Assembly: GCA_964549615.1 (NCBI GenBank)
Contig: CAZJVP010000011.1
Span: 1 to 64,000, forward strand
Source of the DNA: an uncultured Thermococci archaeon
Lineage (GTDB): Archaea; CAYQAE01; CAYVLA01
Direction of reading: 5' to 3'
DNA: 64,000 nt
Shown piece after piece: positions 1-64,000 of the stretch. Position 1 is the stretch's first letter. Every line of letters starts with the position of its first letter. The notes below the pieces were generated by a model. It was given only the letters and a program-made list of their open reading frames with translations, was not told where the DNA came from and did no database searches. A program made the translations under genes and the position numbers.

Positions 1-1
1 C

Positions 2-382
2 AGGGAGGAGATAAACACCCACATCGCAAAGGCCTCGATGCTGATCTCGCTTCTGGAGTTCGTCGAGCGCTTTGGCGCGAACACCGCAAGGCTCTACCGA
101 GACCTGGACGCGATAGAGAAGGTGGAGAAGCAGGCCGAGCAACTCTACGTCGAGGATGATTACGATGGCGCTGCGGAGGTGTTCGAAGAGGTCCACGCCA
201 TGTGGATCGAGGTGAACATGCAGGCGGCAAGGCTGAAGCAGCAATCGCTTTTCTGGGTCTACATGATAGAATGGACTCTGACATCCGCCGTCTTGATCGT
301 ATCCGGCTTCGTTGTGTGGACGCTCATGGTGAAGCGGCGACTCTACCGTGAGGCCCGGACAACGAGGATGCGGGGCGAGTGA
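2..382 (+). CDS. C-terminal part of surface-protein paralogue 1 (FGAN / WVYxIEW / RRLY family); 5' end lies outside the window
   Basis: Open frame from base 2; EFVERFGANT...LFWVYMIEW...WTLMVKRRLYREARTTR matches seven other ORFs in the window. Confidence 0.85.
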   Translation, partial: REEINTHIAKASMLISLLEFVERFGANTARLYRDLDAIEKVEKQAEQLYVEDDYDGAAEVFEEVHAMWIEVNMQAARLKQQSLFWVYMIEWTLTSAVLIVSGFVVWTLMVKRRLYREARTTRMRGE

Positions 383-745
383 TGATGAAGCATTACGCTC
401 CACAGCAACGCGCAACCAGTGTAAGAAATAAGAAGACGGATCTCAATCTGTCGACCCGGAATCTGGCGGAGTGTCTGAACCGTCCCAAGCCTAGTAGGCC
501 TAGGAGACTTGATGGGGCAGCTGACCTGGCCAAGGCCATCTTGGCCCAGCAGTATCTGGGTCTTTCCAACAGGAGGCTCAAGGGCTGTTTGAGGTCTCTG
601 TCCGGCATGTTGGGATTGGTGTGTGGCCCGGGTACAAGGAGGTTGCGTAGCCCTCTGGGCAGCTAGGTGCCGGTTGGTCGACCGAGGTCGTGGACGTTGT
701 GTTTCTTGACGAAGAGAGCGGTGACGGATCTGGCAGTATCCGCCG
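379..745 (+). mobile_element. Degraded DDE transposase remnant (IS fragment)
   Basis: AKAILAQQYLGLSNRR..G.L resembles the N-terminal helical region of archaeal DDE transposases; SGDGSG-like catalytic Asp motif near 718-735 in another frame; frame broken; no terminal repeats found. Confidence 0.45.
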
Positions 746-756
746 GGCTGGGTGAA

Positions 757-853
757 TGGGCCCGCAGGGACTTGAACCCCGGACTTCCGCCCCGTCTACC
801 CGCCCTGAGAGTCGGGCAAAAGGCAGCGTCATAGCCAACTAGACCACGGGCCC
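757..853 (-). tRNA. tRNA-Val, most likely anticodon TAC, with a 23-nt intron (796-818) in the anticodon loop
   Basis: GGGCCCG acceptor stem, A73, Val-type D arm, CTGCC/GGCGG anticodon stem, TTCAAGT T loop; 30 nt between the anticodon stem strands. Confidence 0.85.
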
Positions 854-963
854 TGTGGGCCGAGCGGGTGGGCCTTCACAAAAATATTACCGTTTGTGCC
901 GGGGGGCGCGGCCGAGGCGAAAGCGAGATAACTTTTATTGTTCAGAAGACTTCTTGGAAGAGG

Positions 964-1464
964 ATGTGGAGCCGGATCGAGGAGTACTTCAGGCCGTACC
1001 CGGGCCGGTGGAAGGTGGCCCTGCAGTTCATCCGCCAGGGCCTCTCTGTGAAGGGGGGCACCATCCGAAGCGGGGATGTCGAGATACCGGCCGCTAGCGT
1101 CGCGAGGGCCTGTGGGGTTGACAGGCGCGTGGTGGCCGCGACGGTGGAGTACATCGAGCGTGACGAGTTCATCAGGGGGGTGTTCGAGAATCTGGAGCCT
1201 AGGCTGTTTCTCGCGAAGGCGGGCCCCAAGATGGGTTATGGCGTCATCGAGATCGTGGTCGAGGACCCGTCAGCCCCGGGCATAGTATCCGAGGTCACCA
1301 CCGAGATCTCGCGAAGGGGAATATCCATAAGGCAGGTGGTGGCCGACGATCCCAGGTTCTCCGACCCGGCCGTGCTCACCATAATCACCGACGAACCCCT
1401 CCCCGGTGATCTGTTGACGAAGATCAGGGAGATGCGGGGCGTAGATCACCTGATCATACGCTGA
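964..1464 (+). CDS. ACT-domain-containing putative amino-acid metabolism regulator (COG2150-like)
   Basis: VARACGVDRRVV HTH-like motif plus C-terminal ACT fold (PGIVSEVT..ISIRQVVADDP); TATA-like TTTTATT about 25 nt upstream of ATG 964. Confidence 0.85.
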   Translation: MWSRIEEYFRPYPGRWKVALQFIRQGLSVKGGTIRSGDVEIPAASVARACGVDRRVVAATVEYIERDEFIRGVFENLEPRLFLAKAGPKMGYGVIEIVVEDPSAPGIVSEVTTEISRRGISIRQVVADDPRFSDPAVLTIITDEPLPGDLLTKIREMRGVDHLIIR

Positions 1465-1601
1465 TTCAAAGTCCTTGTGCCGCAGACCCGGGTGCGAGCC
1501 CAGGGAGGCTGGGGGGAGCCAGGCGGCGCCGGGGCAGGCGATTTTGGGGCCGTGGGAGTTAGATAAGATTTTTAATCGTAATCCGAGCCCCGCGGCTCTG
1601 C

Positions 1602-2312
1602 ATGAACTTTCTTGTCGGCCTCCTTTCCGGCCACGCCGACGATGCTACGCATTCCGTGATCGCGCGCTATGGGCGGGGGACCTTCCAAGGCCCGGCTGCG
1701 GACGCCAACGTTTCCGGAGGCAGGCTCAAGATAACGGCCAGCTACCTCTACGTCCCCGTCCTCGGCCAACTTCTGGCCGACCGATGCGAGGCCGACCTTG
1801 CGATTCAGGGGACAGTCATCTCGAAGGCCGACATGGAGGCCCAGCTGAAGGCGCACGGCCTGCGTGTGGTGGAGGTTAAGAAGAAGGGCGGCTTCAAGTA
1901 CAGGGTAGAGGGAGGGCTTTCCGGATCGCAGCTTCGTAGGCTGTATGAGGACCTCTGGGAGGCGGCCATCCTGCTGAAGGCAAAATGCCCCGGGTTCCTC
2001 TTGAGCGCTGCGCAGAACATTCCGAAGCCCAACGACTACAGCGACCCCTCCTTCTGCAGCCTGACGATGCCGGCGACCGAGGACAATCTGAAAGCCGCTT
2101 TCCGATCAATCGTTCCTAGCTTTGAGCCGAGGGCTTTCAGTTCTCTCTCCGTCAGGCACGTGATCAGGATCGACGACATCCTCGTTCCGCAGGAGCTTGC
2201 CGGCAAGCCAGCTTCGATGGTAAGGCTTCTAGCGAAGAGGAAGGGAGTGCTCACCCGGCAGGTGACGGTGGACGGAAGCTCAAGCGAGACCAAGCACGAG
2301 TTCGTTGCCTGA
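1602..2312 (+). CDS. Conserved-looking archaeal hypothetical protein (236 aa)
   Basis: Long ORF with coding-like composition, BRE/TATA (GATAAGATTTTTAAT, 1562-1576) upstream, abuts argG. Confidence 0.75.
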   Translation: MNFLVGLLSGHADDATHSVIARYGRGTFQGPAADANVSGGRLKITASYLYVPVLGQLLADRCEADLAIQGTVISKADMEAQLKAHGLRVVEVKKKGGFKYRVEGGLSGSQLRRLYEDLWEAAILLKAKCPGFLLSAAQNIPKPNDYSDPSFCSLTMPATEDNLKAAFRSIVPSFEPRAFSSLSVRHVIRIDDILVPQELAGKPASMVRLLAKRKGVLTRQVTVDGSSSETKHEFVA

Positions 2313-2321
2313 GGGATCGGA

Positions 2322-3545
2322 ATGGTGGAAACTCCTAGCAAGATAGACAGGATCGTGTTGGCCTATTCGGGCGGACTCGACACGAGCGTGGCCGTGAAGT
2401 GGTTGCAAGAAAAGTACTCGGCCGAGGTCGTCACCCTGACGTTGGATGTCGGACAGAGGGACGTGGACCTAGAGGCTGCGAGGCAGAAGGCCTTGCGGCT
2501 TGGCGCGGTGGACGCGATCTGCCTTGACGCGAAGGATGAGTTTTTCTCGGGTTACATTACTCCTGCAATAAGGGCGAACGCCCTGTACGAGGGTGCCTAT
2601 CCGGTCAGCACCGCCCTGACGCGCCCGCTCATCGCACAGCACCTGGTCGAGACCGCCCACAAGTTCGGGGCACAGGCCGTCTCACACGGGTGCACGGGGA
2701 AGGGAAACGACCAGGTCAGGATGGATGTGACGATCAGGTCGTTGGACCCCGACCTCAAGATAATCGCTCCGGCAAGGGAATGGTCCTTCGGGAGAATTGA
2801 AGAGATAGAGTACGCGAGAAAGAAGGGGATACCGGTCCCGGTCCGCGCCAAGAGCCCCTACAGCACGGACGAGAACCTGTGGGGAAGGTCGGTCGAGTGC
2901 GGCATCTTGGAGCAGCCAGACAAGGAGCCTCCGGCGGATGCCTACGCGCTGACGGCTGACCCGAGGAAGGCGCCCGACGAGCCGGAGTACATGACGCTCG
3001 CCTTCGAGAAGGGCGTGCCCGTGAAGCTGAACGGAAAATCGATGGGAGGGGTTGAGCTCGTCCAGGCGGTCGCCTCAGTTGCGGGCAGGCACGGGGTGGG
3101 CCGGATCGACCACATTGAGAACCGAGTCGTCGGGCTGAAGTCGCGCGAGATCTACGAATGCCCGGCCGCAACAGTCATACTTGCGGCGCATTCGGACCTT
3201 GAGAAGTACGTCCTGACACGGCGCGAGCGCAGCTTCAAGGAGACGGCCGATCGCGAGTGGACTAACCTGGTCTACGGCGGGTTGTGGACTGAGCCGCTTA
3301 GGGAATCCTTGCAGTGGCTGTGCGAGAGGCTGAACGAGCCGGTTAGCGGCGAGGTCAGGATGAAGCTCTACAAGGGCCACGCCTCGGTCGTCGGGAGATC
3401 CTCGGAGAACGCTCTCTACGACATCGGGATGGCAACCTACGAGAGGGAGAAGGACACCTTCGACCACAGATCCGCCGTCGGATTCATCGACCTTTGGGGG
3501 CTCGAGGCGAGGACGGCCAGCAGGGTAAGGTCGAGAAAGACCTAG
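2322..3545 (+). CDS. argG: Argininosuccinate synthase
   Basis: LAYSGGLDTS, HGCTGKGNDQVR, YSTDENLWGRS, ENRVVGLKSREIYE motifs. Confidence 0.97.
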   Translation: MVETPSKIDRIVLAYSGGLDTSVAVKWLQEKYSAEVVTLTLDVGQRDVDLEAARQKALRLGAVDAICLDAKDEFFSGYITPAIRANALYEGAYPVSTALTRPLIAQHLVETAHKFGAQAVSHGCTGKGNDQVRMDVTIRSLDPDLKIIAPAREWSFGRIEEIEYARKKGIPVPVRAKSPYSTDENLWGRSVECGILEQPDKEPPADAYALTADPRKAPDEPEYMTLAFEKGVPVKLNGKSMGGVELVQAVASVAGRHGVGRIDHIENRVVGLKSREIYECPAATVILAAHSDLEKYVLTRRERSFKETADREWTNLVYGGLWTEPLRESLQWLCERLNEPVSGEVRMKLYKGHASVVGRSSENALYDIGMATYEREKDTFDHRSAVGFIDLWGLEARTASRVRSRKT

Positions 3546-4327
3546 CGCCTTGGCCTTGGGGGCCCTGGGATCGGCGTGGTTGCCCTGATGGCAGCGTCCA
3601 GCGCATTACTCACCTTCGTCGCCTCGTCCACCAGGCCTTTGGGCGCGTAGGCAAGGCGTCTCACGACCTTGCCCCTCCTCCACGTCCATCTAACGTAGCC
3701 CAGGGGCTCGAGGTACTCGGACGCCTCAAGACGGATCTGCACGGCCCGGTCAAGGTCGTAGCGAAGCCGTAGCACCAGCCGCCTCACCTGCGCGGCTATC
3801 TCATCCCCCCTCATGCCCTCGCGGTCGATCCTGCTGGACAGCGCTCTGTAGAACTCGTTTGCGACATCGCGCGGGAAAACCAGAGGGTGAAACGGGCCAC
3901 CTCTATACATCCTGTAGAGAACAGTCCTGGCTTCCTTCCTGGAGATGGGATTTCCCGGCAGGTCAAAGGCCAGTTCGCGGCTCCTGGCGAGGTGCCGCAT
4001 CACGGATTGCTCGAGGCAGTCGTCGACCATTGCGTCCAGGTTTGCATACAGCGCCTCTGCCACGGAGCACTCGAGTTCCTCCAACCTGATGCGAAGATCG
4101 TCCAACCTTGACTGATAAAGGAAGGTCTCGTACTGCGTGGTCGCGGATCTTCGTTGCGCCACGTAGGACAGCCTCGCCCTCTCCTTCAGGATCCTGCTTT
4201 GCTCGGCCCTGAAGGGCTCAAGGAGGCTTGGCAGGCGGTTCCAGGACCGGCTCCGCTGATGGACCGGCCGCCCCTGCTCCGCCGAATCCGGATTGGCGGG
4301 CTGGGGTCGACCGAGCTCCAGGACCAT
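3542..4327 (-). CDS. Hypothetical protein with predicted N-terminal coiled coil; start uncertain
   Basis: 261-codon ORF filling the gap, convergent with argG; no recognised motif. Confidence 0.6.
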   Translation of the reverse strand: MVLELGRPQPANPDSAEQGRPVHQRSRSWNRLPSLLEPFRAEQSRILKERARLSYVAQRRSATTQYETFLYQSRLDDLRIRLEELECSVAEALYANLDAMVDDCLEQSVMRHLARSRELAFDLPGNPISRKEARTVLYRMYRGGPFHPLVFPRDVANEFYRALSSRIDREGMRGDEIAAQVRRLVLRLRYDLDRAVQIRLEASEYLEPLGYVRWTWRRGKVVRRLAYAPKGLVDEATKVSNALDAAIRATTPIPGPPRPRR

Positions 4328-4366
4328 TTCATTTATATTGCAGGCACCGGGCTTAAAAAGATTGAA

Positions 4367-4519
4367 GTGATCGCGGTGGCAGGGTTCCTATCTTACCTCT
4401 TGCTCCAAGCTGGAAGGGGAAAGCTCTTTCCGGACTTCAAGCAGCCCATAATCTTGTTCGTGTTGTTCGCAGCCATGGCAGCCCTGATAGTCTACGCCTA
4501 CATCTCTAGGGAGAAATAG
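4367..4519 (+). CDS. Small single-pass membrane protein (about 47-50 aa)
   Basis: GTG start after AT-rich element at 4353-4359; hydrophobic IILFVLFAAMAALIVYAYI followed by SREK. Confidence 0.5.
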   Translation: MIAVAGFLSYLLLQAGRGKLFPDFKQPIILFVLFAAMAALIVYAYISREK

Positions 4520-4548
4520 GGCCTCGTTTGCCGTGCCACCGGGGACCG

Positions 4549-6297
4549 TCATATCTCGTCGGGTGCGGCTATACCCAGTAGATCAAGAAGTTGCGATAGG
4601 ACCGTCCGCACGGATTTCACCAGGGCGAGCCGTGCGCTTCTCAGCGGTTCGGCTTCCTGAAGGACCCTGTGCTGCATGTAGAACTTGCTGAAGAGCGAGG
4701 AAACCTCCAGGGCATGTTCTGCCAGGTAGTTGGGCTTCATATCGTTGGCGCTTCTTGCGATGATCCCGGGGGTGCGGGCCAGCGACCAGATCAGGTTTCG
4801 CTCCTCAGCGGTCGAGAGCAGGTCGATCCGTTCTGGCTTGAATCCCTCCGCGTTGCGCAGGATGCTGGAGGCCCTGGCGCACGCGTACTGGACGTAGGCC
4901 GAGGAGTCCCCAACGAAGTTTATGGCCTCCTCCCACCGAAACGATATGCTCTTGTTTGGGTCGACCTTCAGGATGTTAAACTTCACGGCCCCAAGTCCCA
5001 CCTGCGCGGCAATCGACGCTATCTTGTCCGGCGGAAGGCCGGTGCGCCTGTCAAGGACCTCCTTCTCGGACCTCCTGATCGCCTCGTCCATGACCTCATC
5101 TAGGGGCACGGTTTGGCCCCGCCTCGTCGACATCTTCTTGCCTCCCTCGTATGTGACGAAGGAGTAGAATGCCGCGCGTAGGTCCTTGGAGTGGCCGAGC
5201 ATCCTCAGGATCGCATCAAGCTCGGCAAACTCGCGTTTGTGGTCCTCGCCCAGTACGTTGACGAAAAGGCTCCCATCCCTGAACTTCCACTCGTGGTAGG
5301 CTATGTCCCTGAGAGTGTATGTGGACGAGCCGTCGCTCTTGATCAGCGTGACCTGTCGAGACTTCCTCCTGGGGAGTCCGAGCGAGGTGAGGTCCAGCCC
5401 CACGGATCCATCGGGGTTTTCCAATAAAAGCCCCTTGGACCTCAGCCGGCTCAGTATCCCTGGCAACGAACCGTCCTCGACGAACTGGCTCTCGGGCGTT
5501 ATCTCGTCAAACTCTATCCCCAGCCTAGAGAGGGTCTGGAGCTGGCCTTCAAGGCATCCCTTCGACAGCGAGCGAAGCGCGCCCAGGATCTTGGGGTCCT
5601 TGTGGGCTGCCGACTCAAGCTCTCCCACCTCGGCCCGGGCGTTGGGATCTTCCGCCACCTTCGCCATCGCCGGAACGTAGGTGAAGAGCGTCTGGAAGTC
5701 CTTCTTCGACGAGTACTTCGCGTATCTCTTGCGCAGCCTCTCGGAAGATATGCCTTTTCTCTGCCCCCAGTAGAGGACGACGATCTGATGCCCCATGTCG
5801 TTCAGCAGGTAGAGCCGGCGCACCTTCCAGCCCATGTAGGCATAGATCCGGGAGAGCGAATCACCGAGCAGGGAGTTCCTGGACCTGGCGATGTTGATGG
5901 GACCCGTTGGGTTGACGCTCGTGTGTTCGAGCACCAGTGTGCCCGGCGAGGTCTCTGGGCGTCCAAAGTCGCGTCCTCTTTGCAGTATCTCGGATACGAC
6001 GCTGGGGGCGAAGCGGTCCCACTCGATGAAGAAGTTCAGGTAACCCCTCACCGCCTCGACCCTGCGGATCATCTCGTGCTTGGGGAGGGAGGCAGCCACG
6101 CCCTCGGCGGTTCGCACCGGATCCTTGCCCGCGGAGGACGCTGCCTTCATCACGATTGTTGTCGAAAGATCACCAAAGGCCTTCTGCGTGCGGTCAGAGA
6201 TCTCGAGGGAACTCGGTTCGACCTCGATTCCTTGCCTGGCAAGGGCATGCGAGATCGAATCGGCCAGAGCCTTCTTGACTTGCGTCAGAGGATCCAT
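4549..6297 (-). CDS. argS: Arginyl-tRNA synthetase
   Basis: FGDLS N-domain, EHTSVNPTGP, LNDMGHQ, YTLRDIAYH, KMSTRRG, YVQYACARASSILR and DALR-type C-terminus. Confidence 0.95.
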   Translation of the reverse strand: MDPLTQVKKALADSISHALARQGIEVEPSSLEISDRTQKAFGDLSTTIVMKAASSAGKDPVRTAEGVAASLPKHEMIRRVEAVRGYLNFFIEWDRFAPSVVSEILQRGRDFGRPETSPGTLVLEHTSVNPTGPINIARSRNSLLGDSLSRIYAYMGWKVRRLYLLNDMGHQIVVLYWGQRKGISSERLRKRYAKYSSKKDFQTLFTYVPAMAKVAEDPNARAEVGELESAAHKDPKILGALRSLSKGCLEGQLQTLSRLGIEFDEITPESQFVEDGSLPGILSRLRSKGLLLENPDGSVGLDLTSLGLPRRKSRQVTLIKSDGSSTYTLRDIAYHEWKFRDGSLFVNVLGEDHKREFAELDAILRMLGHSKDLRAAFYSFVTYEGGKKMSTRRGQTVPLDEVMDEAIRRSEKEVLDRRTGLPPDKIASIAAQVGLGAVKFNILKVDPNKSISFRWEEAINFVGDSSAYVQYACARASSILRNAEGFKPERIDLLSTAEERNLIWSLARTPGIIARSANDMKPNYLAEHALEVSSLFSKFYMQHRVLQEAEPLRSARLALVKSVRTVLSQLLDLLGIAAPDEI

Positions 6298-6305
6298 ATT
6301 CGCAC

Positions 6306-7544
6306 CTAGCTGGGCTTGTACCTCAAGATGGCGCCGATTCCTCCGAAGGCCATCAGGAGTTGCCGTCCCTCCTCGGTATCCGTTGAGATCAGCTGAGCAT
6401 CGGCCTTGGATTGCTCCGCCTTCTCGATGAGGGCGTCATCGAGGTCCTTGACCGCATCCAGGGCCATCTGGCCCGTCTGGCAGGCAGGGCAGCGTGCCTG
6501 CTCCGGAGGAAGCTCGGCGTTGTTCGGGCCGTCCAAAACCCTCTCAAGCTTCTGGCCGCATGCGGAGCAGCGGTATGTGGCGAGCCACTTCTTCACTCCC
6601 TCCGAGACGAGCAGGGTCTGCACGGCGCCCATGTCAAGCATCCGCATGATCTCGTTGATGCCGTAGGCTGCGAGGCCGTCCTTGGCGACCTCCTCCAGGA
6701 ATCGGGCAACCACTTTCTTCTCGGCCATGACGGAGAGATCTGAGAGCGCATCGCGGGCGACGTTCACGATCTCCCTGAGCCCATCCTCGTCCGTGTAGGC
6801 GACGTCGAAAAGGTCCACCACCTTCTGCTTCAGCTCGTTGGACATATAGGGGCCCTTCATGAAGTCTTCCTTCGTCGGGGACGGCCCTCCAACCAGGATC
6901 CCCTTCAGTCCTTGTATCTGCGAGAAAGCCGTGTTGGCCGCCTCCCCGATCCTGTTGAAGAACTCCACCGCCGCCGCCTCCCTTAGCCTCTCGAACCTCC
7001 TGGAGGACTGCCCTCCGGCCTTGAACTTGCCTGGCACGCCCGACGTCAGCTTCCTGAGTTTCTCGATCCTCTTCCCGTTAAGGAGGCCCAGGGTGGCCTC
7101 TCGGCGGTCAAGGACCAGGATGCCGAAGATCTCCTTCTCCTTCAGCACCTCCTCAAGGGGATCCAACACGAACTCCTGGAGGCATCTGTAGAGGCTGACC
7201 GTGACGGGCTCGGGGGGGTTGAGCGCGTAGAGCCTTATGTCCGCGACGCCCTCCTTGTCGCTGACGTTGCCGCAGAAGATGACGAGCCCGCCCTTCGGGG
7301 TGGTGCGGTAGAGCTTGAGAAACTGTGAGATCTTCTCCAGTGCCGCGAGCACGTTCTTCCTCGTCGTTTTGGACTTGATGTTGGAGGCCGTGGAGTATTC
7401 GTCCCTAACCCTCTGGGCCACCAGATTGATGTCGTATCCGTCCGGGATGTAGATGGAGATCAGTTCCGTGTGCCTGCCGCGATAGGATCTGAGCTGGCTC
7501 AGGGTCTTCTTGAGCCTGTGCTTCTCTAGCGTAGACTTGTCCAA
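6306..7544 (-). CDS. prf1: Peptide chain release factor aRF1
   Basis: TELISIYIP, ASNIKS, YRCxxxF, AGGQSSRRF, FGGIGAILRY; CxxC..CxxC mini-domain. Confidence 0.97.
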   Translation of the reverse strand: MDKSTLEKHRLKKTLSQLRSYRGRHTELISIYIPDGYDINLVAQRVRDEYSTASNIKSKTTRKNVLAALEKISQFLKLYRTTPKGGLVIFCGNVSDKEGVADIRLYALNPPEPVTVSLYRCLQEFVLDPLEEVLKEKEIFGILVLDRREATLGLLNGKRIEKLRKLTSGVPGKFKAGGQSSRRFERLREAAAVEFFNRIGEAANTAFSQIQGLKGILVGGPSPTKEDFMKGPYMSNELKQKVVDLFDVAYTDEDGLREIVNVARDALSDLSVMAEKKVVARFLEEVAKDGLAAYGINEIMRMLDMGAVQTLLVSEGVKKWLATYRCSACGQKLERVLDGPNNAELPPEQARCPACQTGQMALDAVKDLDDALIEKAEQSKADAQLISTDTEEGRQLLMAFGGIGAILRYKPS

Positions 7545-7564
7545 TCAGCTGACCCCCGGGCAGG

Positions 7565-8095
7565 TCACGCCCCGACTACGAGCCTGTAGTAGATCGACGT
7601 TCCGGCGGTTGGGCTGCGTCTGTAGATCCGCACCACGTCCCCGGGCTTTCCTCCGAGGATCTTGATGACCGGATCGGTCCGCCTGATCTTCGGAAGCTGG
7701 GAGAGCTCGATCTTCAGCTCGTTGGCGAGCCTCGCCTTCTCATCCTCGCTGAGGATCTCGTGCTTCGGCACCAACTCGTGCTGTAGTATGTCGATGAGCA
7801 CGTTGCGCATGCTCATGTACCTTATGCCCTCCTCAGCCACGACCTTCTTGGCCTGGGGGGTGAGAGGCGCGTCGGAGACGATGTGGACCTCGTTGGCCTT
7901 CTCCTTCTCCGCTCGCTTGAGTAGGGACCTTATCTCCGATACCCCGATTGACTTCTCGCTCGTGATGACCTTGATGATGATCTTCTCGTCTTCGTACGTG
8001 CCGATGAGCTCCTTGCCGCTCCGGACGATGGAATAGCCATCGTCCTCGAACTTCTGGATCGTCCTTCTAAGCATCTCCTCTTCCGCAAGTGGCAA
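7565..8095 (-). CDS. rpoH: RNA polymerase subunit Rpo5/RpoH with a ~100 aa N-terminal extra domain (eukaryotic Rpb5-like)
   Basis: C-terminal HELVPKHEIL...LPKIRRTDPV...GDVVRIYRRSPTAG..YYRLV; TTG start at 8095 preferred because ATG 8137 lies too close to the TATA element at 8143-8152. Confidence 0.92.
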   Translation of the reverse strand: MPLAEEEMLRRTIQKFEDDGYSIVRSGKELIGTYEDEKIIIKVITSEKSIGVSEIRSLLKRAEKEKANEVHIVSDAPLTPQAKKVVAEEGIRYMSMRNVLIDILQHELVPKHEILSEDEKARLANELKIELSQLPKIRRTDPVIKILGGKPGDVVRIYRRSPTAGTSIYYRLVVGA

Positions 8096-8257
8096 GGCTA
8101 AACCTTCCGGTGGTCTGTTGCGAATTCGCTCGGCCATCGCGTTCTTATATGTATCACCGTCAGGCCTCTTGGGGACCGGGCGCGGCAGGGCCGCACAACA
8201 TGGCCGTTTAACGTTCATGCTTCCCGGCAGTCCACATCTGACGCGCACGAGGTGAGA

Positions 8258-9313
8258 TCATCTCATTATCCTTAGGAGCGCAAGCGGCAGGTTGCGATAG
8301 GTGGAGAGGCTCTCGTACTTGCCGTGGCCCAGCCTAGCGAGGCTCCTGCAAACCTCATCCCCCTTCCTTATGCGCCCCACCCTGATCACGTTGAGCCGCC
8401 TGAAGGCTGGGGCAAATTCCCGCGGATCGCCGCCTTGGTTGTAGTCGCCGTCGGTCACGAGGACCGCCCACTTGTCCGGCCGCCGGATCTTGGCCATCTC
8501 CTCGTAGGCTTTCCGCAGGGCGGCCTCGATGTTGGTGTAGCCTGACGGCTTGAGACCGAAGATGGTGTCGATCATCTCCTCGATCGGCACCGTCTTGCTG
8601 AAGGGCTTGAGCACGGTTGGGTCACTTTCGAACAGAACAACGGAGTAGTCATCGTACTTCATGCTGTATGCCAGAACCGCTATCGTCACCGCGGCGATGG
8701 CGAGTTTCTCCCTGTACATCGATCCCGATACGTCAAGTATGAGCATGCCTGCCTTCTTCCTCTCAAGCCTCTCCTGTGCAACGATTTCCCTAGCGCCCAG
8801 GGCCCCATACTCAAGCAGGTTCTCTATGGTCTGTTCGAGATCGAACTCCTCCATCCCGGGCGCATACTCCGCAGTCCTTACGAGGTCCTTCCTGACGCCG
8901 CGCCCAGCGACCCTGAGGGCGGATCGCAGTATGACCTTGCAGGCCATCGATAGGAAGAAGCGCCTATACGACTGGGGCAGCTTGTCCCTGAGCATGTAGT
9001 AGAGTTCCAGAAGCTCCCAATCCTCTCTGTCGGATTTCCCCACGATGAACTCGGATGACATCTCATTGTGCTCGAGCACATCCGCGACGGCGTACCTGTT
9101 GCGCCTGGCCAGACCCAGGAGCGCGGGGAGGTTGTCGGCCTGGATCGCCAGATCAGCGAGCTGGGATATCTTGTTCCTATCAAGCCCCTTGGTCTTCTGG
9201 TAGACATCGTGTGCGTCCGTTGCGTGCACGATCTCCTCTTGGAGGATCTGGTCCCGGTCCATTCGACCGAACCTTACGGCGGCCTCATCGGGGGATATCT
9301 CCCCCTCGATCAC
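8258..9313 (-). CDS. VWA (MIDAS) domain protein, MoxR partner
   Basis: DVSGSM MIDAS, GYTNI, LVTDGD; GTG start overlapping the MoxR stop (GTGA). Confidence 0.88.
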   Translation of the reverse strand: MIEGEISPDEAAVRFGRMDRDQILQEEIVHATDAHDVYQKTKGLDRNKISQLADLAIQADNLPALLGLARRNRYAVADVLEHNEMSSEFIVGKSDREDWELLELYYMLRDKLPQSYRRFFLSMACKVILRSALRVAGRGVRKDLVRTAEYAPGMEEFDLEQTIENLLEYGALGAREIVAQERLERKKAGMLILDVSGSMYREKLAIAAVTIAVLAYSMKYDDYSVVLFESDPTVLKPFSKTVPIEEMIDTIFGLKPSGYTNIEAALRKAYEEMAKIRRPDKWAVLVTDGDYNQGGDPREFAPAFRRLNVIRVGRIRKGDEVCRSLARLGHGKYESLSTYRNLPLALLRIMR

Positions 9314-10161
9314 CGAAAACCCGGGGAAAGGACCTCTTTCACGCAATCCTCTATGACCTCGGAAACCGTCCTCCCGCAGCCGTCCATGAGTTCGATCTTG
9401 GTCGCGAGGGCCATGACCGACGCCAAGACCCAGTTTTCCGGCGTCGGTGGAAAGCTTGCCATGATGCTCGCGATGTCGATCGCACCCCGGACGGATGAAC
9501 CCCTCCTGATGTCCGGATGATCTCTCGTCTTCCTCGCTATCTTGACCGAGGTCGCTATCTGCCTTGGATCGGGGTTCTCCGACCAGATCGAGGCTATCTT
9601 CATTTCCTCCTCCTCGCTCTGGTAGTCGAGCCATATCCAGACGAAACGGTCGCGGAGGGCTTCGCTGAGGGCGGTCGTGCCGACGTACTCCGAAGGGTTC
9701 TGCGTCGCGATAACCATGAAGCCGTCGTTGGCCGTGACCGTTCCCAGCTTGGGGACGATTATCTGGTGCTCGTCCATGGCCGTGAGCAGCACGTTCTGGG
9801 TGGTTTCCATAAGCCTGTTTATCTCGTTGATGAGGAGCACCCCGCCGGCCTTCATGGCCCGGATTAGCGGCCCCTCGATGAAGGAGTTCCACGTATAGCC
9901 CTCCTTCATGACCATGGGCGGGTCAAAATATCCCACGAGCTTGTGCTCGGTGAACCTTTCGTCCCCGTCCACCCGCATGAACTCCTGGTCAAAGTAGGCC
10001 GCGATGCTCTTGGCCATGATGGTCTTTCCCGTGCCGATGTTGCCCTCGATCATGAGGTTGCGCTTTGCTAGCTTGGCCGCCAAAGCCTTCCGCAGCTCAT
10101 CGGTCCGGCCCACAATCTGGTACCGTTCCTGTATCTGTCGAACCATCTCGTCGATCTTCAA
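9310..10161 (-). CDS. MoxR-family AAA+ ATPase
   Basis: Walker A GNIGTGKT, Walker B LLINEINR (NE variant), ATQNP, ALRDRF, SVRGAI. Confidence 0.92.
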   Translation of the reverse strand: MKIDEMVRQIQERYQIVGRTDELRKALAAKLAKRNLMIEGNIGTGKTIMAKSIAAYFDQEFMRVDGDERFTEHKLVGYFDPPMVMKEGYTWNSFIEGPLIRAMKAGGVLLINEINRLMETTQNVLLTAMDEHQIIVPKLGTVTANDGFMVIATQNPSEYVGTTALSEALRDRFVWIWLDYQSEEEEMKIASIWSENPDPRQIATSVKIARKTRDHPDIRRGSSVRGAIDIASIMASFPPTPENWVLASVMALATKIELMDGCGRTVSEVIEDCVKEVLSPGFR

Positions 10162-10186
10162 GAGGTCCCGCCCTGCCTTCCAGCGT

Positions 10187-11218
10187 TCAAACCTTGATCT
10201 TTTCCGCAGTTTCTATTAAATATGACGAGATCGCCTCGCGAAGCTCCTGGATGCCTTGCTCGCGGCTAGCGCTCAGCTCGACCACGGGTGACATTCCGCT
10301 GAGGGCTCGCCTCGCCGCATCCACCTCCTGTGGGCTTGCGATGTCGACCTTGTTGATGGCGACCACGATCGCAGCCGAGAACATCTGCTTGGTCTGCCGC
10401 AACAGGGCGACTTGTTCGTCGAGGAGAAAGCCGCAGGTCGTGGTGGGATCCACCATGAACACCACTACGTCCGCCAGATGCTTGATGGCCTCGATCGCCT
10501 TCAGTTCTATGGGGTTCTTCTTCTCCATGGGACGGTCAAGCAGCCCGGGCGTGTCTATCACTTGGACCTCCCTCCAGCGCCACTCGTAGTATCCGAGCTG
10601 AATGGCCTTCGTGGTGAAGGGGAAAGGCCTAATCTCTGGCGCCGAGCCCGTTAGCGCCTTCAACAGGGTAGTTTTCCCGACGTTCGGGTATCCAGCAACG
10701 ACGACCGTTGGGATGCCGAACTTGATGGACGGGATCTCCTTCAATCTCGGCGCGAGCTCGGCTAAGTAGCTCAGATATGGGGCAAGGGATCTTGCCCTTG
10801 CAGACATCCTGCCGTAGGCCATCTTCCTGATCGACTGCATCGCAGCTGGGCTTCGGGCCCTGAGGATCTTGGAGGTAGCCCTGGAGGCAAGCGCTTCTAT
10901 CTCCGCCCGGACGCGGCCTATCTGGATCCGTGCCTCCTCAAGATCTTCCCCACCTAGGATGCTGAGGAGTTCTTGATAGAAAGGTTCAAGCTTCGACCGC
11001 GGAGGGATCGACTGCTCGATCTTAGACAGCGACCGATTCAGGTGCTTCGCTGCGCCCCTCAGCCTGGCCGTCTCCTTGATTCTCGCCTTCGCGATGGGCT
11101 TGAGCCCGGAGACGTCCACCTTCTCGGCCGCCTCGGACCCTAGCAGGAACGATCTCTCGATCAGCTCCTCGATGTTGACGAGGTCTATCCTAAACGTGAC
11201 GGGCGCTTCACCGCTCAC
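10187..11218 (-). CDS. Nog1-family ribosome biogenesis GTPase
   Basis: Helical N-domain (PFYQEL, YGRMS), GYPNVGKT, PFTTK, QVIDTPGLLDRP, NKVD, SA. Confidence 0.93.
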   Translation of the reverse strand: MSGEAPVTFRIDLVNIEELIERSFLLGSEAAEKVDVSGLKPIAKARIKETARLRGAAKHLNRSLSKIEQSIPPRSKLEPFYQELLSILGGEDLEEARIQIGRVRAEIEALASRATSKILRARSPAAMQSIRKMAYGRMSARARSLAPYLSYLAELAPRLKEIPSIKFGIPTVVVAGYPNVGKTTLLKALTGSAPEIRPFPFTTKAIQLGYYEWRWREVQVIDTPGLLDRPMEKKNPIELKAIEAIKHLADVVVFMVDPTTTCGFLLDEQVALLRQTKQMFSAAIVVAINKVDIASPQEVDAARRALSGMSPVVELSASREQGIQELREAISSYLIETAEKIKV

Positions 11219-11474
11219 GCGACCACCGCACCCTGCCGTCGGAGGACCTGACCTCTCTGACCCTGTGGAACGGTATGTGTGAGATCTCGTCGCCCTTTCT
11301 GATGGTGATCGTTCCACCGCCGATCTCCAGGACGTCCTTTCCTTTGAACGATTTGAGCCTGGCAACGGTTGCCCCGTGGAGGTCTTTGGCACGATCTAGG
11401 TAAGATATGGTCGCGTTCTCGAAATCTTCACGGGGATCCCACTTCAGCTTTGAAAGAAGATGCCTCAGGGCCAT
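11208..11474 (-). CDS. DUF504 / MJ1316-like RNA-binding domain protein
   Basis: LSKLKWDP...ISYLDR...IPFHRVREV signature. Confidence 0.85.
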   Translation of the reverse strand: MALRHLLSKLKWDPREDFENATISYLDRAKDLHGATVARLKSFKGKDVLEIGGGTITIRKGDEISHIPFHRVREVRSSDGRVRWSRER

Positions 11475-11655
11475 CGTCCATCTTCCCCACGCTCGCGAGA
11501 AATAAGTTTTCTCGAAGCGGCAAGCGCGTCACAAGGCTCTCAGGGTCACATCGGGCGGGCTGCCAGACGCAGCCATTTCGGCTGGACGATTCGCCGCTCC
11601 CGTCTGGAAGTAGTGGGAACAAAACATATAACGCGCAGTCGCAAGCGCGCCTCGG

Positions 11656-12702
11656 ATGACGGCATGGAAAGCCTTCAGACAGAGGACTCGTAAGGTCGCA
11701 GAGGAGGGGCCCTTCCTGGTGGCGGGCAAGAAGAATATGCTCTACCTCTCCGGCACAGACGCTGCGACCTTCATGCTCGTTCCCTCGGACGGCGACCCCA
11801 TTCTCCTCGTTCCCAGGTTGGAGGGGGACAGGGCGAGATCCGAGTCCTGGGTGGGCGACGTGAGGGAGTACGAGGCCGGCCCCGTTCCTCTGAGAAAGGG
11901 CGAGAAGTGCATCTTCCTCCCCCCCGTAGATGCCCTGACAAACGCACTCGACGAGTTAGGGATAACGACGCTTCGATTTGATTCCCTCGATGAAAAGACC
12001 TTCTTACGGCTTTCTCGCTACTGTCCCACCCGGTCACCCCTGTTGGAAGGGATGAGGATGGTCAAGTCCACGGAGGAGATCGCGATCATATCTCGGGCCT
12101 GCAAGCTCGCGGGCGAAGCCTACCTTGATGTCTCCTCGGAGCTTGAGGGAAACCCCACGGAGCTTGAGGTGGCGGCAAGGATCCACTCTGCCATGGCCGC
12201 TAGGGGCGCAACCTGCGCGTTCGAGCCAATCGTGGCCTTCGGGGCAAGGTCCGCCTTTCCGCACTCGACGCCAGGCAGAAAGAGGCTCTCCTCGTCGTCG
12301 CCGGTGATGGTCGATATGGGCGCCAGGGTCGAGGGATACTGCAGCGACATCACGCGGACCGTCGTGAGGGCGCCAGGTCCGGCCGAGCGAACTCTGGAGG
12401 TCGTGAGGTCGACGCTCCGCGACGTCGTGGACCATCTGGAGCCCGGGATGCCGGTTTCGCAGGCCGACCTTCTTGCGAGGAGGTTCATGGGAAGATATGC
12501 CGCCTTCTTCACACACCGCCTAGGCCACGGGATCGGCCTTGACGTGCACGAGCCCCCATCCCTCTGCCCAAGCAGCCAGGAGGTGCTGAGGGACGGGATG
12601 GTATTCACCGTCGAGCCGGGCCTGTACTACCCGAACAGGTACGGGGTGAGATGGGAAGAGGATGTGGTCTGCTGGAAAGGAAGGTTCAGGATCCTCGGAT
12701 AG
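11656..12702 (+). CDS. Xaa-Pro aminopeptidase / prolidase (M24B)
   Basis: RMVKSTEEI, PH, DMGA...YCSDITRT, HRLGHGIGLDVHE, FTVEPGLY, GVRWEEDV. Confidence 0.93.
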   Translation: MTAWKAFRQRTRKVAEEGPFLVAGKKNMLYLSGTDAATFMLVPSDGDPILLVPRLEGDRARSESWVGDVREYEAGPVPLRKGEKCIFLPPVDALTNALDELGITTLRFDSLDEKTFLRLSRYCPTRSPLLEGMRMVKSTEEIAIISRACKLAGEAYLDVSSELEGNPTELEVAARIHSAMAARGATCAFEPIVAFGARSAFPHSTPGRKRLSSSSPVMVDMGARVEGYCSDITRTVVRAPGPAERTLEVVRSTLRDVVDHLEPGMPVSQADLLARRFMGRYAAFFTHRLGHGIGLDVHEPPSLCPSSQEVLRDGMVFTVEPGLYYPNRYGVRWEEDVVCWKGRFRILG

Positions 12703-12871
12703 AGCATTATATAGAAAACTCCGTCTCTACATAGCAAGAAGTAAAATTTATAAACGCGGTTCCGGAGGTGTCGACGGTCTTCTCCGAGGGAACTCTGCTT
12801 GCCCGGCCGCTTCTCCTCTAGCTTGGACGAGATTAACTCGGCATGCTCTTGCTCCCTTGGGCCTGGCCTCC

Positions 12872-12945
12872 GGGCCCGTAGCTCAGTCTGGCAGAGCACT
12901 GGCCTTTTAAGCCAGGTGTCCGGGGTTCGATTCCCCGCGGGCCCG
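12872..12945 (+). tRNA. tRNA-Lys (TTT)
   Basis: Complete cloverleaf GGGCCCG...CTGGC CT TTT AA GCCAG...TTCGATT...CGGGCCC G; no intron. Confidence 0.96.
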
Positions 12946-12966
12946 CTTGGCTAGGGGGTTTGTATC

Positions 12967-15900
12967 ATGGTGGGACCTAGATGGCCATTGATGAAGGCCT
13001 TCTTCGAAGAGAAAGGCCTCGTTAGACAGCACTTGGATTCCTACAACTACTTCGTTAGCGTCGGAATCCAAGAGGTCATTGATGAGATCGGCGAGATAAG
13101 CTTGGACGTTGAGGATTATCGCGTCAAGCTCGGGAGGGTTACCATCCGGGCACCGTCGATCAAGGAGGCGGACGGCGCGCGCAGGGCGATCACGCCCATG
13201 GAAGCGCGCCTCAGGAGCCTCACCTATTCAGCCCCGATCTACCTTCACATGACCCTCATGAACGCCGACCTTGAGGTCGAGAGCGAAGAGGTCTACGTCG
13301 GCGAACTTCCCGTGATGCTCAAGTCCGATCTCTGCGCGCTGCACGGCATGTCCGAGGATGAGCTCGTGCAGGCGGGCGAGGACCCCGCGGACCCTGGCGG
13401 ATACTTCATCATCAACGGGACCGAGAGGGTCATCGTCTCGATAGAGGAGCTCGCCGAGGACCGGATGATAACCGAGAGGGATGAGAGGACGCAGTCGCAG
13501 AGGACGCGTCTTTTTTCGACCCGCCACGGTTACCGGGCCAAGATAATGGTCGAGAGGAAAAGGGACGGGGCATTGAGGGTCTCGTTTCCCAGGGTTCCGG
13601 GGTATGTCCCGCTCGTGGTTCTGATGCGGGCCCTAGGGATGGAGATGGACCGGGACATCGCGGACGCGGTCTCCAAGGACCCGGACATTCTGAACGAGCT
13701 GTACCCGAACCTGGAGGATGCTAGGGAGATTTCGACCCAGCAGGAGGCACTGGACTTCATCGGCAGAAGGGTGGCGGCGGGCCAGGTTCTTGAGCGCAGG
13801 ATCGAGAGGGCCGAGCAGGTCATCGATCGCTCGCTCCTGCCGCATCTTGGAAATGAGCCGGCGGACAGGATGAAGAAGGCCTATTACCTCGGGAGGATGG
13901 CGGAGAGAACCATAGAGCTTGCGCTGGGAAAGAGGGACGAGGACGACAAGGATCACTATGGCAACAAGCGGCTTAGCTTGGCCGGCGACTTGTTAAAGAA
14001 CCTATTCAGGGTCTCCTTCACGGCGCTGGGCAAAGACATAAAGTACCAGCTCGAGAGGAGCATCAGCAGGGGGAAGAGGCTGAAGATCGGCATTGCGGTG
14101 CGAGCAGACCAGCTCTCGGAGAAGATGAAGCACGCCCTCGCCACAGGGAACTGGCCCGGAGGAAGGACTGGCGTCAGCCAGCTCCTTGCTCGCGAGAACT
14201 TCACGACCGCTTTGTCGCATCTTCGAAGGGTCATCTCCACGCTCAGCAGGTCCCAGTCGCACTTTGAGGCAAGGGACCTCCATGCAACGCATTACGGGCG
14301 TCTCTGTCCGTCTGAGACGCCGGAAGGGCCCAACTGCGGCCTCGTCAAGAACCTTTCGCTCATGGCGATAATCTCCACAAACGCCGATGTCGAGGTCGTG
14401 GAGAACACCCTCTATGACCTGGGCGTACGAAAGCTCGTTCCCGGCAAGAAGGAAGCGGGGGCGGCGGTCTACCTCAATGGCAGGCTGGTCGGCGTGGTCG
14501 ACGACGGCTCGGCCCTCACGGACAGGATCAGGAGCCTGCGAAGGAAGGGGATGATATCCGAGGAGGTAAATGTCAGGCTGATGAAGACCACGAATGAGGT
14601 GCTCGTCTACTGCGACGCGGGCAGGGTTAGGCGCCCGTTGATAGTCGTGGAGAACGGCGTTCCGCTGGTCACGGACGAGCACATACGCCAGATCCAGAGC
14701 GGGGAGATCAAGTGGAGCGACCTGATCGCCGAGGGCGTGATCGAGTACCTGGATGCTGAGGAGGAGGAGAACTGTCTCATCGCGATCAGTGAGGACCAGC
14801 TTGGCCCAGAGCACACCCACCTGGAGATCGACCCCTCTGCGACGTTGGGGATCTGTGCCTCACTCATCCCGTACCCGGAGCACAATGCATCCCCCAGGAA
14901 CACCTACGGGGCAGGGATGGCCAAGCAGGCGCTCGGATTCTACGCGTCAAACTACCAGCTCAGAATGGACACCAGGGCCCACCTTCTTCACTACCCGCAG
15001 AAGCCCATAGCTGAGACTGGGGTCATGGATGCGATAGGCCTCAACAGGCGGCCGTCCGGCCAGAACTTCGTCGTCGCCGTCGGCTGCTTCTACGGCTTCA
15101 ACATCGAGGATGCGTTGGTCATCAACCAGTCGTCAATCGAGCGGGGCCTCTCGAGGTCGACCTTCTTCAGGTCCTACGACGCGGAGGAGAAGAGGTACCC
15201 GGGAGGACAGGTGGACATCTTCGAGCTTCCGGAGGAGGAGGCTAGGGGCTTCAGGGGGGATGAGAAGTACAGGTGGTTGGACTCCGACGGAGTGATCTGG
15301 CCGGAGTCCCAGGTTCTCAGTGGGGATGTGCTGATAGGCAGGACGAGCCCCCCGAGGTTTCTGGAGGAGATGGACCGGTTCGGCACCAGGGTCGAGAGGA
15401 GGAGGGAGACCTCCGTCTATGTGAGGCACCGCGAGGAGGGGATAGCTGACGTCGTTATGCTCTCGGAGACCTCCGAAGGGAACAAGCTCTGCAAGGTCAA
15501 GGTCCGCGACTTGAGATGCCCGGAGATCGGGGACAAGTTCGCCTCCCGGCACGGCCAGAAAGGCGTGATCGGCCTCATCGTTCCCCATGAGGACATGCCG
15601 TTCACTGAGGACGGCGTCGTGCCGGACCTGATCATTAATCCCCACGCGATTCCGGGAAGGAAGACCGTCGGCCAGATTCTTGAGACGCTGGCTGGAAAGG
15701 TAGGCGCTTTGCGCGGGGAGCCGGTCGACACCACGCCTTTCTTCGGCATGACCGAGGACGAGATCAGGAGCGCGCTCGAGGAGAGGTGTTTCGACTATGC
15801 CGGTAAAGAGGTCCTCTACGACGGAATCACGGGCGAGAAGATGCAGATGGACATGTTCATCGGCGTGACCTACTACTGGAAGTTGCACCACATGGTCTCC

Positions 15901-16266
15901 GACAAGATCCATGCCAGGTCCCGGGGTCCGATCCAGATGCTGACCCGCCAGCCCACCGAGGGGCGCGCCCGCGAAGGCGGCCTGCGGTTCGGCGAGATGG
16001 AGAGGGACTGCTTGGTCGGCCACGGGGCCGCGCTGCTGTTGAAGGAGAGGTTGCTCGATGAGTCCGACAAGTGCGTGGTGCTGGTTTGCACGACCTGCGG
16101 AAGCATAGGTGTCTACGATAGGATCACGGATACCCAGTACTGCCCGATGTGTGCGGAGGCAAGCCTCCTTGAAGAGGTGGAGATCTCCTACGCGTTCAAG
16201 CTACTCGTCGACGAGCTGAAATCCCTGGGCGTGAACCCGAGGTTCGGGCTGAAGGACAAGGCATAG
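12967..16266 (+). CDS. rpoB: RNA polymerase subunit B (Rpo2, unsplit)
   Basis: [49 protein letters not shown]-terminal Zn ribbon. Confidence 0.98.
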
Positions 16267-16274
16267 GTGATGGC

Positions 16275-20053
<3,779 letters not shown>

Positions 20054-20056
20054 GGG

Positions 20057-20359
20057 TTGGACCTCGAGAAGGCACTTCGGCAGGCCATCGAGAGCGGCAA
20101 GGTCGAACTCGGGATGGACTCGACCATGAAGGCTGCCAAGACAGGCAGGGCTAGGTTGGTCATCGTCTCCAGCAGATTCCCGCCAGATGCGCGCCAGGAC
20201 CTTCAACGTTACGCGTCGATGTCCAAGGTGCCGGTCTTGGAGTTCAAGGGCGACAGCGCGGAGCTGGGCAGGGTGTGCAGGAAGCCCTTTCAGGTGGCGT
20301 CGCTCGCCGTCATAGATCCGGGGTCCTCCAACATCCTGTCCGCCGTCAAGGGTGGGTAG
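20057..20359 (+). CDS. rpl30e: 50S ribosomal protein L30e
   Basis: ELGRVCRKPFQVASLAVIDPGSSNIL; canonical position after rpoA2. Confidence 0.95.
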   Translation: MDLEKALRQAIESGKVELGMDSTMKAAKTGRARLVIVSSRFPPDARQDLQRYASMSKVPVLEFKGDSAELGRVCRKPFQVASLAVIDPGSSNILSAVKGG

Positions 20360-20789
20360 GTTGGGATTCAAACTCAGCGCTGAGCAGATCCAGTACATAG
20401 CCATGTTTGAGAACCTGACCGGCGCAACGGTCGTGGACTGCGTGGTGCCGGAGAAGGGCAACAGGGCGGTTTTCGTTGTGAAGAGGGGGGACATTAGCAT
20501 GGCCATCGGCCGCGGCGGGTTCAACGTAAAGAAGGCCAGCAGCTTGCTCCACCGGGACATAGAGGTGGTCGAGTACGTCGATGACCCGAAGGAGTTCATC
20601 AGCAAGATGGTTCTGCCCGCAAGGATTCAGGGAGTTCGGATCGTGGAGGGCAACGGCAAGAAAACCGCCTACGTCAGCGTCCACCCCCACGACAGGGGCA
20701 TCGCGATCGGGCGCGACGGGGCCACCATCCAGAAGGTAAAGTTGCTCTCAAAGCGGCACCACTCCATTGACGACGTCATCATCGTGTGA
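20352..20789 (+). CDS. nusA: Archaeal NusA (two KH domains)
   Basis: AIGRGG and AIGRDG KH motifs; canonical synteny. Confidence 0.95.
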   Translation: MGRLGFKLSAEQIQYIAMFENLTGATVVDCVVPEKGNRAVFVVKRGDISMAIGRGGFNVKKASSLLHRDIEVVEYVDDPKEFISKMVLPARIQGVRIVEGNGKKTAYVSVHPHDRGIAIGRDGATIQKVKLLSKRHHSIDDVIIV

Positions 20790-20872
20790 GCGTGGTTAGC
20801 CGGGACAAGGCGATCGTCGCCGCCGGCGTTACCGCCCCGCGGTTCCTCTGGTGGAGCGAGCGACGCAGCTAG

Positions 20873-20887
20873 GATAAAGTTATAAGT
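20873..20887 (+). promoter_or_regulatory. Probable BRE/TATA promoter for eIF1A-S12-S7-EF2
   Basis: GATAAAGTTATAAGT, an AT-rich island in a GC-rich intergenic region. Confidence 0.55.
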
Positions 20888-20974
20888 CTTCTTTAAGAGG
20901 AGACTCCACACAAGGTCCAGGTTGGGCAAGACCTTGGGTCCTTTGCTGATCTGGGCCGTTCTCGAGGCACGTCC

Positions 20975-21274
20975 TTGTCCGCGGATGAAGAGGAGCTAAA
21001 GGTAAGAATCCCGAAACGAAACGAGGTCATCGGGCTTGTCCAGCAGATGCTGGGCACCGGGAGGCTCCGCGTAAGGTGCATGGATGGTAACCTGCGGCTC
21101 TGCCGCATACCGGGCAGGATGCGCAAGAGGGTCTGGATCAGGGAGGGCGATGTGGTGTTGGTGGAGCTTGACGACGTCCAGAGCCATGCGAAGGGCGACA
21201 TCAGCTACCGCTACACCCAGGATCAGGTTCGCTGGCTGAAGCGCGAGAAATACCTGCCGGAGGTGCCAGTTTGA
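20975..21274 (+). CDS. eif1a: Translation initiation factor aIF-1A
   Basis: [36 protein letters not shown]...KGDISYRYT. Confidence 0.95.
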
Positions 21275-21708
21275 GCAAGGGGGGAAGGGGAATCTACGCA
21301 TCGCGGAAGCTCAAAAAGGATAGGTCGAGATTCCGCTGGAGAGACCGCTACTACATGAGGAGGGTGCTCAGGCTCGATGAGAAGGCCGACCCGCTGGAGG
21401 GTGCGCCGCAGGCGAGGGGCATAGTCCTGTTCAGGGACAAGGTCGAGGCCAAGCAGCCCAACTCAGCCTGGAGAAAGGTCGTTAGGGTACAGTTGATCAA
21501 GAACGGCAGGCAGGTCACCGCCTTCTGTCCGGGCGATGGCGCGCAGAAGTACGTGGATGAGCACGACGAGGTCATCATCGAGGGGATCGGAGGCTCAAGA
21601 GGGGGCTCCTACGGGGATCTTCCCGGGGTGCGCTGGAAGGTGGTCAAGGTCAACGGCGTCTCCCTGAACGAGCTTGTGAGGGGACGGAAGGAGAAGCCGG
21701 TGCGGTAG
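21271..21708 (+). CDS. rps12: 30S ribosomal protein S12 (uS12)
   Basis: [39 protein letters not shown]. Confidence 0.97.
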
Positions 21709-21727
21709 CGGGTCTCGGGTTGATTCC

Positions 21728-22486
21728 ATGGCCAAGAAGAAGCGGAAGGCGAAGGGGAAGAAGAAGGCAAGGCCGAAACCCGAGGTGCAGGAGGAGGTCA
21801 GGCCCGCCGTCGTGGAAGCCGCCCAGGTCGAGGCGAAGCCCGAGGTTGTCCCCGAGCCGGTGGCTGAGGCCAAGCCGACCGAGGAGCCGATGAAGCTCTT
21901 CGGCAGGTGGAGTTTCTCCAACATCACGATCCCCGACCCCGGTATCAGGGGCTACGTGAATCTTAACCCGATCATAATTCCACACACGGCTGGGAAGCTC
22001 GGCAACAAGCCCTTCGGCAAGTCGGGGATGAACATCGTTGAGAGGCTGGTCAACAAGGTCATGCGCTCCGGCGCCGGGGAAAAGATCGGGGGAAGGTTCA
22101 TCCGGAACAAGTACGGCTGCGGCAAGAAGGAGAAGGCCATCAGGCAGATCAGGGAGGCCTTCGAGATCGTGGAAAAGAGGACCAACCAGAACCCCATCCA
22201 GATCCTCGTGATGGCCATCGGGAACTGTGCTCCCCGCGAGGAGACGACCAAGATATCCTATGGGGGTATATCCTATGCCAAGTCGGTGGATGTCTCTCCC
22301 CAGAGGAGGGTGGACTTAGCGCTTCGCAACATAGCGAGGGGAGCACTGTCATCATCCTTCAAGTCGAAGAAGACGTTCGTCGAGGCCTTGGCGGATGAGC
22401 TCATCCTGGCCGCAAACGGCGATCCCAAGAGCCATGCGGTCGCAAGGAAGGAGGAGACAGAAAGGGTTGCGATGTCGGCGAGGTAG
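21728..22486 (+). CDS. rps7: 30S ribosomal protein S7 (uS7) with N-terminal low-complexity extension
   Basis: [40 protein letters not shown]. Confidence 0.96.
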
Positions 22487-22491
22487 ATCGC

Positions 22492-24687
22492 ATGGGCAAG
22501 AGAGAGGAAATGATGCGGAAGATCGGGGAGCTCATGCGCCAGAGGGAGCTCATCCGCAACATCGGGACGGCTGCTCACATAGACCACGGCAAGACAACGC
22601 TAAGCGATAACCTGATAGCGGGCGCCGGCATGATCTCGCCCGAGCTTGCCGGGACGCAGCTGTGGCTTGACTTTGACGAACAGGAACAGGCCAGGGGCAT
22701 AACGATCGATGCAGCAAACGTCTCCATGGTACACGAACTGGAAGGAAAGGAGTACCTCGTCAACCTCATAGACACGCCCGGCCATGTCGACTTCGGCGGG
22801 GACGTGACTAGGGCGATGAGGGCGATCGACGGCGCCATAATCGTCGTCTGCGCGGTCGAGGGGGTTATGCCTCAGACCGAGACCGTGATAAGGCAGGCCA
22901 TGAAGGAGAAGGTCAAGCCGATACTCTTCATCAACAAGGTCGACCGCTTGGTTCGCGAGATCAAGCTGAGTCCCGACGATATGCAGGCGAGGTTCATCAA
23001 GATTATCACGAAGGTGAACAAGCTAATCTCCCAGTTCGGCCCGCCGGAGTTTAAGGATTCCTGGCAGGTCAGCGTGAGCAACGGGTCGGTATGCTTCGGC
23101 TCAGCCGTCAGCAAGTGGGCCATAAGCCTGCCCTATATGCAGAAGACCGGGATCAGTTTCAAGGACGTTATCGAGGCCTGCCAGACCGACGGACAGAAGG
23201 AGCTTGCCAAGAAAGCCCCCCTCCATGCCGTCCTGCTCAACTCCGTGATCAGGAACCTCCCCAGCCCCGTCGAGGCACAGAAATACAGGATACCCCACAT
23301 CTGGAAGGGGGATGTGCAGAGCCAGGTCGGGAAGGACATGATGGAGTGCAACCCAGACGGGATCGCAACGATGGTTGTCACAAGGATACTTGTGGACAAG
23401 CATGCCGGGGAGATCGCGGTGGGAAGGATGTTCAGCGGATCGATAGTGCAGGGGCAGGAGGTATGGATCTGCGGCATCAACCGGAAGGCTAGGGTCCAGC
23501 AGGTGGCCCTTTACATGGGGCCCGAGAGGGTGAATGTGCCGGTGGTCAGCGCCGGGAACATAGTCGCGCTGACCGGGCTGAGGGATGCCATAGCGGGCGA
23601 AACCATCTGCGGAGGAGAGGCTCCGATCACGACCTTCGAGCGGATAAAGCACTACTCGGAGCCCGTCGTAACGGTGGCGATCGAGGCCAAGAGCACGAAG
23701 GATCTGCCCAAGCTCATCGAGGTTCTGCGCGAGATGGCCAAGGAGTACCCCGAGATCGCCGTGGAGATCTCCGAGGAGACCGGCGAGCACCTGCTCTCCG
23801 GTCAAGGCGAGCTTCACCTCGAGATCCTGATCTACAGGATAAGGAAGGACAAGGGAGTGGACGTTGAGACATCGAGGCCGATCGTGATTTACAGGGAGAC
23901 CATCGACAAGCCCTCCCCGCCCATAGAGGGGAAGTCCCCCAACAAACACAACAAGTTCCTGATCTCGGTCGAGCCTCTGGAGGACAACATCTACAACGCG
24001 ATCAAGGAGGGCAAGCTGGCCGAGGGGAGAGTCCGCGGCAAGGAGCTTGCAAGCCAGCTCCAGGAACTGGGCATGGACAAGTATGAGGCGAGGAGGGTCC
24101 TCGACATCTACCAGGGCAACATCCTCATCGATATGACCAGGGGCATAACCTACCTGCCTGAGGTCATAGAGCTCGTGATCCAGGCCTTCGAGGAAGCTGT
24201 CGCGGGCGGTCCTACGTCCAGGGAGAAGGTCATAAAGCTGAAAGTGAAGCTGTTGGACGCCCAGATACACGAGGACCCAGTACACAGGGGCCCCGCGCAG
24301 GTGATACCGGCCGTGAGGAGCGCGATCTTCGCCTGCATGCTGACAGGCGGCGCGGTGATCCTGGAACCGGTGCAGCACGTCTTCATATCCGTTCCCCAAG
24401 AGTTCATGGGCGAGGCTACCAAGGAGATGCAGTCCCGGAGGGGCCAGATCCTGGACATAAGGCAGGAGAACGGAACTGTGATGATACAATCAAAGGCACC
24501 TGTGGCCGAGCTCTTTGGGTTCTCGGGCGCCATAAGGTCGGCTACGGAGGGAAGGGCGTTGTGGACCACCGAGTTTGCCGGCTTCGAGAGGGTTCCTAGG
24601 GATCTGCAGCCTGAGGTCGTGAGGGCGATCCGCGCGAGGAAGGGCTTGAAGGAAGCCCTGCCAAAGGTCAGCGACTTCGTGGGCTAG
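22492..24687 (+). CDS. fusA: Elongation factor 2
   Basis: [23 protein letters not shown], diphthamide loop [11 protein letters not shown]. Confidence 0.98.
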
Positions 24688-24736
24688 GGCCAACGCAGCT
24701 GGCCGCGGTGCGGAGGCGCGGGCTAGGTTTGTTTTG

Positions 24737-24752
24737 AGAAAAGATATTAATA
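24737..24752 (+). promoter_or_regulatory. BRE/TATA promoter upstream of tuf; Shine-Dalgarno GAGGTG at 24781-24786
   Basis: AGAAAAGATATTAATA, with a T-rich stretch (24727-24735) upstream that may terminate the fusA transcript. Confidence 0.6.
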
Positions 24753-24791
24753 GAGAAATGCGGGCACATGCTCGGAACTTGAGGTGTGTAG

Positions 24792-26060
24792 ATGCCAGAG
24801 AAGCCGCATTTGAACCTCGTGACGATCGGTCATGTTGACCATGGCAAGTCCACTCTCGTGGGCCGCCTGTTGGTTGAACACGGGGACGTTCCCGAGTCGG
24901 AGATCAAGAAGTTCGAGGCCATGGGCGAAAAGGGCAAGAGCTTCAAGTATGCGTGGGTCATGGACAGGCTCAAGGAGGAACGCGAGAGGGGCCTGACTAT
25001 CGACCTGATGCACCGGAAGTTCGAATCCAACAAGAACTACTTCACCGTGATCGATGCCCCCGGGCACAGGGACTTCGTCAAGAACATGATCACAGGGGCA
25101 AGCCAGGCCGACGCGGCGTTGTTGGTCGTTGCGGCGGACGAAGGCGTCAACGTGCAGACGAGGGAGCACGCGGCGCTGGCCTTCACCCTTGGGATACAGC
25201 AGATCATCGTCGCCATCAACAAGATGGACAGGGTTGACTTCAAGCAGTCGGTCTATGAGGCGGTCAAGGCGGATGTGATCAAGCTGCTAAAGAGCATCGG
25301 CTACGGGGCTAGGGCCGACCAGTTCCCCTTCATCCCGATCTCGGCCTTTTACGGCCACAACCTAAGCAAGCGTTCGGACCAGATGAAGTGGTACACCGGA
25401 AAGATCATCCTAGAGGCCTTGGATGACTTGGAGCCGCCGAAGAAGGCGATCGACAAGCCGCTGAGGATCCCGGTCCAGGATGTATACACGATCACGGGCG
25501 TGGGAACCGTGCCCGTGGGCAGGGTTGAGTCAGGAATCCTGAAGGCCGGCGATACCGTCATATTCCAGCCCTCCGGTGTGAAGGGCGAGGTCAAGTCCAT
25601 AGAGATGCACCACGTTGGCATCCCGAAGGCCGAGCCAGGCGACAACATCGGGTTCAACGTCAGGGGAGTCGGGCGCAACGATATCCGCAGAGGGGATGTG
25701 GCGGGGCACCTGGACAGTCCCCCGACGGTGGCCAAGGAGTTCATCGGCAAGGTCGTCATCCTGGAGTACCCGACCGCCATAACGGTCGGATATACGCCAG
25801 TTTTCCACTGCCACACAGCGCAGGTCGCTGTGACCTTCACGGAGCTCATACAGACCATGGATCCCAAGACCGGCGCGGTCAAAGAGAAGAACCCGGCCAC
25901 GCTGAAGAAGGGCGACGTCGCGATCTGCAGATTTACTCCGACGAGGCCGCTCGTCATAGAGACGGCTGCCGACATCCCCCAGTTGAGCCGGTTCGCCATC
26001 CGGGACCAGGGACAGACCATCGGGGCGGGCATCTGTACCGAGATCACGCAGAAGGCCTAG
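24792..26060 (+). CDS. tuf: Elongation factor 1-alpha
   Basis: [35 protein letters not shown]. Confidence 0.98.
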
Positions 26061-26090
26061 GAGCTTTTGGCCTTTCGCCGAGGAGAAGCG

Positions 26091-26405
26091 ATGCAGAAGG
26101 CAAGGATAAAGCTCATAGGCACATCTCCCACCAAGCTGGAGGACGTCTGCGGCCAGGTGAAGCTGATCGCCGAGCGCACGGGCGTCAACATATCGGGGCC
26201 CATACCCCTCCCAACGAGGCACCTCACCGTGCCGGTTAGGAAGTCGCCCGACGGCAGGGGGACGGCGACGTGGGAGACGTGGTCCATGCGGGTGCACCGC
26301 AGGCTGATCGACATCGACGCGGATGAGAGGGTAATGCGCCAGATCATGCGGGTCAAGGTGCCGGAGAGCGAGGTAAGCATCGAGATCGAGCTCATCGAGG
26401 TCTGA
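26091..26405 (+). CDS. rps10: 30S ribosomal protein S10 (uS10)
   Basis: [32 protein letters not shown]. Confidence 0.97.
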
Positions 26406-26452
26406 TTGCTCCTACACAACACATTTCTTTGCTTGCTGGCCGCCCAACCTGC

Positions 26453-26557
26453 GCCGGGGTGGCAGAGCGGCTAATGCGCTGGACCTCTCCTTGAGGGGTG
26501 AGCCTTGAGAGCCGGTGCCCCTCGTGGGGCTCGAGGGTTCAAGTCCTTCCCCCGGCG
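26453..26557 (+). tRNA. tRNA-Ser (TGA) with a 20-nt intron (26483-26502) at position 30/31
   Basis: GCCGGGG acceptor, long variable arm, CT TGA GA loop; removing ACCTCTCCTTGAGGGGTGAG restores the CTGGC/GCCGG stem. Confidence 0.92.
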
Positions 26558-27031
26558 CTCTCGGGTCTGGCCCACAAGATGTCCAAGTTCGTCGCTGCGT
26601 TGAGCGCGGTACTTCAGGACCTCATGGCGAGCAGACCCCGCATATGTTGGGAGAGAAGGCAGCGGTGTTGTACAACGCTGCGTTTGGCGAGGGCTGAGTG
26701 CCATTCCATGACCGCCGATCGGCCCAGCGTAGCCTTTGAGCATCTAGGTGCAGGCTCGAGATGATGTCTGGAAAGGCGAATCTTGACTATCCGTGGAAAG
26801 CGAGTGGCGCGACTCAAAGGATGCGGCGCGCGCGAGCCGGGGCCCTTCAGCTCTGCTGGATTGGGGGTTCAAGTCACAAGCGGCTGGCATGGGAGCGGCT
26901 TCTCTTGTTGAGCGCTCTGGATCCGGCAGCCCTTTCGGATGTTGACCAGCCGCCTTTCCCGCGCGTCGGATTGATGGATCCCCGTGTTGCGATGCGGCCA
27001 AGACGCTTCTAACCTAGCAGACGCAGGCAAC

Positions 27032-28177
27032 CTAGAGCAGCCATTTGCTCCTAGGATCTAGCTCGCCTGCGATCACCATCTTGCGGAAGTCCTCCGTGAT
27101 GTGCGCGACGTATATCTGGGGGACCCCGGTGCGATCCGAGCGGAAGACGCAAAGGCTTCCATCCTGCGAGAGGGCCGGATGCGGGTGGCCGAACTCGTAA
27201 TGGTCCTGGGTCGCCCCGGGATGGCAAAGCGGCGCGAAATGGGCGGACGGGACGTGGATAAGCTGCAGGCCCTGGTCGGGCCAGTTCGTGTCGGCAACGA
27301 TCCACTCGCCGTCCCACGACGCGGCGGAATGCCAGAAGTATGGGCCCTGGACCAATCTTTTCGGTTCGCTGCCCTTCTCTGCAATCCAGATGCATCTTTC
27401 GGGTGGCTTGCCGCACCCTTGGACCTCCAGATGCCTGCCCAGCAGCGTGGCATGGGCATACATCTCGGGGCAGAGATACTCAAGCTCCTTGCCGTCCTCG
27501 TCGGTAATCCACTTCCCTGCTAGCTGCCCCAGGTTCGTCACAAAGCGGGAACCGTCGCTCCGCACGACCGTCCCCCACTCGACCTTCCCTTTGGTCACGA
27601 CCAGCCTAGGGCCCGTCGGGTCGCATGCGAAAAGGTGTCCGTCGATCGCGATGTCTTCGATTCCAGACGCCTCGAGGTCGACGCGCAAGACGCCCTGCCT
27701 CGTTGGCGCGCTGTAAGGGATGAAGAGCCGCCTGCCATCTGCGGAGATGTGAAGGTTGTTCGCAACGGCCCTTTGCGGCCAATGCCCATCGAGCGAAGAC
27801 AATTCCTCGGTTTCACCCGTCTCGACATCCACCGTGCAAAGCTCCTGTTCCCAGACGCAGTAGATGGTCCGGCCGTCCAAGGTAAGCCGGGCGGCAGGAC
27901 GACCGTAGTAACCGCCCGCCTCCATCCGATCACCGCGCTCGGTGAGCTGGAAGAGATTCAGGCCGTCGGTGTCGGCCCGGAATATGTCCCAAGGCGCGTC
28001 CCGCGCTGCAAATCGTTGGCAGAAGAAGACGACCCGCCGGTTATCCGGCGTGATGGAGGGCCAGTCGTAGAGAAAGGGGGCGGACGGAAGCGGATAGCTC
28101 GTGAGTTGGATGACCTTCACGCCGGTCTTCGGATCGACCCTCTGTATCCTTTCGCTGGCAAGGGGGGTCCGCAACAT
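27032..28177 (-). CDS. Oligogalacturonate lyase-like / TolB-type beta-propeller
   Basis: DPKTGVKVIQLT N-terminus, FWH, HPHPALSQDG..VFRSDRTGVPQIY. Confidence 0.75.
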   Translation of the reverse strand: MLRTPLASERIQRVDPKTGVKVIQLTSYPLPSAPFLYDWPSITPDNRRVVFFCQRFAARDAPWDIFRADTDGLNLFQLTERGDRMEAGGYYGRPAARLTLDGRTIYCVWEQELCTVDVETGETEELSSLDGHWPQRAVANNLHISADGRRLFIPYSAPTRQGVLRVDLEASGIEDIAIDGHLFACDPTGPRLVVTKGKVEWGTVVRSDGSRFVTNLGQLAGKWITDEDGKELEYLCPEMYAHATLLGRHLEVQGCGKPPERCIWIAEKGSEPKRLVQGPYFWHSAASWDGEWIVADTNWPDQGLQLIHVPSAHFAPLCHPGATQDHYEFGHPHPALSQDGSLCVFRSDRTGVPQIYVAHITEDFRKMVIAGELDPRSKWLL

Positions 28178-28351
28178 GCTAGCATCTCCCCCTGGGAACC
28201 GCGACCGCCAGATATAAAGCCTCTCGACTGATCCAGGGGTAGAAATGGGACGCGGTGATTGCAGGTATCGGGGCGAGGCGCAGCCGGCCACGGGCTGGAT
28301 CTAAATACTTTAGCATCAGATCTTGATTTCAAATTCTTTTGGTGGACTGAC

Positions 28352-29650
28352 TCATGGAACCGCGATCGCTGGTTCCTTGGGAGAAACGCCGTCGGGGTCA
28401 TTGACAAAGGCCCCTGACGGGGCCGGAACCGGCCCCTTGAGAAGCGGGTCGTCCGTTCGACCCATCCAATTTTCCAGTCGGCCACGCATCTCATTCAGGA
28501 TCGGCTCCGCTTCCGGGTCGCGGGCCAGGTTGTTGGTCTCGTCAGGGTCGAAGATTAGGTCATAGAGCTGTTCGGTGGCGACATAGCGCTGGCGCCACCC
28601 GTGCTGCAGCAGAAAATCCTTGGTCGGCGAGTGATCGCAGTTGGGAAGCACCGGCCTGTTCCGTCGGTCGAACCTGCGGATGTACTTCCAACGCCGCGTG
28701 CGTACCGCCCGCTGGGGCTCGTAGGCAGCATGGTACGTGATCTCGGCGAAGACCTGCTCGTTTATCTCCTTCACCTCCCCCCGAAGCAGGGGCAAGATCG
28801 ACCGGCCTTCGAGCCATGCGGGATGCCGAATTCCCACCAAGTCGCAGATCGTCGGGAAGAGGTCGATCTGCGAGACCATGGCGTCGATCACCCTCCCTCC
28901 CCCGAACGCGCCGGGCCCGCGCATGATGAGCATCACCCCGATCCCTTGATCGGTCAGGTTGCATTTCATGCCAGGGAAGGCGATCCCGTGGTCGGTGGTA
29001 CATATGACTAGGGTGTCGTCGGCAAGGCCCGAATCCTCGAGGCTGTCGAGGACCTGGCCTACCCCCTGGTCAAGGTCCCGAACGCTTGCCCTAAGCCCGG
29101 CCACGTCCAAGCGGACCTCCGGAGCATCCGGCAGGGGGTGAGGCGGAAGGACCCAACGCTCGTCCCCGGCGGCAGGCGCGGGGAACGGGCGGTGCGTCTC
29201 GGAGAACCCGACCGAGAGGAAGAAGGGCTGGGGAGGTTTTCCCAGGATGTACTCGGCCGCCGCCGGTGCGACGTGCTCGGCGCGTTTGGATCTAACCTCA
29301 ACGATGCGATCGTAGCCGATGATGGATGGATCCCTGGCGATGTGTTGCACGCCGATCAACGTCGAGCTGTATCCAGCCTCCCTCAAAACGTGGACGATGT
29401 GCCGGCCATAGTCCTTCAGGCGGAATCCCCTATGTGCGAGGCCGATCATTCCGCTTCCGTGGGCGGACTGGCCCGTCAACATGGCCGCGCGGCTTGGTGA
29501 ACAGGTTGGAGCGGCGCAGAATGCTTGGCGGAAAAGGATTCCTTCCTCGGCCAGGCGCTGGATATTGGGCGACGCCACTGCGTGGCCGTAGGGCTCGACG
29601 AATCGGCCGGTATCATGCGAGTGTAGGTAGAGGATGTTGGGAGCTTTCAT
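28352..29650 (-). CDS. Formylglycine-dependent sulfatase (sulfamidase-like subfamily)
   Basis: PNILYL, CSPSRAAMLTG, TTDHG, EQLYDL..DPDE.NNLA. Confidence 0.93.
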   Translation of the reverse strand: MKAPNILYLHSHDTGRFVEPYGHAVASPNIQRLAEEGILFRQAFCAAPTCSPSRAAMLTGQSAHGSGMIGLAHRGFRLKDYGRHIVHVLREAGYSSTLIGVQHIARDPSIIGYDRIVEVRSKRAEHVAPAAAEYILGKPPQPFFLSVGFSETHRPFPAPAAGDERWVLPPHPLPDAPEVRLDVAGLRASVRDLDQGVGQVLDSLEDSGLADDTLVICTTDHGIAFPGMKCNLTDQGIGVMLIMRGPGAFGGGRVIDAMVSQIDLFPTICDLVGIRHPAWLEGRSILPLLRGEVKEINEQVFAEITYHAAYEPQRAVRTRRWKYIRRFDRRNRPVLPNCDHSPTKDFLLQHGWRQRYVATEQLYDLIFDPDETNNLARDPEAEPILNEMRGRLENWMGRTDDPLLKGPVPAPSGAFVNDPDGVSPKEPAIAVP

Positions 29651-29873
29651 CGACGCTCGCCGCCTCTCGGGCGGCCACGGCACTATGCTTAAGTGTTCTC
29701 GTTTATCCTGGGCCCTTGCAGCGTTGTAGATCCGAGGGTTCCACAGCGGGCAACTGGATTTGCAAAGGTGCCTCTACACGATGGTCGGGCAGGGGCAGGT
29801 CCCATGACGCCTTGGGCTGTGGAAAAAATGGTTGGCATGGCCCTAGGAGATGGCCGGATGAAACGTGCTGAGG

Positions 29874-31040
29874 CTAGACTCCCTCGTTGCGCCACAGGTG
29901 GAAGCTGACCGGTAGCAGTGGCTTGATGAAGCGAGCCGGCCGGGGAAGCGATCCAACGTCCGCCGGCGAAACGGGGCCGAAAAGGAGGCGAACCATCTTC
30001 CTTTCGGGGATGGGAACTGCCCTCCCGCTGGTCCTGACGCGATCAAGGGAGATGCCATCGCTTGAGAAGGCCAGCTCGACGCCCGTCTCCGCCCCTTCAA
30101 GCGCAAGGACTATGCTCGTCTCAAGCCCGAGGCCCAGGCCCTCGTACGCCGAGGCAAGCTGGTAAGAGAAGGCGTCCAGCGCTCGATACAGATCGAGTAT
30201 CTTGATCATCCTAAGACAGCCGAGGCTCCAACTTTGGCTGAGCTGGCGCAGCCTGGCGTTCAGGGGATGGAACCACGGCATGGAGACATTCACCGATCCT
30301 AGGCAGAGCAAGCGGACCAGATGGTCGAGGATGGCGTGAAAGCCGTCCGCATCGCCCGCCAGTTCGTCCACCCGCAGCCCATTCTCCTGCCTGAACACGA
30401 CCGCGTAGGATCGTATCGAGCCGTCCCTTCTCGCAATCCACGCCTCCTTTCCCGATCTGTTGAGCAGGATGGCGTGAAGGTCACGGTCCCGCTTCAACCC
30501 GATCCGGTGGCGGTTGTGGAGACGGAGGGTGGCTTCGATCTCGTCGGACGAGCCCGCGCACGGCTCGACCTCGAATCCGGATGGCCTCGGTGAGGGCTGC
30601 AGGGACCGGGGAGTGATGTTGAACTGCCAAGTCCTCCCCGCGAGCTCATACCCTAAACGACCGTATCGCTGCCTGTCCCCCTCAAGGTCCGACAGCGCAT
30701 AGCCCTCGCGTTTCGCCCGATCGATGCACAGGTGCATGAGCCGGGTCATGAGCCCGCCGCCCCGGTATTCAGGATCGGTGGCAACCCAGCCTATCCCTGC
30801 ACTGCGAATCGTGCGCCTGCCGACCATGATCGCCCGGTCGACCGAAGCCAGATGGCTAACCACCCTCGACCCGTCCTTGACGACGAGGGAGCCTTTCAAT
30901 ACCCGGTCGCAGTATGGGCCATTGAAGGTTGGCGGGGCAAGATCTCTATCGCCGGGGAAACACTTCCTCAGAAGTGCGACGAGCGAGTCGCGATCTTGGG
31001 CATCCGGAAGGGTTGGTCCCTGAAGATTTGCTTTGAGCAC
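29874..31040 (-). CDS. Eis-like GNAT acetyltransferase; start uncertain
   Basis: GIGWVATDPEYRGGGLM motif A, YGRLGYE, length fits tandem GNAT plus SCP2-like tail. Confidence 0.8.
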   Translation of the reverse strand: MLKANLQGPTLPDAQDRDSLVALLRKCFPGDRDLAPPTFNGPYCDRVLKGSLVVKDGSRVVSHLASVDRAIMVGRRTIRSAGIGWVATDPEYRGGGLMTRLMHLCIDRAKREGYALSDLEGDRQRYGRLGYELAGRTWQFNITPRSLQPSPRPSGFEVEPCAGSSDEIEATLRLHNRHRIGLKRDRDLHAILLNRSGKEAWIARRDGSIRSYAVVFRQENGLRVDELAGDADGFHAILDHLVRLLCLGSVNVSMPWFHPLNARLRQLSQSWSLGCLRMIKILDLYRALDAFSYQLASAYEGLGLGLETSIVLALEGAETGVELAFSSDGISLDRVRTSGRAVPIPERKMVRLLFGPVSPADVGSLPRPARFIKPLLPVSFHLWRNEGV

Positions 31041-31206
31041 GGCTGGGTGGTCAAGGACGGTCCTGAAAGCTTTTCGTGAAGATCCACGAAGGGTCAGACC
31101 GCCAGCGTCGGAGGCGAGGCGGGCGGGCTTCGCTCGGCCACCGGTCGCACGGCGCAATGGAAAGCATTATCTTCTTGGCCCTCCGCGGAGTGGCGGAGCT
31201 GATGCG

Positions 31207-31386
31207 ATGGTTGCCGTGCCGTACTGTTTCAAGTGCAGCCTGAAGATCGATCCGAAGAAGGATCGGTGCCCCAACTGCGGCGGACCGGTCAGGTTCAAGT
31301 TCATCCGCGGCGGACAGGAGTCGGTGACCGGTAGGGAGGAACGCAAGACCACCGGAGAGTACATCCGACCTCGCGCAAGTAAATAG
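31207..31386 (+). CDS. Small zinc-ribbon protein
   Basis: YCFKC...RCPNCG; GGAG Shine-Dalgarno-like site upstream. Confidence 0.65.
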   Translation: MVAVPYCFKCSLKIDPKKDRCPNCGGPVRFKFIRGGQESVTGREERKTTGEYIRPRASK

Positions 31387-31507
31387 GATGGGCGGCCGAA
31401 GCGGGTCGGCCCCCATCCCTGACGCTGTTCTTCGAGGGCGCGGTGCGCCCAACTCACTACGTGACGTAAGAAAACCTATTCCGAACGCATTCAAGGAGGT
31501 GTGAAGA

Positions 31508-31729
31508 ATGGTGGAACTGACGCCGATCGAACAGGTAGTCATCAAGACGCTTCAGAACCTCGGTGCCACGGACGAGTCAAAGATGAAGACCGCCGAAGAG
31601 GTAGAGAAGAAGTCGGACAAGCCAAAGGGACAGATCAACGCCGCACTGATGAGCCTGGTGAACAAGGGACTGGTCAAGAGGAAGGTCAGGGAGAAAGCTG
31701 CTGGGTACTACCTGATCAAGCAGGCCTAG
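31508..31729 (+). CDS. Small basic winged-helix protein (73 aa)
   Basis: Strong SD GGAGGTG; wHTH pattern KTAEEV..PKGQINAALMSLVNKGLVKR...YYL. Confidence 0.85.
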   Translation: MVELTPIEQVVIKTLQNLGATDESKMKTAEEVEKKSDKPKGQINAALMSLVNKGLVKRKVREKAAGYYLIKQA

Positions 31730-32129
31730 CTGATTGTCGCCGCAAGGACCTGCACCCCCCCCTTCGCGACGTGGCTTGTCGGGCAATCTCGTCGGGAGGA
31801 CGCGGGTGTAGCAGCTTGCACGGCTGGACTCCGATCCGGCCGTCCATTGCGCACGGAAGCGTCGGTTCCGCCGTGCTGCCAGGATCTACCTTCTCTTTTT
31901 TTCTTCCTACCAACTTCTTTTGCCCAAGAACTGTGGTTTCGGTTCGTCGTCGCGATCCCTTTGTCCGAGCCGCCCAGCCCAATCCCAACGCCGGGCGAGG
32001 GCGGCCGTGGGCTGGGGAACGGAGATCCTGAAGAAGTACGAATCTTACGAATCGAATGGCGGGCCAGATTATCGGCCCGTCCATGGAAGCGTGGGGGCTG
32101 CTGCAGTCCCCTACGACAAGCCACGAAGG

Positions 32130-33413
32130 TCATAGGCCAAGCCGCGTTGTGGCTACCTCGCGGTAGAGCCTGCGGCTCACCATCAAGGCCCAGATCACAA
32201 GGCCGCACGTGAGAAGCGTGCCGCTGACGGCCAGCCATTCCGTCACGTAGATCCAGAAGAGCGCCCTGTCCTTCAGTCTCATGGCGTCGTCCTTCAGGCT
32301 TGCTAACGCCGACATCGCCGATTCCATGATCTCTGCTGCATCTGCAAATTCGTAGGCCCGGTACCTCCCATACGATTCCAACCTGAGCTTGTCCGTCTCC
32401 TGCATCCGCAGGTATACGCCCTGCGTGTTGGCCCCGAAACTATCGGCGAAGTCAAGCAGGCTGATGAGCAGCCATCTCTCCACGTTGTAGAAGGAATAGA
32501 GCATGCGCAGGTTGTGTAGCTCGAACGCGTTCTCGGGCAACGGGGCACCCGCCGAGTGAAGGAGGATGTTGATGAAAAGATCGCCCGCGTACTCGTTCTC
32601 AAACTCGCTTCGCAAGAAGATCGGTGACCACCAGGAGGAATCGAGGTCGTCGGCGACGACCCAGAAGATCCCGCCAGCCGGCCCCACCCTCCATGAAACG
32701 AGCCAGTCGCTCTCCTTGCCAAGGCCTAGCGTGATGCCCTTCGATGGAAGTCCCACCACCCTCAATTTGGCCCACACGGTCGCCCCGATCCGCGTCGTGA
32801 GGTAGGTAAAGGCGGTGGATCCCTTAACCCTCTCTATGCCGAGGGGGACGAACATCGATAGCACCGGAGGGTCGTGGTTGACGACCCTTATGCTGAAGAC
32901 TGATCTGTCCTGCTTCATTCCGGCGTTGAGCTCGACGGGCAGTATCTCCCTGAGAGCCGAGTTTGCCCAACCGGGGTAGGCCGACCCGGAGGAGCTCGAT
33001 AGGTCGCCTCCCATCGTCACAAGACCTCCCAGACCGCTCTCCAAAGCATACCTCATGTCGGATATCTGGGATGGGGTGAACGGGTCGAGGTTTCCGTCGG
33101 GGAAAACGAAGAAGTCGATCTCCTTGACCAAGGACTCCCTGGTCCTGGGAAAGTATATCCGGACGTATCTCTGAGCATCCGTGATGCCGAACCTCCCCAC
33201 GCTATCTGCGTCCGTTGGGATGAGCACGAAGTCCGTGAGGGGGTCGGCGCCAAGCCACAGGGGTATGGGCGACTCTCCCGGCAGGACCTGTCCTATGGCC
33301 AGGACGCGAAGCCGTCCCTCACCGAGGGCGGATGGCGAGGCAAGAGAGATCGTTACCAGCGCCAGACATATGCGTTGCCAAGTCTGCCTATGCAGGATCA
33401 AACGCGGGAGCAA
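32130..33413 (-). CDS. Surface-protein paralogue 2 (signal peptide, GATase-like head, helical stalk, C-terminal TM)
   Basis: RIYFPRT, GLGGLVTMGG, FADSFGANT, LFWIYVTEW, WALMVSRRLYREVATTR. Confidence 0.88.
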   Translation of the reverse strand: MLPRLILHRQTWQRICLALVTISLASPSALGEGRLRVLAIGQVLPGESPIPLWLGADPLTDFVLIPTDADSVGRFGITDAQRYVRIYFPRTRESLVKEIDFFVFPDGNLDPFTPSQISDMRYALESGLGGLVTMGGDLSSSSGSAYPGWANSALREILPVELNAGMKQDRSVFSIRVVNHDPPVLSMFVPLGIERVKGSTAFTYLTTRIGATVWAKLRVVGLPSKGITLGLGKESDWLVSWRVGPAGGIFWVVADDLDSSWWSPIFLRSEFENEYAGDLFINILLHSAGAPLPENAFELHNLRMLYSFYNVERWLLISLLDFADSFGANTQGVYLRMQETDKLRLESYGRYRAYEFADAAEIMESAMSALASLKDDAMRLKDRALFWIYVTEWLAVSGTLLTCGLVIWALMVSRRLYREVATTRLGL

Positions 33414-33802
33414 TCTTCCTAGCGCTCATGATAGGCCTGTAATATCTTTCGCATCATACATCGGGGGCAGGCCTTGACTCATTCGCTGGCGGGGCAATCA
33501 TGGCAGGGTGACGGACGGCATCTCACGATCGGTCGCGCCCCCGCCGAGATCTGGGCGGCTCTGCGCCGCGCGCTAGTCTGAACCGTGACCGAAGCGGGCG
33601 CATGGTTGGGCCCCCAGAAGCTGAGGGTAGGATGTGCTGCTTCCTTGCATGCGCCGGGTCTTACGCTTCTCGTCCAGACGGCATGGCTGTTGAAACTTGG
33701 AGAATCCACCCCTGGCGCATATCTCGCCTCGGCCTTCTGCGGCGGGGGTGGTTCAGTCGCTTGAGCTCGCGGACCACAGGCTCCTGTACAACCTCGTTTC
33801 AT

Positions 33803-34387
33803 CTATTGGCTTTCGGCCGACGAGCCGCGGGCACGGATCGCCCGAAGAAGGGCTCTGCCGGCATTCCTTGCCTTCTCAAGCTCCGAGGGCTTCTTGAGGA
33901 TATCTCCCTTGTTTCGTGCGAGCACTCTCTCCCTGGCTACCGGCCTTGCGCCGTAGTACTCGAGCCAGCTCAGCATGATATCCTCGTGGGGCTCAAAGCC
34001 GGAGGATGCGGCGACGCTGATGAGCGCGAAGTCTAGGCTTGATAGAAGACTTCCCGCTTTGGACGCGTAGTAGCCGTGGCTTCGATCTATGAAGTCCTTC
34101 ATCCTGCCGGGAGGCCCATCCCAGTACACAGGCGCCCCTATGATTGCGCCCTTGGACTGGGCCAGTAGCTTGAGCAGTTGTTCCACGTCGTCATCCTGTA
34201 TGGCGCACCTGCCAAGCCTCATGCACTCCCGGCAGCCCCGACAGCTCTCGATCCTGTGTTCGTATATGCGGAGAAACCGGGTCTTCACTCCGGATTTCTG
34301 GACTTCGTCCAGCGCCGCGCGTACGGCTAGGTCTGTGTTGCCATCGACCCTGGGACTCCCGGAGACCCCGAGAACGAATTCCTCCAT
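33803..34387 (-). CDS. Iron-sulfur flavoprotein / flavodoxin-family protein
   Basis: SGSPRVDGNT, CRGCREC...C, GAPVYW, MKDFIDR. Confidence 0.9.
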   Translation of the reverse strand: MEEFVLGVSGSPRVDGNTDLAVRAALDEVQKSGVKTRFLRIYEHRIESCRGCRECMRLGRCAIQDDDVEQLLKLLAQSKGAIIGAPVYWDGPPGRMKDFIDRSHGYYASKAGSLLSSLDFALISVAASSGFEPHEDIMLSWLEYYGARPVARERVLARNKGDILKKPSELEKARNAGRALLRAIRARGSSAESQ

Positions 34388-35214
34388 CAGACAGCCCCTG
34401 CCTTGGCCATGACCGAGTCAAGCGCCTTCTTGGCCGCCTCTGCCACTAGGTCGGGATCCTTGGACCAGAGATCCTTGTTGAAGAGCTCCACCGAAAGGTC
34501 GCCGTCGTAGCCCATCTCATCGAGCGTCCTAATGAATTCGACGACGTCCATGCTACCCTGCCCCGGCAGCACCCTCTTTGAGTCTTCGAGCTCGGCTACC
34601 GGCAGCCCCGGTGCATCATCCATGTGGATCAGGAATATCCTGTCGACCGGTATGCGCCTGAGGTCGCGGGTCTTGCAGCCCCCCGTGAAGAAGTGGAAAA
34701 GGTCTATCGTGAGCCCCAGGTTGGGCGAGCCAACCTTCCTTATCAGGGGTAGGACGCTTGACGGCGTGTTGAAGAAGTCGCACTTACCTATGGGCTCGAG
34801 CCCGATTCTGATGCCGTAGTCGGCTGCCATGTCCGCCGTCTCGCCCGCCCTCTGGACGGCCATCTCGGTTGCCTGAGCGGGGGTGAGCTTGCCCTTGGAC
34901 GGTATGAAGAGCAGGGCATCGGTTGCCCCGATCTCTTGGGCGAATGCCATCGCCTCTCTGCGCTGCCGTTCCTTGGCCGAGAACTCGGCGGAAGGCTCGT
35001 AAAGGAAGCCGCCCAGGAGGAACCCCGCTACGTCCAGCGACGACGATTCCAGGATCCTTTTCAGGTCCTCCATCGACTTCTCCTTCGCATACGCTTGGGC
35101 CTTGTCCATGTGGAAGATCTCCACCGATTCGAAGCCGGCCTTCGATGCGGCCGTCAGGCAGCGCTCGAAGGGCACCCCGGAACCCAGGGTAATCGTGTTA
35201 AGGCATTTCCTCAC
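34387..35214 (-). CDS. Sugar phosphate isomerase/epimerase (xylose isomerase-like TIM barrel, IolI-like)
   Basis: GLEP, DLFHF, IHMDD, RVLPGQG, SVELF metal ligands. Confidence 0.88.
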   Translation of the reverse strand: MRKCLNTITLGSGVPFERCLTAASKAGFESVEIFHMDKAQAYAKEKSMEDLKRILESSSLDVAGFLLGGFLYEPSAEFSAKERQRREAMAFAQEIGATDALLFIPSKGKLTPAQATEMAVQRAGETADMAADYGIRIGLEPIGKCDFFNTPSSVLPLIRKVGSPNLGLTIDLFHFFTGGCKTRDLRRIPVDRIFLIHMDDAPGLPVAELEDSKRVLPGQGSMDVVEFIRTLDEMGYDGDLSVELFNKDLWSKDPDLVAEAAKKALDSVMAKAGAV

Positions 35215-35511
35215 ATGATTCCTCCGGTCTGCGTGAGCGGAGCCAGGCATTTATGTTTGAGTGCAGGGCTAAGGATGGCCCGTCCTTTCCGAACGAACCG
35301 AGGCTCATTCTGTGGTCTGGAACTTCGCCCAAGAGGCCGTCGCGTTTTGGGTCTCGCAACGGCTCCACACAAGTGCCGCGCTGGCCAAGTCTGACCCGGT
35401 TCTCCGGACACAAAGCCTAGGCCCGCCCAGAGCTTGACTGTGATCATGTACATTCATCCCGGGGAGAGGGGGTGTTTGCGCGCCCATTGGGATGTATAGG
35501 CCCATTGAGAT

Positions 35512-36261
35512 TCATAGGCCTCTTGAGAGCAGATCGGATCCGATCTGGATGAGGATGAAGTCCAAGAGGAAGATCCCCCCGGACAACGCGAGGAGCAGCA
35601 TTGGCCCCATGATGAGTGTGCCCGTGACCCCTCCGATCACGAAGATCAGCATGGGGAGAATTATGAGGGATCCCATCTGCATGGCGTAGTATGTCCGGTC
35701 AACCCTCGTGGAGATCATCAGCTCGACCAAGATGCCCAGCAGGGAAAAGGCCGGGACGGCTAGAAATACTAGCACGATCCAGCTTGCGTTCAGCACCGAC
35801 ACGGATCCGCCTGGGAAGGAGAGACTCACGACCGCCGATATGACCGCGAAGGCGGCAAGGGACGCGCCGAAGCCATAGGCCAAGGGCAGCAGACACTTGC
35901 CGAAGAACAGATCCATGTTGCTCAAGGGAAGGGCTAGGAGGGCCTCCAGCGTCTTCCTCTCCCGCTCGCCCGCGAAGGCGTCGGCCGCGATGGTCACGGG
36001 GAGCATCGTCGCCAACATCAGGAAGAAGGGCGGGGCCATGAAGTTGACGGCAAAGTAGATGGATTTCTGCATATCGGTCAGGCCAGGGGGAAACACCGAG
36101 TCGGGGAGATTCGGCAACTCGGTCGCCGCGTCCTCGGACGCTGAGGCCAAGATCATCATGGAGACGATGAAGATCAGCACTGCGGGAACAAGCACGATGC
36201 TGAACTTGAAGTACCCAGGCAGCTCCCTGAAATCCTTTCGCGCGATTGCCAGAGCCCTCAA
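35512..36261 (-). CDS. ABC-2 type exporter permease
   Basis: IARKDF N-terminus, FAGERERKTLEALLALPLS...GK, multiple TM helices. Confidence 0.9.
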   Translation of the reverse strand: MRALAIARKDFRELPGYFKFSIVLVPAVLIFIVSMMILASASEDAATELPNLPDSVFPPGLTDMQKSIYFAVNFMAPPFFLMLATMLPVTIAADAFAGERERKTLEALLALPLSNMDLFFGKCLLPLAYGFGASLAAFAVISAVVSLSFPGGSVSVLNASWIVLVFLAVPAFSLLGILVELMISTRVDRTYYAMQMGSLIILPMLIFVIGGVTGTLIMGPMLLLALSGGIFLLDFILIQIGSDLLSRGL

Positions 36262-37196
36262 GACCTGACCGCCTCCAGATATATGTCCTCCAAGGTCCTT
36301 GCTTCCCGGCGGAACTCCATGATCCTCCCGCCGAACCTTAGGATCGCCTCCACAAGCTTGTGGGCATTGTCGAACGGCGACGCGATGCGGACCCGAACCG
36401 ATCCATCACTTGGCTCCGCGGCTTGCACGTAATCCAGGCTGCGGAGCGCCTCTACCAACGACGCTTCAACTTCCTTGAGAACCACGACGTAGGTGCCCGC
36501 CTCCGTGGCTTCGCCCCGAAGATCCTTTGTCGAACCGATCATGATTATTCTACCGGATTTGATGATGGCGACCCGGGAACAGAGCGATTCTGCCTCAACG
36601 AGGTTGTGGGTGCAGAGGAAGATGGTCTTCCCAGCATCTCGGCTCATCTGCGCGATCTTGTCGCGCACCATCTTGGCCGATTCGGGGTCAAGGCCCGCAG
36701 TCGGTTCGTCCAGGAAGATCACGGGAGGGTCATGTACCAAGGTCCGAGCCAGAGCCAGTTTCTGCTTCATCCCCTTGGAGAATGTCCTGACCTTTGAAGT
36801 GCGGCGGGTCTGAAGCCCGAAGGCGCTCAGGAGCTCGTCTATCCTCCGCGCCCACTCCGCTCTAGGGACCTGGTACATCTCGCAGTAGAACCTGAGGTTC
36901 TCCTCGGCCGAGAGGCTCTCGTAGACCGACGGCGTCTCCGGGAGGAGGCCTATGCTGCTCTTGACTGTGACGGGTTCCTTGACGACATCCCTTCCCAGAA
37001 CGGTGGCTGTTCCGGACGTGGGTGGGATGAGGCCGCACATCATCCGAATCGTCGTTGTCTTGCCCGCCCCGTTGGGACCAAGAAGGCCGAAGACCTCACC
37101 CTCCCTGACCTGGAAGGATATTCCGTCCACGGCCGTGAGCCACCGGAATCTCTTGGTGAGGTTGTGCGCTGCAACCACCGGTTCCGACTCAGACAT
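36258..37196 (-). CDS. ABC-2 type exporter ATP-binding protein
   Basis: GPNGAGKTT, FSKGMKQK, FLDEPT, TH. Confidence 0.95.
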   Translation of the reverse strand: MSESEPVVAAHNLTKRFRWLTAVDGISFQVREGEVFGLLGPNGAGKTTTIRMMCGLIPPTSGTATVLGRDVVKEPVTVKSSIGLLPETPSVYESLSAEENLRFYCEMYQVPRAEWARRIDELLSAFGLQTRRTSKVRTFSKGMKQKLALARTLVHDPPVIFLDEPTAGLDPESAKMVRDKIAQMSRDAGKTIFLCTHNLVEAESLCSRVAIIKSGRIIMIGSTKDLRGEATEAGTYVVVLKEVEASLVEALRSLDYVQAAEPSDGSVRVRIASPFDNAHKLVEAILRFGGRIMEFRREARTLEDIYLEAVRS

Positions 37197-37611
37197 GGAA
37201 CTCGCCCTGCTCCATAAGCCTCTCCCAACTCTTCCTCGTCCTCCCGGCGATGCCAACGCTGTAGGCCCTGACCTTTAGGCCGAAGTCCCAAGGCTTGACG
37301 GGCGCCCTGTCGACGAACTTTTTCAGGACCAGAGCGATCTTGGCTTGCACCGACTTATCGATCGGGGAGATCATGATGTCGCTGATGTCCTCGGGCTTGA
37401 GCCAGCCTGGAAAGCCGAGCCCGGCTCTCATCCTGTACCTGTCGTGGTAGACCCTGATCGTATAGACGCCCCCTTCTATATCGAAGTCATCTCCGTTCTC
37501 CACCTGGGAGTGAACGAAGGGTAGGCCTATCTCTCCGAGGATCTGCTCTAGGATTTTGGCCGCCTCCCGGTAGTGGAAGGGGTAGCTTGAGCGCCACGTG
37601 TCCTTTGCCAT
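37189..37611 (-). CDS. Hypothetical protein, first gene of the ABC operon
   Basis: Overlaps the ATPase start; AGGAG SD upstream; no motif recognised. Confidence 0.65.
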   Translation of the reverse strand: MAKDTWRSSYPFHYREAAKILEQILGEIGLPFVHSQVENGDDFDIEGGVYTIRVYHDRYRMRAGLGFPGWLKPEDISDIMISPIDKSVQAKIALVLKKFVDRAPVKPWDFGLKVRAYSVGIAGRTRKSWERLMEQGEFHV

Positions 37612-38378
37612 GCTGCTCCTCACCCCGGTCTGGGTGACGTGGGCACCGCCTCGAAAGCCGGATCACGGGCGGCCAAGGAAGGCATGCTCAGGGGCCCTTT
37701 GCTCGGCTTCGGCTTGTATCTCTTCGTAGGTTTCGCCTTTCTCTTGACGGCCTGCTCGTTCGGATTGCCTTGGCCCGCGGTTCTGGCGCCTGGCCCCAAG
37801 CCATCTCCCTCGTGGTGCGCCTAGTATCCGAGCTTGTCAGTTCAATGTCTTTAAAAATTTCAAGGCGGGCCACTTTCCGATGGGCCTGGGATACTTCTAG
37901 CGCGCGTGCGACCACGCATCGCTCGGGGTGTGGGAGGCTTCCTTGACCTTGCAGACCGTATCGGGGGCGTAGTTGCCCGCCCCGGATGACGGGTTCGACC
38001 GCCGCCTCGGGTTGAGGAGGATGCACATTGCAGGCGAGCGCGGTGATCGCGCAGGTGGAAGCTAGGGATGATCTTGTGGCTGCAGGCATCGTAGTGGGTG
38101 ACGGAGACGATGGAGTTGACCGAGCTCGGGACCAGGAAGGCGCATGGGGGGTTTCATCTTCCTTTGGACGGAGGCACTCTCTCAAGGTCGGGGACACGGC
38201 CATAGGCCGCATCGTGAGAGACTGCGGTGCGACCAAGAACCGACGACGAGGCCGCCATGAGGCTGTCAAAGTAACTCAGCCCATGCCGGATCCCCGCCGC
38301 TTCTTGGCCTTTCCTCGTCTTGCGCGAATCGCCCGGACATGCACCCACATTTATCTTTACGCTGCTGTCGGCCGTGGC

Positions 38379-39611
38379 GTGGCGCGGGCCCGCCTGGCCT
38401 TGATGGCCATAGTGGTGCTTTCGTCGTGCTACCCCGGTTGCGGGGCGAAAAGGATCAAGGTGCTTCTCACCGGCCAGATCGACAACGCGATAGAGCCGCT
38501 GCAGATGTGGTTTGCCTCCGAGCCCCTGGTTGACTATCTGCCGGTTCCATCGCGGGACCTTGCGGGCAACCTGGGTGGGGACGAGGCAATGAAGAGGTTC
38601 ATCCGTCTCTACTTCCCCCGCACCCTGAGGGACATCAAGGCCTTCGACTTCATCCTGCTCAACTCGCCCGTCGTGTACCTCTTCACCTCCGAGCAGCTGG
38701 CTTGGATGTACGAAGCGATCGTCGATGGAACCGGCGGGCTGAACACGGCAAGCGTCATGAGCCAGGACGCAAGCATCCACGGGGCGTGGGCCGCCTCGAT
38801 CCTGCAGACGGCATTCCCCAACGATGCGCCCGCCGTGGTCGCGAGATACAAGGGAGCAACGAGCCCGATAGGCGCGTTCCGCATCCGGGTCAACCGCGAG
38901 TTCCCGCAGCCGGTGCTTACGCCCTTCATCCCGCTTGGGGTGGAGACCTTCAATGGCTATGACTCGCGGATCATCATAGCTCGCGAGGGCTCGTCGACGC
39001 TGGCATGGCAGGTCGGAAACTTCCCTGCCCTTGGCGAGGTGCCGTACATCGTGGTCTGGGACTACCAGCTCGGAAGGACGATCACGACGGGCGATGCATT
39101 CGGCCACACGTTCTGGAGCTCCTACCGCGGAGGAAGGATCACCGACAACATCTACGCCCTGGACATGCTCATGAACATGATATTCTACTGCACCCGGCGG
39201 GAACTTCCGGCCGACGTCCTGGCCTTCCACAACATGAGGACCACCTTTGTGGACTTCCGCACGAGGATGGGGCTGCTCGCCGCCTTGATGGAGTTCATCG
39301 ACAGGTTCGGCGCCAACCCGGATCCCATCCAGCGCAAGGCTGCGGAGCTTGAGAAGCTGGCGGGAGCCGCGAGGGAGAGCTACCTGTCACAGGACTTTGA
39401 GACCTGCAGTAGGCTGATGGAGTCGGCCATCGCCGGGTTCTCTGAGGCGGAGGATGTGGCGATTGAGCTAAGGAGAAGGGCCCTGCTGTGGGTTTACGCC
39501 ATAGAGTGGATGGCGACGACGGGGGCGATCATGATCTCAAGCTCCGTCCTCTGGGCGTTGATGGTTAGGCGGAGGCTGTACAAGACAGTGGCCACCACGA
39601 GGGCTGGTTGA
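38379..39611 (+). CDS. Surface-protein paralogue 3
   Basis: GTG start about 25 nt after TTTATC; signal peptide; RLYFPRT, FIDRFGANP, LLWVYAIEW, WALMVRRRLY. Confidence 0.88.
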   Translation: MARARLALMAIVVLSSCYPGCGAKRIKVLLTGQIDNAIEPLQMWFASEPLVDYLPVPSRDLAGNLGGDEAMKRFIRLYFPRTLRDIKAFDFILLNSPVVYLFTSEQLAWMYEAIVDGTGGLNTASVMSQDASIHGAWAASILQTAFPNDAPAVVARYKGATSPIGAFRIRVNREFPQPVLTPFIPLGVETFNGYDSRIIIAREGSSTLAWQVGNFPALGEVPYIVVWDYQLGRTITTGDAFGHTFWSSYRGGRITDNIYALDMLMNMIFYCTRRELPADVLAFHNMRTTFVDFRTRMGLLAALMEFIDRFGANPDPIQRKAAELEKLAGAARESYLSQDFETCSRLMESAIAGFSEAEDVAIELRRRALLWVYAIEWMATTGAIMISSSVLWALMVRRRLYKTVATTRAG

Positions 39612-39679
39612 GGATCTCCGCAAGTTGGGCCGGGCCGGGGAAGCCTTTACAAGCCGCCGCGGGCGCCCAGTGGGGTGGG

Positions 39680-40021
39680 ATGACGATGCGCAAGCTTTCC
39701 ATCTACGGTTTGCCTCAGGGCAAGGCCAATATCTTGGATGCGCTCCTGCCTATCGGGACCGTCTTCGTGGGCGGGCTGCACTTCTACAAGCCGGGAGAGA
39801 GGGCGCATGCCAGCGAGGCGAGGCACGTGCATGCGGATCACTACGAGATCTTCGTGAACGTGCAGGGCAAGGGGGTCGTCGAGGTCGAGGGCGTAGATTA
39901 CGAGTTTCGGACAGGTGATGTCATCCTGATAGAGCCCGGCGAGTCCCATCACGTGAGGTCGGACGAGGTAGATCCTCTGGTCAATCTGTGGATGGGAGCC
40001 AAAGCATCGGGTCCGCCATGA
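39680..40021 (+). CDS. Cupin domain protein
   Basis: HVH...EIF...G.G and GDVILIEPGESHH cupin motifs. Confidence 0.85.
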   Translation: MTMRKLSIYGLPQGKANILDALLPIGTVFVGGLHFYKPGERAHASEARHVHADHYEIFVNVQGKGVVEVEGVDYEFRTGDVILIEPGESHHVRSDEVDPLVNLWMGAKASGPP

Positions 40022-40117
40022 AAGGCGCTGGTCTGCCAGGCAAGCCGCCGTCCGCCGCCGGATATGTTGCGCCCGGTTGTGCGAGATCACCGACGCCCAA
40101 GGGGGAGGGTGGGAGCA

Positions 40118-40783
40118 TCAGGGAGGGGCCATGAGCTCGTAGAGCGCAAAGCGGTTTCTGCTGCCCACCTTCGCTGCGGAGCCGGAGACGCGCAGGGTGT
40201 AGGCCACCTTATCCGCCAGGTTCCTTCCGATCCCCGCCTTCTCCGCAATATCGGCCGTCGTGAAGGGAGACGGAAGGTCGTGGGGAAGCAACGCGGCAAG
40301 GTCCGCAGGGCCTCTGATGACCCATCGCCCAAGAACCGCGACCAGCCTGGTGTTGCGGGCCCTATTCCTCCTAGACATCTCTCCCCTCTCGTGGAGCCTA
40401 AGTATCTCGATGCTGACCCTGCCGTGCGGTATGAGCGGTGCGATGTATACAAGCTCATCAAATGCCCTGATGGGCGAAAACCTTCTTCTTAGCTTCCTAG
40501 TCCTTCCCAGCGGAAGCCTCACCTCAAGGATTGCCTGCATGGGGTAGACCACGCACACCGAGTATCCGCCTTCAAGCAGGCCTTGGATCTTGGGCCTTAT
40601 CCTGTAGAAAGCCTTCGTCTGGATCTCGTATGCCTGCGTGCCGGCGAGCACGTCGACCTTGTATCCGCAGGCCTCTTGCTCGATGAGACCGCCGCGGCAG
40701 TAAGCGTAGTATGACTTGAGGTCCCTGTGAAGGCTTGACTCCCGCAGCCCCATCATGTCCGAGACGTAGCTCGTCTTAGGCAT
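40118..40783 (-). CDS. Putative PD-(D/E)XK-fold nuclease-like protein with C-terminal HTH; start uncertain
   Basis: ESSLHRDLK, E..GYKVDV, YEIQT; PSPFTTADIAEKAGI...YTL wHTH-like end. Confidence 0.6.
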   Translation of the reverse strand: MPKTSYVSDMMGLRESSLHRDLKSYYAYCRGGLIEQEACGYKVDVLAGTQAYEIQTKAFYRIRPKIQGLLEGGYSVCVVYPMQAILEVRLPLGRTRKLRRRFSPIRAFDELVYIAPLIPHGRVSIEILRLHERGEMSRRNRARNTRLVAVLGRWVIRGPADLAALLPHDLPSPFTTADIAEKAGIGRNLADKVAYTLRVSGSAAKVGSRNRFALYELMAPP

Positions 40784-41037
40784 CCTTGGCCCCCTTTTTG
40801 GTGTTGTGAGGTAAGCTGGCTGCACGACGAGAAATCGATAGTTCGGATCCCCCTATCGGAAGGATCGGGGGCCTGTCCGAGGAGGGCGGTCACGAAGGCC
40901 GGGCGCGCTGCAGGGTTATTAAATCGGACGTGGTGCACCCCGGACCCCCAGTTGGGTCCCGGCAACCGGGACCGAGAAAGCCCCCAGAAAAGAGTTAAGA
41001 AACCCAGCTCAGACCTGAGTCAAACTGAGGGCTGTTA

Positions 41038-41574
41038 GTGTCATCCAGCTTCAAGTACATCGTCCGCATGTTCGGCACCGATGTCGACGGCAATAAGCCC
41101 ATCATGCTCGGGCTGACCAGCATAAAGGGCATTGGGTTCCACATGGCCTTCTCCATCGCTAGGTCCCTTGGGCTGGACTTGAGTAGGAAGATGGGAGATC
41201 TCTCCGACGAGGAGGTATCGAGGCTCACCAAGGCTCTGGAGGACCCGGTGTCCTTCGGCGTGCCGCACTGGATGGTGAACAGGCAGAAGGACTTTGAAAC
41301 CGGGAAGGATCTACACCTGAATACCTCAGATCTCATCATGGCCGTGCGCGACGACATCACGCGGATGAAGAAGATCCGCTGCTACAAGGGCGTCAGGCAC
41401 GAGCGCGGGCTGAAGGTTCGAGGGCAGCGGACCCGTTCCACGGGCCGCAAGGGCCTGGTCGTCGGCGTCAAGAAGAAGAAGGGCGGCGGATTGCTGAGGG
41501 AGGCGCCCGCCGAGAAGGGCCAGAAGGCCAAGGAGGCCCCGTCCGAAAAGGGCAAGGAGAAGGCCAGCGAGTAG
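41038..41574 (+). CDS. rps13: 30S ribosomal protein S13 (uS13) with charged C-terminal extension
   Basis: [36 protein letters not shown]. Confidence 0.97.
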
Positions 41575-41582
41575 GTGGTGGC

Positions 41583-42122
41583 TTGGGCGGCCCGAGGAAG
41601 CTTCACAAGAAGTACGAGAAGCCCAGACATCCCTGGGACAGCGCTAACCTGGAGAGGGAAGCCGCCATCCGGAAGAAGTACGGCCTCAAGACCAAGAGGG
41701 AGATCTGGAGGGCGGAGACCATCCTGCGAGGCTTTAGGCGCCAGGCCCGGCAGCTTCAGGCGCTGAAAGGCCCAGCCGCGGAGAAGCAGAAGGCCGAGCT
41801 GATCAGGAGGCTCATGTCCCTGAACCTGGTCAAGGAGGGCGGGACCCTGGATGACGTGCTGAGGCTCAGCTTGGAGGATGTGCTGAACCGCAGGCTTGAT
41901 GCAGTGGTCTATTCCAAGGGGCTTGCGTCCACTCCTAGGCAGGCTAGACAGTTCATAAGGCACGGCCACATCGTGATCAAGAACCGGGTGGTCACGGTTC
42001 CAAGCTACATGGTCCTTGCGAACGAGGAGGGCTTCATTGGCCACCGGAAGGGCTCGACGGTTCAGCAGATAGTTGTGGCGCGGTCCCCGGAGCCGGGCGG
42101 GCCGGAGAAGAAGGAGGGCTAG
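41583..42122 (+). CDS. rps4: 30S ribosomal protein S4 (uS4)
   Basis: [41 protein letters not shown]. Confidence 0.97.
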
Positions 42123-42125
42123 TCG

Positions 42126-42515
42126 ATGGCTAAGGACAAAGAGGGCGTGGCGCACATCTACTCCAGCTACAACAACACGATCATCCACATAACCGACCTC
42201 ACCGGGGCCGAGACGATCAGCTTCTGGTCCGGCGGGAGGGTGGTGAAGCAGGACAGGATGGAGGCGACGCCGTACGCAGCGATGAAGGCTGCCATGGGGG
42301 CAGCCGAGGAAGCCAAGGAAAAGGGGATAACGAGGATACACATCAAGGTCCGGGCCCAGGGCGGCTCGAAGGCCAAGACTCCCGGCCCGGGGGCGCAGGC
42401 CGCCATAAGGGCGCTCGCACGGGCCGGCCTCATCCCGGGCAGGATAGAGGACGTGACGCCCATTCCACATGATGGGACGAAGGGCAAAGGCGGCAAGCGG
42501 GGAAGAAGGGTCTAG
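42126..42515 (+). CDS. rps11: 30S ribosomal protein S11 (uS11)
   Basis: [43 protein letters not shown]. Confidence 0.97.
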
Positions 42516-42521
42516 GGCCCG

Positions 42522-43295
42522 GTGCTTTGCTTGAAGTTCCAGATCCTGAGCCGCAGCGAGATGGAGATCGAGATGCTGGTGGAGGGGATCTCCCCTGCCC
42601 TGGCTAACGCCTTGAGGCGGGCGATGATGACCGAGGTCCCCACCATGTGCATCGACGACATAGAGGTCTTCGAGAACTCCTCCTCGCTGTATGACGAGAT
42701 TCTGGCCCACAGGCTGGGGCTGATACCGCTAAAGACCGACCTTGAGAACTACGTCCTGCCCGAGGAGTGCAGGTGCGAGGGCAGGGGCTGCAGCTCGTGT
42801 TCGCTGACCTTCATACTGGACCGCGAGGGCCCCGGCACCGTTCACAGCGGGGACCTCCAGTCCGAGGACCCGAGGATATTCCCGGTCAGCGACGACATCC
42901 CGATCGTCAAGCTGGCCGAGGGCGAGCGTATAAGGATGCAGTGCACGGCCGTTCTGGGCAAGGGGCTAGTGCACGCCAAGTGGCAGCCCGGCGTTGTGTC
43001 CTACAAGATGGTCCACCAAGTCGAGGTGCCGGACGGCTGTGATGCCGCGGTTGTCGAGAAGTGCACGAGGGGCGTGTTCGGACTCGAGGATGGCCGGGTG
43101 GCCGTGAAGGACACGACCCGCTGCAACCTGTGCGGCATCTGCCGCAAGCTCTGCCCCGACATCAAGATCTCAACCCGAAGCGACAGGTTCGTCTTCAGGA
43201 TAGAGTCCAACGGGAGCCTGCCTGCCGACGCAATATTCTTCAAAGCAGTCGAAGCATTAAAATCCAAGGCCGAGGAGTTCTCGGAGAAGATTTGA
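42522..43295 (+). CDS. rpoD: RNA polymerase subunit D (Rpo3) with Fe-S cluster domain
   Basis: ANALRR...EVPT, DEILAHRLGLIP, HAKWQP, CNLCGICRKLC. Confidence 0.96.
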   Translation: MLCLKFQILSRSEMEIEMLVEGISPALANALRRAMMTEVPTMCIDDIEVFENSSSLYDEILAHRLGLIPLKTDLENYVLPEECRCEGRGCSSCSLTFILDREGPGTVHSGDLQSEDPRIFPVSDDIPIVKLAEGERIRMQCTAVLGKGLVHAKWQPGVVSYKMVHQVEVPDGCDAAVVEKCTRGVFGLEDGRVAVKDTTRCNLCGICRKLCPDIKISTRSDRFVFRIESNGSLPADAIFFKAVEALKSKAEEFSEKI

Positions 43296-43302
43296 GCCAG
43301 GC

Positions 43303-43390
43303 GCGGGGGTGGCCGAGCTTGGACAAAGGCGCAGGCTTGAGGAGCCTGTGACGTAGGTCTGCGCGGGTTCGAACCCCGTCCCCCGCACCA
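43303..43390 (+). tRNA. tRNA-Leu (GAG) with encoded CCA
   Basis: GCGGGGG acceptor, CAGGC TT GAG GA GCCTG, long variable arm, ACCA end. Confidence 0.95.
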
Positions 43391-43529
43391 TACCTCGATA
43401 GTTCTTGCCGGAGTCCGGGAGGCCTATGGAAGACATAGCGACCTCGGCCTCACTATCTTGCCAGCTAGATGCGCGAGGCCCTGACTGACGGGGCTAGGGG
43501 CGAGAGGCAGGTCCATCGCTGTCGAGCTT

Positions 43530-43615
43530 CTAGAATCAAGCTCGTCCACCGGGTACTGGAGCATCAGGGGGACTATCCTGTCGTACTCGAAGCCAGCCGG
43601 ACGATGTGTACGGCG
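43530..43615 (-). pseudogene. Short remnant resembling the N-terminus of DUF6293/HFX_2341-type regulators
   Basis: VHIV / GFEYDRIVPLMLQYPVDEL split across frames. Confidence 0.3.
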
Positions 43616-43723
43616 GGCTGCCTCATCTGCGGCTGACTACATATGCGGCCCCTTCTACTAGGCAGAGGTCCCGCCGGTGAACTACAGCCGGGCCGTCACC
43701 TAGGCGGGGCAGCTGTGCCCATG

Positions 43724-44971
43724 TTAGGTTACTCTCTCGCTAGTGCCCAAGCGGGTCGCCCCTGCTTTGCCATACAATTCCCGCCTGACCATCAGTATCC
43801 AGATCAGGGCCCCGGACAGAACCGAGACGCCGGCCACGGCCATCCATTCCACTGTGTACACCCAGGCCAGCGCCTCATCCTTGAGCCGGATTGACTTGTC
43901 CGTCAGCCTGTTCAATTCCTCCATCAACTCATTCATCAGGGCGTAGGCCTCGTCGAATCGTCCTTCTAGGTACATGGAGTCCGCCGTGGACTTGCGGTCC
44001 TCCAACTCGGCCAGCTCCACGCTCAAGCCTCGGGTGTTTGCCCCGAACATCTCGGCGAATTCGAAAACCGAGATGACTAGGGATCTGTCACGACGGAATG
44101 CCCACAGCATGTCTCTCAGCACATGGACCTTGATGGGGTCCTCGGGAAGCTCCCGGTGAGATCCGTGCCAGATGATGTTAAGTACGACATCGACCGAGAA
44201 CGGGTTCACATTCACATCCAAGAACGGATCGCTTCTTGTGAACCCCATGAATGTGAAGGTGGTTGCAGCCTCATATTCCCACTCGAAGATGTGGGCCACA
44301 TCCCCGGGCAACGGATAGGCATACTCGAGGCGGTCGGTCTTGATCCAGCTGAGTATCTTGCTACCTGGCTTCGGAATGGTGAGAAGCCCGCTGTAGGTCT
44401 GGATCGCCGTCTCGATCTCCTTCTTGAAAGGCCTCACCACGGGGGGGATAGTAGGATCATCGTTCACCACGAGCCTCCCCTGCAACCCAGACGCGTATCC
44501 CGGGTCCCTGATCGCCGCCATCGCATCGTTGGGAAAGGCCTCCGAAAGCGTGCTGGTGGCCCAGCGCTCGGCCAAGTGTAGGTGCACGCTGATGGAACTC
44601 CGGGTGTTTGCCGCCCCCAGCCCGTGAACCGTAATGGCTTCGTACATCCACTGAACCTGCTGTGGCAAAAAGAACGCCATGTCCACCCCCTGGTAAAGCA
44701 TGAAATCATACGAGACTAGATCCTCGAACTTCCTCGGGAAGTAGATCCGCATCATCCTCTCGATGAACCCCACCTCGATTCCACCGGTTGTGGGCTCTCT
44801 GAGGGGGACGATCGTCCCTCGGATGGCAGGATCGGCCAGCATCCATCCACCTACGACCTCGGTGAACTCAGGGTTCACCATGGCGAGAAGACCAATTGTT
44901 GAAGCAGTAGCCGGAAGGCAGGTTGGCAGGAGGAGACAGGTCGCCAGGAGGGCGTCCAGCACCCTCGGCAT
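43724..44971 (-). CDS. Surface-protein paralogue 4
   Basis: Signal peptide MPRVLDALLATCLLL; RIYFPRK, FAEMFGANT, LAWVYTVEW, WILMVRRELY. Confidence 0.88.
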   Translation of the reverse strand: MPRVLDALLATCLLLPTCLPATASTIGLLAMVNPEFTEVVGGWMLADPAIRGTIVPLREPTTGGIEVGFIERMMRIYFPRKFEDLVSYDFMLYQGVDMAFFLPQQVQWMYEAITVHGLGAANTRSSISVHLHLAERWATSTLSEAFPNDAMAAIRDPGYASGLQGRLVVNDDPTIPPVVRPFKKEIETAIQTYSGLLTIPKPGSKILSWIKTDRLEYAYPLPGDVAHIFEWEYEAATTFTFMGFTRSDPFLDVNVNPFSVDVVLNIIWHGSHRELPEDPIKVHVLRDMLWAFRRDRSLVISVFEFAEMFGANTRGLSVELAELEDRKSTADSMYLEGRFDEAYALMNELMEELNRLTDKSIRLKDEALAWVYTVEWMAVAGVSVLSGALIWILMVRRELYGKAGATRLGTSERVT

Positions 44972-45019
44972 GCGGTGGCCTCTAGGCCAAGTCCCGTCGT
45001 GATCCTGGCTTACCTGACC

Positions 45020-45291
45020 TAGTCGCATTCCCCTGAAGCCGTTTCCTTCGAGTAGCTTGATGACATCCCGAGGGCGCATGGGCCGGATACTGGGCAAGGG
45101 TTTTCACTCTCCGTATCCCAAGGACTCCGTTTCGCAGATGTTTCCTCAATTCCCTCTTCACTCATGGTCTCCAAGTATATGGCTCTAGGCTTCTTTCGCG
45201 TTGTCCATAAGCACTTGCAGCGTATCTCCCTGCGTGTGACATCCAAGGAAGGCTGGAGCGAGTGACACGTAGCCTCCACTGTCATCTCCAA
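45020..45291 (-). pseudogene. Decayed HicB-HicA toxin-antitoxin remnant
   Basis: MPSIRPMRPRDVIKLLEGNGF resembles a HicA N-terminus and is truncated; upstream AIYLETMSEEGIEE resembles HicB. Confidence 0.45.
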
Positions 45292-45506
45292 GAATTACCA
45301 TGTCGAGCTCAAGCATGTGGTCCTGCGTCCTTCTCGATCACAACCGTCATCCTATGGACAGGCATGGACGTGCCCCAGGTTCCCTTGGCGACGTGCGTTG
45401 TGTGTCTGTGCCTTATTATGGGTTTTCCTGTATCCTGCATCCCGTATGCCCGTATGTACGAATACCACAAGGCCGTTGGCGATTCGCTTAGAATGCCGGC
45501 AATAGG

Positions 45507-45851
45507 ATGTTCGACGTCGTCGTGGAAGCGGTCGGGGATCAGGAGACGGTCAACCTCGCGCCAATGCTGGCGCGCGAGAAGGGCATGGTCCTGTTTTTCG
45601 GCATCCCCGATTTCGGGACGACCCTGGCGCCGCGATCATTCTTCGGGAAGCAGCTCCACTTGACCACCAGCGAATATCCTGAGCGTCCCGACTTTCTCCG
45701 GGCCCTCCGAATGATGAGCAATGGCGATATCGACATGGAGAGGATGATAACCCACCGCCTTTCTTTCTCCGAGGTGCAGAGGGGATATGAGCTTGCCGAC
45801 ACCCGAGCTGGCGGAGTCCTTAGGGTTGTTCTGAACATGGAGGACTTCTAG
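45507..45851 (+). pseudogene. C-terminal fragment of a zinc-dependent (MDR) dehydrogenase
   Basis: FDVVVEAVG, GMVLFFG, MITHRLSFSEVQRGYE...RVVL; N-terminal two thirds missing. Confidence 0.75.
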
Positions 45852-46143
45852 TCCGAGCGATAAGCCGCTCCTCGGCCCTGCCGATGGCAATGTGAACCCG
45901 TGCGTTGCCCTTCCGCTCCCCCTTCCCCAGCCTCTCCTCCTGACTCACAGCTGGCTAGATACGTACCTTGTCGATTTTGGGGAGCCACAACCCTAGAGTA
46001 GGGATGAACTTCTTACGCAAGGCCTAGCGGATGCTGCTCTTTCCGTGAGCTGTCTTAGGGACCAAGGTTGCAGTGCATCTGAGTGCGAATCGTTCTCCTG
46101 CATGATGCGATCAACTGATCTCCAGCCGATTCGATCAGAGGCT

Positions 46144-47403
46144 TCACCGGGGCGCAAGCCTCGTGTATCGGACCTGCCTGTAGAGCCTTCGTCGGACCAT
46201 TAGTGACCAGAGCAACAGCCCACACACGAGCGCCGTTCCGGTAACGGCCAACCAGTCGATCACGTAGACCCAGACGAGAGCCCTGTGCTTGAGCCTCATC
46301 GCCTCGCCCTCGAGGTTCTCCATCATCTGGCCCGCGGTCCGGTAGCTCTCAAGCGCATCCTCGAAGCGCAGGTTGAGGTACTGGGGAAGAGCACCGGCAA
46401 CCACCCGGTCGATCTCGGTCAGCCTGTCCACGATCCTTTGGGTGTTTGCCCCGAACGACTCGCAGAACTCCAGCAAGGCTAGGAGCATGGACCGCCTTGT
46501 CGCGACCTCAAATATCTTCGACCTCGTGGCCTCCACCAGCGCCAAATCCTGGGGTACAGTCCTATCATCAAGGTAGATGAGGAGGTTGGCGCAGAAGTCA
46601 TAGACATACTTCCATCTCACGGAATAGAGGTACCATCCGCCCTCGCTGGCAATCGAGAACGTCCTCGGCCCGCCCTCAAGCCTCCATGTTACCATCAGGG
46701 GAGCATCGCATCCGGGCGAGACGACCCGTGCAAGCTCCTCGGCCCCGGGCCTAACGGTCAGGTAGTTGTGGTCCCATGGACCACCGCGCAGGGCAGGGTC
46801 ATCTGGGTCCCAGGGGATGCTTCTCATGAGCTCGTGTTCGGGCTTCAGTACGACTATTCGATGCTGTGGGGAGTCGTGCCAACCGCCGGGGACGTCCTCG
46901 GTCGGAAGCAGCGGCCCGATCGGTGTCTCACCCCACGCGGGATAGCCAGCGTAGCCGCCGAACGACTGCCAACCGCCGGTCATGACCATGCCCAGCCCGC
47001 CTTCGGAGACGGCGCGGGCCAGCTTGTCTATGTGCTGCCCGACCGCATGGACGTTGGCCTCGAAGAAGACGATCACATCGTAGTTCGAAACCACGTCTTG
47101 GAGGGTCCTGGGCATGTAAAGCCTGACGAGCCTGTTCAGGTCCTCAATTGTCGGGGCGGGCATCGGTCCGAAGAGCATGAAGTCCCGGATCGTGGCCTGG
47201 ACGAAGGTGGGCCGGAAGAGGGGATCGGACCTCATCAACCAGTACGGCATGGACCGCGCGACGCACCCCACGTAGAGCACGCCGATCCTGCCATCCTCTA
47301 GGCACCATGTCGCCGGAATAGCCACGAGGAGCAGGCAGAGCAGGAGGCCACCGGAGACCTGCGCCTTGCTGTAGGCACGGGCAGATTTCAATGGTTTCGT
47401 CAT
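46144..47403 (-). CDS. Surface-protein paralogue 5
   Basis: GGLGMVMTGGWQSFGG..W..TPIGPLLP (DUF1355-like), FCESFGANT, LVWVYVIDW, WSLMVRRRLY. Confidence 0.9.
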   Translation of the reverse strand: MTKPLKSARAYSKAQVSGGLLLCLLLVAIPATWCLEDGRIGVLYVGCVARSMPYWLMRSDPLFRPTFVQATIRDFMLFGPMPAPTIEDLNRLVRLYMPRTLQDVVSNYDVIVFFEANVHAVGQHIDKLARAVSEGGLGMVMTGGWQSFGGYAGYPAWGETPIGPLLPTEDVPGGWHDSPQHRIVVLKPEHELMRSIPWDPDDPALRGGPWDHNYLTVRPGAEELARVVSPGCDAPLMVTWRLEGGPRTFSIASEGGWYLYSVRWKYVYDFCANLLIYLDDRTVPQDLALVEATRSKIFEVATRRSMLLALLEFCESFGANTQRIVDRLTEIDRVVAGALPQYLNLRFEDALESYRTAGQMMENLEGEAMRLKHRALVWVYVIDWLAVTGTALVCGLLLWSLMVRRRLYRQVRYTRLAPR

Positions 47404-47783
47404 GCCTAGAGATTTAGTTCGTACCATACTTAAGGTTGACGATGGCCAATCGGTTCTCGGCACTGGTGGGGCACAGTGCCCGTCTCGTCAAATGCTGGAG
47501 CTGGTGATCAAGGTCTCCGAGGGAAGAAATGTGTCTCTGGTCTCTTTGAGTCTTTCTCCCAAGGCCCTCTCCAGCTTGCGCTGCGTCTTGGCGCATAAGG
47601 GATGGGCGGGGAAATTGTCCATCTCGGCTACTGAGCGTTACTTGGACCGCGACGAAGCGGCCTTTGAACACTAGGGATCCGCGTCGGTTCGCCTTGCCCG
47701 CGAGTGATCGCGTCTTCAGGCCCGCAAGGGGACGGTGCTTTACCAGGTAAAGTTAATAGCAGCTCGCGGCACAGCAGGGGTGG

Positions 47784-48429
47784 ATGGACGACAAGAAAAG
47801 GGCCCCAATGAAACTGGTCTCCTTGACGCCGCAGGAAAGCATCCTGCTGACTCTGGAGCACGGTATGCACACCTACACTGAGCTTAGGCGGGAGACCGGA
47901 CTCAGCGATAGGTGGCTTACGGCCAAGCTGCGGCAGATGCAGCGCGCGGGCTTTCTAGACAAGAGAGGGGCCTACTACGGGCTGAAGGGCGGGCCCAATC
48001 CCTCGGCCTACGAGCAGAGCCTTTTCATGGCAGGCCAGGCGGGTTGCGGACGAGCTGGCCAGGTTCCCCGCCGTCCTCAGCGTGGTGCTTTTTGGGAGCG
48101 TGGCCAGAAATGAGGCCGAGGAGTACAGTGATCTGGATCTGATCATCGTAATCAGCGACGGGGAGGCGAGGGAGGCTATCCTGGCCGATGTCGCAAGGTT
48201 GGAGATCTTGTACCATATGGCGATCGAGCCTGTGATCCTTTCGGGGGCGGATCTCTTGGATAACCTCCGCTCGTCGGGGGCGGGCATTGCGTACGGGTTG
48301 GCGGAAGGGTTCCAGGTCCTCGTGGACAAGACCGGTGGGCTTGGCAGAGTCCTCCTGGAAAGGACCCGCGAGATCAGGCGAAGCCATGTCTTCTTGGAGG
48401 AGGAGAGGCTGTGGGTGAGGGCAGAGTAG
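47784..48429 (+). pseudogene. wHTH-minimal nucleotidyltransferase (MNT antitoxin), frameshifted near 48020-48040
   Basis: HTH (YTELRRETGLSDRWL) in one frame; RVADELARFPAVLSVVLFGSVAR...SDLDL continues in another. Confidence 0.7.
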
Positions 48430-48847
48430 ATGTGTTGCTTGAGGTTGCCGAGGCCAACCTGCTTAGGGCCGAGAAACGCCTGCGTGACGGGGAGTACGAT
48501 GCTGCGGTGTTCCACGCATCGATGGCTGCCGAGAGCGCGGCACACGCCATGATCCTGCAACTTGGGGGAACGGAGGCGAAGAACCACAAGGCGATAAGCG
48601 CGCTCGCCGTGGTGATGAGACGGGCTAGGCCGGAACTTCTCAAAGAGGAGAGGTACAGACAGCTCATCGCGAGAGGTAGGAAGATCGAGAGGGAGGTGGT
48701 ATTCTCCCGCTACCCCCTCAAGATCGCGGGCCAGTGGATCTCGCCCATGAAGTACTTCACGCTGGAGAAGGCGGGGGGTTCGGTTGAGATGCCAGGTTCG
48801 TCGTGAGCGTGATAAGGGCTCATCTGGGTAAGTCGCAGACTGGCTAG
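48411..48847 (+). pseudogene. HEPN domain protein, probable 1-nt deletion near 48788
   Basis: GEYDAAVFHASMAAE, NH, SRYP; expected terminal helix DARFVVSVIRAHL lies in a shifted frame. Confidence 0.7.
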
Positions 48848-49058
48848 CGGACGAGCATAGGCCCGGATGCGCATCCGTTCCTGGCATGCATTGCGCGGTC
48901 ATCATTCTATGGGCTCCGTCGTCGGCTCTGGCCTCATCCGCTCTTGATGTGAGAAAGGGCTCTCCACGGGCCCGGCCAATGTGCTGTGTTTGAGGTTCCG
49001 GACGGAGATGACCAAGCCGGCCCTTCGCTCCGACGGATCACCGTCCCTTACCAGCAAT

Positions 49059-49263
49059 GTGGCCATCAAGCGCCTCCGTAAGGACATCGTCGGGCTTCGG
49101 AGAGAAGTGGAGTTGATCAGACACATGCTGGAAGAGGACTACGATGTGGAGGAGAAAACAAGGAGAACACCGGAGCAAGAGAGGACGCCTGAGTCGGAGC
49201 ACGTGGATCTCGATGAGCCATAGGGTGAGACTGCACCCCAACGCCGTCAAGTCGATCCTTTCC
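49059..49263 (+). pseudogene. RelB-like antitoxin and truncated RelE-like toxin remnant
   Basis: Coiled-coil/acidic small ORF ending HVDLDEP overlaps MSHRVRLHPNAVKSIL (archaeal RelE-type N-terminus), cut off by the opposite-strand sulfatase remnant. Confidence 0.45.
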
Positions 49264-49740
49264 ACCACCCAGTGTCTGCTTGCGCCAGAAACCGTGCGGC
49301 CCCAGCATGTCACCGTGGTCTGAGGTGAAGACAAGTATGGTGTCCCTTTCGAGGCCGTTCTGCTTGAGTGCCTGATCAAGCATGCCGATGCAGCCGACCA
49401 TAGCGGTGCAGCCGACCATAGCGGTTATGTGGGCGTAGTGGCCGGCGAGACGCCGCTTAGCAAGATCCTCGCAATCGTCGGGAACGTTGGGCCTCAGGAC
49501 GAGGGAATCGGGCCTGTATGTAGGCGGTATCAGAGCCGGCTCCGGCAAAGGCATAAGCGATGGAGACTGCGTCGTGGTTGAGGTGAAGGTCGTTCATGAA
49601 GACCCCCTGTGTCAGGGGTACCTGCTGGTAACCATGCAGGCCCTAGCCGGCTGTAGACCGGGCAACCTATGGCCGCGTTCGTGAAGGAGATGTTTCAGCT
49701 GGCCAGCGCATCGAGGTTGGGCGTCTTGACGTTCGGGTCA
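49262..49740 (-). pseudogene. Sulfatase pseudogene (deleted and frameshifted)
   Basis: PNVKTPNLDALA, LRPNVP, YAHITA, DTILVFTSDHGDMLG.HG..RKQ; active-site motif destroyed. Confidence 0.75.
49390..49425. repeat. Perfect 18-bp tandem duplication GCAGCCGACCATAGCGGT x2
   Basis: Directly visible; yields TAMVGCTAMVGC on the minus strand. Confidence 0.9.
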
Positions 49741-50101
49741 CCTGCCTAGCCAGCTCCCCGGAGCCTCCACTGGTCGACAAAACACGGACAGGACGTTGGG
49801 CATTTCGTTTCCCGTGATGCCAGTCCTCTTCATATCGACCGTTCCCGCCGGGTCGAGCCTTCTTGCCCCGGATGGTCCGGGTTGGGTTGCCCGCACTCTC
49901 TTAGGCGGACTAGCCGATGGCTTTCTTTGGGTCGGGTCAATAGATTTGGCTACGCCCGCCGGCAGGAAAGGACGAAATCCTCCCGTGTAGGGATGATGGG
50001 CAACGGCCACGGACTGACCAGAAAGTCTATAAGTTTTCCACGACCTATGATGGGCAGTCTCGAATGAGAGCCGCAAGCGCCTGGCGGGCGGAGGGCGTGC
50101 C

Positions 50102-51394
50102 ATGAGGGTGGGATGCCTGCGCAATGCTGAGTCGGGCAAGAGAAGTGCACATCAGAGGCACCGCGCCATCTGCGTCGCAACCGTTGCATCAGTCCTGCTC
50201 GTCCTCGCGGAGATCGGCCATGGCTTGGAGGACGGCCGAATAGGGGTGCTGTACGTCGGCTGCATAGCCCGATCGCGGCCCTTCTGGCTCATGAGGTCGG
50301 ATCCCCTGTTCCGCATGGGCTTCGTGCAGGCGACGCTTCGGGACTGGGCGGCCGTCGGCCCCATGCCTGCGATGAGCGAGGCCCAGGTTCACAGGATGGT
50401 GAGGATGCAGATGCCCCGCACGTATGACGATCTGGTGGAGCGGTACGACGTCGTGGCTCTTCACAACGCCAACGTTCTCGCCGTCTCGCCCCACATCCAG
50501 AAGATGGCCCGCGGGGTCTCAGAGGGGGGACTCGGTCTGCTGATGTCGGGCGGGTGGGAGTCCTTCGGGGGGACGGGGTCGTCGTATCCGCCCTGGGGCG
50601 GGACGGCCGTCGGCGAGCTTCTCCCAACGGAGGATGTGGTCGGCACCTGGGTTCCCTCTGGGCGCCTAGGGATCGACGAGCCGCGCCACGAGCTGATCAG
50701 CAGTCTCCCCTGGGATCTGACCGACCTTGACCTGACAAACGAGGTGAAGTGGGACCACAATCTCGTGACCCTTAAGCCGGGCGCCGAGCAGCTCGCGCAT
50801 GCAACGTACATGGGCCGGGACGATCCTCTCATGGTCGTCTGGACCTTGGACAACGGCGCCAGGGTCTTCGCCCTGACGAGCGAGATCCATCGCTTCTTCT
50901 GGCAGGGCGGGGAGTACCGCAACGTGTGGAGGTACGCTTACGACTACGGTTGTAACCTCATGATCTACCTGGACAACCGCCCCGTGCCGCAGGACGTCGG
51001 GCTCGTGCACGCCGCCAGGGCCAAGATGTTCGAGGTTGAGACCAGGAGATCGCTGCTCGTCGCGCTCCTGGAGTTCTGCGAGTCATTTGGAGCGAGCACC
51101 CGTAGCATCTCATCCAGCTTCGAGGAGATAGATTCGGTGATCGCCGAGGCCCTGCCGCAGTACCTTCAGCTCCAGTTCGAGGAGATGCTGGAGAGCTACC
51201 GCGTTGCGGGCGAGATGCTGGCCAGGGCGGAGGAGGAGGCGGTGAGGCTAAAGAACCGCACCCTGCTCTGGGTCTACGTGATAGAGTGGTTGACCGTGAC
51301 CGGCACGGCGATGGTCTGCGGCTTCCTGCTGTGGTCCCTGATGGTCCGCCGAAAGCTATACCGCGAGGTCCGGATCACGAGGTTCGCGATGTAG
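50102..51394 (+). CDS. Surface-protein paralogue 6 (closest to paralogue 5); start uncertain
   Basis: LEDGRIGVLYVGC, GGLGLLMSGGWESFGG, FCESFGAST, LLWVYVIEW, WSLMVRRKLYREV. Confidence 0.9.
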   Translation: MRVGCLRNAESGKRSAHQRHRAICVATVASVLLVLAEIGHGLEDGRIGVLYVGCIARSRPFWLMRSDPLFRMGFVQATLRDWAAVGPMPAMSEAQVHRMVRMQMPRTYDDLVERYDVVALHNANVLAVSPHIQKMARGVSEGGLGLLMSGGWESFGGTGSSYPPWGGTAVGELLPTEDVVGTWVPSGRLGIDEPRHELISSLPWDLTDLDLTNEVKWDHNLVTLKPGAEQLAHATYMGRDDPLMVVWTLDNGARVFALTSEIHRFFWQGGEYRNVWRYAYDYGCNLMIYLDNRPVPQDVGLVHAARAKMFEVETRRSLLVALLEFCESFGASTRSISSSFEEIDSVIAEALPQYLQLQFEEMLESYRVAGEMLARAEEEAVRLKNRTLLWVYVIEWLTVTGTAMVCGFLLWSLMVRRKLYREVRITRFAM

Positions 51395-51559
51395 GCTTCG
51401 GGTTCAAGCGAACCGTGGGCATATCTTTTCCCGCCTGACGGTTGGGGGCGGTCACGGAAAGCGCACCTGCTGGAGGCAGTGGAATTGGGGCAGGGGGATG
51501 AGATCCGTCCCGGTTGCGGGCTAGGTCTCCCTGGCTTCTTGCGGTCGAGGTCCAGCCAT

Positions 51560-52348
51560 TTACGGGAGCGAAGACGAGAGGCGGGGTTCGAGTTTCTGGG
51601 AGAAATCGTCCAGATTTCCCTCAAAGAAGATCAGCTCGCCGCGAACTCGAGCGCGCATGCCGGGCTCCATGGTGGGAAAGAAAGGGTCCGCGTGCATGCA
51701 GGGATGGTCGGGGTTATTGACGAGTGAGTAGGTGTCCTCAAACCACGTCATCGCCACAAGGCGGCTGCCATCCCGGGAGACCGTCGCGATCACCGGAAGA
51801 TCGGCCAGCGCGCGGCCGCCCCTCCAGCCCAGCCTGTACCTGCCCGCCTCCCGCTCTATCCTGCGCGCCTTCGGGAAGGGAACCCAGCCCATCTCCGGGA
51901 TGTGGACGAACTTGTTCTCGGCCGTGTAGTCGGAAAACTCCTTTATTGCCCGGAGGAAGACGCAGGTCTGCAGCTTGATGTCAGCCAACGTATTCTGGCT
52001 TCCGTTGAAGATGTACAGCTCAGTGCCCACGGCTTGGTCATTTTGCCTCACGAGCCTTCCCCCGAACGTTATGCCGTTGGGGAGTCTCCTCTCGAACGCG
52101 ATTCCATCCGAAAGCCGCTCCCACGGGACTTGCGGAAGGTCCGGGAAGAGGCAAGGAAACGCTGGATTCACGTGACTCAGGTACAGGAGCCCGAGGTTCG
52201 TGAAGATCGCCTCGGGGAAATCGAACCATAGATAGTCCTGGCTGGGCCATGGCGGGCTGATCCACGCGATCTGTTCGAACGGGTAGTGGGGGCGCCAACA
52301 GCCGGGCAGAATCCTTATGCCACTTATGCAGGTCTCGTAGGAGCTCAT
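51560..52348 (-). CDS. Hypothetical protein (aromatic-rich, probably beta-sandwich)
   Basis: 262-codon ORF; WRPHYP, DFPEAIF, HPCMHADP look like conserved motifs but the family was not identified. Confidence 0.7.
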   Translation of the reverse strand: MSSYETCISGIRILPGCWRPHYPFEQIAWISPPWPSQDYLWFDFPEAIFTNLGLLYLSHVNPAFPCLFPDLPQVPWERLSDGIAFERRLPNGITFGGRLVRQNDQAVGTELYIFNGSQNTLADIKLQTCVFLRAIKEFSDYTAENKFVHIPEMGWVPFPKARRIEREAGRYRLGWRGGRALADLPVIATVSRDGSRLVAMTWFEDTYSLVNNPDHPCMHADPFFPTMEPGMRARVRGELIFFEGNLDDFSQKLEPRLSSSLP

Positions 52349-52500
52349 GGAGAGCGCGAGTGGATCGGCGGCTCTTGAAGATTACCATCGTACACCGCCC
52401 CGGTCGCCGGACGTCTAACGTTTTCGGCATCTTCGGTGCTGCTACCTTGCCTGGACTATCCCTAGCGCGCTCAGATGCCAACCCTGGGCTTTCGCGCAAA

Positions 52501-53484
52501 CTAGATGCGCTTGGAGGGGGATTTGCGCACGAAGGTAAGCCAGTAGACCGCTATGGATCCAAGCGACCCGCCCACGATTGCGAATACGTTCCTGAGCAGG
52601 CAGGAAAGATTTGCCGCCCTCTCCCTGTCCTCGGCCGCCCTTCTCAACGAATCGATCGTCCGCGCCGTATGCTGGTAGAACTGCTCGGCCTTCGATACGC
52701 TATCCTGGAACTTCTGCTCGTTCGTCCAGACCCAGTACAGCGAGTTCGTGAAGAGTGTCCTGAATGCCGGTTCGTTGATGAAGAGGCCGAAGTAGCCTTG
52801 ACTCCTTTCGATGTCGTCCCCGCCGAAGGTTGCGAAGGTCACGGAGACGCCCTCGTCGCGGTACCTCACGAGAAGTGGCGCCCCGGTGCTCTGTTCCGTG
52901 AACAGCACCTTGTACTCGCCCGACTTGGGCCGTTTCTCCTCGAAGAGGCCCGATGAGAGGTTCCGGTGAAGGATGAACCTGTGATGGGCCGCACTGAAGC
53001 TCGAGATTCCCTCGGAGATCTCGTCCTCCTCGGCCTTGATGAAGCTGATGAAGGATTTCCTGGAGACGGGGTCGTAGGTGCCGGAACCATACGAGTTGCC
53101 GAATATGGGCAGGACGTCCTCCGAGGCGTTGCGGCTTGCCGACCACATGGTGGCGAAGCCCATTCCCACGATGCCACCCCCCTTGTTGAAGAACCACTCT
53201 AGGGTCGAGTTGAGATCTTGCCCGACGTCCCGCGCGAGGCTCACCACGATGGCTTTCACGTCCGGGAAGAACGCCGCGGCCCTGAACTCGTCCAACCGTT
53301 GACAGACCTGCACTCTCGCCTCGGCGAATCTGCCATCCTCCTCGATCACGGTTCGCAGGGCCTGGCCGTAAAGCGGTGCGGCGGGGCAGTAAATGAGTAT
53401 CACGGGCGCAACGGAGCTTTCGGCCCAGGCGACGAGGGATTGTGAGAGAACGAGCACCAACAGGAGGGCAATTCGCCTGGGCAT
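52501..53484 (-). CDS. Secreted ThuA/GATase-like domain protein with short stalk and C-terminal TM
   Basis: Signal peptide MPRRIALLLVLVL; WFFNKGGGIVGMG; FRTLFTNSLYWV; TM followed by RKSPSKR. Confidence 0.75.
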   Translation of the reverse strand: MPRRIALLLVLVLSQSLVAWAESSVAPVILIYCPAAPLYGQALRTVIEEDGRFAEARVQVCQRLDEFRAAAFFPDVKAIVVSLARDVGQDLNSTLEWFFNKGGGIVGMGFATMWSASRNASEDVLPIFGNSYGSGTYDPVSRKSFISFIKAEEDEISEGISSFSAAHHRFILHRNLSSGLFEEKRPKSGEYKVLFTEQSTGAPLLVRYRDEGVSVTFATFGGDDIERSQGYFGLFINEPAFRTLFTNSLYWVWTNEQKFQDSVSKAEQFYQHTARTIDSLRRAAEDRERAANLSCLLRNVFAIVGGSLGSIAVYWLTFVRKSPSKRI

Positions 53485-53591
53485 GCAGGCCCAGTCGTGC
53501 CTGGGTCCTGATAAGTCTTTCAACCCAACTCCGGCGGAGATCATCGGCCCCACCCGATTGCTCGAGGTGTAGAAGTAGTTATAAGAAAAGC

Positions 53592-54461
53592 ATGGGCAGC
53601 GGGAGGGGTCGGTTCTTGGTCGACACGAGACTCGTGGGCGTACTGGCAATCGCTGCGATAGTCTCGACCACCCTCTCCATCCTTGTCTTCAGCAGGGTGG
53701 ATGAAGAGAGGATAGAGGTTCTCAAAAACCACTGGGAAACTCCGACGGTGGGCGGGTGGTGGCACCTGCCTTTGGCCGAGGGTGCGGTTCCCTATACCCT
53801 CGGGGTCGTCGCGCGGAAGCCGTTGGGCCGGGTCTCGATAAGGTTCGGCGTGCTGAGAAACCAGTCCTTCAGCCTCAACTACACCGGCCTGCAGGGGCTA
53901 TCGGCTAGGGAGATCGCCTCAAGGGTCACGGAACTTTCATTTCTGGACTCTCGGGCCAGGGATTTAGCCCTTCACATGGATGTGAAGCCAATCGAGCACG
54001 AGGTCGATGCCACATTCGGCGGTGCTCGGCGGAGGGTGCTTGTGATCGATTACTATCCTTGCCTTGAGGCCCTGGTGGATCCGGGCTGGCCGCTGGAGGC
54101 ACCCTATCTCTTTGCCCTCGTCTTCGACGGATCAGGGAACCTTTCGCAGCTCTACTCCGGCTTCTGGGATTTCTTCGAGGCCTGCGCGGCGAGCGTGCCG
54201 GAGATCGCCATCCAGCTTAACGAGAAGATCACGAGGTACGCCAATGAGCAGAACATGGCCGAGGGCCGCCTGCCGATCAGCATGACCCGCGAGATGGTGG
54301 GAAAGGTCTCCTTCGACGACCTTAGGAGGGACGACCGCATATTCGTAAGCTTCAGGGTGAACGGCGCGGCCGTGCCCGGAGATGCGGCCTTCATGCAGAT
54401 CATACGCCTCGAAGTTGATGGGGAGTACCTAGACCCCCTGATCAACGTCCTGAGAAGGTGA
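53592..54461 (+). CDS. Hypothetical N-terminally anchored membrane protein
   Basis: LVGVLAIAAIVSTTLSILVF TM; N-x-S/T sequons (NQS, NYT, NLS); divergent from 52501-53484. Confidence 0.65.
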   Translation: MGSGRGRFLVDTRLVGVLAIAAIVSTTLSILVFSRVDEERIEVLKNHWETPTVGGWWHLPLAEGAVPYTLGVVARKPLGRVSIRFGVLRNQSFSLNYTGLQGLSAREIASRVTELSFLDSRARDLALHMDVKPIEHEVDATFGGARRRVLVIDYYPCLEALVDPGWPLEAPYLFALVFDGSGNLSQLYSGFWDFFEACAASVPEIAIQLNEKITRYANEQNMAEGRLPISMTREMVGKVSFDDLRRDDRIFVSFRVNGAAVPGDAAFMQIIRLEVDGEYLDPLINVLRR

Positions 54462-54516
54462 GGCTCGGCTAGGATTTGGCGCTCCTTCGGGCTCCTCCTT
54501 GTGACTGGATGTGCCG

Positions 54517-55704
54517 CTACCTCTCGCCGAGACGCGTGACCGCGACCTCCCGATATAGCCTCCTTCGGATCATCACGGTCCAGAGGATGAATCCGCAGAC
54601 CATGCCCGTTGCCGTCACCGATAGCCACTCGATGACGAAGACCCAGAGCAGCGCCCTGTTCTTGGCCCTCATCATGTCATTGCTCAGCTGCCGCATGTCG
54701 TCGTTGGCGTCGGCCAGTATCTCGGTCGCCTTTGCCATGTCGCCGTCGACGAAGGCCTCTTCGGCGAGCAATCGCCTCCCCCTCGTCTCGCCAAGCTTGA
54801 CTTCGAATGGTCGAAGGTTGGCGCCGAAGCGGTCGACGAACTCTATGACGCTGATCGCCACCCTCACCTGTTCGTCCAACGCGGCGAAAAGCGCGCGCGC
54901 CTCATGGACAAGCTCCAGGTCATCCGGGAAGGGGAGGCCTGTGGCAAAGCAGAGATGGTTGAACACGTAGTCGGGAAGGTACCTCCAGAACCTCTTGACC
55001 TCGTCCGGCATGGTGTCCCAACCGTGGTCGTAGTGCAAGACCATACCATTCCCATAGGCCCGCGTGACGAAGGCGGGCGTCTTCCTCCCGCTCCAGACAG
55101 CCCATATCGTTGTGCCCTCCTTTGGGATCAGGTCACCGTGATGGCCCCAGTTGATGATGATCTTCTCCATGTCGGGGAAGTCCACCAAGGGTCCATGTGT
55201 GACTATCTCGTAGCGCTGCCTTCCCTTAATGGCTTCGATGCAGTTGGGATAAAGCTCCGCCGGGAACGCATCGTATAGGGTGGTCTCCTGCCAGTACTCC
55301 ATCCCGCACATCGAGACGCGTTGGGCGAACTCGACCAGTAGCAGCCCGATGCCCTCGTACACCCCCTTTCTGAACCATTCCAGGTAAGTGTCCGTGAGCA
55401 CCTTGGGCGAGAAGTCGTGGAAGATCATGACGTCTGTGCCCGAGACGAGGTCGCTGTACCTCCTAGGGAGGTAGGCCCTGGCGAACCTCACCGCCTCGTC
55501 GTATCCCAGAACCAAGATGGTGCAGGGGACCGTCCCGACGAGCTGGAACCTTGGGTCCGTCCCCAGCATGTCGATGAACATGTGGTTGTTCGCGACGACC
55601 TCGCCGACCCACAGGACCTTTTTCTTGCCATCGGTCCCTCCAAGCCCGCCGATGCACGGAATTGAGAGCAGCAAGAGAAGGACGGGCAGATGCTTTCTCG
55701 GCAC
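54517..55704 (-). CDS. Surface-protein paralogue 7
   Basis: Signal peptide; RAYLPRR, FVDRFGANL, LLWVFVIEW, WTVMIRRRLYREVAVTR. Confidence 0.88.
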   Translation of the reverse strand: MPRKHLPVLLLLLSIPCIGGLGGTDGKKKVLWVGEVVANNHMFIDMLGTDPRFQLVGTVPCTILVLGYDEAVRFARAYLPRRYSDLVSGTDVMIFHDFSPKVLTDTYLEWFRKGVYEGIGLLLVEFAQRVSMCGMEYWQETTLYDAFPAELYPNCIEAIKGRQRYEIVTHGPLVDFPDMEKIIINWGHHGDLIPKEGTTIWAVWSGRKTPAFVTRAYGNGMVLHYDHGWDTMPDEVKRFWRYLPDYVFNHLCFATGLPFPDDLELVHEARALFAALDEQVRVAISVIEFVDRFGANLRPFEVKLGETRGRRLLAEEAFVDGDMAKATEILADANDDMRQLSNDMMRAKNRALLWVFVIEWLSVTATGMVCGFILWTVMIRRRLYREVAVTRLGER

Positions 55705-55854
55705 GGGGTGTCCCGAAAGCAGCCTAGTACATAAATCGCATCCCAGGCACCGTCCGAAGCCTTGACTCCCGAGGATGGATTCGGACCGGGTGGGTTCGAG
55801 CCTGCTAACTGCTTCCCAGCATCAAACCTGTTCGTGCTCAGCGCTTCCTCCCCG

Positions 55855-56790
55855 TCATAGACCCTCTCGGTCCACTGTGAGGAGGGCGGCCAGAATCGAC
55901 TGTGTGGCCATCGCGACGTTCGGGATATCGACCGATTCCGGCACATCGGTCTCAAGGTGGTAGTTCGGATCGGCGTAGGGATGGGACCCGACATTGGCGA
56001 TGGCAGCTGGGAAGCCCGCATTCACGAAGGAGCCGTCGTCGTCCCCGGGCTGCAGTCGCTTGTGGATTGACTGTTCCAGCCCGATGCCGTACTCCTCGTT
56101 CACCTCGCTCATCAGCTCGGCCAGTGGCCGCCCCTCGGGCATCGTGTAGAGCGTGGCATTCGTCTTTCGCCCGGCATCAACGTCGGCCTGTGGCTTCCCA
56201 CCCAAGGAGTCCGTGTTGAAGACCGCGATGATGTTGTCTCCTCGCGCCCCGGCAGCCTGTGCGGCCGTCACGCTGGTCCACGGAGTGTGCTCCTCGTTGC
56301 AGAAGAGGAACACGACCGAACGACGGGTCGCCTCGTGGGATAGGATGCGGGCCATCTCTATGAGCGCGACCGTCCCCACCGCGTTGTCGTATGCGCCCGG
56401 CGAGTCCAGCCAGCTTTGTGAGTCCTTGTGGGCACAGATTACGATGATTTCCTCCGGCCGCTCCGTGCCGGCCTTCCTTGCATACAGGTTGTGGGCCGTG
56501 TACCAGGGGTCCTTTGGATCGGGCTTGCCGTACTGGTGGGCCTTCGGTTTGGAAGGGTCACGGCGGTATGCCTGGACGCGCACGCCCTCCCTTTCGACCG
56601 CGTAGCCCCATCCCTCCAACTGCGCCTGAATGTAGTCATCAGCCTCGTCGAGGGTGCTCTCCTTGTGCCCGGGAAGGGTGCAATTAAGCTTGCGAAATGG
56701 TAGCGGGTGTTTGGAGAGGTAAAACAGGTCAGCGGAGAGGCGGGAGGCATCGATACCATCAATGAGTCGAGCGATCTTGTTGTCAGGCAT
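55855..56790 (-). CDS. M28 family metallopeptidase
   Basis: AHKDS, PGAYDNAVG, NEE, NTDS, YH..TD zinc ligands. Confidence 0.88.
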   Translation of the reverse strand: MPDNKIARLIDGIDASRLSADLFYLSKHPLPFRKLNCTLPGHKESTLDEADDYIQAQLEGWGYAVEREGVRVQAYRRDPSKPKAHQYGKPDPKDPWYTAHNLYARKAGTERPEEIIVICAHKDSQSWLDSPGAYDNAVGTVALIEMARILSHEATRRSVVFLFCNEEHTPWTSVTAAQAAGARGDNIIAVFNTDSLGGKPQADVDAGRKTNATLYTMPEGRPLAELMSEVNEEYGIGLEQSIHKRLQPGDDDGSFVNAGFPAAIANVGSHPYADPNYHLETDVPESVDIPNVAMATQSILAALLTVDREGL

Positions 56791-56928
56791 GCCATGTGGC
56801 ACCTCGGTGTTGATGCTCAGACATGCGCACCCAACTTCCTCGTCGCGGTCCCGTGTGTGCCCCGCTTTGTCGCTTGGGTCGGCGTCCAGGGGCCGGGACA
56901 GGCAACGGGTTGAGCGTCTTCGAGGGTC

Positions 56929-58167
56929 TCATGCCCGTCTTGTCACCCCCGCCTCCCTATACAACCGCCTCCTGACCATCAACGTCCAGGAGAGGAACGC
57001 TACGGCGCAAATTGTCCCGGTGACTGCCGACCACTCCACCGCGTAGACCCAGAACATGGCGCGTGCCTTGAGGATGATGGCCCTCTGCTCGACCCTATTG
57101 GTGAGGTCGAAGGCCTCCCGCAGAAGGGCTTGGGACGACTCGAAGTCCTGTGAAAGATATTCCTCCCCGGCACGCTCGACGAGCACGTCGGCCTCCGTTA
57201 TCTGCTCCTGCAGGCTCCGACTGCTGGCGCCGAACTTCTCGACGAAGTCCAGCAGGGAGTACAGGACCCCAGTCCTGAGAACGTAGTCCTTGAACCTACC
57301 TCTGAGGATGTGGACCAACATGGGGTCCGATGGCAGTTCCCTGCGGAGCGAGTACCAGACGATGTTGGTGAATATGTCCAGAGCATACCTCTCCTTGCCA
57401 TCTCCTCCCCACCAGTATCCCCACATGGGGCTGACGAACTGGTCGCCGGTAGCCCAGATCCTAGAAGCCCTGTCGCCGAACTCCCATGAAAGAAGGAGCG
57501 GACAGCTGGTCTTGCCGAGCTTGAAGGGTATGTCCTTTGCCCTGGCCCACTCCGTGGTACCTTCCTTGGGGAACAGCAGCCGGGTGTAGCCGAAGGGCTT
57601 GACGCTCTCGATGCCAAGGGCCTTGTACGGCCTGATCACCGGCGGGAGGGACGGATCGTCCACGATCTCCAGGTTGTAGGCCTCTATGTTGTCGAACGCC
57701 GTGGCGATGAACTTCTCCTGGTCGTGCGGAAAGGCCTTGGGCAGGTCGGAGCTCATCCAGGGGACGTACATCTCGGGATACGCGCTCTGTGTGAAGCCGA
57801 GTGCTCCAGTTCCCTCCTTCTCCAAAGCTCTGTACATCCACTCGATCTGCGCGGGGTCATGGTGTTGCAGATACGGCTGGTCGTAGACGAAGAAGTCGTA
57901 CGAGAGCAAGGCTTCGTACGATCGGGGCATATAGATCCGGATGAATCTGCGTAGCTCCTCGGTGGTGTAGATACCGGCATGGATGGACCTTGAGACCACG
58001 AGCGTGCCCTCCAGGGAGGGCTCGGCCCTGAGGAAGTCGGATATCGGGCTATAGCTGGGGTCGACCTGCCCCATGGCAAGTATGTTGATGACCCGCCTTC
58101 CACATGCGACAGAGGATCCCGAGAGGAGGACGGTGAGGGCTGCTAAGGCAGTCCAACGGGACTCCAC
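56929..58167 (-). CDS. Surface-protein paralogue 8; GTG start inferred
   Basis: Signal peptide WTALAALTVLLSGSSVAC; RIYMPRS, FVEKFGASS, MFWVYAVEW, WTLMVRRRLYREAGVTR. Confidence 0.88.
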   Translation of the reverse strand: MESRWTALAALTVLLSGSSVACGRRVINILAMGQVDPSYSPISDFLRAEPSLEGTLVVSRSIHAGIYTTEELRRFIRIYMPRSYEALLSYDFFVYDQPYLQHHDPAQIEWMYRALEKEGTGALGFTQSAYPEMYVPWMSSDLPKAFPHDQEKFIATAFDNIEAYNLEIVDDPSLPPVIRPYKALGIESVKPFGYTRLLFPKEGTTEWARAKDIPFKLGKTSCPLLLSWEFGDRASRIWATGDQFVSPMWGYWWGGDGKERYALDIFTNIVWYSLRRELPSDPMLVHILRGRFKDYVLRTGVLYSLLDFVEKFGASSRSLQEQITEADVLVERAGEEYLSQDFESSQALLREAFDLTNRVEQRAIILKARAMFWVYAVEWSAVTGTICAVAFLSWTLMVRRRLYREAGVTRRA

Positions 58168-58494
58168 GCGGGCCGCTGATGGGGTCTTGCCCTTATGTAT
58201 TTCGGGGGTGGCGTCCAACGGGAGCACTTGGTCAGCCTCGCGGTTCAGGCGGAGCGTAGGGGGACACGATCGCCGTCGACGCCCGGCAGATTGGTGCCTA
58301 GAAACGAGGACTCCAAGAGACGCCGCGTCTTGCTCGTCGTGGATGGGGAGACGGCTCTCCGCTGCACAAACCCCGCTTGCATCGTGAAACCTATATAGGA
58401 CCGCGAATCCGGACAAGCGGCGAGCTGGGTTCCACCAAGACGAGTGGAACTCCCTCTCGACAAAACTGGGAAGAGGGTTGAGACATTGGCGGAG

Positions 58495-58761
58495 ATGCCG
58501 ACGAGGATTGAGGCGCAGCGCAGCAAGGGCGCGACGAGGGTGCGTAAGCTGCTTGGAAAGGAAGTGGTGGGTTCCGACGGGAACAACGTTGGACGGCTTC
58601 ACGATCTCGCGCTGGATCCGGGTAGTTGGCAGGTCAGCGAGCTCGTGATTCGGAAAAGGAGAATCAAGCTCGGCAGGAAGATCGCGATCGGTGTTGGCGA
58701 CGTTGCTTCCGTCGGGGACAAAGTCTTGCTGAAGAATACGGCAGAATCATACTGGAAGTGA
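58495..58761 (+). CDS. PRC-barrel domain protein
   Basis: LLGKEVVGSDG..VG.L.DL..D...W.V..L; V..VGDKVLL. Confidence 0.85.
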   Translation: MPTRIEAQRSKGATRVRKLLGKEVVGSDGNNVGRLHDLALDPGSWQVSELVIRKRRIKLGRKIAIGVGDVASVGDKVLLKNTAESYWK

Positions 58762-58846
58762 TGCTCCCGGGCGATGAATCGCGCCACCAGCCTACCCCGG
58801 GGTCTGCGCCGGCGATCGCGTCCGCGGAAAGGGAAGCCGACGGACT

Positions 58847-59836
58847 ATGGATGCTCAAGGGCGCAAAGGGCCTGGGGGCGCGCTCTCTGCAGATCGCATC
58901 GTATTTGGGACCCTCGCGTTCTTGGCGATAACTCTTGCCGATGGCGTTTGCCCGGCAGATTCGCAGACTGTGAAGGATCGGGAAAGCAAGAGCTTTATCT
59001 GCGCCCCAAGACGTCGGCGGCCGACGCTGAAGATGAACGTCCGTTCCTGCCTTTATTGCGCAGACGTTCGGTGGAAAGCCCCGACGGCTGTTTGGATTTT
59101 CTTGCTAGTCCCCATCTGCGCCGATGCGGCGGAAACCTGCGGCAGCGTGGCCCCCGAGTCCATTTCCTTTGGGAAGCCGACGTGGCAGGTGCGGACGAAT
59201 GGGTGGATTTCCTGACCTCTAGGGGATTCTCGGTGGAGAAGTACTAGGCCCATGATGCGGACCTCATAGCGTCCCATGAACCGGACCTCATAATCGTGGG
59301 CAACGACACCGCCTCTGCATGGAGGGATGTCATCGACGTCAGGTCGGTCAGGGATCCAGGCAGGCCCGTCCTCGCCATAGGGAAGGGGAGCAGCTATTTC
59401 CACTGGGGAGCCAATCTGTCAATCGGCTGGCTCGCCTCGGGCGTCAATTTTGATCTCAGCCAGGTTTACGTGCCGGATCCCACCAGCCTGCTTTACGCCT
59501 CTCCCAATGCCATCGCTATCCCCCTGATGCCGTCGTCACGGTCCACCTTTCGGGCGTGCCTGCTGTGGTTCCTTGGATTCCATGCCTTCCCGGAAACGTC
59601 AGCATCCTTGCCAAGGACCCCGCCCATACTGAATATGCCACCATCTGCATGGAAGCCTCCCGGTACACGCAGCGAAGAAGCTGTTCGAGAACCTGATCTG
59701 GTACTGTCTGAGGGAGTATCCCGTGCCTGAGTTCAGCTCGCTTCTGCTTGTGTTCATCGGTGCCGCCGGGGTGCCTGCTGCTGGCGGCGTTCGTGTCTGC
59801 GCCGGGAAAGCCAGCCGGAAGAGCAGTATCGGGTAG
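58847..59836 (+). pseudogene. Decayed secreted GATase-like protein ending in a VPEF + hydrophobic (PEF-CTERM-like) tail
   Basis: Signal-like N-terminus; DFLTSRGFSVEKY*AHDADL..DLIIVGNDT with in-frame TAG at 59245-59247; KKLFENLIWY..YPVPEFSSLLLVFIG in another frame. Confidence 0.6.
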
Positions 59837-60049
59837 CGCTCCGATGCGAAAGGGCTCATGGCAGTCGGGATCCCGTTCACGGTCGGGTCGTGGTCATGGC
59901 CTCGTTGGTAGGATCGTCAGCTCGGCTCGTTGGCAGGAATACCGGCCTTCGTTTCCGGACGACTAGCCAGGTAAGCGCAGGATGCTTGCAAAGGGATGGA
60001 CTGGGCGAAAGAAGAAGGGTCGGACTGGGAGGAAGTGGGGCCAAGAGGA

Positions 60050-61141
60050 TCAGTCGCTGGCCAGCCTTAGGATTTCCTGACCCTGCCTCCTTGACTTGGC
60101 CTCCATCGAGATCATGAAACGTTTGAGACCCTCGCCGAACTCCTCCTTCAATGCCTTCAGGTTCTCCACGGTATCGCAGGCGATGTATACGGCCTTGCCT
60201 GCATCGATGGTCTTGTGATAGATCGGCCACCATCTGGGGTGGCTCGGTGGCTCCCTGCCCCATCCGGGGGTCCACTGAAGGACTTTGAGCCTGGGTATGG
60301 AAAGGATGTGGTCGTGGTGCGGAAGAGCTCCCGGACCGTCCCAGTGGTACATGCAGTACGAGACGCGCTCGCACATCTCTTCAAGAACGGGGACCATGAA
60401 CTCAGCGAACATCGCGGGCGAGATCATGGCGGAGAAATCGCACTGGAACTTGGCCATTCGGCCCGGGGCCCAGGCCCAGAAGTGCGAGCCCCCGACCTCG
60501 TCCCGGAGCATATCGTAGAGAACATCGTAGTAGCGAAAGTAGCGATCGGTGATCTGGCGAAGGCAGCCCTTCACCCAATCCGGCCGTTGCCTCATATCCA
60601 GCAGCAGGTTCTTCGTGCCGCGCAGTGCGGCCAGCGTGTCCAGCCCCTCGATGAGGTCGGGGAAAGCGACCAAGAACTTGCCCTTGGCCAAGGCCAGTTG
60701 TGCGTTGGCCAGCCTCAGCGTGAAGTTCCAGTAGAAATTCTCAGGGTCGAAGTCAAACCTGGCGTCCTCGGGTCGATCGATGACGGGCTCGCACCAGACG
60801 GTGCCGGGGCCTTCCACTCCGCGGCACCCCAGGTAGAGCGCGAGGCAGTTCGGGGCCAGGTCTGGCGCAACCGTTGGGACGGCTTCCCCCATGAAGAGGG
60901 TGTTAACAAGTGCCCGCGCGGAGAGGTTGACGCGGTACTCGAAGTTGGTGGTGGAGTAGTTCGTGACCCATCCATCGGGTTCGCGCATCGCCTTGATGTT
61001 CTCAAGCGGCCTGCGGCGAGGAGCACGCAGCAGCATGACGGGGCGGCCGATGTCTCCACCTCTCCACCAGACGGTCAGCCTTTCGCGGACCTCATCCATA
61101 TCTTCACGGTAAAGGAGTCCGGCCACGATACTTCCCTCCAA
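60050..61141 (-). CDS. Uroporphyrinogen decarboxylase/MtaA-like TIM barrel protein
   Basis: PDL..GLDTLAALRG..NLLLD, QCDFSAMISP.MF.EF..P, YHWDGPG...H, QWTPG. Confidence 0.8.
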   Translation of the reverse strand: MEGSIVAGLLYREDMDEVRERLTVWWRGGDIGRPVMLLRAPRRRPLENIKAMREPDGWVTNYSTTNFEYRVNLSARALVNTLFMGEAVPTVAPDLAPNCLALYLGCRGVEGPGTVWCEPVIDRPEDARFDFDPENFYWNFTLRLANAQLALAKGKFLVAFPDLIEGLDTLAALRGTKNLLLDMRQRPDWVKGCLRQITDRYFRYYDVLYDMLRDEVGGSHFWAWAPGRMAKFQCDFSAMISPAMFAEFMVPVLEEMCERVSYCMYHWDGPGALPHHDHILSIPRLKVLQWTPGWGREPPSHPRWWPIYHKTIDAGKAVYIACDTVENLKALKEEFGEGLKRFMISMEAKSRRQGQEILRLASD

Positions 61142-61421
61142 GCTCTGGTTCGGGCCATGCCGCGGATTGGCGGGGCTCTCTTAACAGACATCAACCGTCT
61201 CAGGGTGCTCCCGTCAATCAACCGGGCCCTGAAAAAGGCAACGATCCTCCGAATGGGCACCGACACCCGGGCGTGCATCTTACTGTGGGTCTAGGCTGAT
61301 GTGTCATCACCTTTGCTAAACGGTTGGGTCTCTGTGCCGAATCACCCGCCGCGATTGCAGCCCATGTCCATTATAAGCCGCTTTGGTAAGGAGCGATCCC
61401 GGGCGAAATTGGCTTCTCGAA

Positions 61422-63085
61422 ATGAACGGAGATGTTCCCATGGGTACCAAGAGCCTGCAGGGTGCGCCGGCATCCCCTGGCGAAAACAGGGCCTCCGAAC
61501 AGCCTTTTGTCGGCGATGGACCGGGCGACGTAGTCCGCATCCCCCTGCCGTCGCCAATTGGGACCGCTCTGAGCCTCCCTGACGGGAGGATCATGCTTTG
61601 GCACACTGCGAGAAGAGGGGATGCGCAGTATGCCCTTGCTAGGTTCTCTCGTGATGACGACAACACATGGAGCGAGCCGCGCGTGCTGTTCGTCTTTCCC
61701 CAGAACGGAGGTCGGTTCGGCGGAGGCGCATCCCTCGTATCGCAGGGGGGACAATTCACCTCTTTGGCCTCGACTACTACAACTTCGATTTCCACAACAG
61801 GCGTGAATCCAAGAGCCTCCTGTGGCATGCCAGGTCCCTTGACGGGGCGCAGAGCTGGGAGCCGCTTCGGTACGTGGACTTCCGGCTGGCATATACCGGG
61901 GCGAGCAATTGTGCCTTCCAACTCAGGTCAGGGCGCATAATCGTGCCCGTCAGTGGGCTGTCGGACCGAAGGGTCGGGGCGTTCGTGAGCCTGGCGCCCT
62001 TCTCGGACGACGACGGCAAGACATGGAACCGGCCCGCCGAGCAGATAACGATAGCCACGGGGGCTCCTGACTGGTACGAATCCGGGGCCGTCGAGCCGGC
62101 CGGCATCGAGCTTACTGACGGCAGGGTATGGCTGCTGCTTCGATGGCAGGACGGCTACCAGTGGGAGACATTCTCCGAAGACGGCGGGATTCACTGGAGT
62201 CCTCCGAGGCACACGCGCTTCGTCAGCAATCAGTCGCCGATGGCCATCCTGCGGCTCAAGGACGGTCGTCTCATGCTTGTATGGAACAACTGCGGGGCGG
62301 AGGGGATGGGGAAGGTGCACTGGGGAAACGCTGAGCGGGCCGTCATGGCTGCCGCTTTGAGCCAAGATGAGGGCAGGACATGGAGAGGTTACCGCGAGGT
62401 GGCCAGGGTCACGGACAACGGTCAGGTCTCCTACCCCTAACTCACCGAAACCCGAAGCGGGCACATACTCCTTTCCGCGGTCCAGTCCTTCATGCGGATA
62501 GACCCCGACTTTTTGCTGAACACGAGCCTAGTTGAGGACTTCTCCCATGGCCTCGGCCGGTGGTCCACTCTGGGCACGAAAGGTGCCAAGGTCGTGGCAG
62601 ATCCTGAAGGAAGCGGAGGTGCGGCCCTATGGATGGCCAAGCCCGACGCGTCGATGCCGTCGGGAGCCTGTCTGAACTTCCCGTTTGGACGATCAGGGCA
62701 GCTTTCTGCTAGGCTTCGGATCGAGCAGGGCCTCGAGGCGGTGCACTTCACGCTGACCGATCACTACGATCTTCCAGGGCTTCCACGGGACGGAAGTTTT
62801 CCATTCAGGGTCCTCAAGTCGGGTCGAATACAGATCGTCGGAAGCGGGAGCAGCTGGCTTGCCACCCCGGGAGATCTCACGCCCGGTCGGTTTCACGACA
62901 TACGTCTGGAATGGAGCTGCGCCTCCGCTGAGGCGATCCTTTTCCGAGATGGCGGCGAGGTAGCCCGTCTGCATCAGTACGTTTGCGCCGAAGGGATGTG
63001 CTATCTCAGACTCCGGTGCCTGGCCAAGGACGTGGACGAGAAAGGCGTTTATCTGAAGAACTTGCGCGTGGAAGTAGTGCCCTGA
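61422..63085 (+). pseudogene. BNR/Asp-box sialidase-like glycosidase, disrupted by one frameshift and one stop
   Basis: Five Asp-boxes (SRDDDNTW, SLDGAQSW, SDDDGKTW, SEDGGIHW, SQDEGRTW); frameshift at G6 61745-61750; in-frame TAA 62438-62440. Confidence 0.8.
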
Positions 63086-63279
63086 GCATCCGGGCGTTGC
63101 TGGCCCCAAATCCCAAACGCATCGGGGATTGAGAGCAACCATGGATGCCTAGTCTCTTGAAGCTCAGGGATTCCGATCAGCCGCACTCATCTCAAAGCCA
63201 AGACGTCCGAGGTGCACTCCCGCCCCTGCAGACCGTCCCAAGCCCAGGCCGACCTCACCGCCGTTCAGCGTCGCGGTCC

Positions 63280-63552
63280 CTACCGCTGCTCCTGCCTGCT
63301 CTCCTTCCTCTTGCCTTCGGACTTGAGGACCTTGCCTAGGATATCGAAGACAAGCCAGACGATGAATCCGTAGACGACGCCGTTGAAGACGGCCACGACC
63401 AACGTGGTAGCTGGAATGCCGAGAACCGGTTCCTCGATTTCCGGTACGCCCAAAAGCCCATAGATCGCCCTTCCGGGCGGCAGCTCGCGGTAAGCGAGAG
63501 TCACGAAAAGGAACAAGAGGAATGCCAAGACAAATATCACTGCGCCTCTCAT
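63280..63552 (-). CDS. Small two-TM membrane protein
   Basis: Two hydrophobic helices around LPPG..IY.LLG.P, FNGVVYG, basic tail; TTTTTAAA TATA element near 63613-63620. Confidence 0.75.
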   Translation of the reverse strand: MRGAVIFVLAFLLFLFVTLAYRELPPGRAIYGLLGVPEIEEPVLGIPATTLVVAVFNGVVYGFIVWLVFDILGKVLKSEGKRKESRQEQR

Positions 63553-64000
63553 CGCTAAGACCATTCCTTGGCCGCAAGACTCGATCGCGGCCCGCCCGAA
63601 TTGAGTTCGGGGTTTAAAAAGATGCCGGTGCTGCATTGCACGGCTGCGCTTGCCATCGGCCCGCTTGTTGGCTTGGATGGATGCAGCCGCCTCGATGCCA
63701 GCAGGCCGCTGAAAAGGCGGAGGCCCTTGCACGAGCGCACACCTCCACACCCTCAACAACAAGCATTTCGTGCCGTTGAGGTCGCTTGGTTTGAAGCTTC
63801 TTGAAAGGTGAGAATCTCGGCCGGCAGAGAAGCCCAGACCCGGCCGATTCCTGCGGGACGGCGATCTTGCACTCAAGCCATTCACCAAAGCAAACCTCAG
63901 GGTCCAAAGATATTAGAGCAGTCGCACCGCGCGTTGGTCCATGCAGAGCCGCAGACTTGGTAAGACCGGCATGCGCGTATCTCGCCTTTCCTTCGGAGGG

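Follow-up and report, generated by a model that had tools for sequence, protein, structure and literature searches.

The window, that is, the whole 64,000-nucleotide stretch of DNA analyzed (C11:1-64000), carries eight copies of one protein family, here called the main family, and members of two further families, families 2 and 3:

2..382, + strand: main-family copy truncated to its C-terminal 126 aa (stalk, membrane helix and tail); HMM E 1.7e-55
32130..33413, - strand: main-family copy, 427 aa, elbow TMGGDLSS; HMM E 3.4e-167
38379..39611, + strand: main-family copy, 410 aa, elbow NTASVMS; alignment and HMM
43724..44971, - strand: main-family copy, 415 aa, elbow NTRSSIS; alignment and HMM
46144..47403, - strand: main-family copy P0005, 419 aa, PF07090-like elbow GGWQSFGG; PF07090 26.6 bits, model pLDDT 93.2
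50102..51394, + strand: main-family copy P0006, 430 aa, elbow GGWESFGG, 57% identity to P0005; PF07090 18.2 bits, HMM
52501..53484, - strand: family 2 member, 327 aa; remote relation of its head to that of the main family (hhalign 90.4%, E 1.4e-6)
53592..54461, + strand: family 3 member, 289 aa by the chosen start (281 aa in the public record); model pLDDT 89.3
54517..55704, - strand: main-family copy P0007, 395 aa, cassette copy (with families 3 and 2); alignment and HMM
56929..58167, - strand: main-family copy, 412 aa; HMM E 1.9e-167

The eight main-family ORFs had been proposed in an earlier note on this DNA. All are open at these coordinates and are real paralogs, with the start codons chosen in the note lying inside longer stop-to-stop frames in four of the eight. 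The first copy is partial because the window begins at the contig start, which cuts it. Aligned window copies are 26-57% identical to P0005, and an HMM of the eight recovers them all, with E from 1e-147 to 1e-167 for the seven complete copies and 1.7e-55 for the partial copy, thus excluding chance. The motifs listed in the note, (D/E)P, RxYxPR, W..L..(AF/LL)P, D...N...P.D and (E/D)F.(E/D).FGA(N/S), are all seen in the alignment, as is the RMQMPR variant in copy 50102-51394; the membrane helix and an RRRLY..TR tail are also visible.

The proteins share a layout of signal peptide, PF07090/GATase1-like head, three helices, conserved membrane helix and basic cytoplasmic tail. In the P0005 model, the signal peptide spans residues 1-34 and the head about 40-280, followed by helices 287-316, 322-343 and 347-414, the last of which is one unbroken helix that contains the membrane span (~ 378-402). 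A conserved (I/V)EW marks the outer edge, the hydrophobic helix follows and then RRR, with ~ 12 conserved residues (LYREV..TR) beyond this basic cluster. When identity is pooled over 126 paralogs, the membrane helix reaches 51%, the stalk 28% and the head 22-32%. The stalk had been described as conserved, which holds for the membrane helix and the EFxxFGAN motif, whereas the rest of the stalk is conserved no better than the head. Three features place the head outside the cytoplasm: the signal peptide, basic residues beyond the membrane helix, and a bias in N-glycosylation sequons (described below) that makes sense only outside the cell. Separately, two untyped archaeosortase genes match the phyletic pattern of the family, and the 'anchor' may be cleaved.

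The 3.2-Mb genome contains 126 near-full-length copies of the main family, amounting to 4.9% of its bases, so the 'many dozens' predicted previously was an underestimate. These genes fall in at least 40 sequence groups. Family matches occur in 4 of 41 archaeal genomes searched. Anchor matches in the phylum's five genomes number 139, at least 150, 148, 94 and 0: all four genomes of one GTDB family carry 94 to at least 150, and none was found in the phylum's only other genome or in 36 other archaea. A search of 1.84 billion representatives yields 465 clusters with the C-terminal module; the family's Atlas clusters are 100% Archaea. The family is thus confined to one archaeal lineage, as had been suggested, and no curated family (Pfam or curated CTERM models) spans the whole protein in any window copy. 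Main-family proteins are single-pass type I surface proteins, massively expanded in number within this one lineage. Few prokaryotes spend ~ 5% of the genome on one surface-protein family.

One alternative is that the conserved C-terminal module is a sorting signal for one of the two untyped archaeosortases, with the helix and tail cut off as in PGF-CTERM/ArtA. The protein would then be attached to lipid or to the envelope, which is compatible with a binding head. Like PGF-CTERM/ArtA and PEP-CTERM systems, the family has a motif, helix and basic cluster at the C terminus and many carriers, and sortase genes are present. The tripartite end of (I/V)EW, hydrophobic helix and RRR would make > 100 proteins per genome candidate substrates, comparable to exosortase systems, and each of the four family-bearing genomes has two exosortase/archaeosortase genes, both passing the general model TIGR04178 (56.2 and 40.4 bits; cut-off 23) with no subtype model passed, whereas the sister genome has none. 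However, this phyletic match is based on five related genomes, and the sortases could act on a few other ORFs with PEP-like tails, none of which passes a model. Known C-terminal sorting signals are common to unrelated proteins. The module here is private to one head family (138 of 138 genome matches) and, among the best 150 of the 465 clusters, always C-terminal in a single architecture. Moreover, no curated CTERM model reaches its cut-off (best, PVV_CTERM, 12-15 bits versus 27), the motif lacks Pro or Gly, the helix is not preceded by a low-complexity linker and is unbroken (347-414) in the model, and the conserved tail extends beyond the basic cluster. We therefore consider a sorting signal fairly unlikely.

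The main-family ectodomains contain 16 N-glycosylation sequons, whereas 119 ± 10 are expected (ratio 0.13), and the ratio is 0.11-0.13 in three further sets. Conversely, sequons are 2.8- to 4.4-fold enriched in families 2 and 3, against a genome background of 1.3. Genes for STT3/AglB are found in the genome. The family 2 member of the window has a signal peptide and a head remotely like that of the main family, followed by a helix and, at the C terminus, a membrane helix whose sequence is its own; it is sequon-rich. Family 3, for which no Pfam match was found, has an N-terminal signal-anchor helix and a sequon-rich β-sandwich ectodomain in the model of 53592..54461; the best structural match of the sandwich has Z 9.7 (r.m.s.d. 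3.0 over 116 residues), within the range that the tool calls common.

Families 2 and 3 recur beside the main family. Of 31 family-3 ORFs, 19 adjoin a main copy, and in 13 of these 19 pairs both genes run in the same direction, separated by -16 to +22 nt; family-3/main pairs give a Mantel r of 0.50 (P 0.0002). Family 2 is often next after family 3, and the cassette is preserved in three genera, with gene order repeated in G001-G003. P0007 is the window's cassette copy, its family-3 gene lying 55 nt away in convergent orientation. About one-seventh of main copies are tightly linked to a family-3 gene and 107 of the 126 have no family-3 neighbor; therefore, family 3 is not an obligate cis partner. 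The near-absence of sequons in the main-family ectodomains and the recurrent cassette with families 3 and 2 are new.

These features bear on the possibility that the proteins are structural, that is, subunits of a coat or adhesion layer packed through the membrane helix; families 2 and 3 would be glycosylated co-subunits, and there would be no specific soluble ligand. The very high gene dosage would suit such a role, as would a membrane helix that is invariant across variants and the Ig-like sandwich of family 3, which resembles pilins or adhesins, albeit with Z values in the common range. Sequon avoidance could likewise mean tight protein-protein packing. Archaeal coat proteins, however, are usually few, abundant and heavily glycosylated, whereas the main family avoids sequons, and its 40 or more divergent head groups, conserved across genera, suit distinct specificities better than one lattice. 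A purely structural role is likewise improbable, though not far-fetched.

The head itself was assigned by profile and by fold. The earlier note had likened two copies to DUF1355, and this remark stands in part: PF07090 (GATase1_like, formerly DUF1355; gathering score 27 bits) scores 26.6 bits on P0005, just short of the cut-off, and 18.2 on 50102-51394, and the remaining six window copies give no match at E ≤ 1; a precomputed PF07090.18 match exists for P0005 and many close homologs. The family profile matches the solved chains 3rht (1.5e-12), 2gk3 (7.4e-7) and 3soz (8.6e-7), and in a Foldseek search with the P0005 model 2gk3, 3soz and 3rht occupy ranks 1-4 (target TM 0.66-0.69). The next matches are the IFT52 N-terminal domain, oligosaccharyltransferase Wbp1/OST48, Agd3, ThuA-like proteins and GH42 domains. 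By profile and fold, then, the head is homologous to 3RHT (Planctomyces limnophilus), 2GK3 (STM3548) and 3SOZ (STM1381), and the PF07090/DUF1355-type assignment is upheld. Those solved proteins are ~ 250-aa stand-alone chains, cytoplasmic according to their depositors, whereas the main-family proteins are secreted, carry three helices and a private anchor, and exist in > 100 copies with the elbow mostly replaced. No function is known for the solved PF07090 proteins according to the accessible part of PMC13432705.

In line with the absence of a Cys nucleophile noted before in two copies, the elbow segment has no conserved Cys, no Cys-His-Glu triad is conserved across the 126 copies, and nowhere in the head does Cys, His or Ser occupy ≥ 75% of a column. 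The elbow motif GG[WYF]xS[FYW], of the PF07090 type GG(W/Y)xS(F/Y)xG, occurs in 20 of the 126; the remainder have group-specific variants. Aromatics (WYF) are not raised in the elbow segment (13.5% versus 10-19% in the rest of the head); Trp alone is, at 5.4%. The sequence and model thus indicate an α/β/α domain of the PF07090 kind that lacks a conserved catalytic triad. Of the three outcomes that the earlier note had named as contrary to its proposal (a characterized full-length match, an intact amidotransferase head, few copies outside the window), none was found.

Although the heads diverge between paralogs, they are under purifying selection between orthologs. Across 20 ortholog pairs, dN/dS is lowest in the head (0.127), followed by the helix plus tail (0.152) and the stalk (0.193), with dS ~ 1.0, near saturation; the 40 G001 copies compared are a biased sample because they were chosen as the best-scoring matches to the profile of the window's eight. 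Head identity between orthologs is 77-87%, versus 84% for EF-2. The fast-varying head implied by the note is contradicted, as orthologous heads evolve more slowly than the stalk. Each head type is maintained across genera under purifying selection.

Such maintenance is also what one would expect if the heads were catalytic, using an unconventional active site within the GATase-like cleft, e.g., as glycan hydrolases or lyases with paralog-specific substrates. This is quite unlikely: class I amidotransferases and ThuA-like proteins share the fold, many catabolic enzymes lie nearby and the P0005 subgroup has near-invariant polar residues (E191, S195, H212, N213 and D269), but across the 126 copies there is neither the triad nor another conserved polar constellation, the nucleophile-elbow segment is swapped wholesale between groups, the nearest solved relatives have no known activity, and the same fold is non-catalytic in Agd3, GH42, IFT52 and OST48.

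Several relatives of the fold point instead to binding. One parallel is CBM87, the N-terminal domain of Agd3 from Aspergillus fumigatus (6NWZ), which has the same fold as the head (Foldseek rank 8, E 2.3e-5). According to the accessible part of PMC7229062, 3RHT is the structure closest to this domain, the triad is missing, and galactosaminogalactan is bound via aromatics at the C-terminal edge of the sheet, where GATases hold the triad. CBM87 has no detectable sequence relation to the main-family head, and the Agd3 module is fused to a deacetylase, whereas the head stands alone on its anchor. GIFT domains (GldG, IFT52, Wbp1/OST48) also have a similar fold (5fmr, E 3.6e-6; 7oci_G, 2e-5; 6s7t_G, 2.4e-4). 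Wbp1/OST48 is likewise a type I membrane protein, its lumenal domain being followed by a single C-terminal helix and a short tail; nothing connects the main family to oligosaccharyltransferase. In the part of PMC7226087 that is accessible, GIFT domains are proposed to bind sugars, and for Wbp1/OST48 a part in sugar binding or docking is put forward. The main family has no Pfam match to IFT52_GIFT or to ABC_transp_aux (PF09822). A GldG-type ABC transporter auxiliary was considered and rejected, as PF09822 does not match and ABC2_membrane_2 loci are not enriched within 3 kb of copies (4 of 12 versus 3.0 expected, P 0.36).

The glycan context of the main family is mild. Of 17 sulfatase genes, 8 are no more than 3 kb from a copy, versus 4.4 expected (P 0.04), and 25 of 96 annotated immediate neighbors are glycan-related, a tally by the analyst's classes of Pfam names and without a background control. 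Sulfatases are expanded in the four family-bearing genomes, whereas none turned up in the sister genome.

The best explanation, taken whole, is a tentative one: this surface family with its inactive heads may form a stable repertoire of ligand receptors, probably glycan-binding. The heads would be non-enzymatic binding modules, most likely for glycans, by analogy with Agd3 CBM87 and the GIFT proposals. Each paralog would have one fixed specificity; as a set, the paralogs would give a cell with abundant sulfatases and glycoside hydrolases a stable surface repertoire for capturing or sensing polymers. The common membrane helix would serve as a permanent anchor that places all paralogs in one membrane context, allowing self-association or a single common partner; family 3 is a candidate partner for part of the paralogs. 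Sequon avoidance would leave a binding or packing surface clear of N-glycans made by the cell itself.

If the heads bind glycans, the family would represent archaeal polymer capture unrelated to SusC/D or solute-binding proteins, and would give the uncharacterized PF07090 fold its first function. The host belongs to an uncultured, sediment-type archaeal lineage with bacterial-style sulfatases and glycoside hydrolases. The opposite sequon biases suggest that N-glycosylation shapes which archaeal surface proteins carry glycans, and the conserved membrane helix could be used to look for a common partner or a new sorting route.

A bolder extension of the receptor-repertoire reading, and a long shot, is that the three families together make up a combinatorial system of surface recognition without a described counterpart in any domain of life. 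More than 100 deliberately unglycosylated, lectin-like heads of GATase1 fold, all with the one membrane helix, would be paired with heavily N-glycosylated partners (the β-sandwiches of family 3 and the divergent heads of family 2) and would read glycans, among them those carried by partner proteins or neighboring cells. If true, this would be a large stable repertoire for polymer capture or for cell-cell and self recognition.

The earlier note had also described the copies as intact among decayed neighbors. Checked in part of the neighborhood, this holds for one sulfatase remnant (49165-49551), and frameshifted main-family copies are present elsewhere in the genome.

The earlier note had claimed eight ORFs of one architecture, and all eight are open, at 2-382, 32130-33413, 38379-39611, 43724-44971, 46144-47403 (P0005), 50102-51394 (P0006), 54517-55704 (P0007) and 56929-58167; each of the shared motifs it listed is seen in the alignment of these copies. 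The main family consists of a signal peptide, a PF07090/GATase1-like head, stalk helices, a membrane helix and a basic tail. The window copies align with P0005 across their full length at 26-57% identity, and an HMM built from all eight detects the seven complete copies at E values of 1e-147 to 1e-167; the partial copy, at 2-382, scores 1.7e-55. It is truncated because the window, the first 64 kb of contig C11 in a 3.21-Mb assembly of 104 contigs, begins at the contig end.

The eight-copy HMM was searched against all 28,840 stop-to-stop frames of at least 60 aa in the genome (G000), which yielded 146 main-family frames at E ≤ 1e-3. Near end-to-end coverage, defined as a start no later than model position 60 and an end no earlier than position 401 of 416, is found in 126 of these, so that the expectation of many dozens of copies in the genome is borne out. 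The other 20 frames are contig-end pieces, frameshifted copies (e.g. C11:125018-126468 and C52:38707-39920) and weak fragments. With a crude choice of starts, the 126 genes are 415.5 aa long at the median and occupy 158,685 nt, or 4.9% of the genome, and 109 have a hydrophobic N-terminal segment, the misses being mostly start-choice artefacts. Single linkage at 40% identity divides the copies into 40 groups, the biggest with 28 members, and the seven complete window copies are spread over six of them. Tandem duplication was considered as the source of local clusters and rejected: copies less than 6 kb apart have a median identity of 28.4% versus 27.3% for other pairs, and since near copies are no more similar than distant ones, the local density does not reflect recent tandem duplication.

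Among 41 genomes, the eight-copy profile finds matches in four (G000-G003), all from one GTDB family and three genera, and none in the sole other genome of the class or in 36 other archaea; the GTDB phylum comprises five species genomes only. The C-terminal module, represented by the last 134 residues of the 126 copies, has 139 matches in G000, at least 150 in G001, 148 in G002, 94 in G003 (91% complete, 500 contigs) and none in G004, the sister genome in the phylum (98% complete). A search of 1.84 billion representative proteins with the module yields 465 clusters at E ≤ 1e-3, of which 397 remain at 1e-10. In the best 150 of the 465 it is always C-terminal, the full-length proteins having ~380-470 aa and the others being fragments. 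Close homologs with a name are few and are recorded as hypothetical proteins of 'Theionarchaea archaeon' or as 'uncharacterized membrane protein', and the Atlas clusters of the main family are 100% archaeal.

In the window copies, Pfam recognizes only PF07090 (GATase1_like), with P0005 at 26.6 bits (cut-off 27) and P0006 weaker, and an NCBIfam scan gives no match. A profile of P0005 and 108 relatives matches, among solved chains, 3rht (1.5e-12), 2gk3 (7e-7) and 3soz (9e-7), the three solved PF07090 proteins. The AlphaFold model of P0005 (pLDDT 93.2) contains an α/β/α head at ~40-280 and three helices at 287-316, 322-343 and 347-414, the last of which includes the membrane span. With this model, Foldseek places 2gk3, 3soz and 3rht on top (TM 0.66-0.69), followed by the N-terminal domain of IFT52, the OST subunit Wbp1/OST48, Agd3, ThuA-like proteins and the GATase-like domains of GH42 and GH164.

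None of the head columns has Cys, His or Ser in at least 75% of the 126 copies, which excludes a Cys-His-Glu triad. The PF07090-like form of the nucleophile elbow, GG[WYF]xS[FYW], is kept in 20 of the 126 copies, and the others carry group-specific variants such as ADDSSSFATS, NTRSVMS, VEMGWY and KYEMNYDP. Residues kept in at least 90% of the copies (P0005 numbering) are G46, P61, R94, Y96, P98, R99, G136, W157, P167, G220, D269, D286, R294, F313, G318, Y342, W378, E383, W384, G395, M402, R405, Y408 and T414. Elsewhere in the genome, a 601-aa ORF at G000:C20:218271-220076 (+; locus L022:2528-4333) weakly matches the head part of the model (positions 87-237, E 2e-7). It has no anchor and no Pfam family at E ≤ 1e-8, and may represent another architecture of the head fold.

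The Agd3 paper names 3RHT as the structure closest to the Agd3 N-terminal domain, CBM87, and remarks on the absence of the triad. It also shows that this domain binds galactosaminogalactan, using aromatic residues that lie along the sheet's C-terminal edge (PMC7229062). A review presents the GIFT domains of GldG, IFT52 and Wbp1 as proposed sugar binders, and states that Wbp1 may recruit lipid-linked oligosaccharide or serve as a platform for docking (PMC7226087). STM3548 is described as having no known function (PMC13432705). By analogy with Agd3/CBM87 and the GIFT domains, we tentatively assign the heads a non-catalytic binding role, with glycans as the probable ligands. A general role as a GldG-like auxiliary of ABC-2 transporters was tried and rejected, as 4 of 12 permease loci genome-wide lie within 3 kb of a copy versus 3.0 expected; PF09822 gives only two weak places, elsewhere in the genome, and one ABC-2 pair lies in the window between two main copies (35512-37256). 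No description of the main family was found among the papers listed on PF07090 and its solved members, Theionarchaea, or archaeal sulfatases and polysaccharides, and the available part of a Theionarchaea paper does not mention it (PMC9258230). New in the present analysis are two partner families, a bias in sequons and a test of selection on orthologs, all described below.

Core archaeal genes (RNA polymerase subunits, EF-2, EF-1alpha, aRF1 and ArgRS) are found in the first 26 kb of the window. All seven complete copies are in the remainder, amid sulfatase, PD40, GNAT, ABC-2 transporter, M28 peptidase and BNR genes. The neighbouring genes had been described as decayed; the one clear case seen beside a copy is the following:

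49165-49551, minus strand: sulfatase remnant, matching ~residues 250-410 of the genome's ~500-aa sulfatases by tblastn and positions 217-255 only of the Pfam model

Across the genome, 243 immediate non-family neighbours were defined, 235 of them within the DNA examined, and 220 were scanned with Pfam. A family was assigned to 38 of 95 at E ≤ 1e-5 and to 58 of 125 at E ≤ 1e-8, and no annotated Pfam family recurs as a partner among those scanned. Going by Pfam names, in a tally of our own without background control, glycan- or sugar-active families account for 25 of the 96 annotated neighbours, among them fucosidase (2), GH10, GH20, melibiase, BNR_2, GxGYxYP, DUF6259 (2) and heparinase II/III, as well as FG-GAP/carrageenase-type propellers, sulfatase, xylose-isomerase-like TIM barrels and GFO/IDH/MocA. 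Sulfatases occur at 17 PF00884 places in G000, 8 of which are within 3 kb of a copy versus 4.4 expected (P 0.04). With one window sulfatase (28352-29683, minus strand) as query, 58, 76 and 29 matches are found in G001, G002 and G003, respectively, and none in G004, a phyletic pattern that is also that of the main family. Several copies are directly adjoined by toxin-antitoxin-type genes (PIN, HEPN, HepT-like, nucleotidyltransferase; loci L006, L018, L024, L026, L077, L078, L082 and L086), which fits their position in accessory regions. The other unannotated window ORFs are not recurrent partners, 21 of the 23 tested having no paralog at E 1e-6 and the remaining two having one or two. PrsW protease as a processing partner found no support: the genome has only two PrsW genes, one of them beside a copy.

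Pooled over paralogs, identity is 22-32% in the head segments, 28% in the stalk (286-374) and 51% in the membrane helix, and column entropy across the 126 copies is minimal at 373-412. The 'conserved stalk' of the earlier note is thus really the membrane helix plus the EFxxFGAN motif, whereas the stalk proper is about as divergent as the head. The 40 G001 copies compared, a biased sample in that they are the best-scoring matches to the eight-copy profile, are 36-90% identical to their best G000 match (median 70%), with a median of 55% for the second-best. Twenty ortholog pairs, with identity of at least 68% and at least 3 points over the second-best match, were analyzed by pooled NG86, giving ratios that are rough because dS is near saturation: 0.127 for the head (dN 0.130, dS 1.02), 0.193 for the stalk (dN 0.207, dS 1.07) and 0.152 for the helix plus tail (dN 0.132, dS 0.86). 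Ortholog identity is 77-87% in the head segments and 69% in the stalk, with EF-2 at 84% for comparison. The head types are therefore old and distinct, each under purifying selection, and the repertoire is fixed rather than fast-changing variation. EF-2 identity of just 84% places G000 and G001 far apart for members of one genus, with synonymous sites near saturation.

The C-terminal module could be a sorting signal rather than a permanent anchor, a reading we consider unlikely even though two exosortase/archaeosortase-family genes are present in each of G000-G003 and none in G004. The two in G000 (loci L134 and L135) pass the general signature model only and no curated subtype:

G000:C88:53688-54371: exosortase/archaeosortase-family gene
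G000:C51:56558-57319: exosortase/archaeosortase-family gene

The continuous helix, with neither a Pro/Gly motif nor a linker, the conserved tail beyond the basic cluster and the restriction of the module to the main head family (138 of 138 G000 matches) speak for a permanent anchor, and none of the curated CTERM models reaches its cut-off on main-family tails. One of the two G000 genes adjoins a GT4 glycosyltransferase. PEP-like tails are seen at the ends of a few G000 ORFs. No curated CTERM model reached its cut-off on five other candidate tails.

A screen for C-terminal helix-plus-basic tails revealed family 2, which comprises 17 ORFs of ~320-350 aa with a signal peptide, an α/β head, a helix and a membrane helix of their own. 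Of the 16 found by BLAST, 9 have a main copy within 1.2 kb versus 2.8 expected (P 0.0008). A Pfam scan of family 2 found nothing, and its profile matches, among solved chains, only 4jqs (ThuA-like; E 0.69). When aligned by hhalign to the 126 main paralogs, family 2 gives 90.4% and E 1.4e-6 over 209 columns; against the narrower alignment of P0005 and its 108 relatives there is no head match, only 5.9% in the tail region. On the comparison with the 126 paralogs, we call the family-2 head a remote relative of the main head.

The steady ~850 nt gap between main and family-2 genes holds family 3, with 31 ORFs of ~260-300 aa bearing an N-terminal signal-anchor helix (DR.L.G....LV.ST). The ectodomain has no Pfam match in any of 20 members scanned. 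Its model is beta-rich (pLDDT 89.3), and Foldseek returns no match over TM 0.27; VIA-align returns generic Ig-like, pilin or adhesin sandwiches only, the best at Z 9.7 and rmsd 3.0 over 116 residues, a range that is common according to the tool. Nineteen of the 31 abut a main copy, 13 of these 19 as co-directional pairs with the main gene first and gaps of -16 to +22 nt, and 14 of the 31 abut a family-2 gene, so that 14 of the 17 family-2 genes have a family-3 neighbour. One such cassette is in the window:

52501-53484, minus strand: family 2
53592-54461, plus strand: family 3
54517-55704, minus strand: main copy (P0007)

Between the 19 main copies and their 19 family-3 partners, the distance matrices are correlated (r 0.50, Mantel P 0.0002). 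A family-3 neighbour is absent from the other 107 main copies. Families 2 and 3 are both present in G001-G003 and have no match in G004. In G001-G003, at least 18 family-3 genes were seen by eye within 100 nt of a main copy, a lower bound because 150 of 531 anchor matches were listed, and the order main, family 3, family 2 recurs, e.g. at G001:C2:14147-17271, G002:C6:29161-32259 and G003:C33:6967-10106. Complex prediction with P0007 (residues 24-395, alignment of 126 paralogs) and the window family-3 protein (family-3 alignment) twice scored 0.00 with no controls folded, and is neutral on binding.

The three families also differ in their N-glycosylation sequons (N-x-S/T, x not Pro), counted against expectations from residue shuffles. 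Main-family ectodomains have 16 versus 119.0 ± 10.1 expected (ratio 0.13), and the depletion is similar in 112 public homologs (0.13), 82 anchor-bearing representatives (0.11) and the 40 G001 copies (0.12), with a crude genome background of 1.30. Family 2 is enriched (47 versus 17.0 expected), as are family 3 (83 versus 28.9) and its public homologs (68 versus 15.4). STT3/AglB genes are present in G000. The simplest reading of these sequence counts would be that proteins of all three families come into contact with the N-glycosylation machinery outside the cell, with families 2 and 3 consisting of glycoproteins and the main family being selected to stay bare.

In the core-gene part of the window, a 544-aa ORF at 8258-9892 (minus strand) carries a von Willebrand A domain at its C-terminus and also matches DUF58 weakly. 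Bacterial PF07090-type domains are found together with VWA/BatA-type proteins; no link between this ORF and the main family is seen in the window. A 227-aa ORF at 7565-8248 (minus strand) contains, at residues 152-224, the C-terminal domain of RNA polymerase Rpb5/RpoH, and archaeal RpoH usually consists of this short domain alone. N-terminal to it, at residues 66-146, is a Mrr_cat/restriction-endonuclease-like stretch (E 2e-5).
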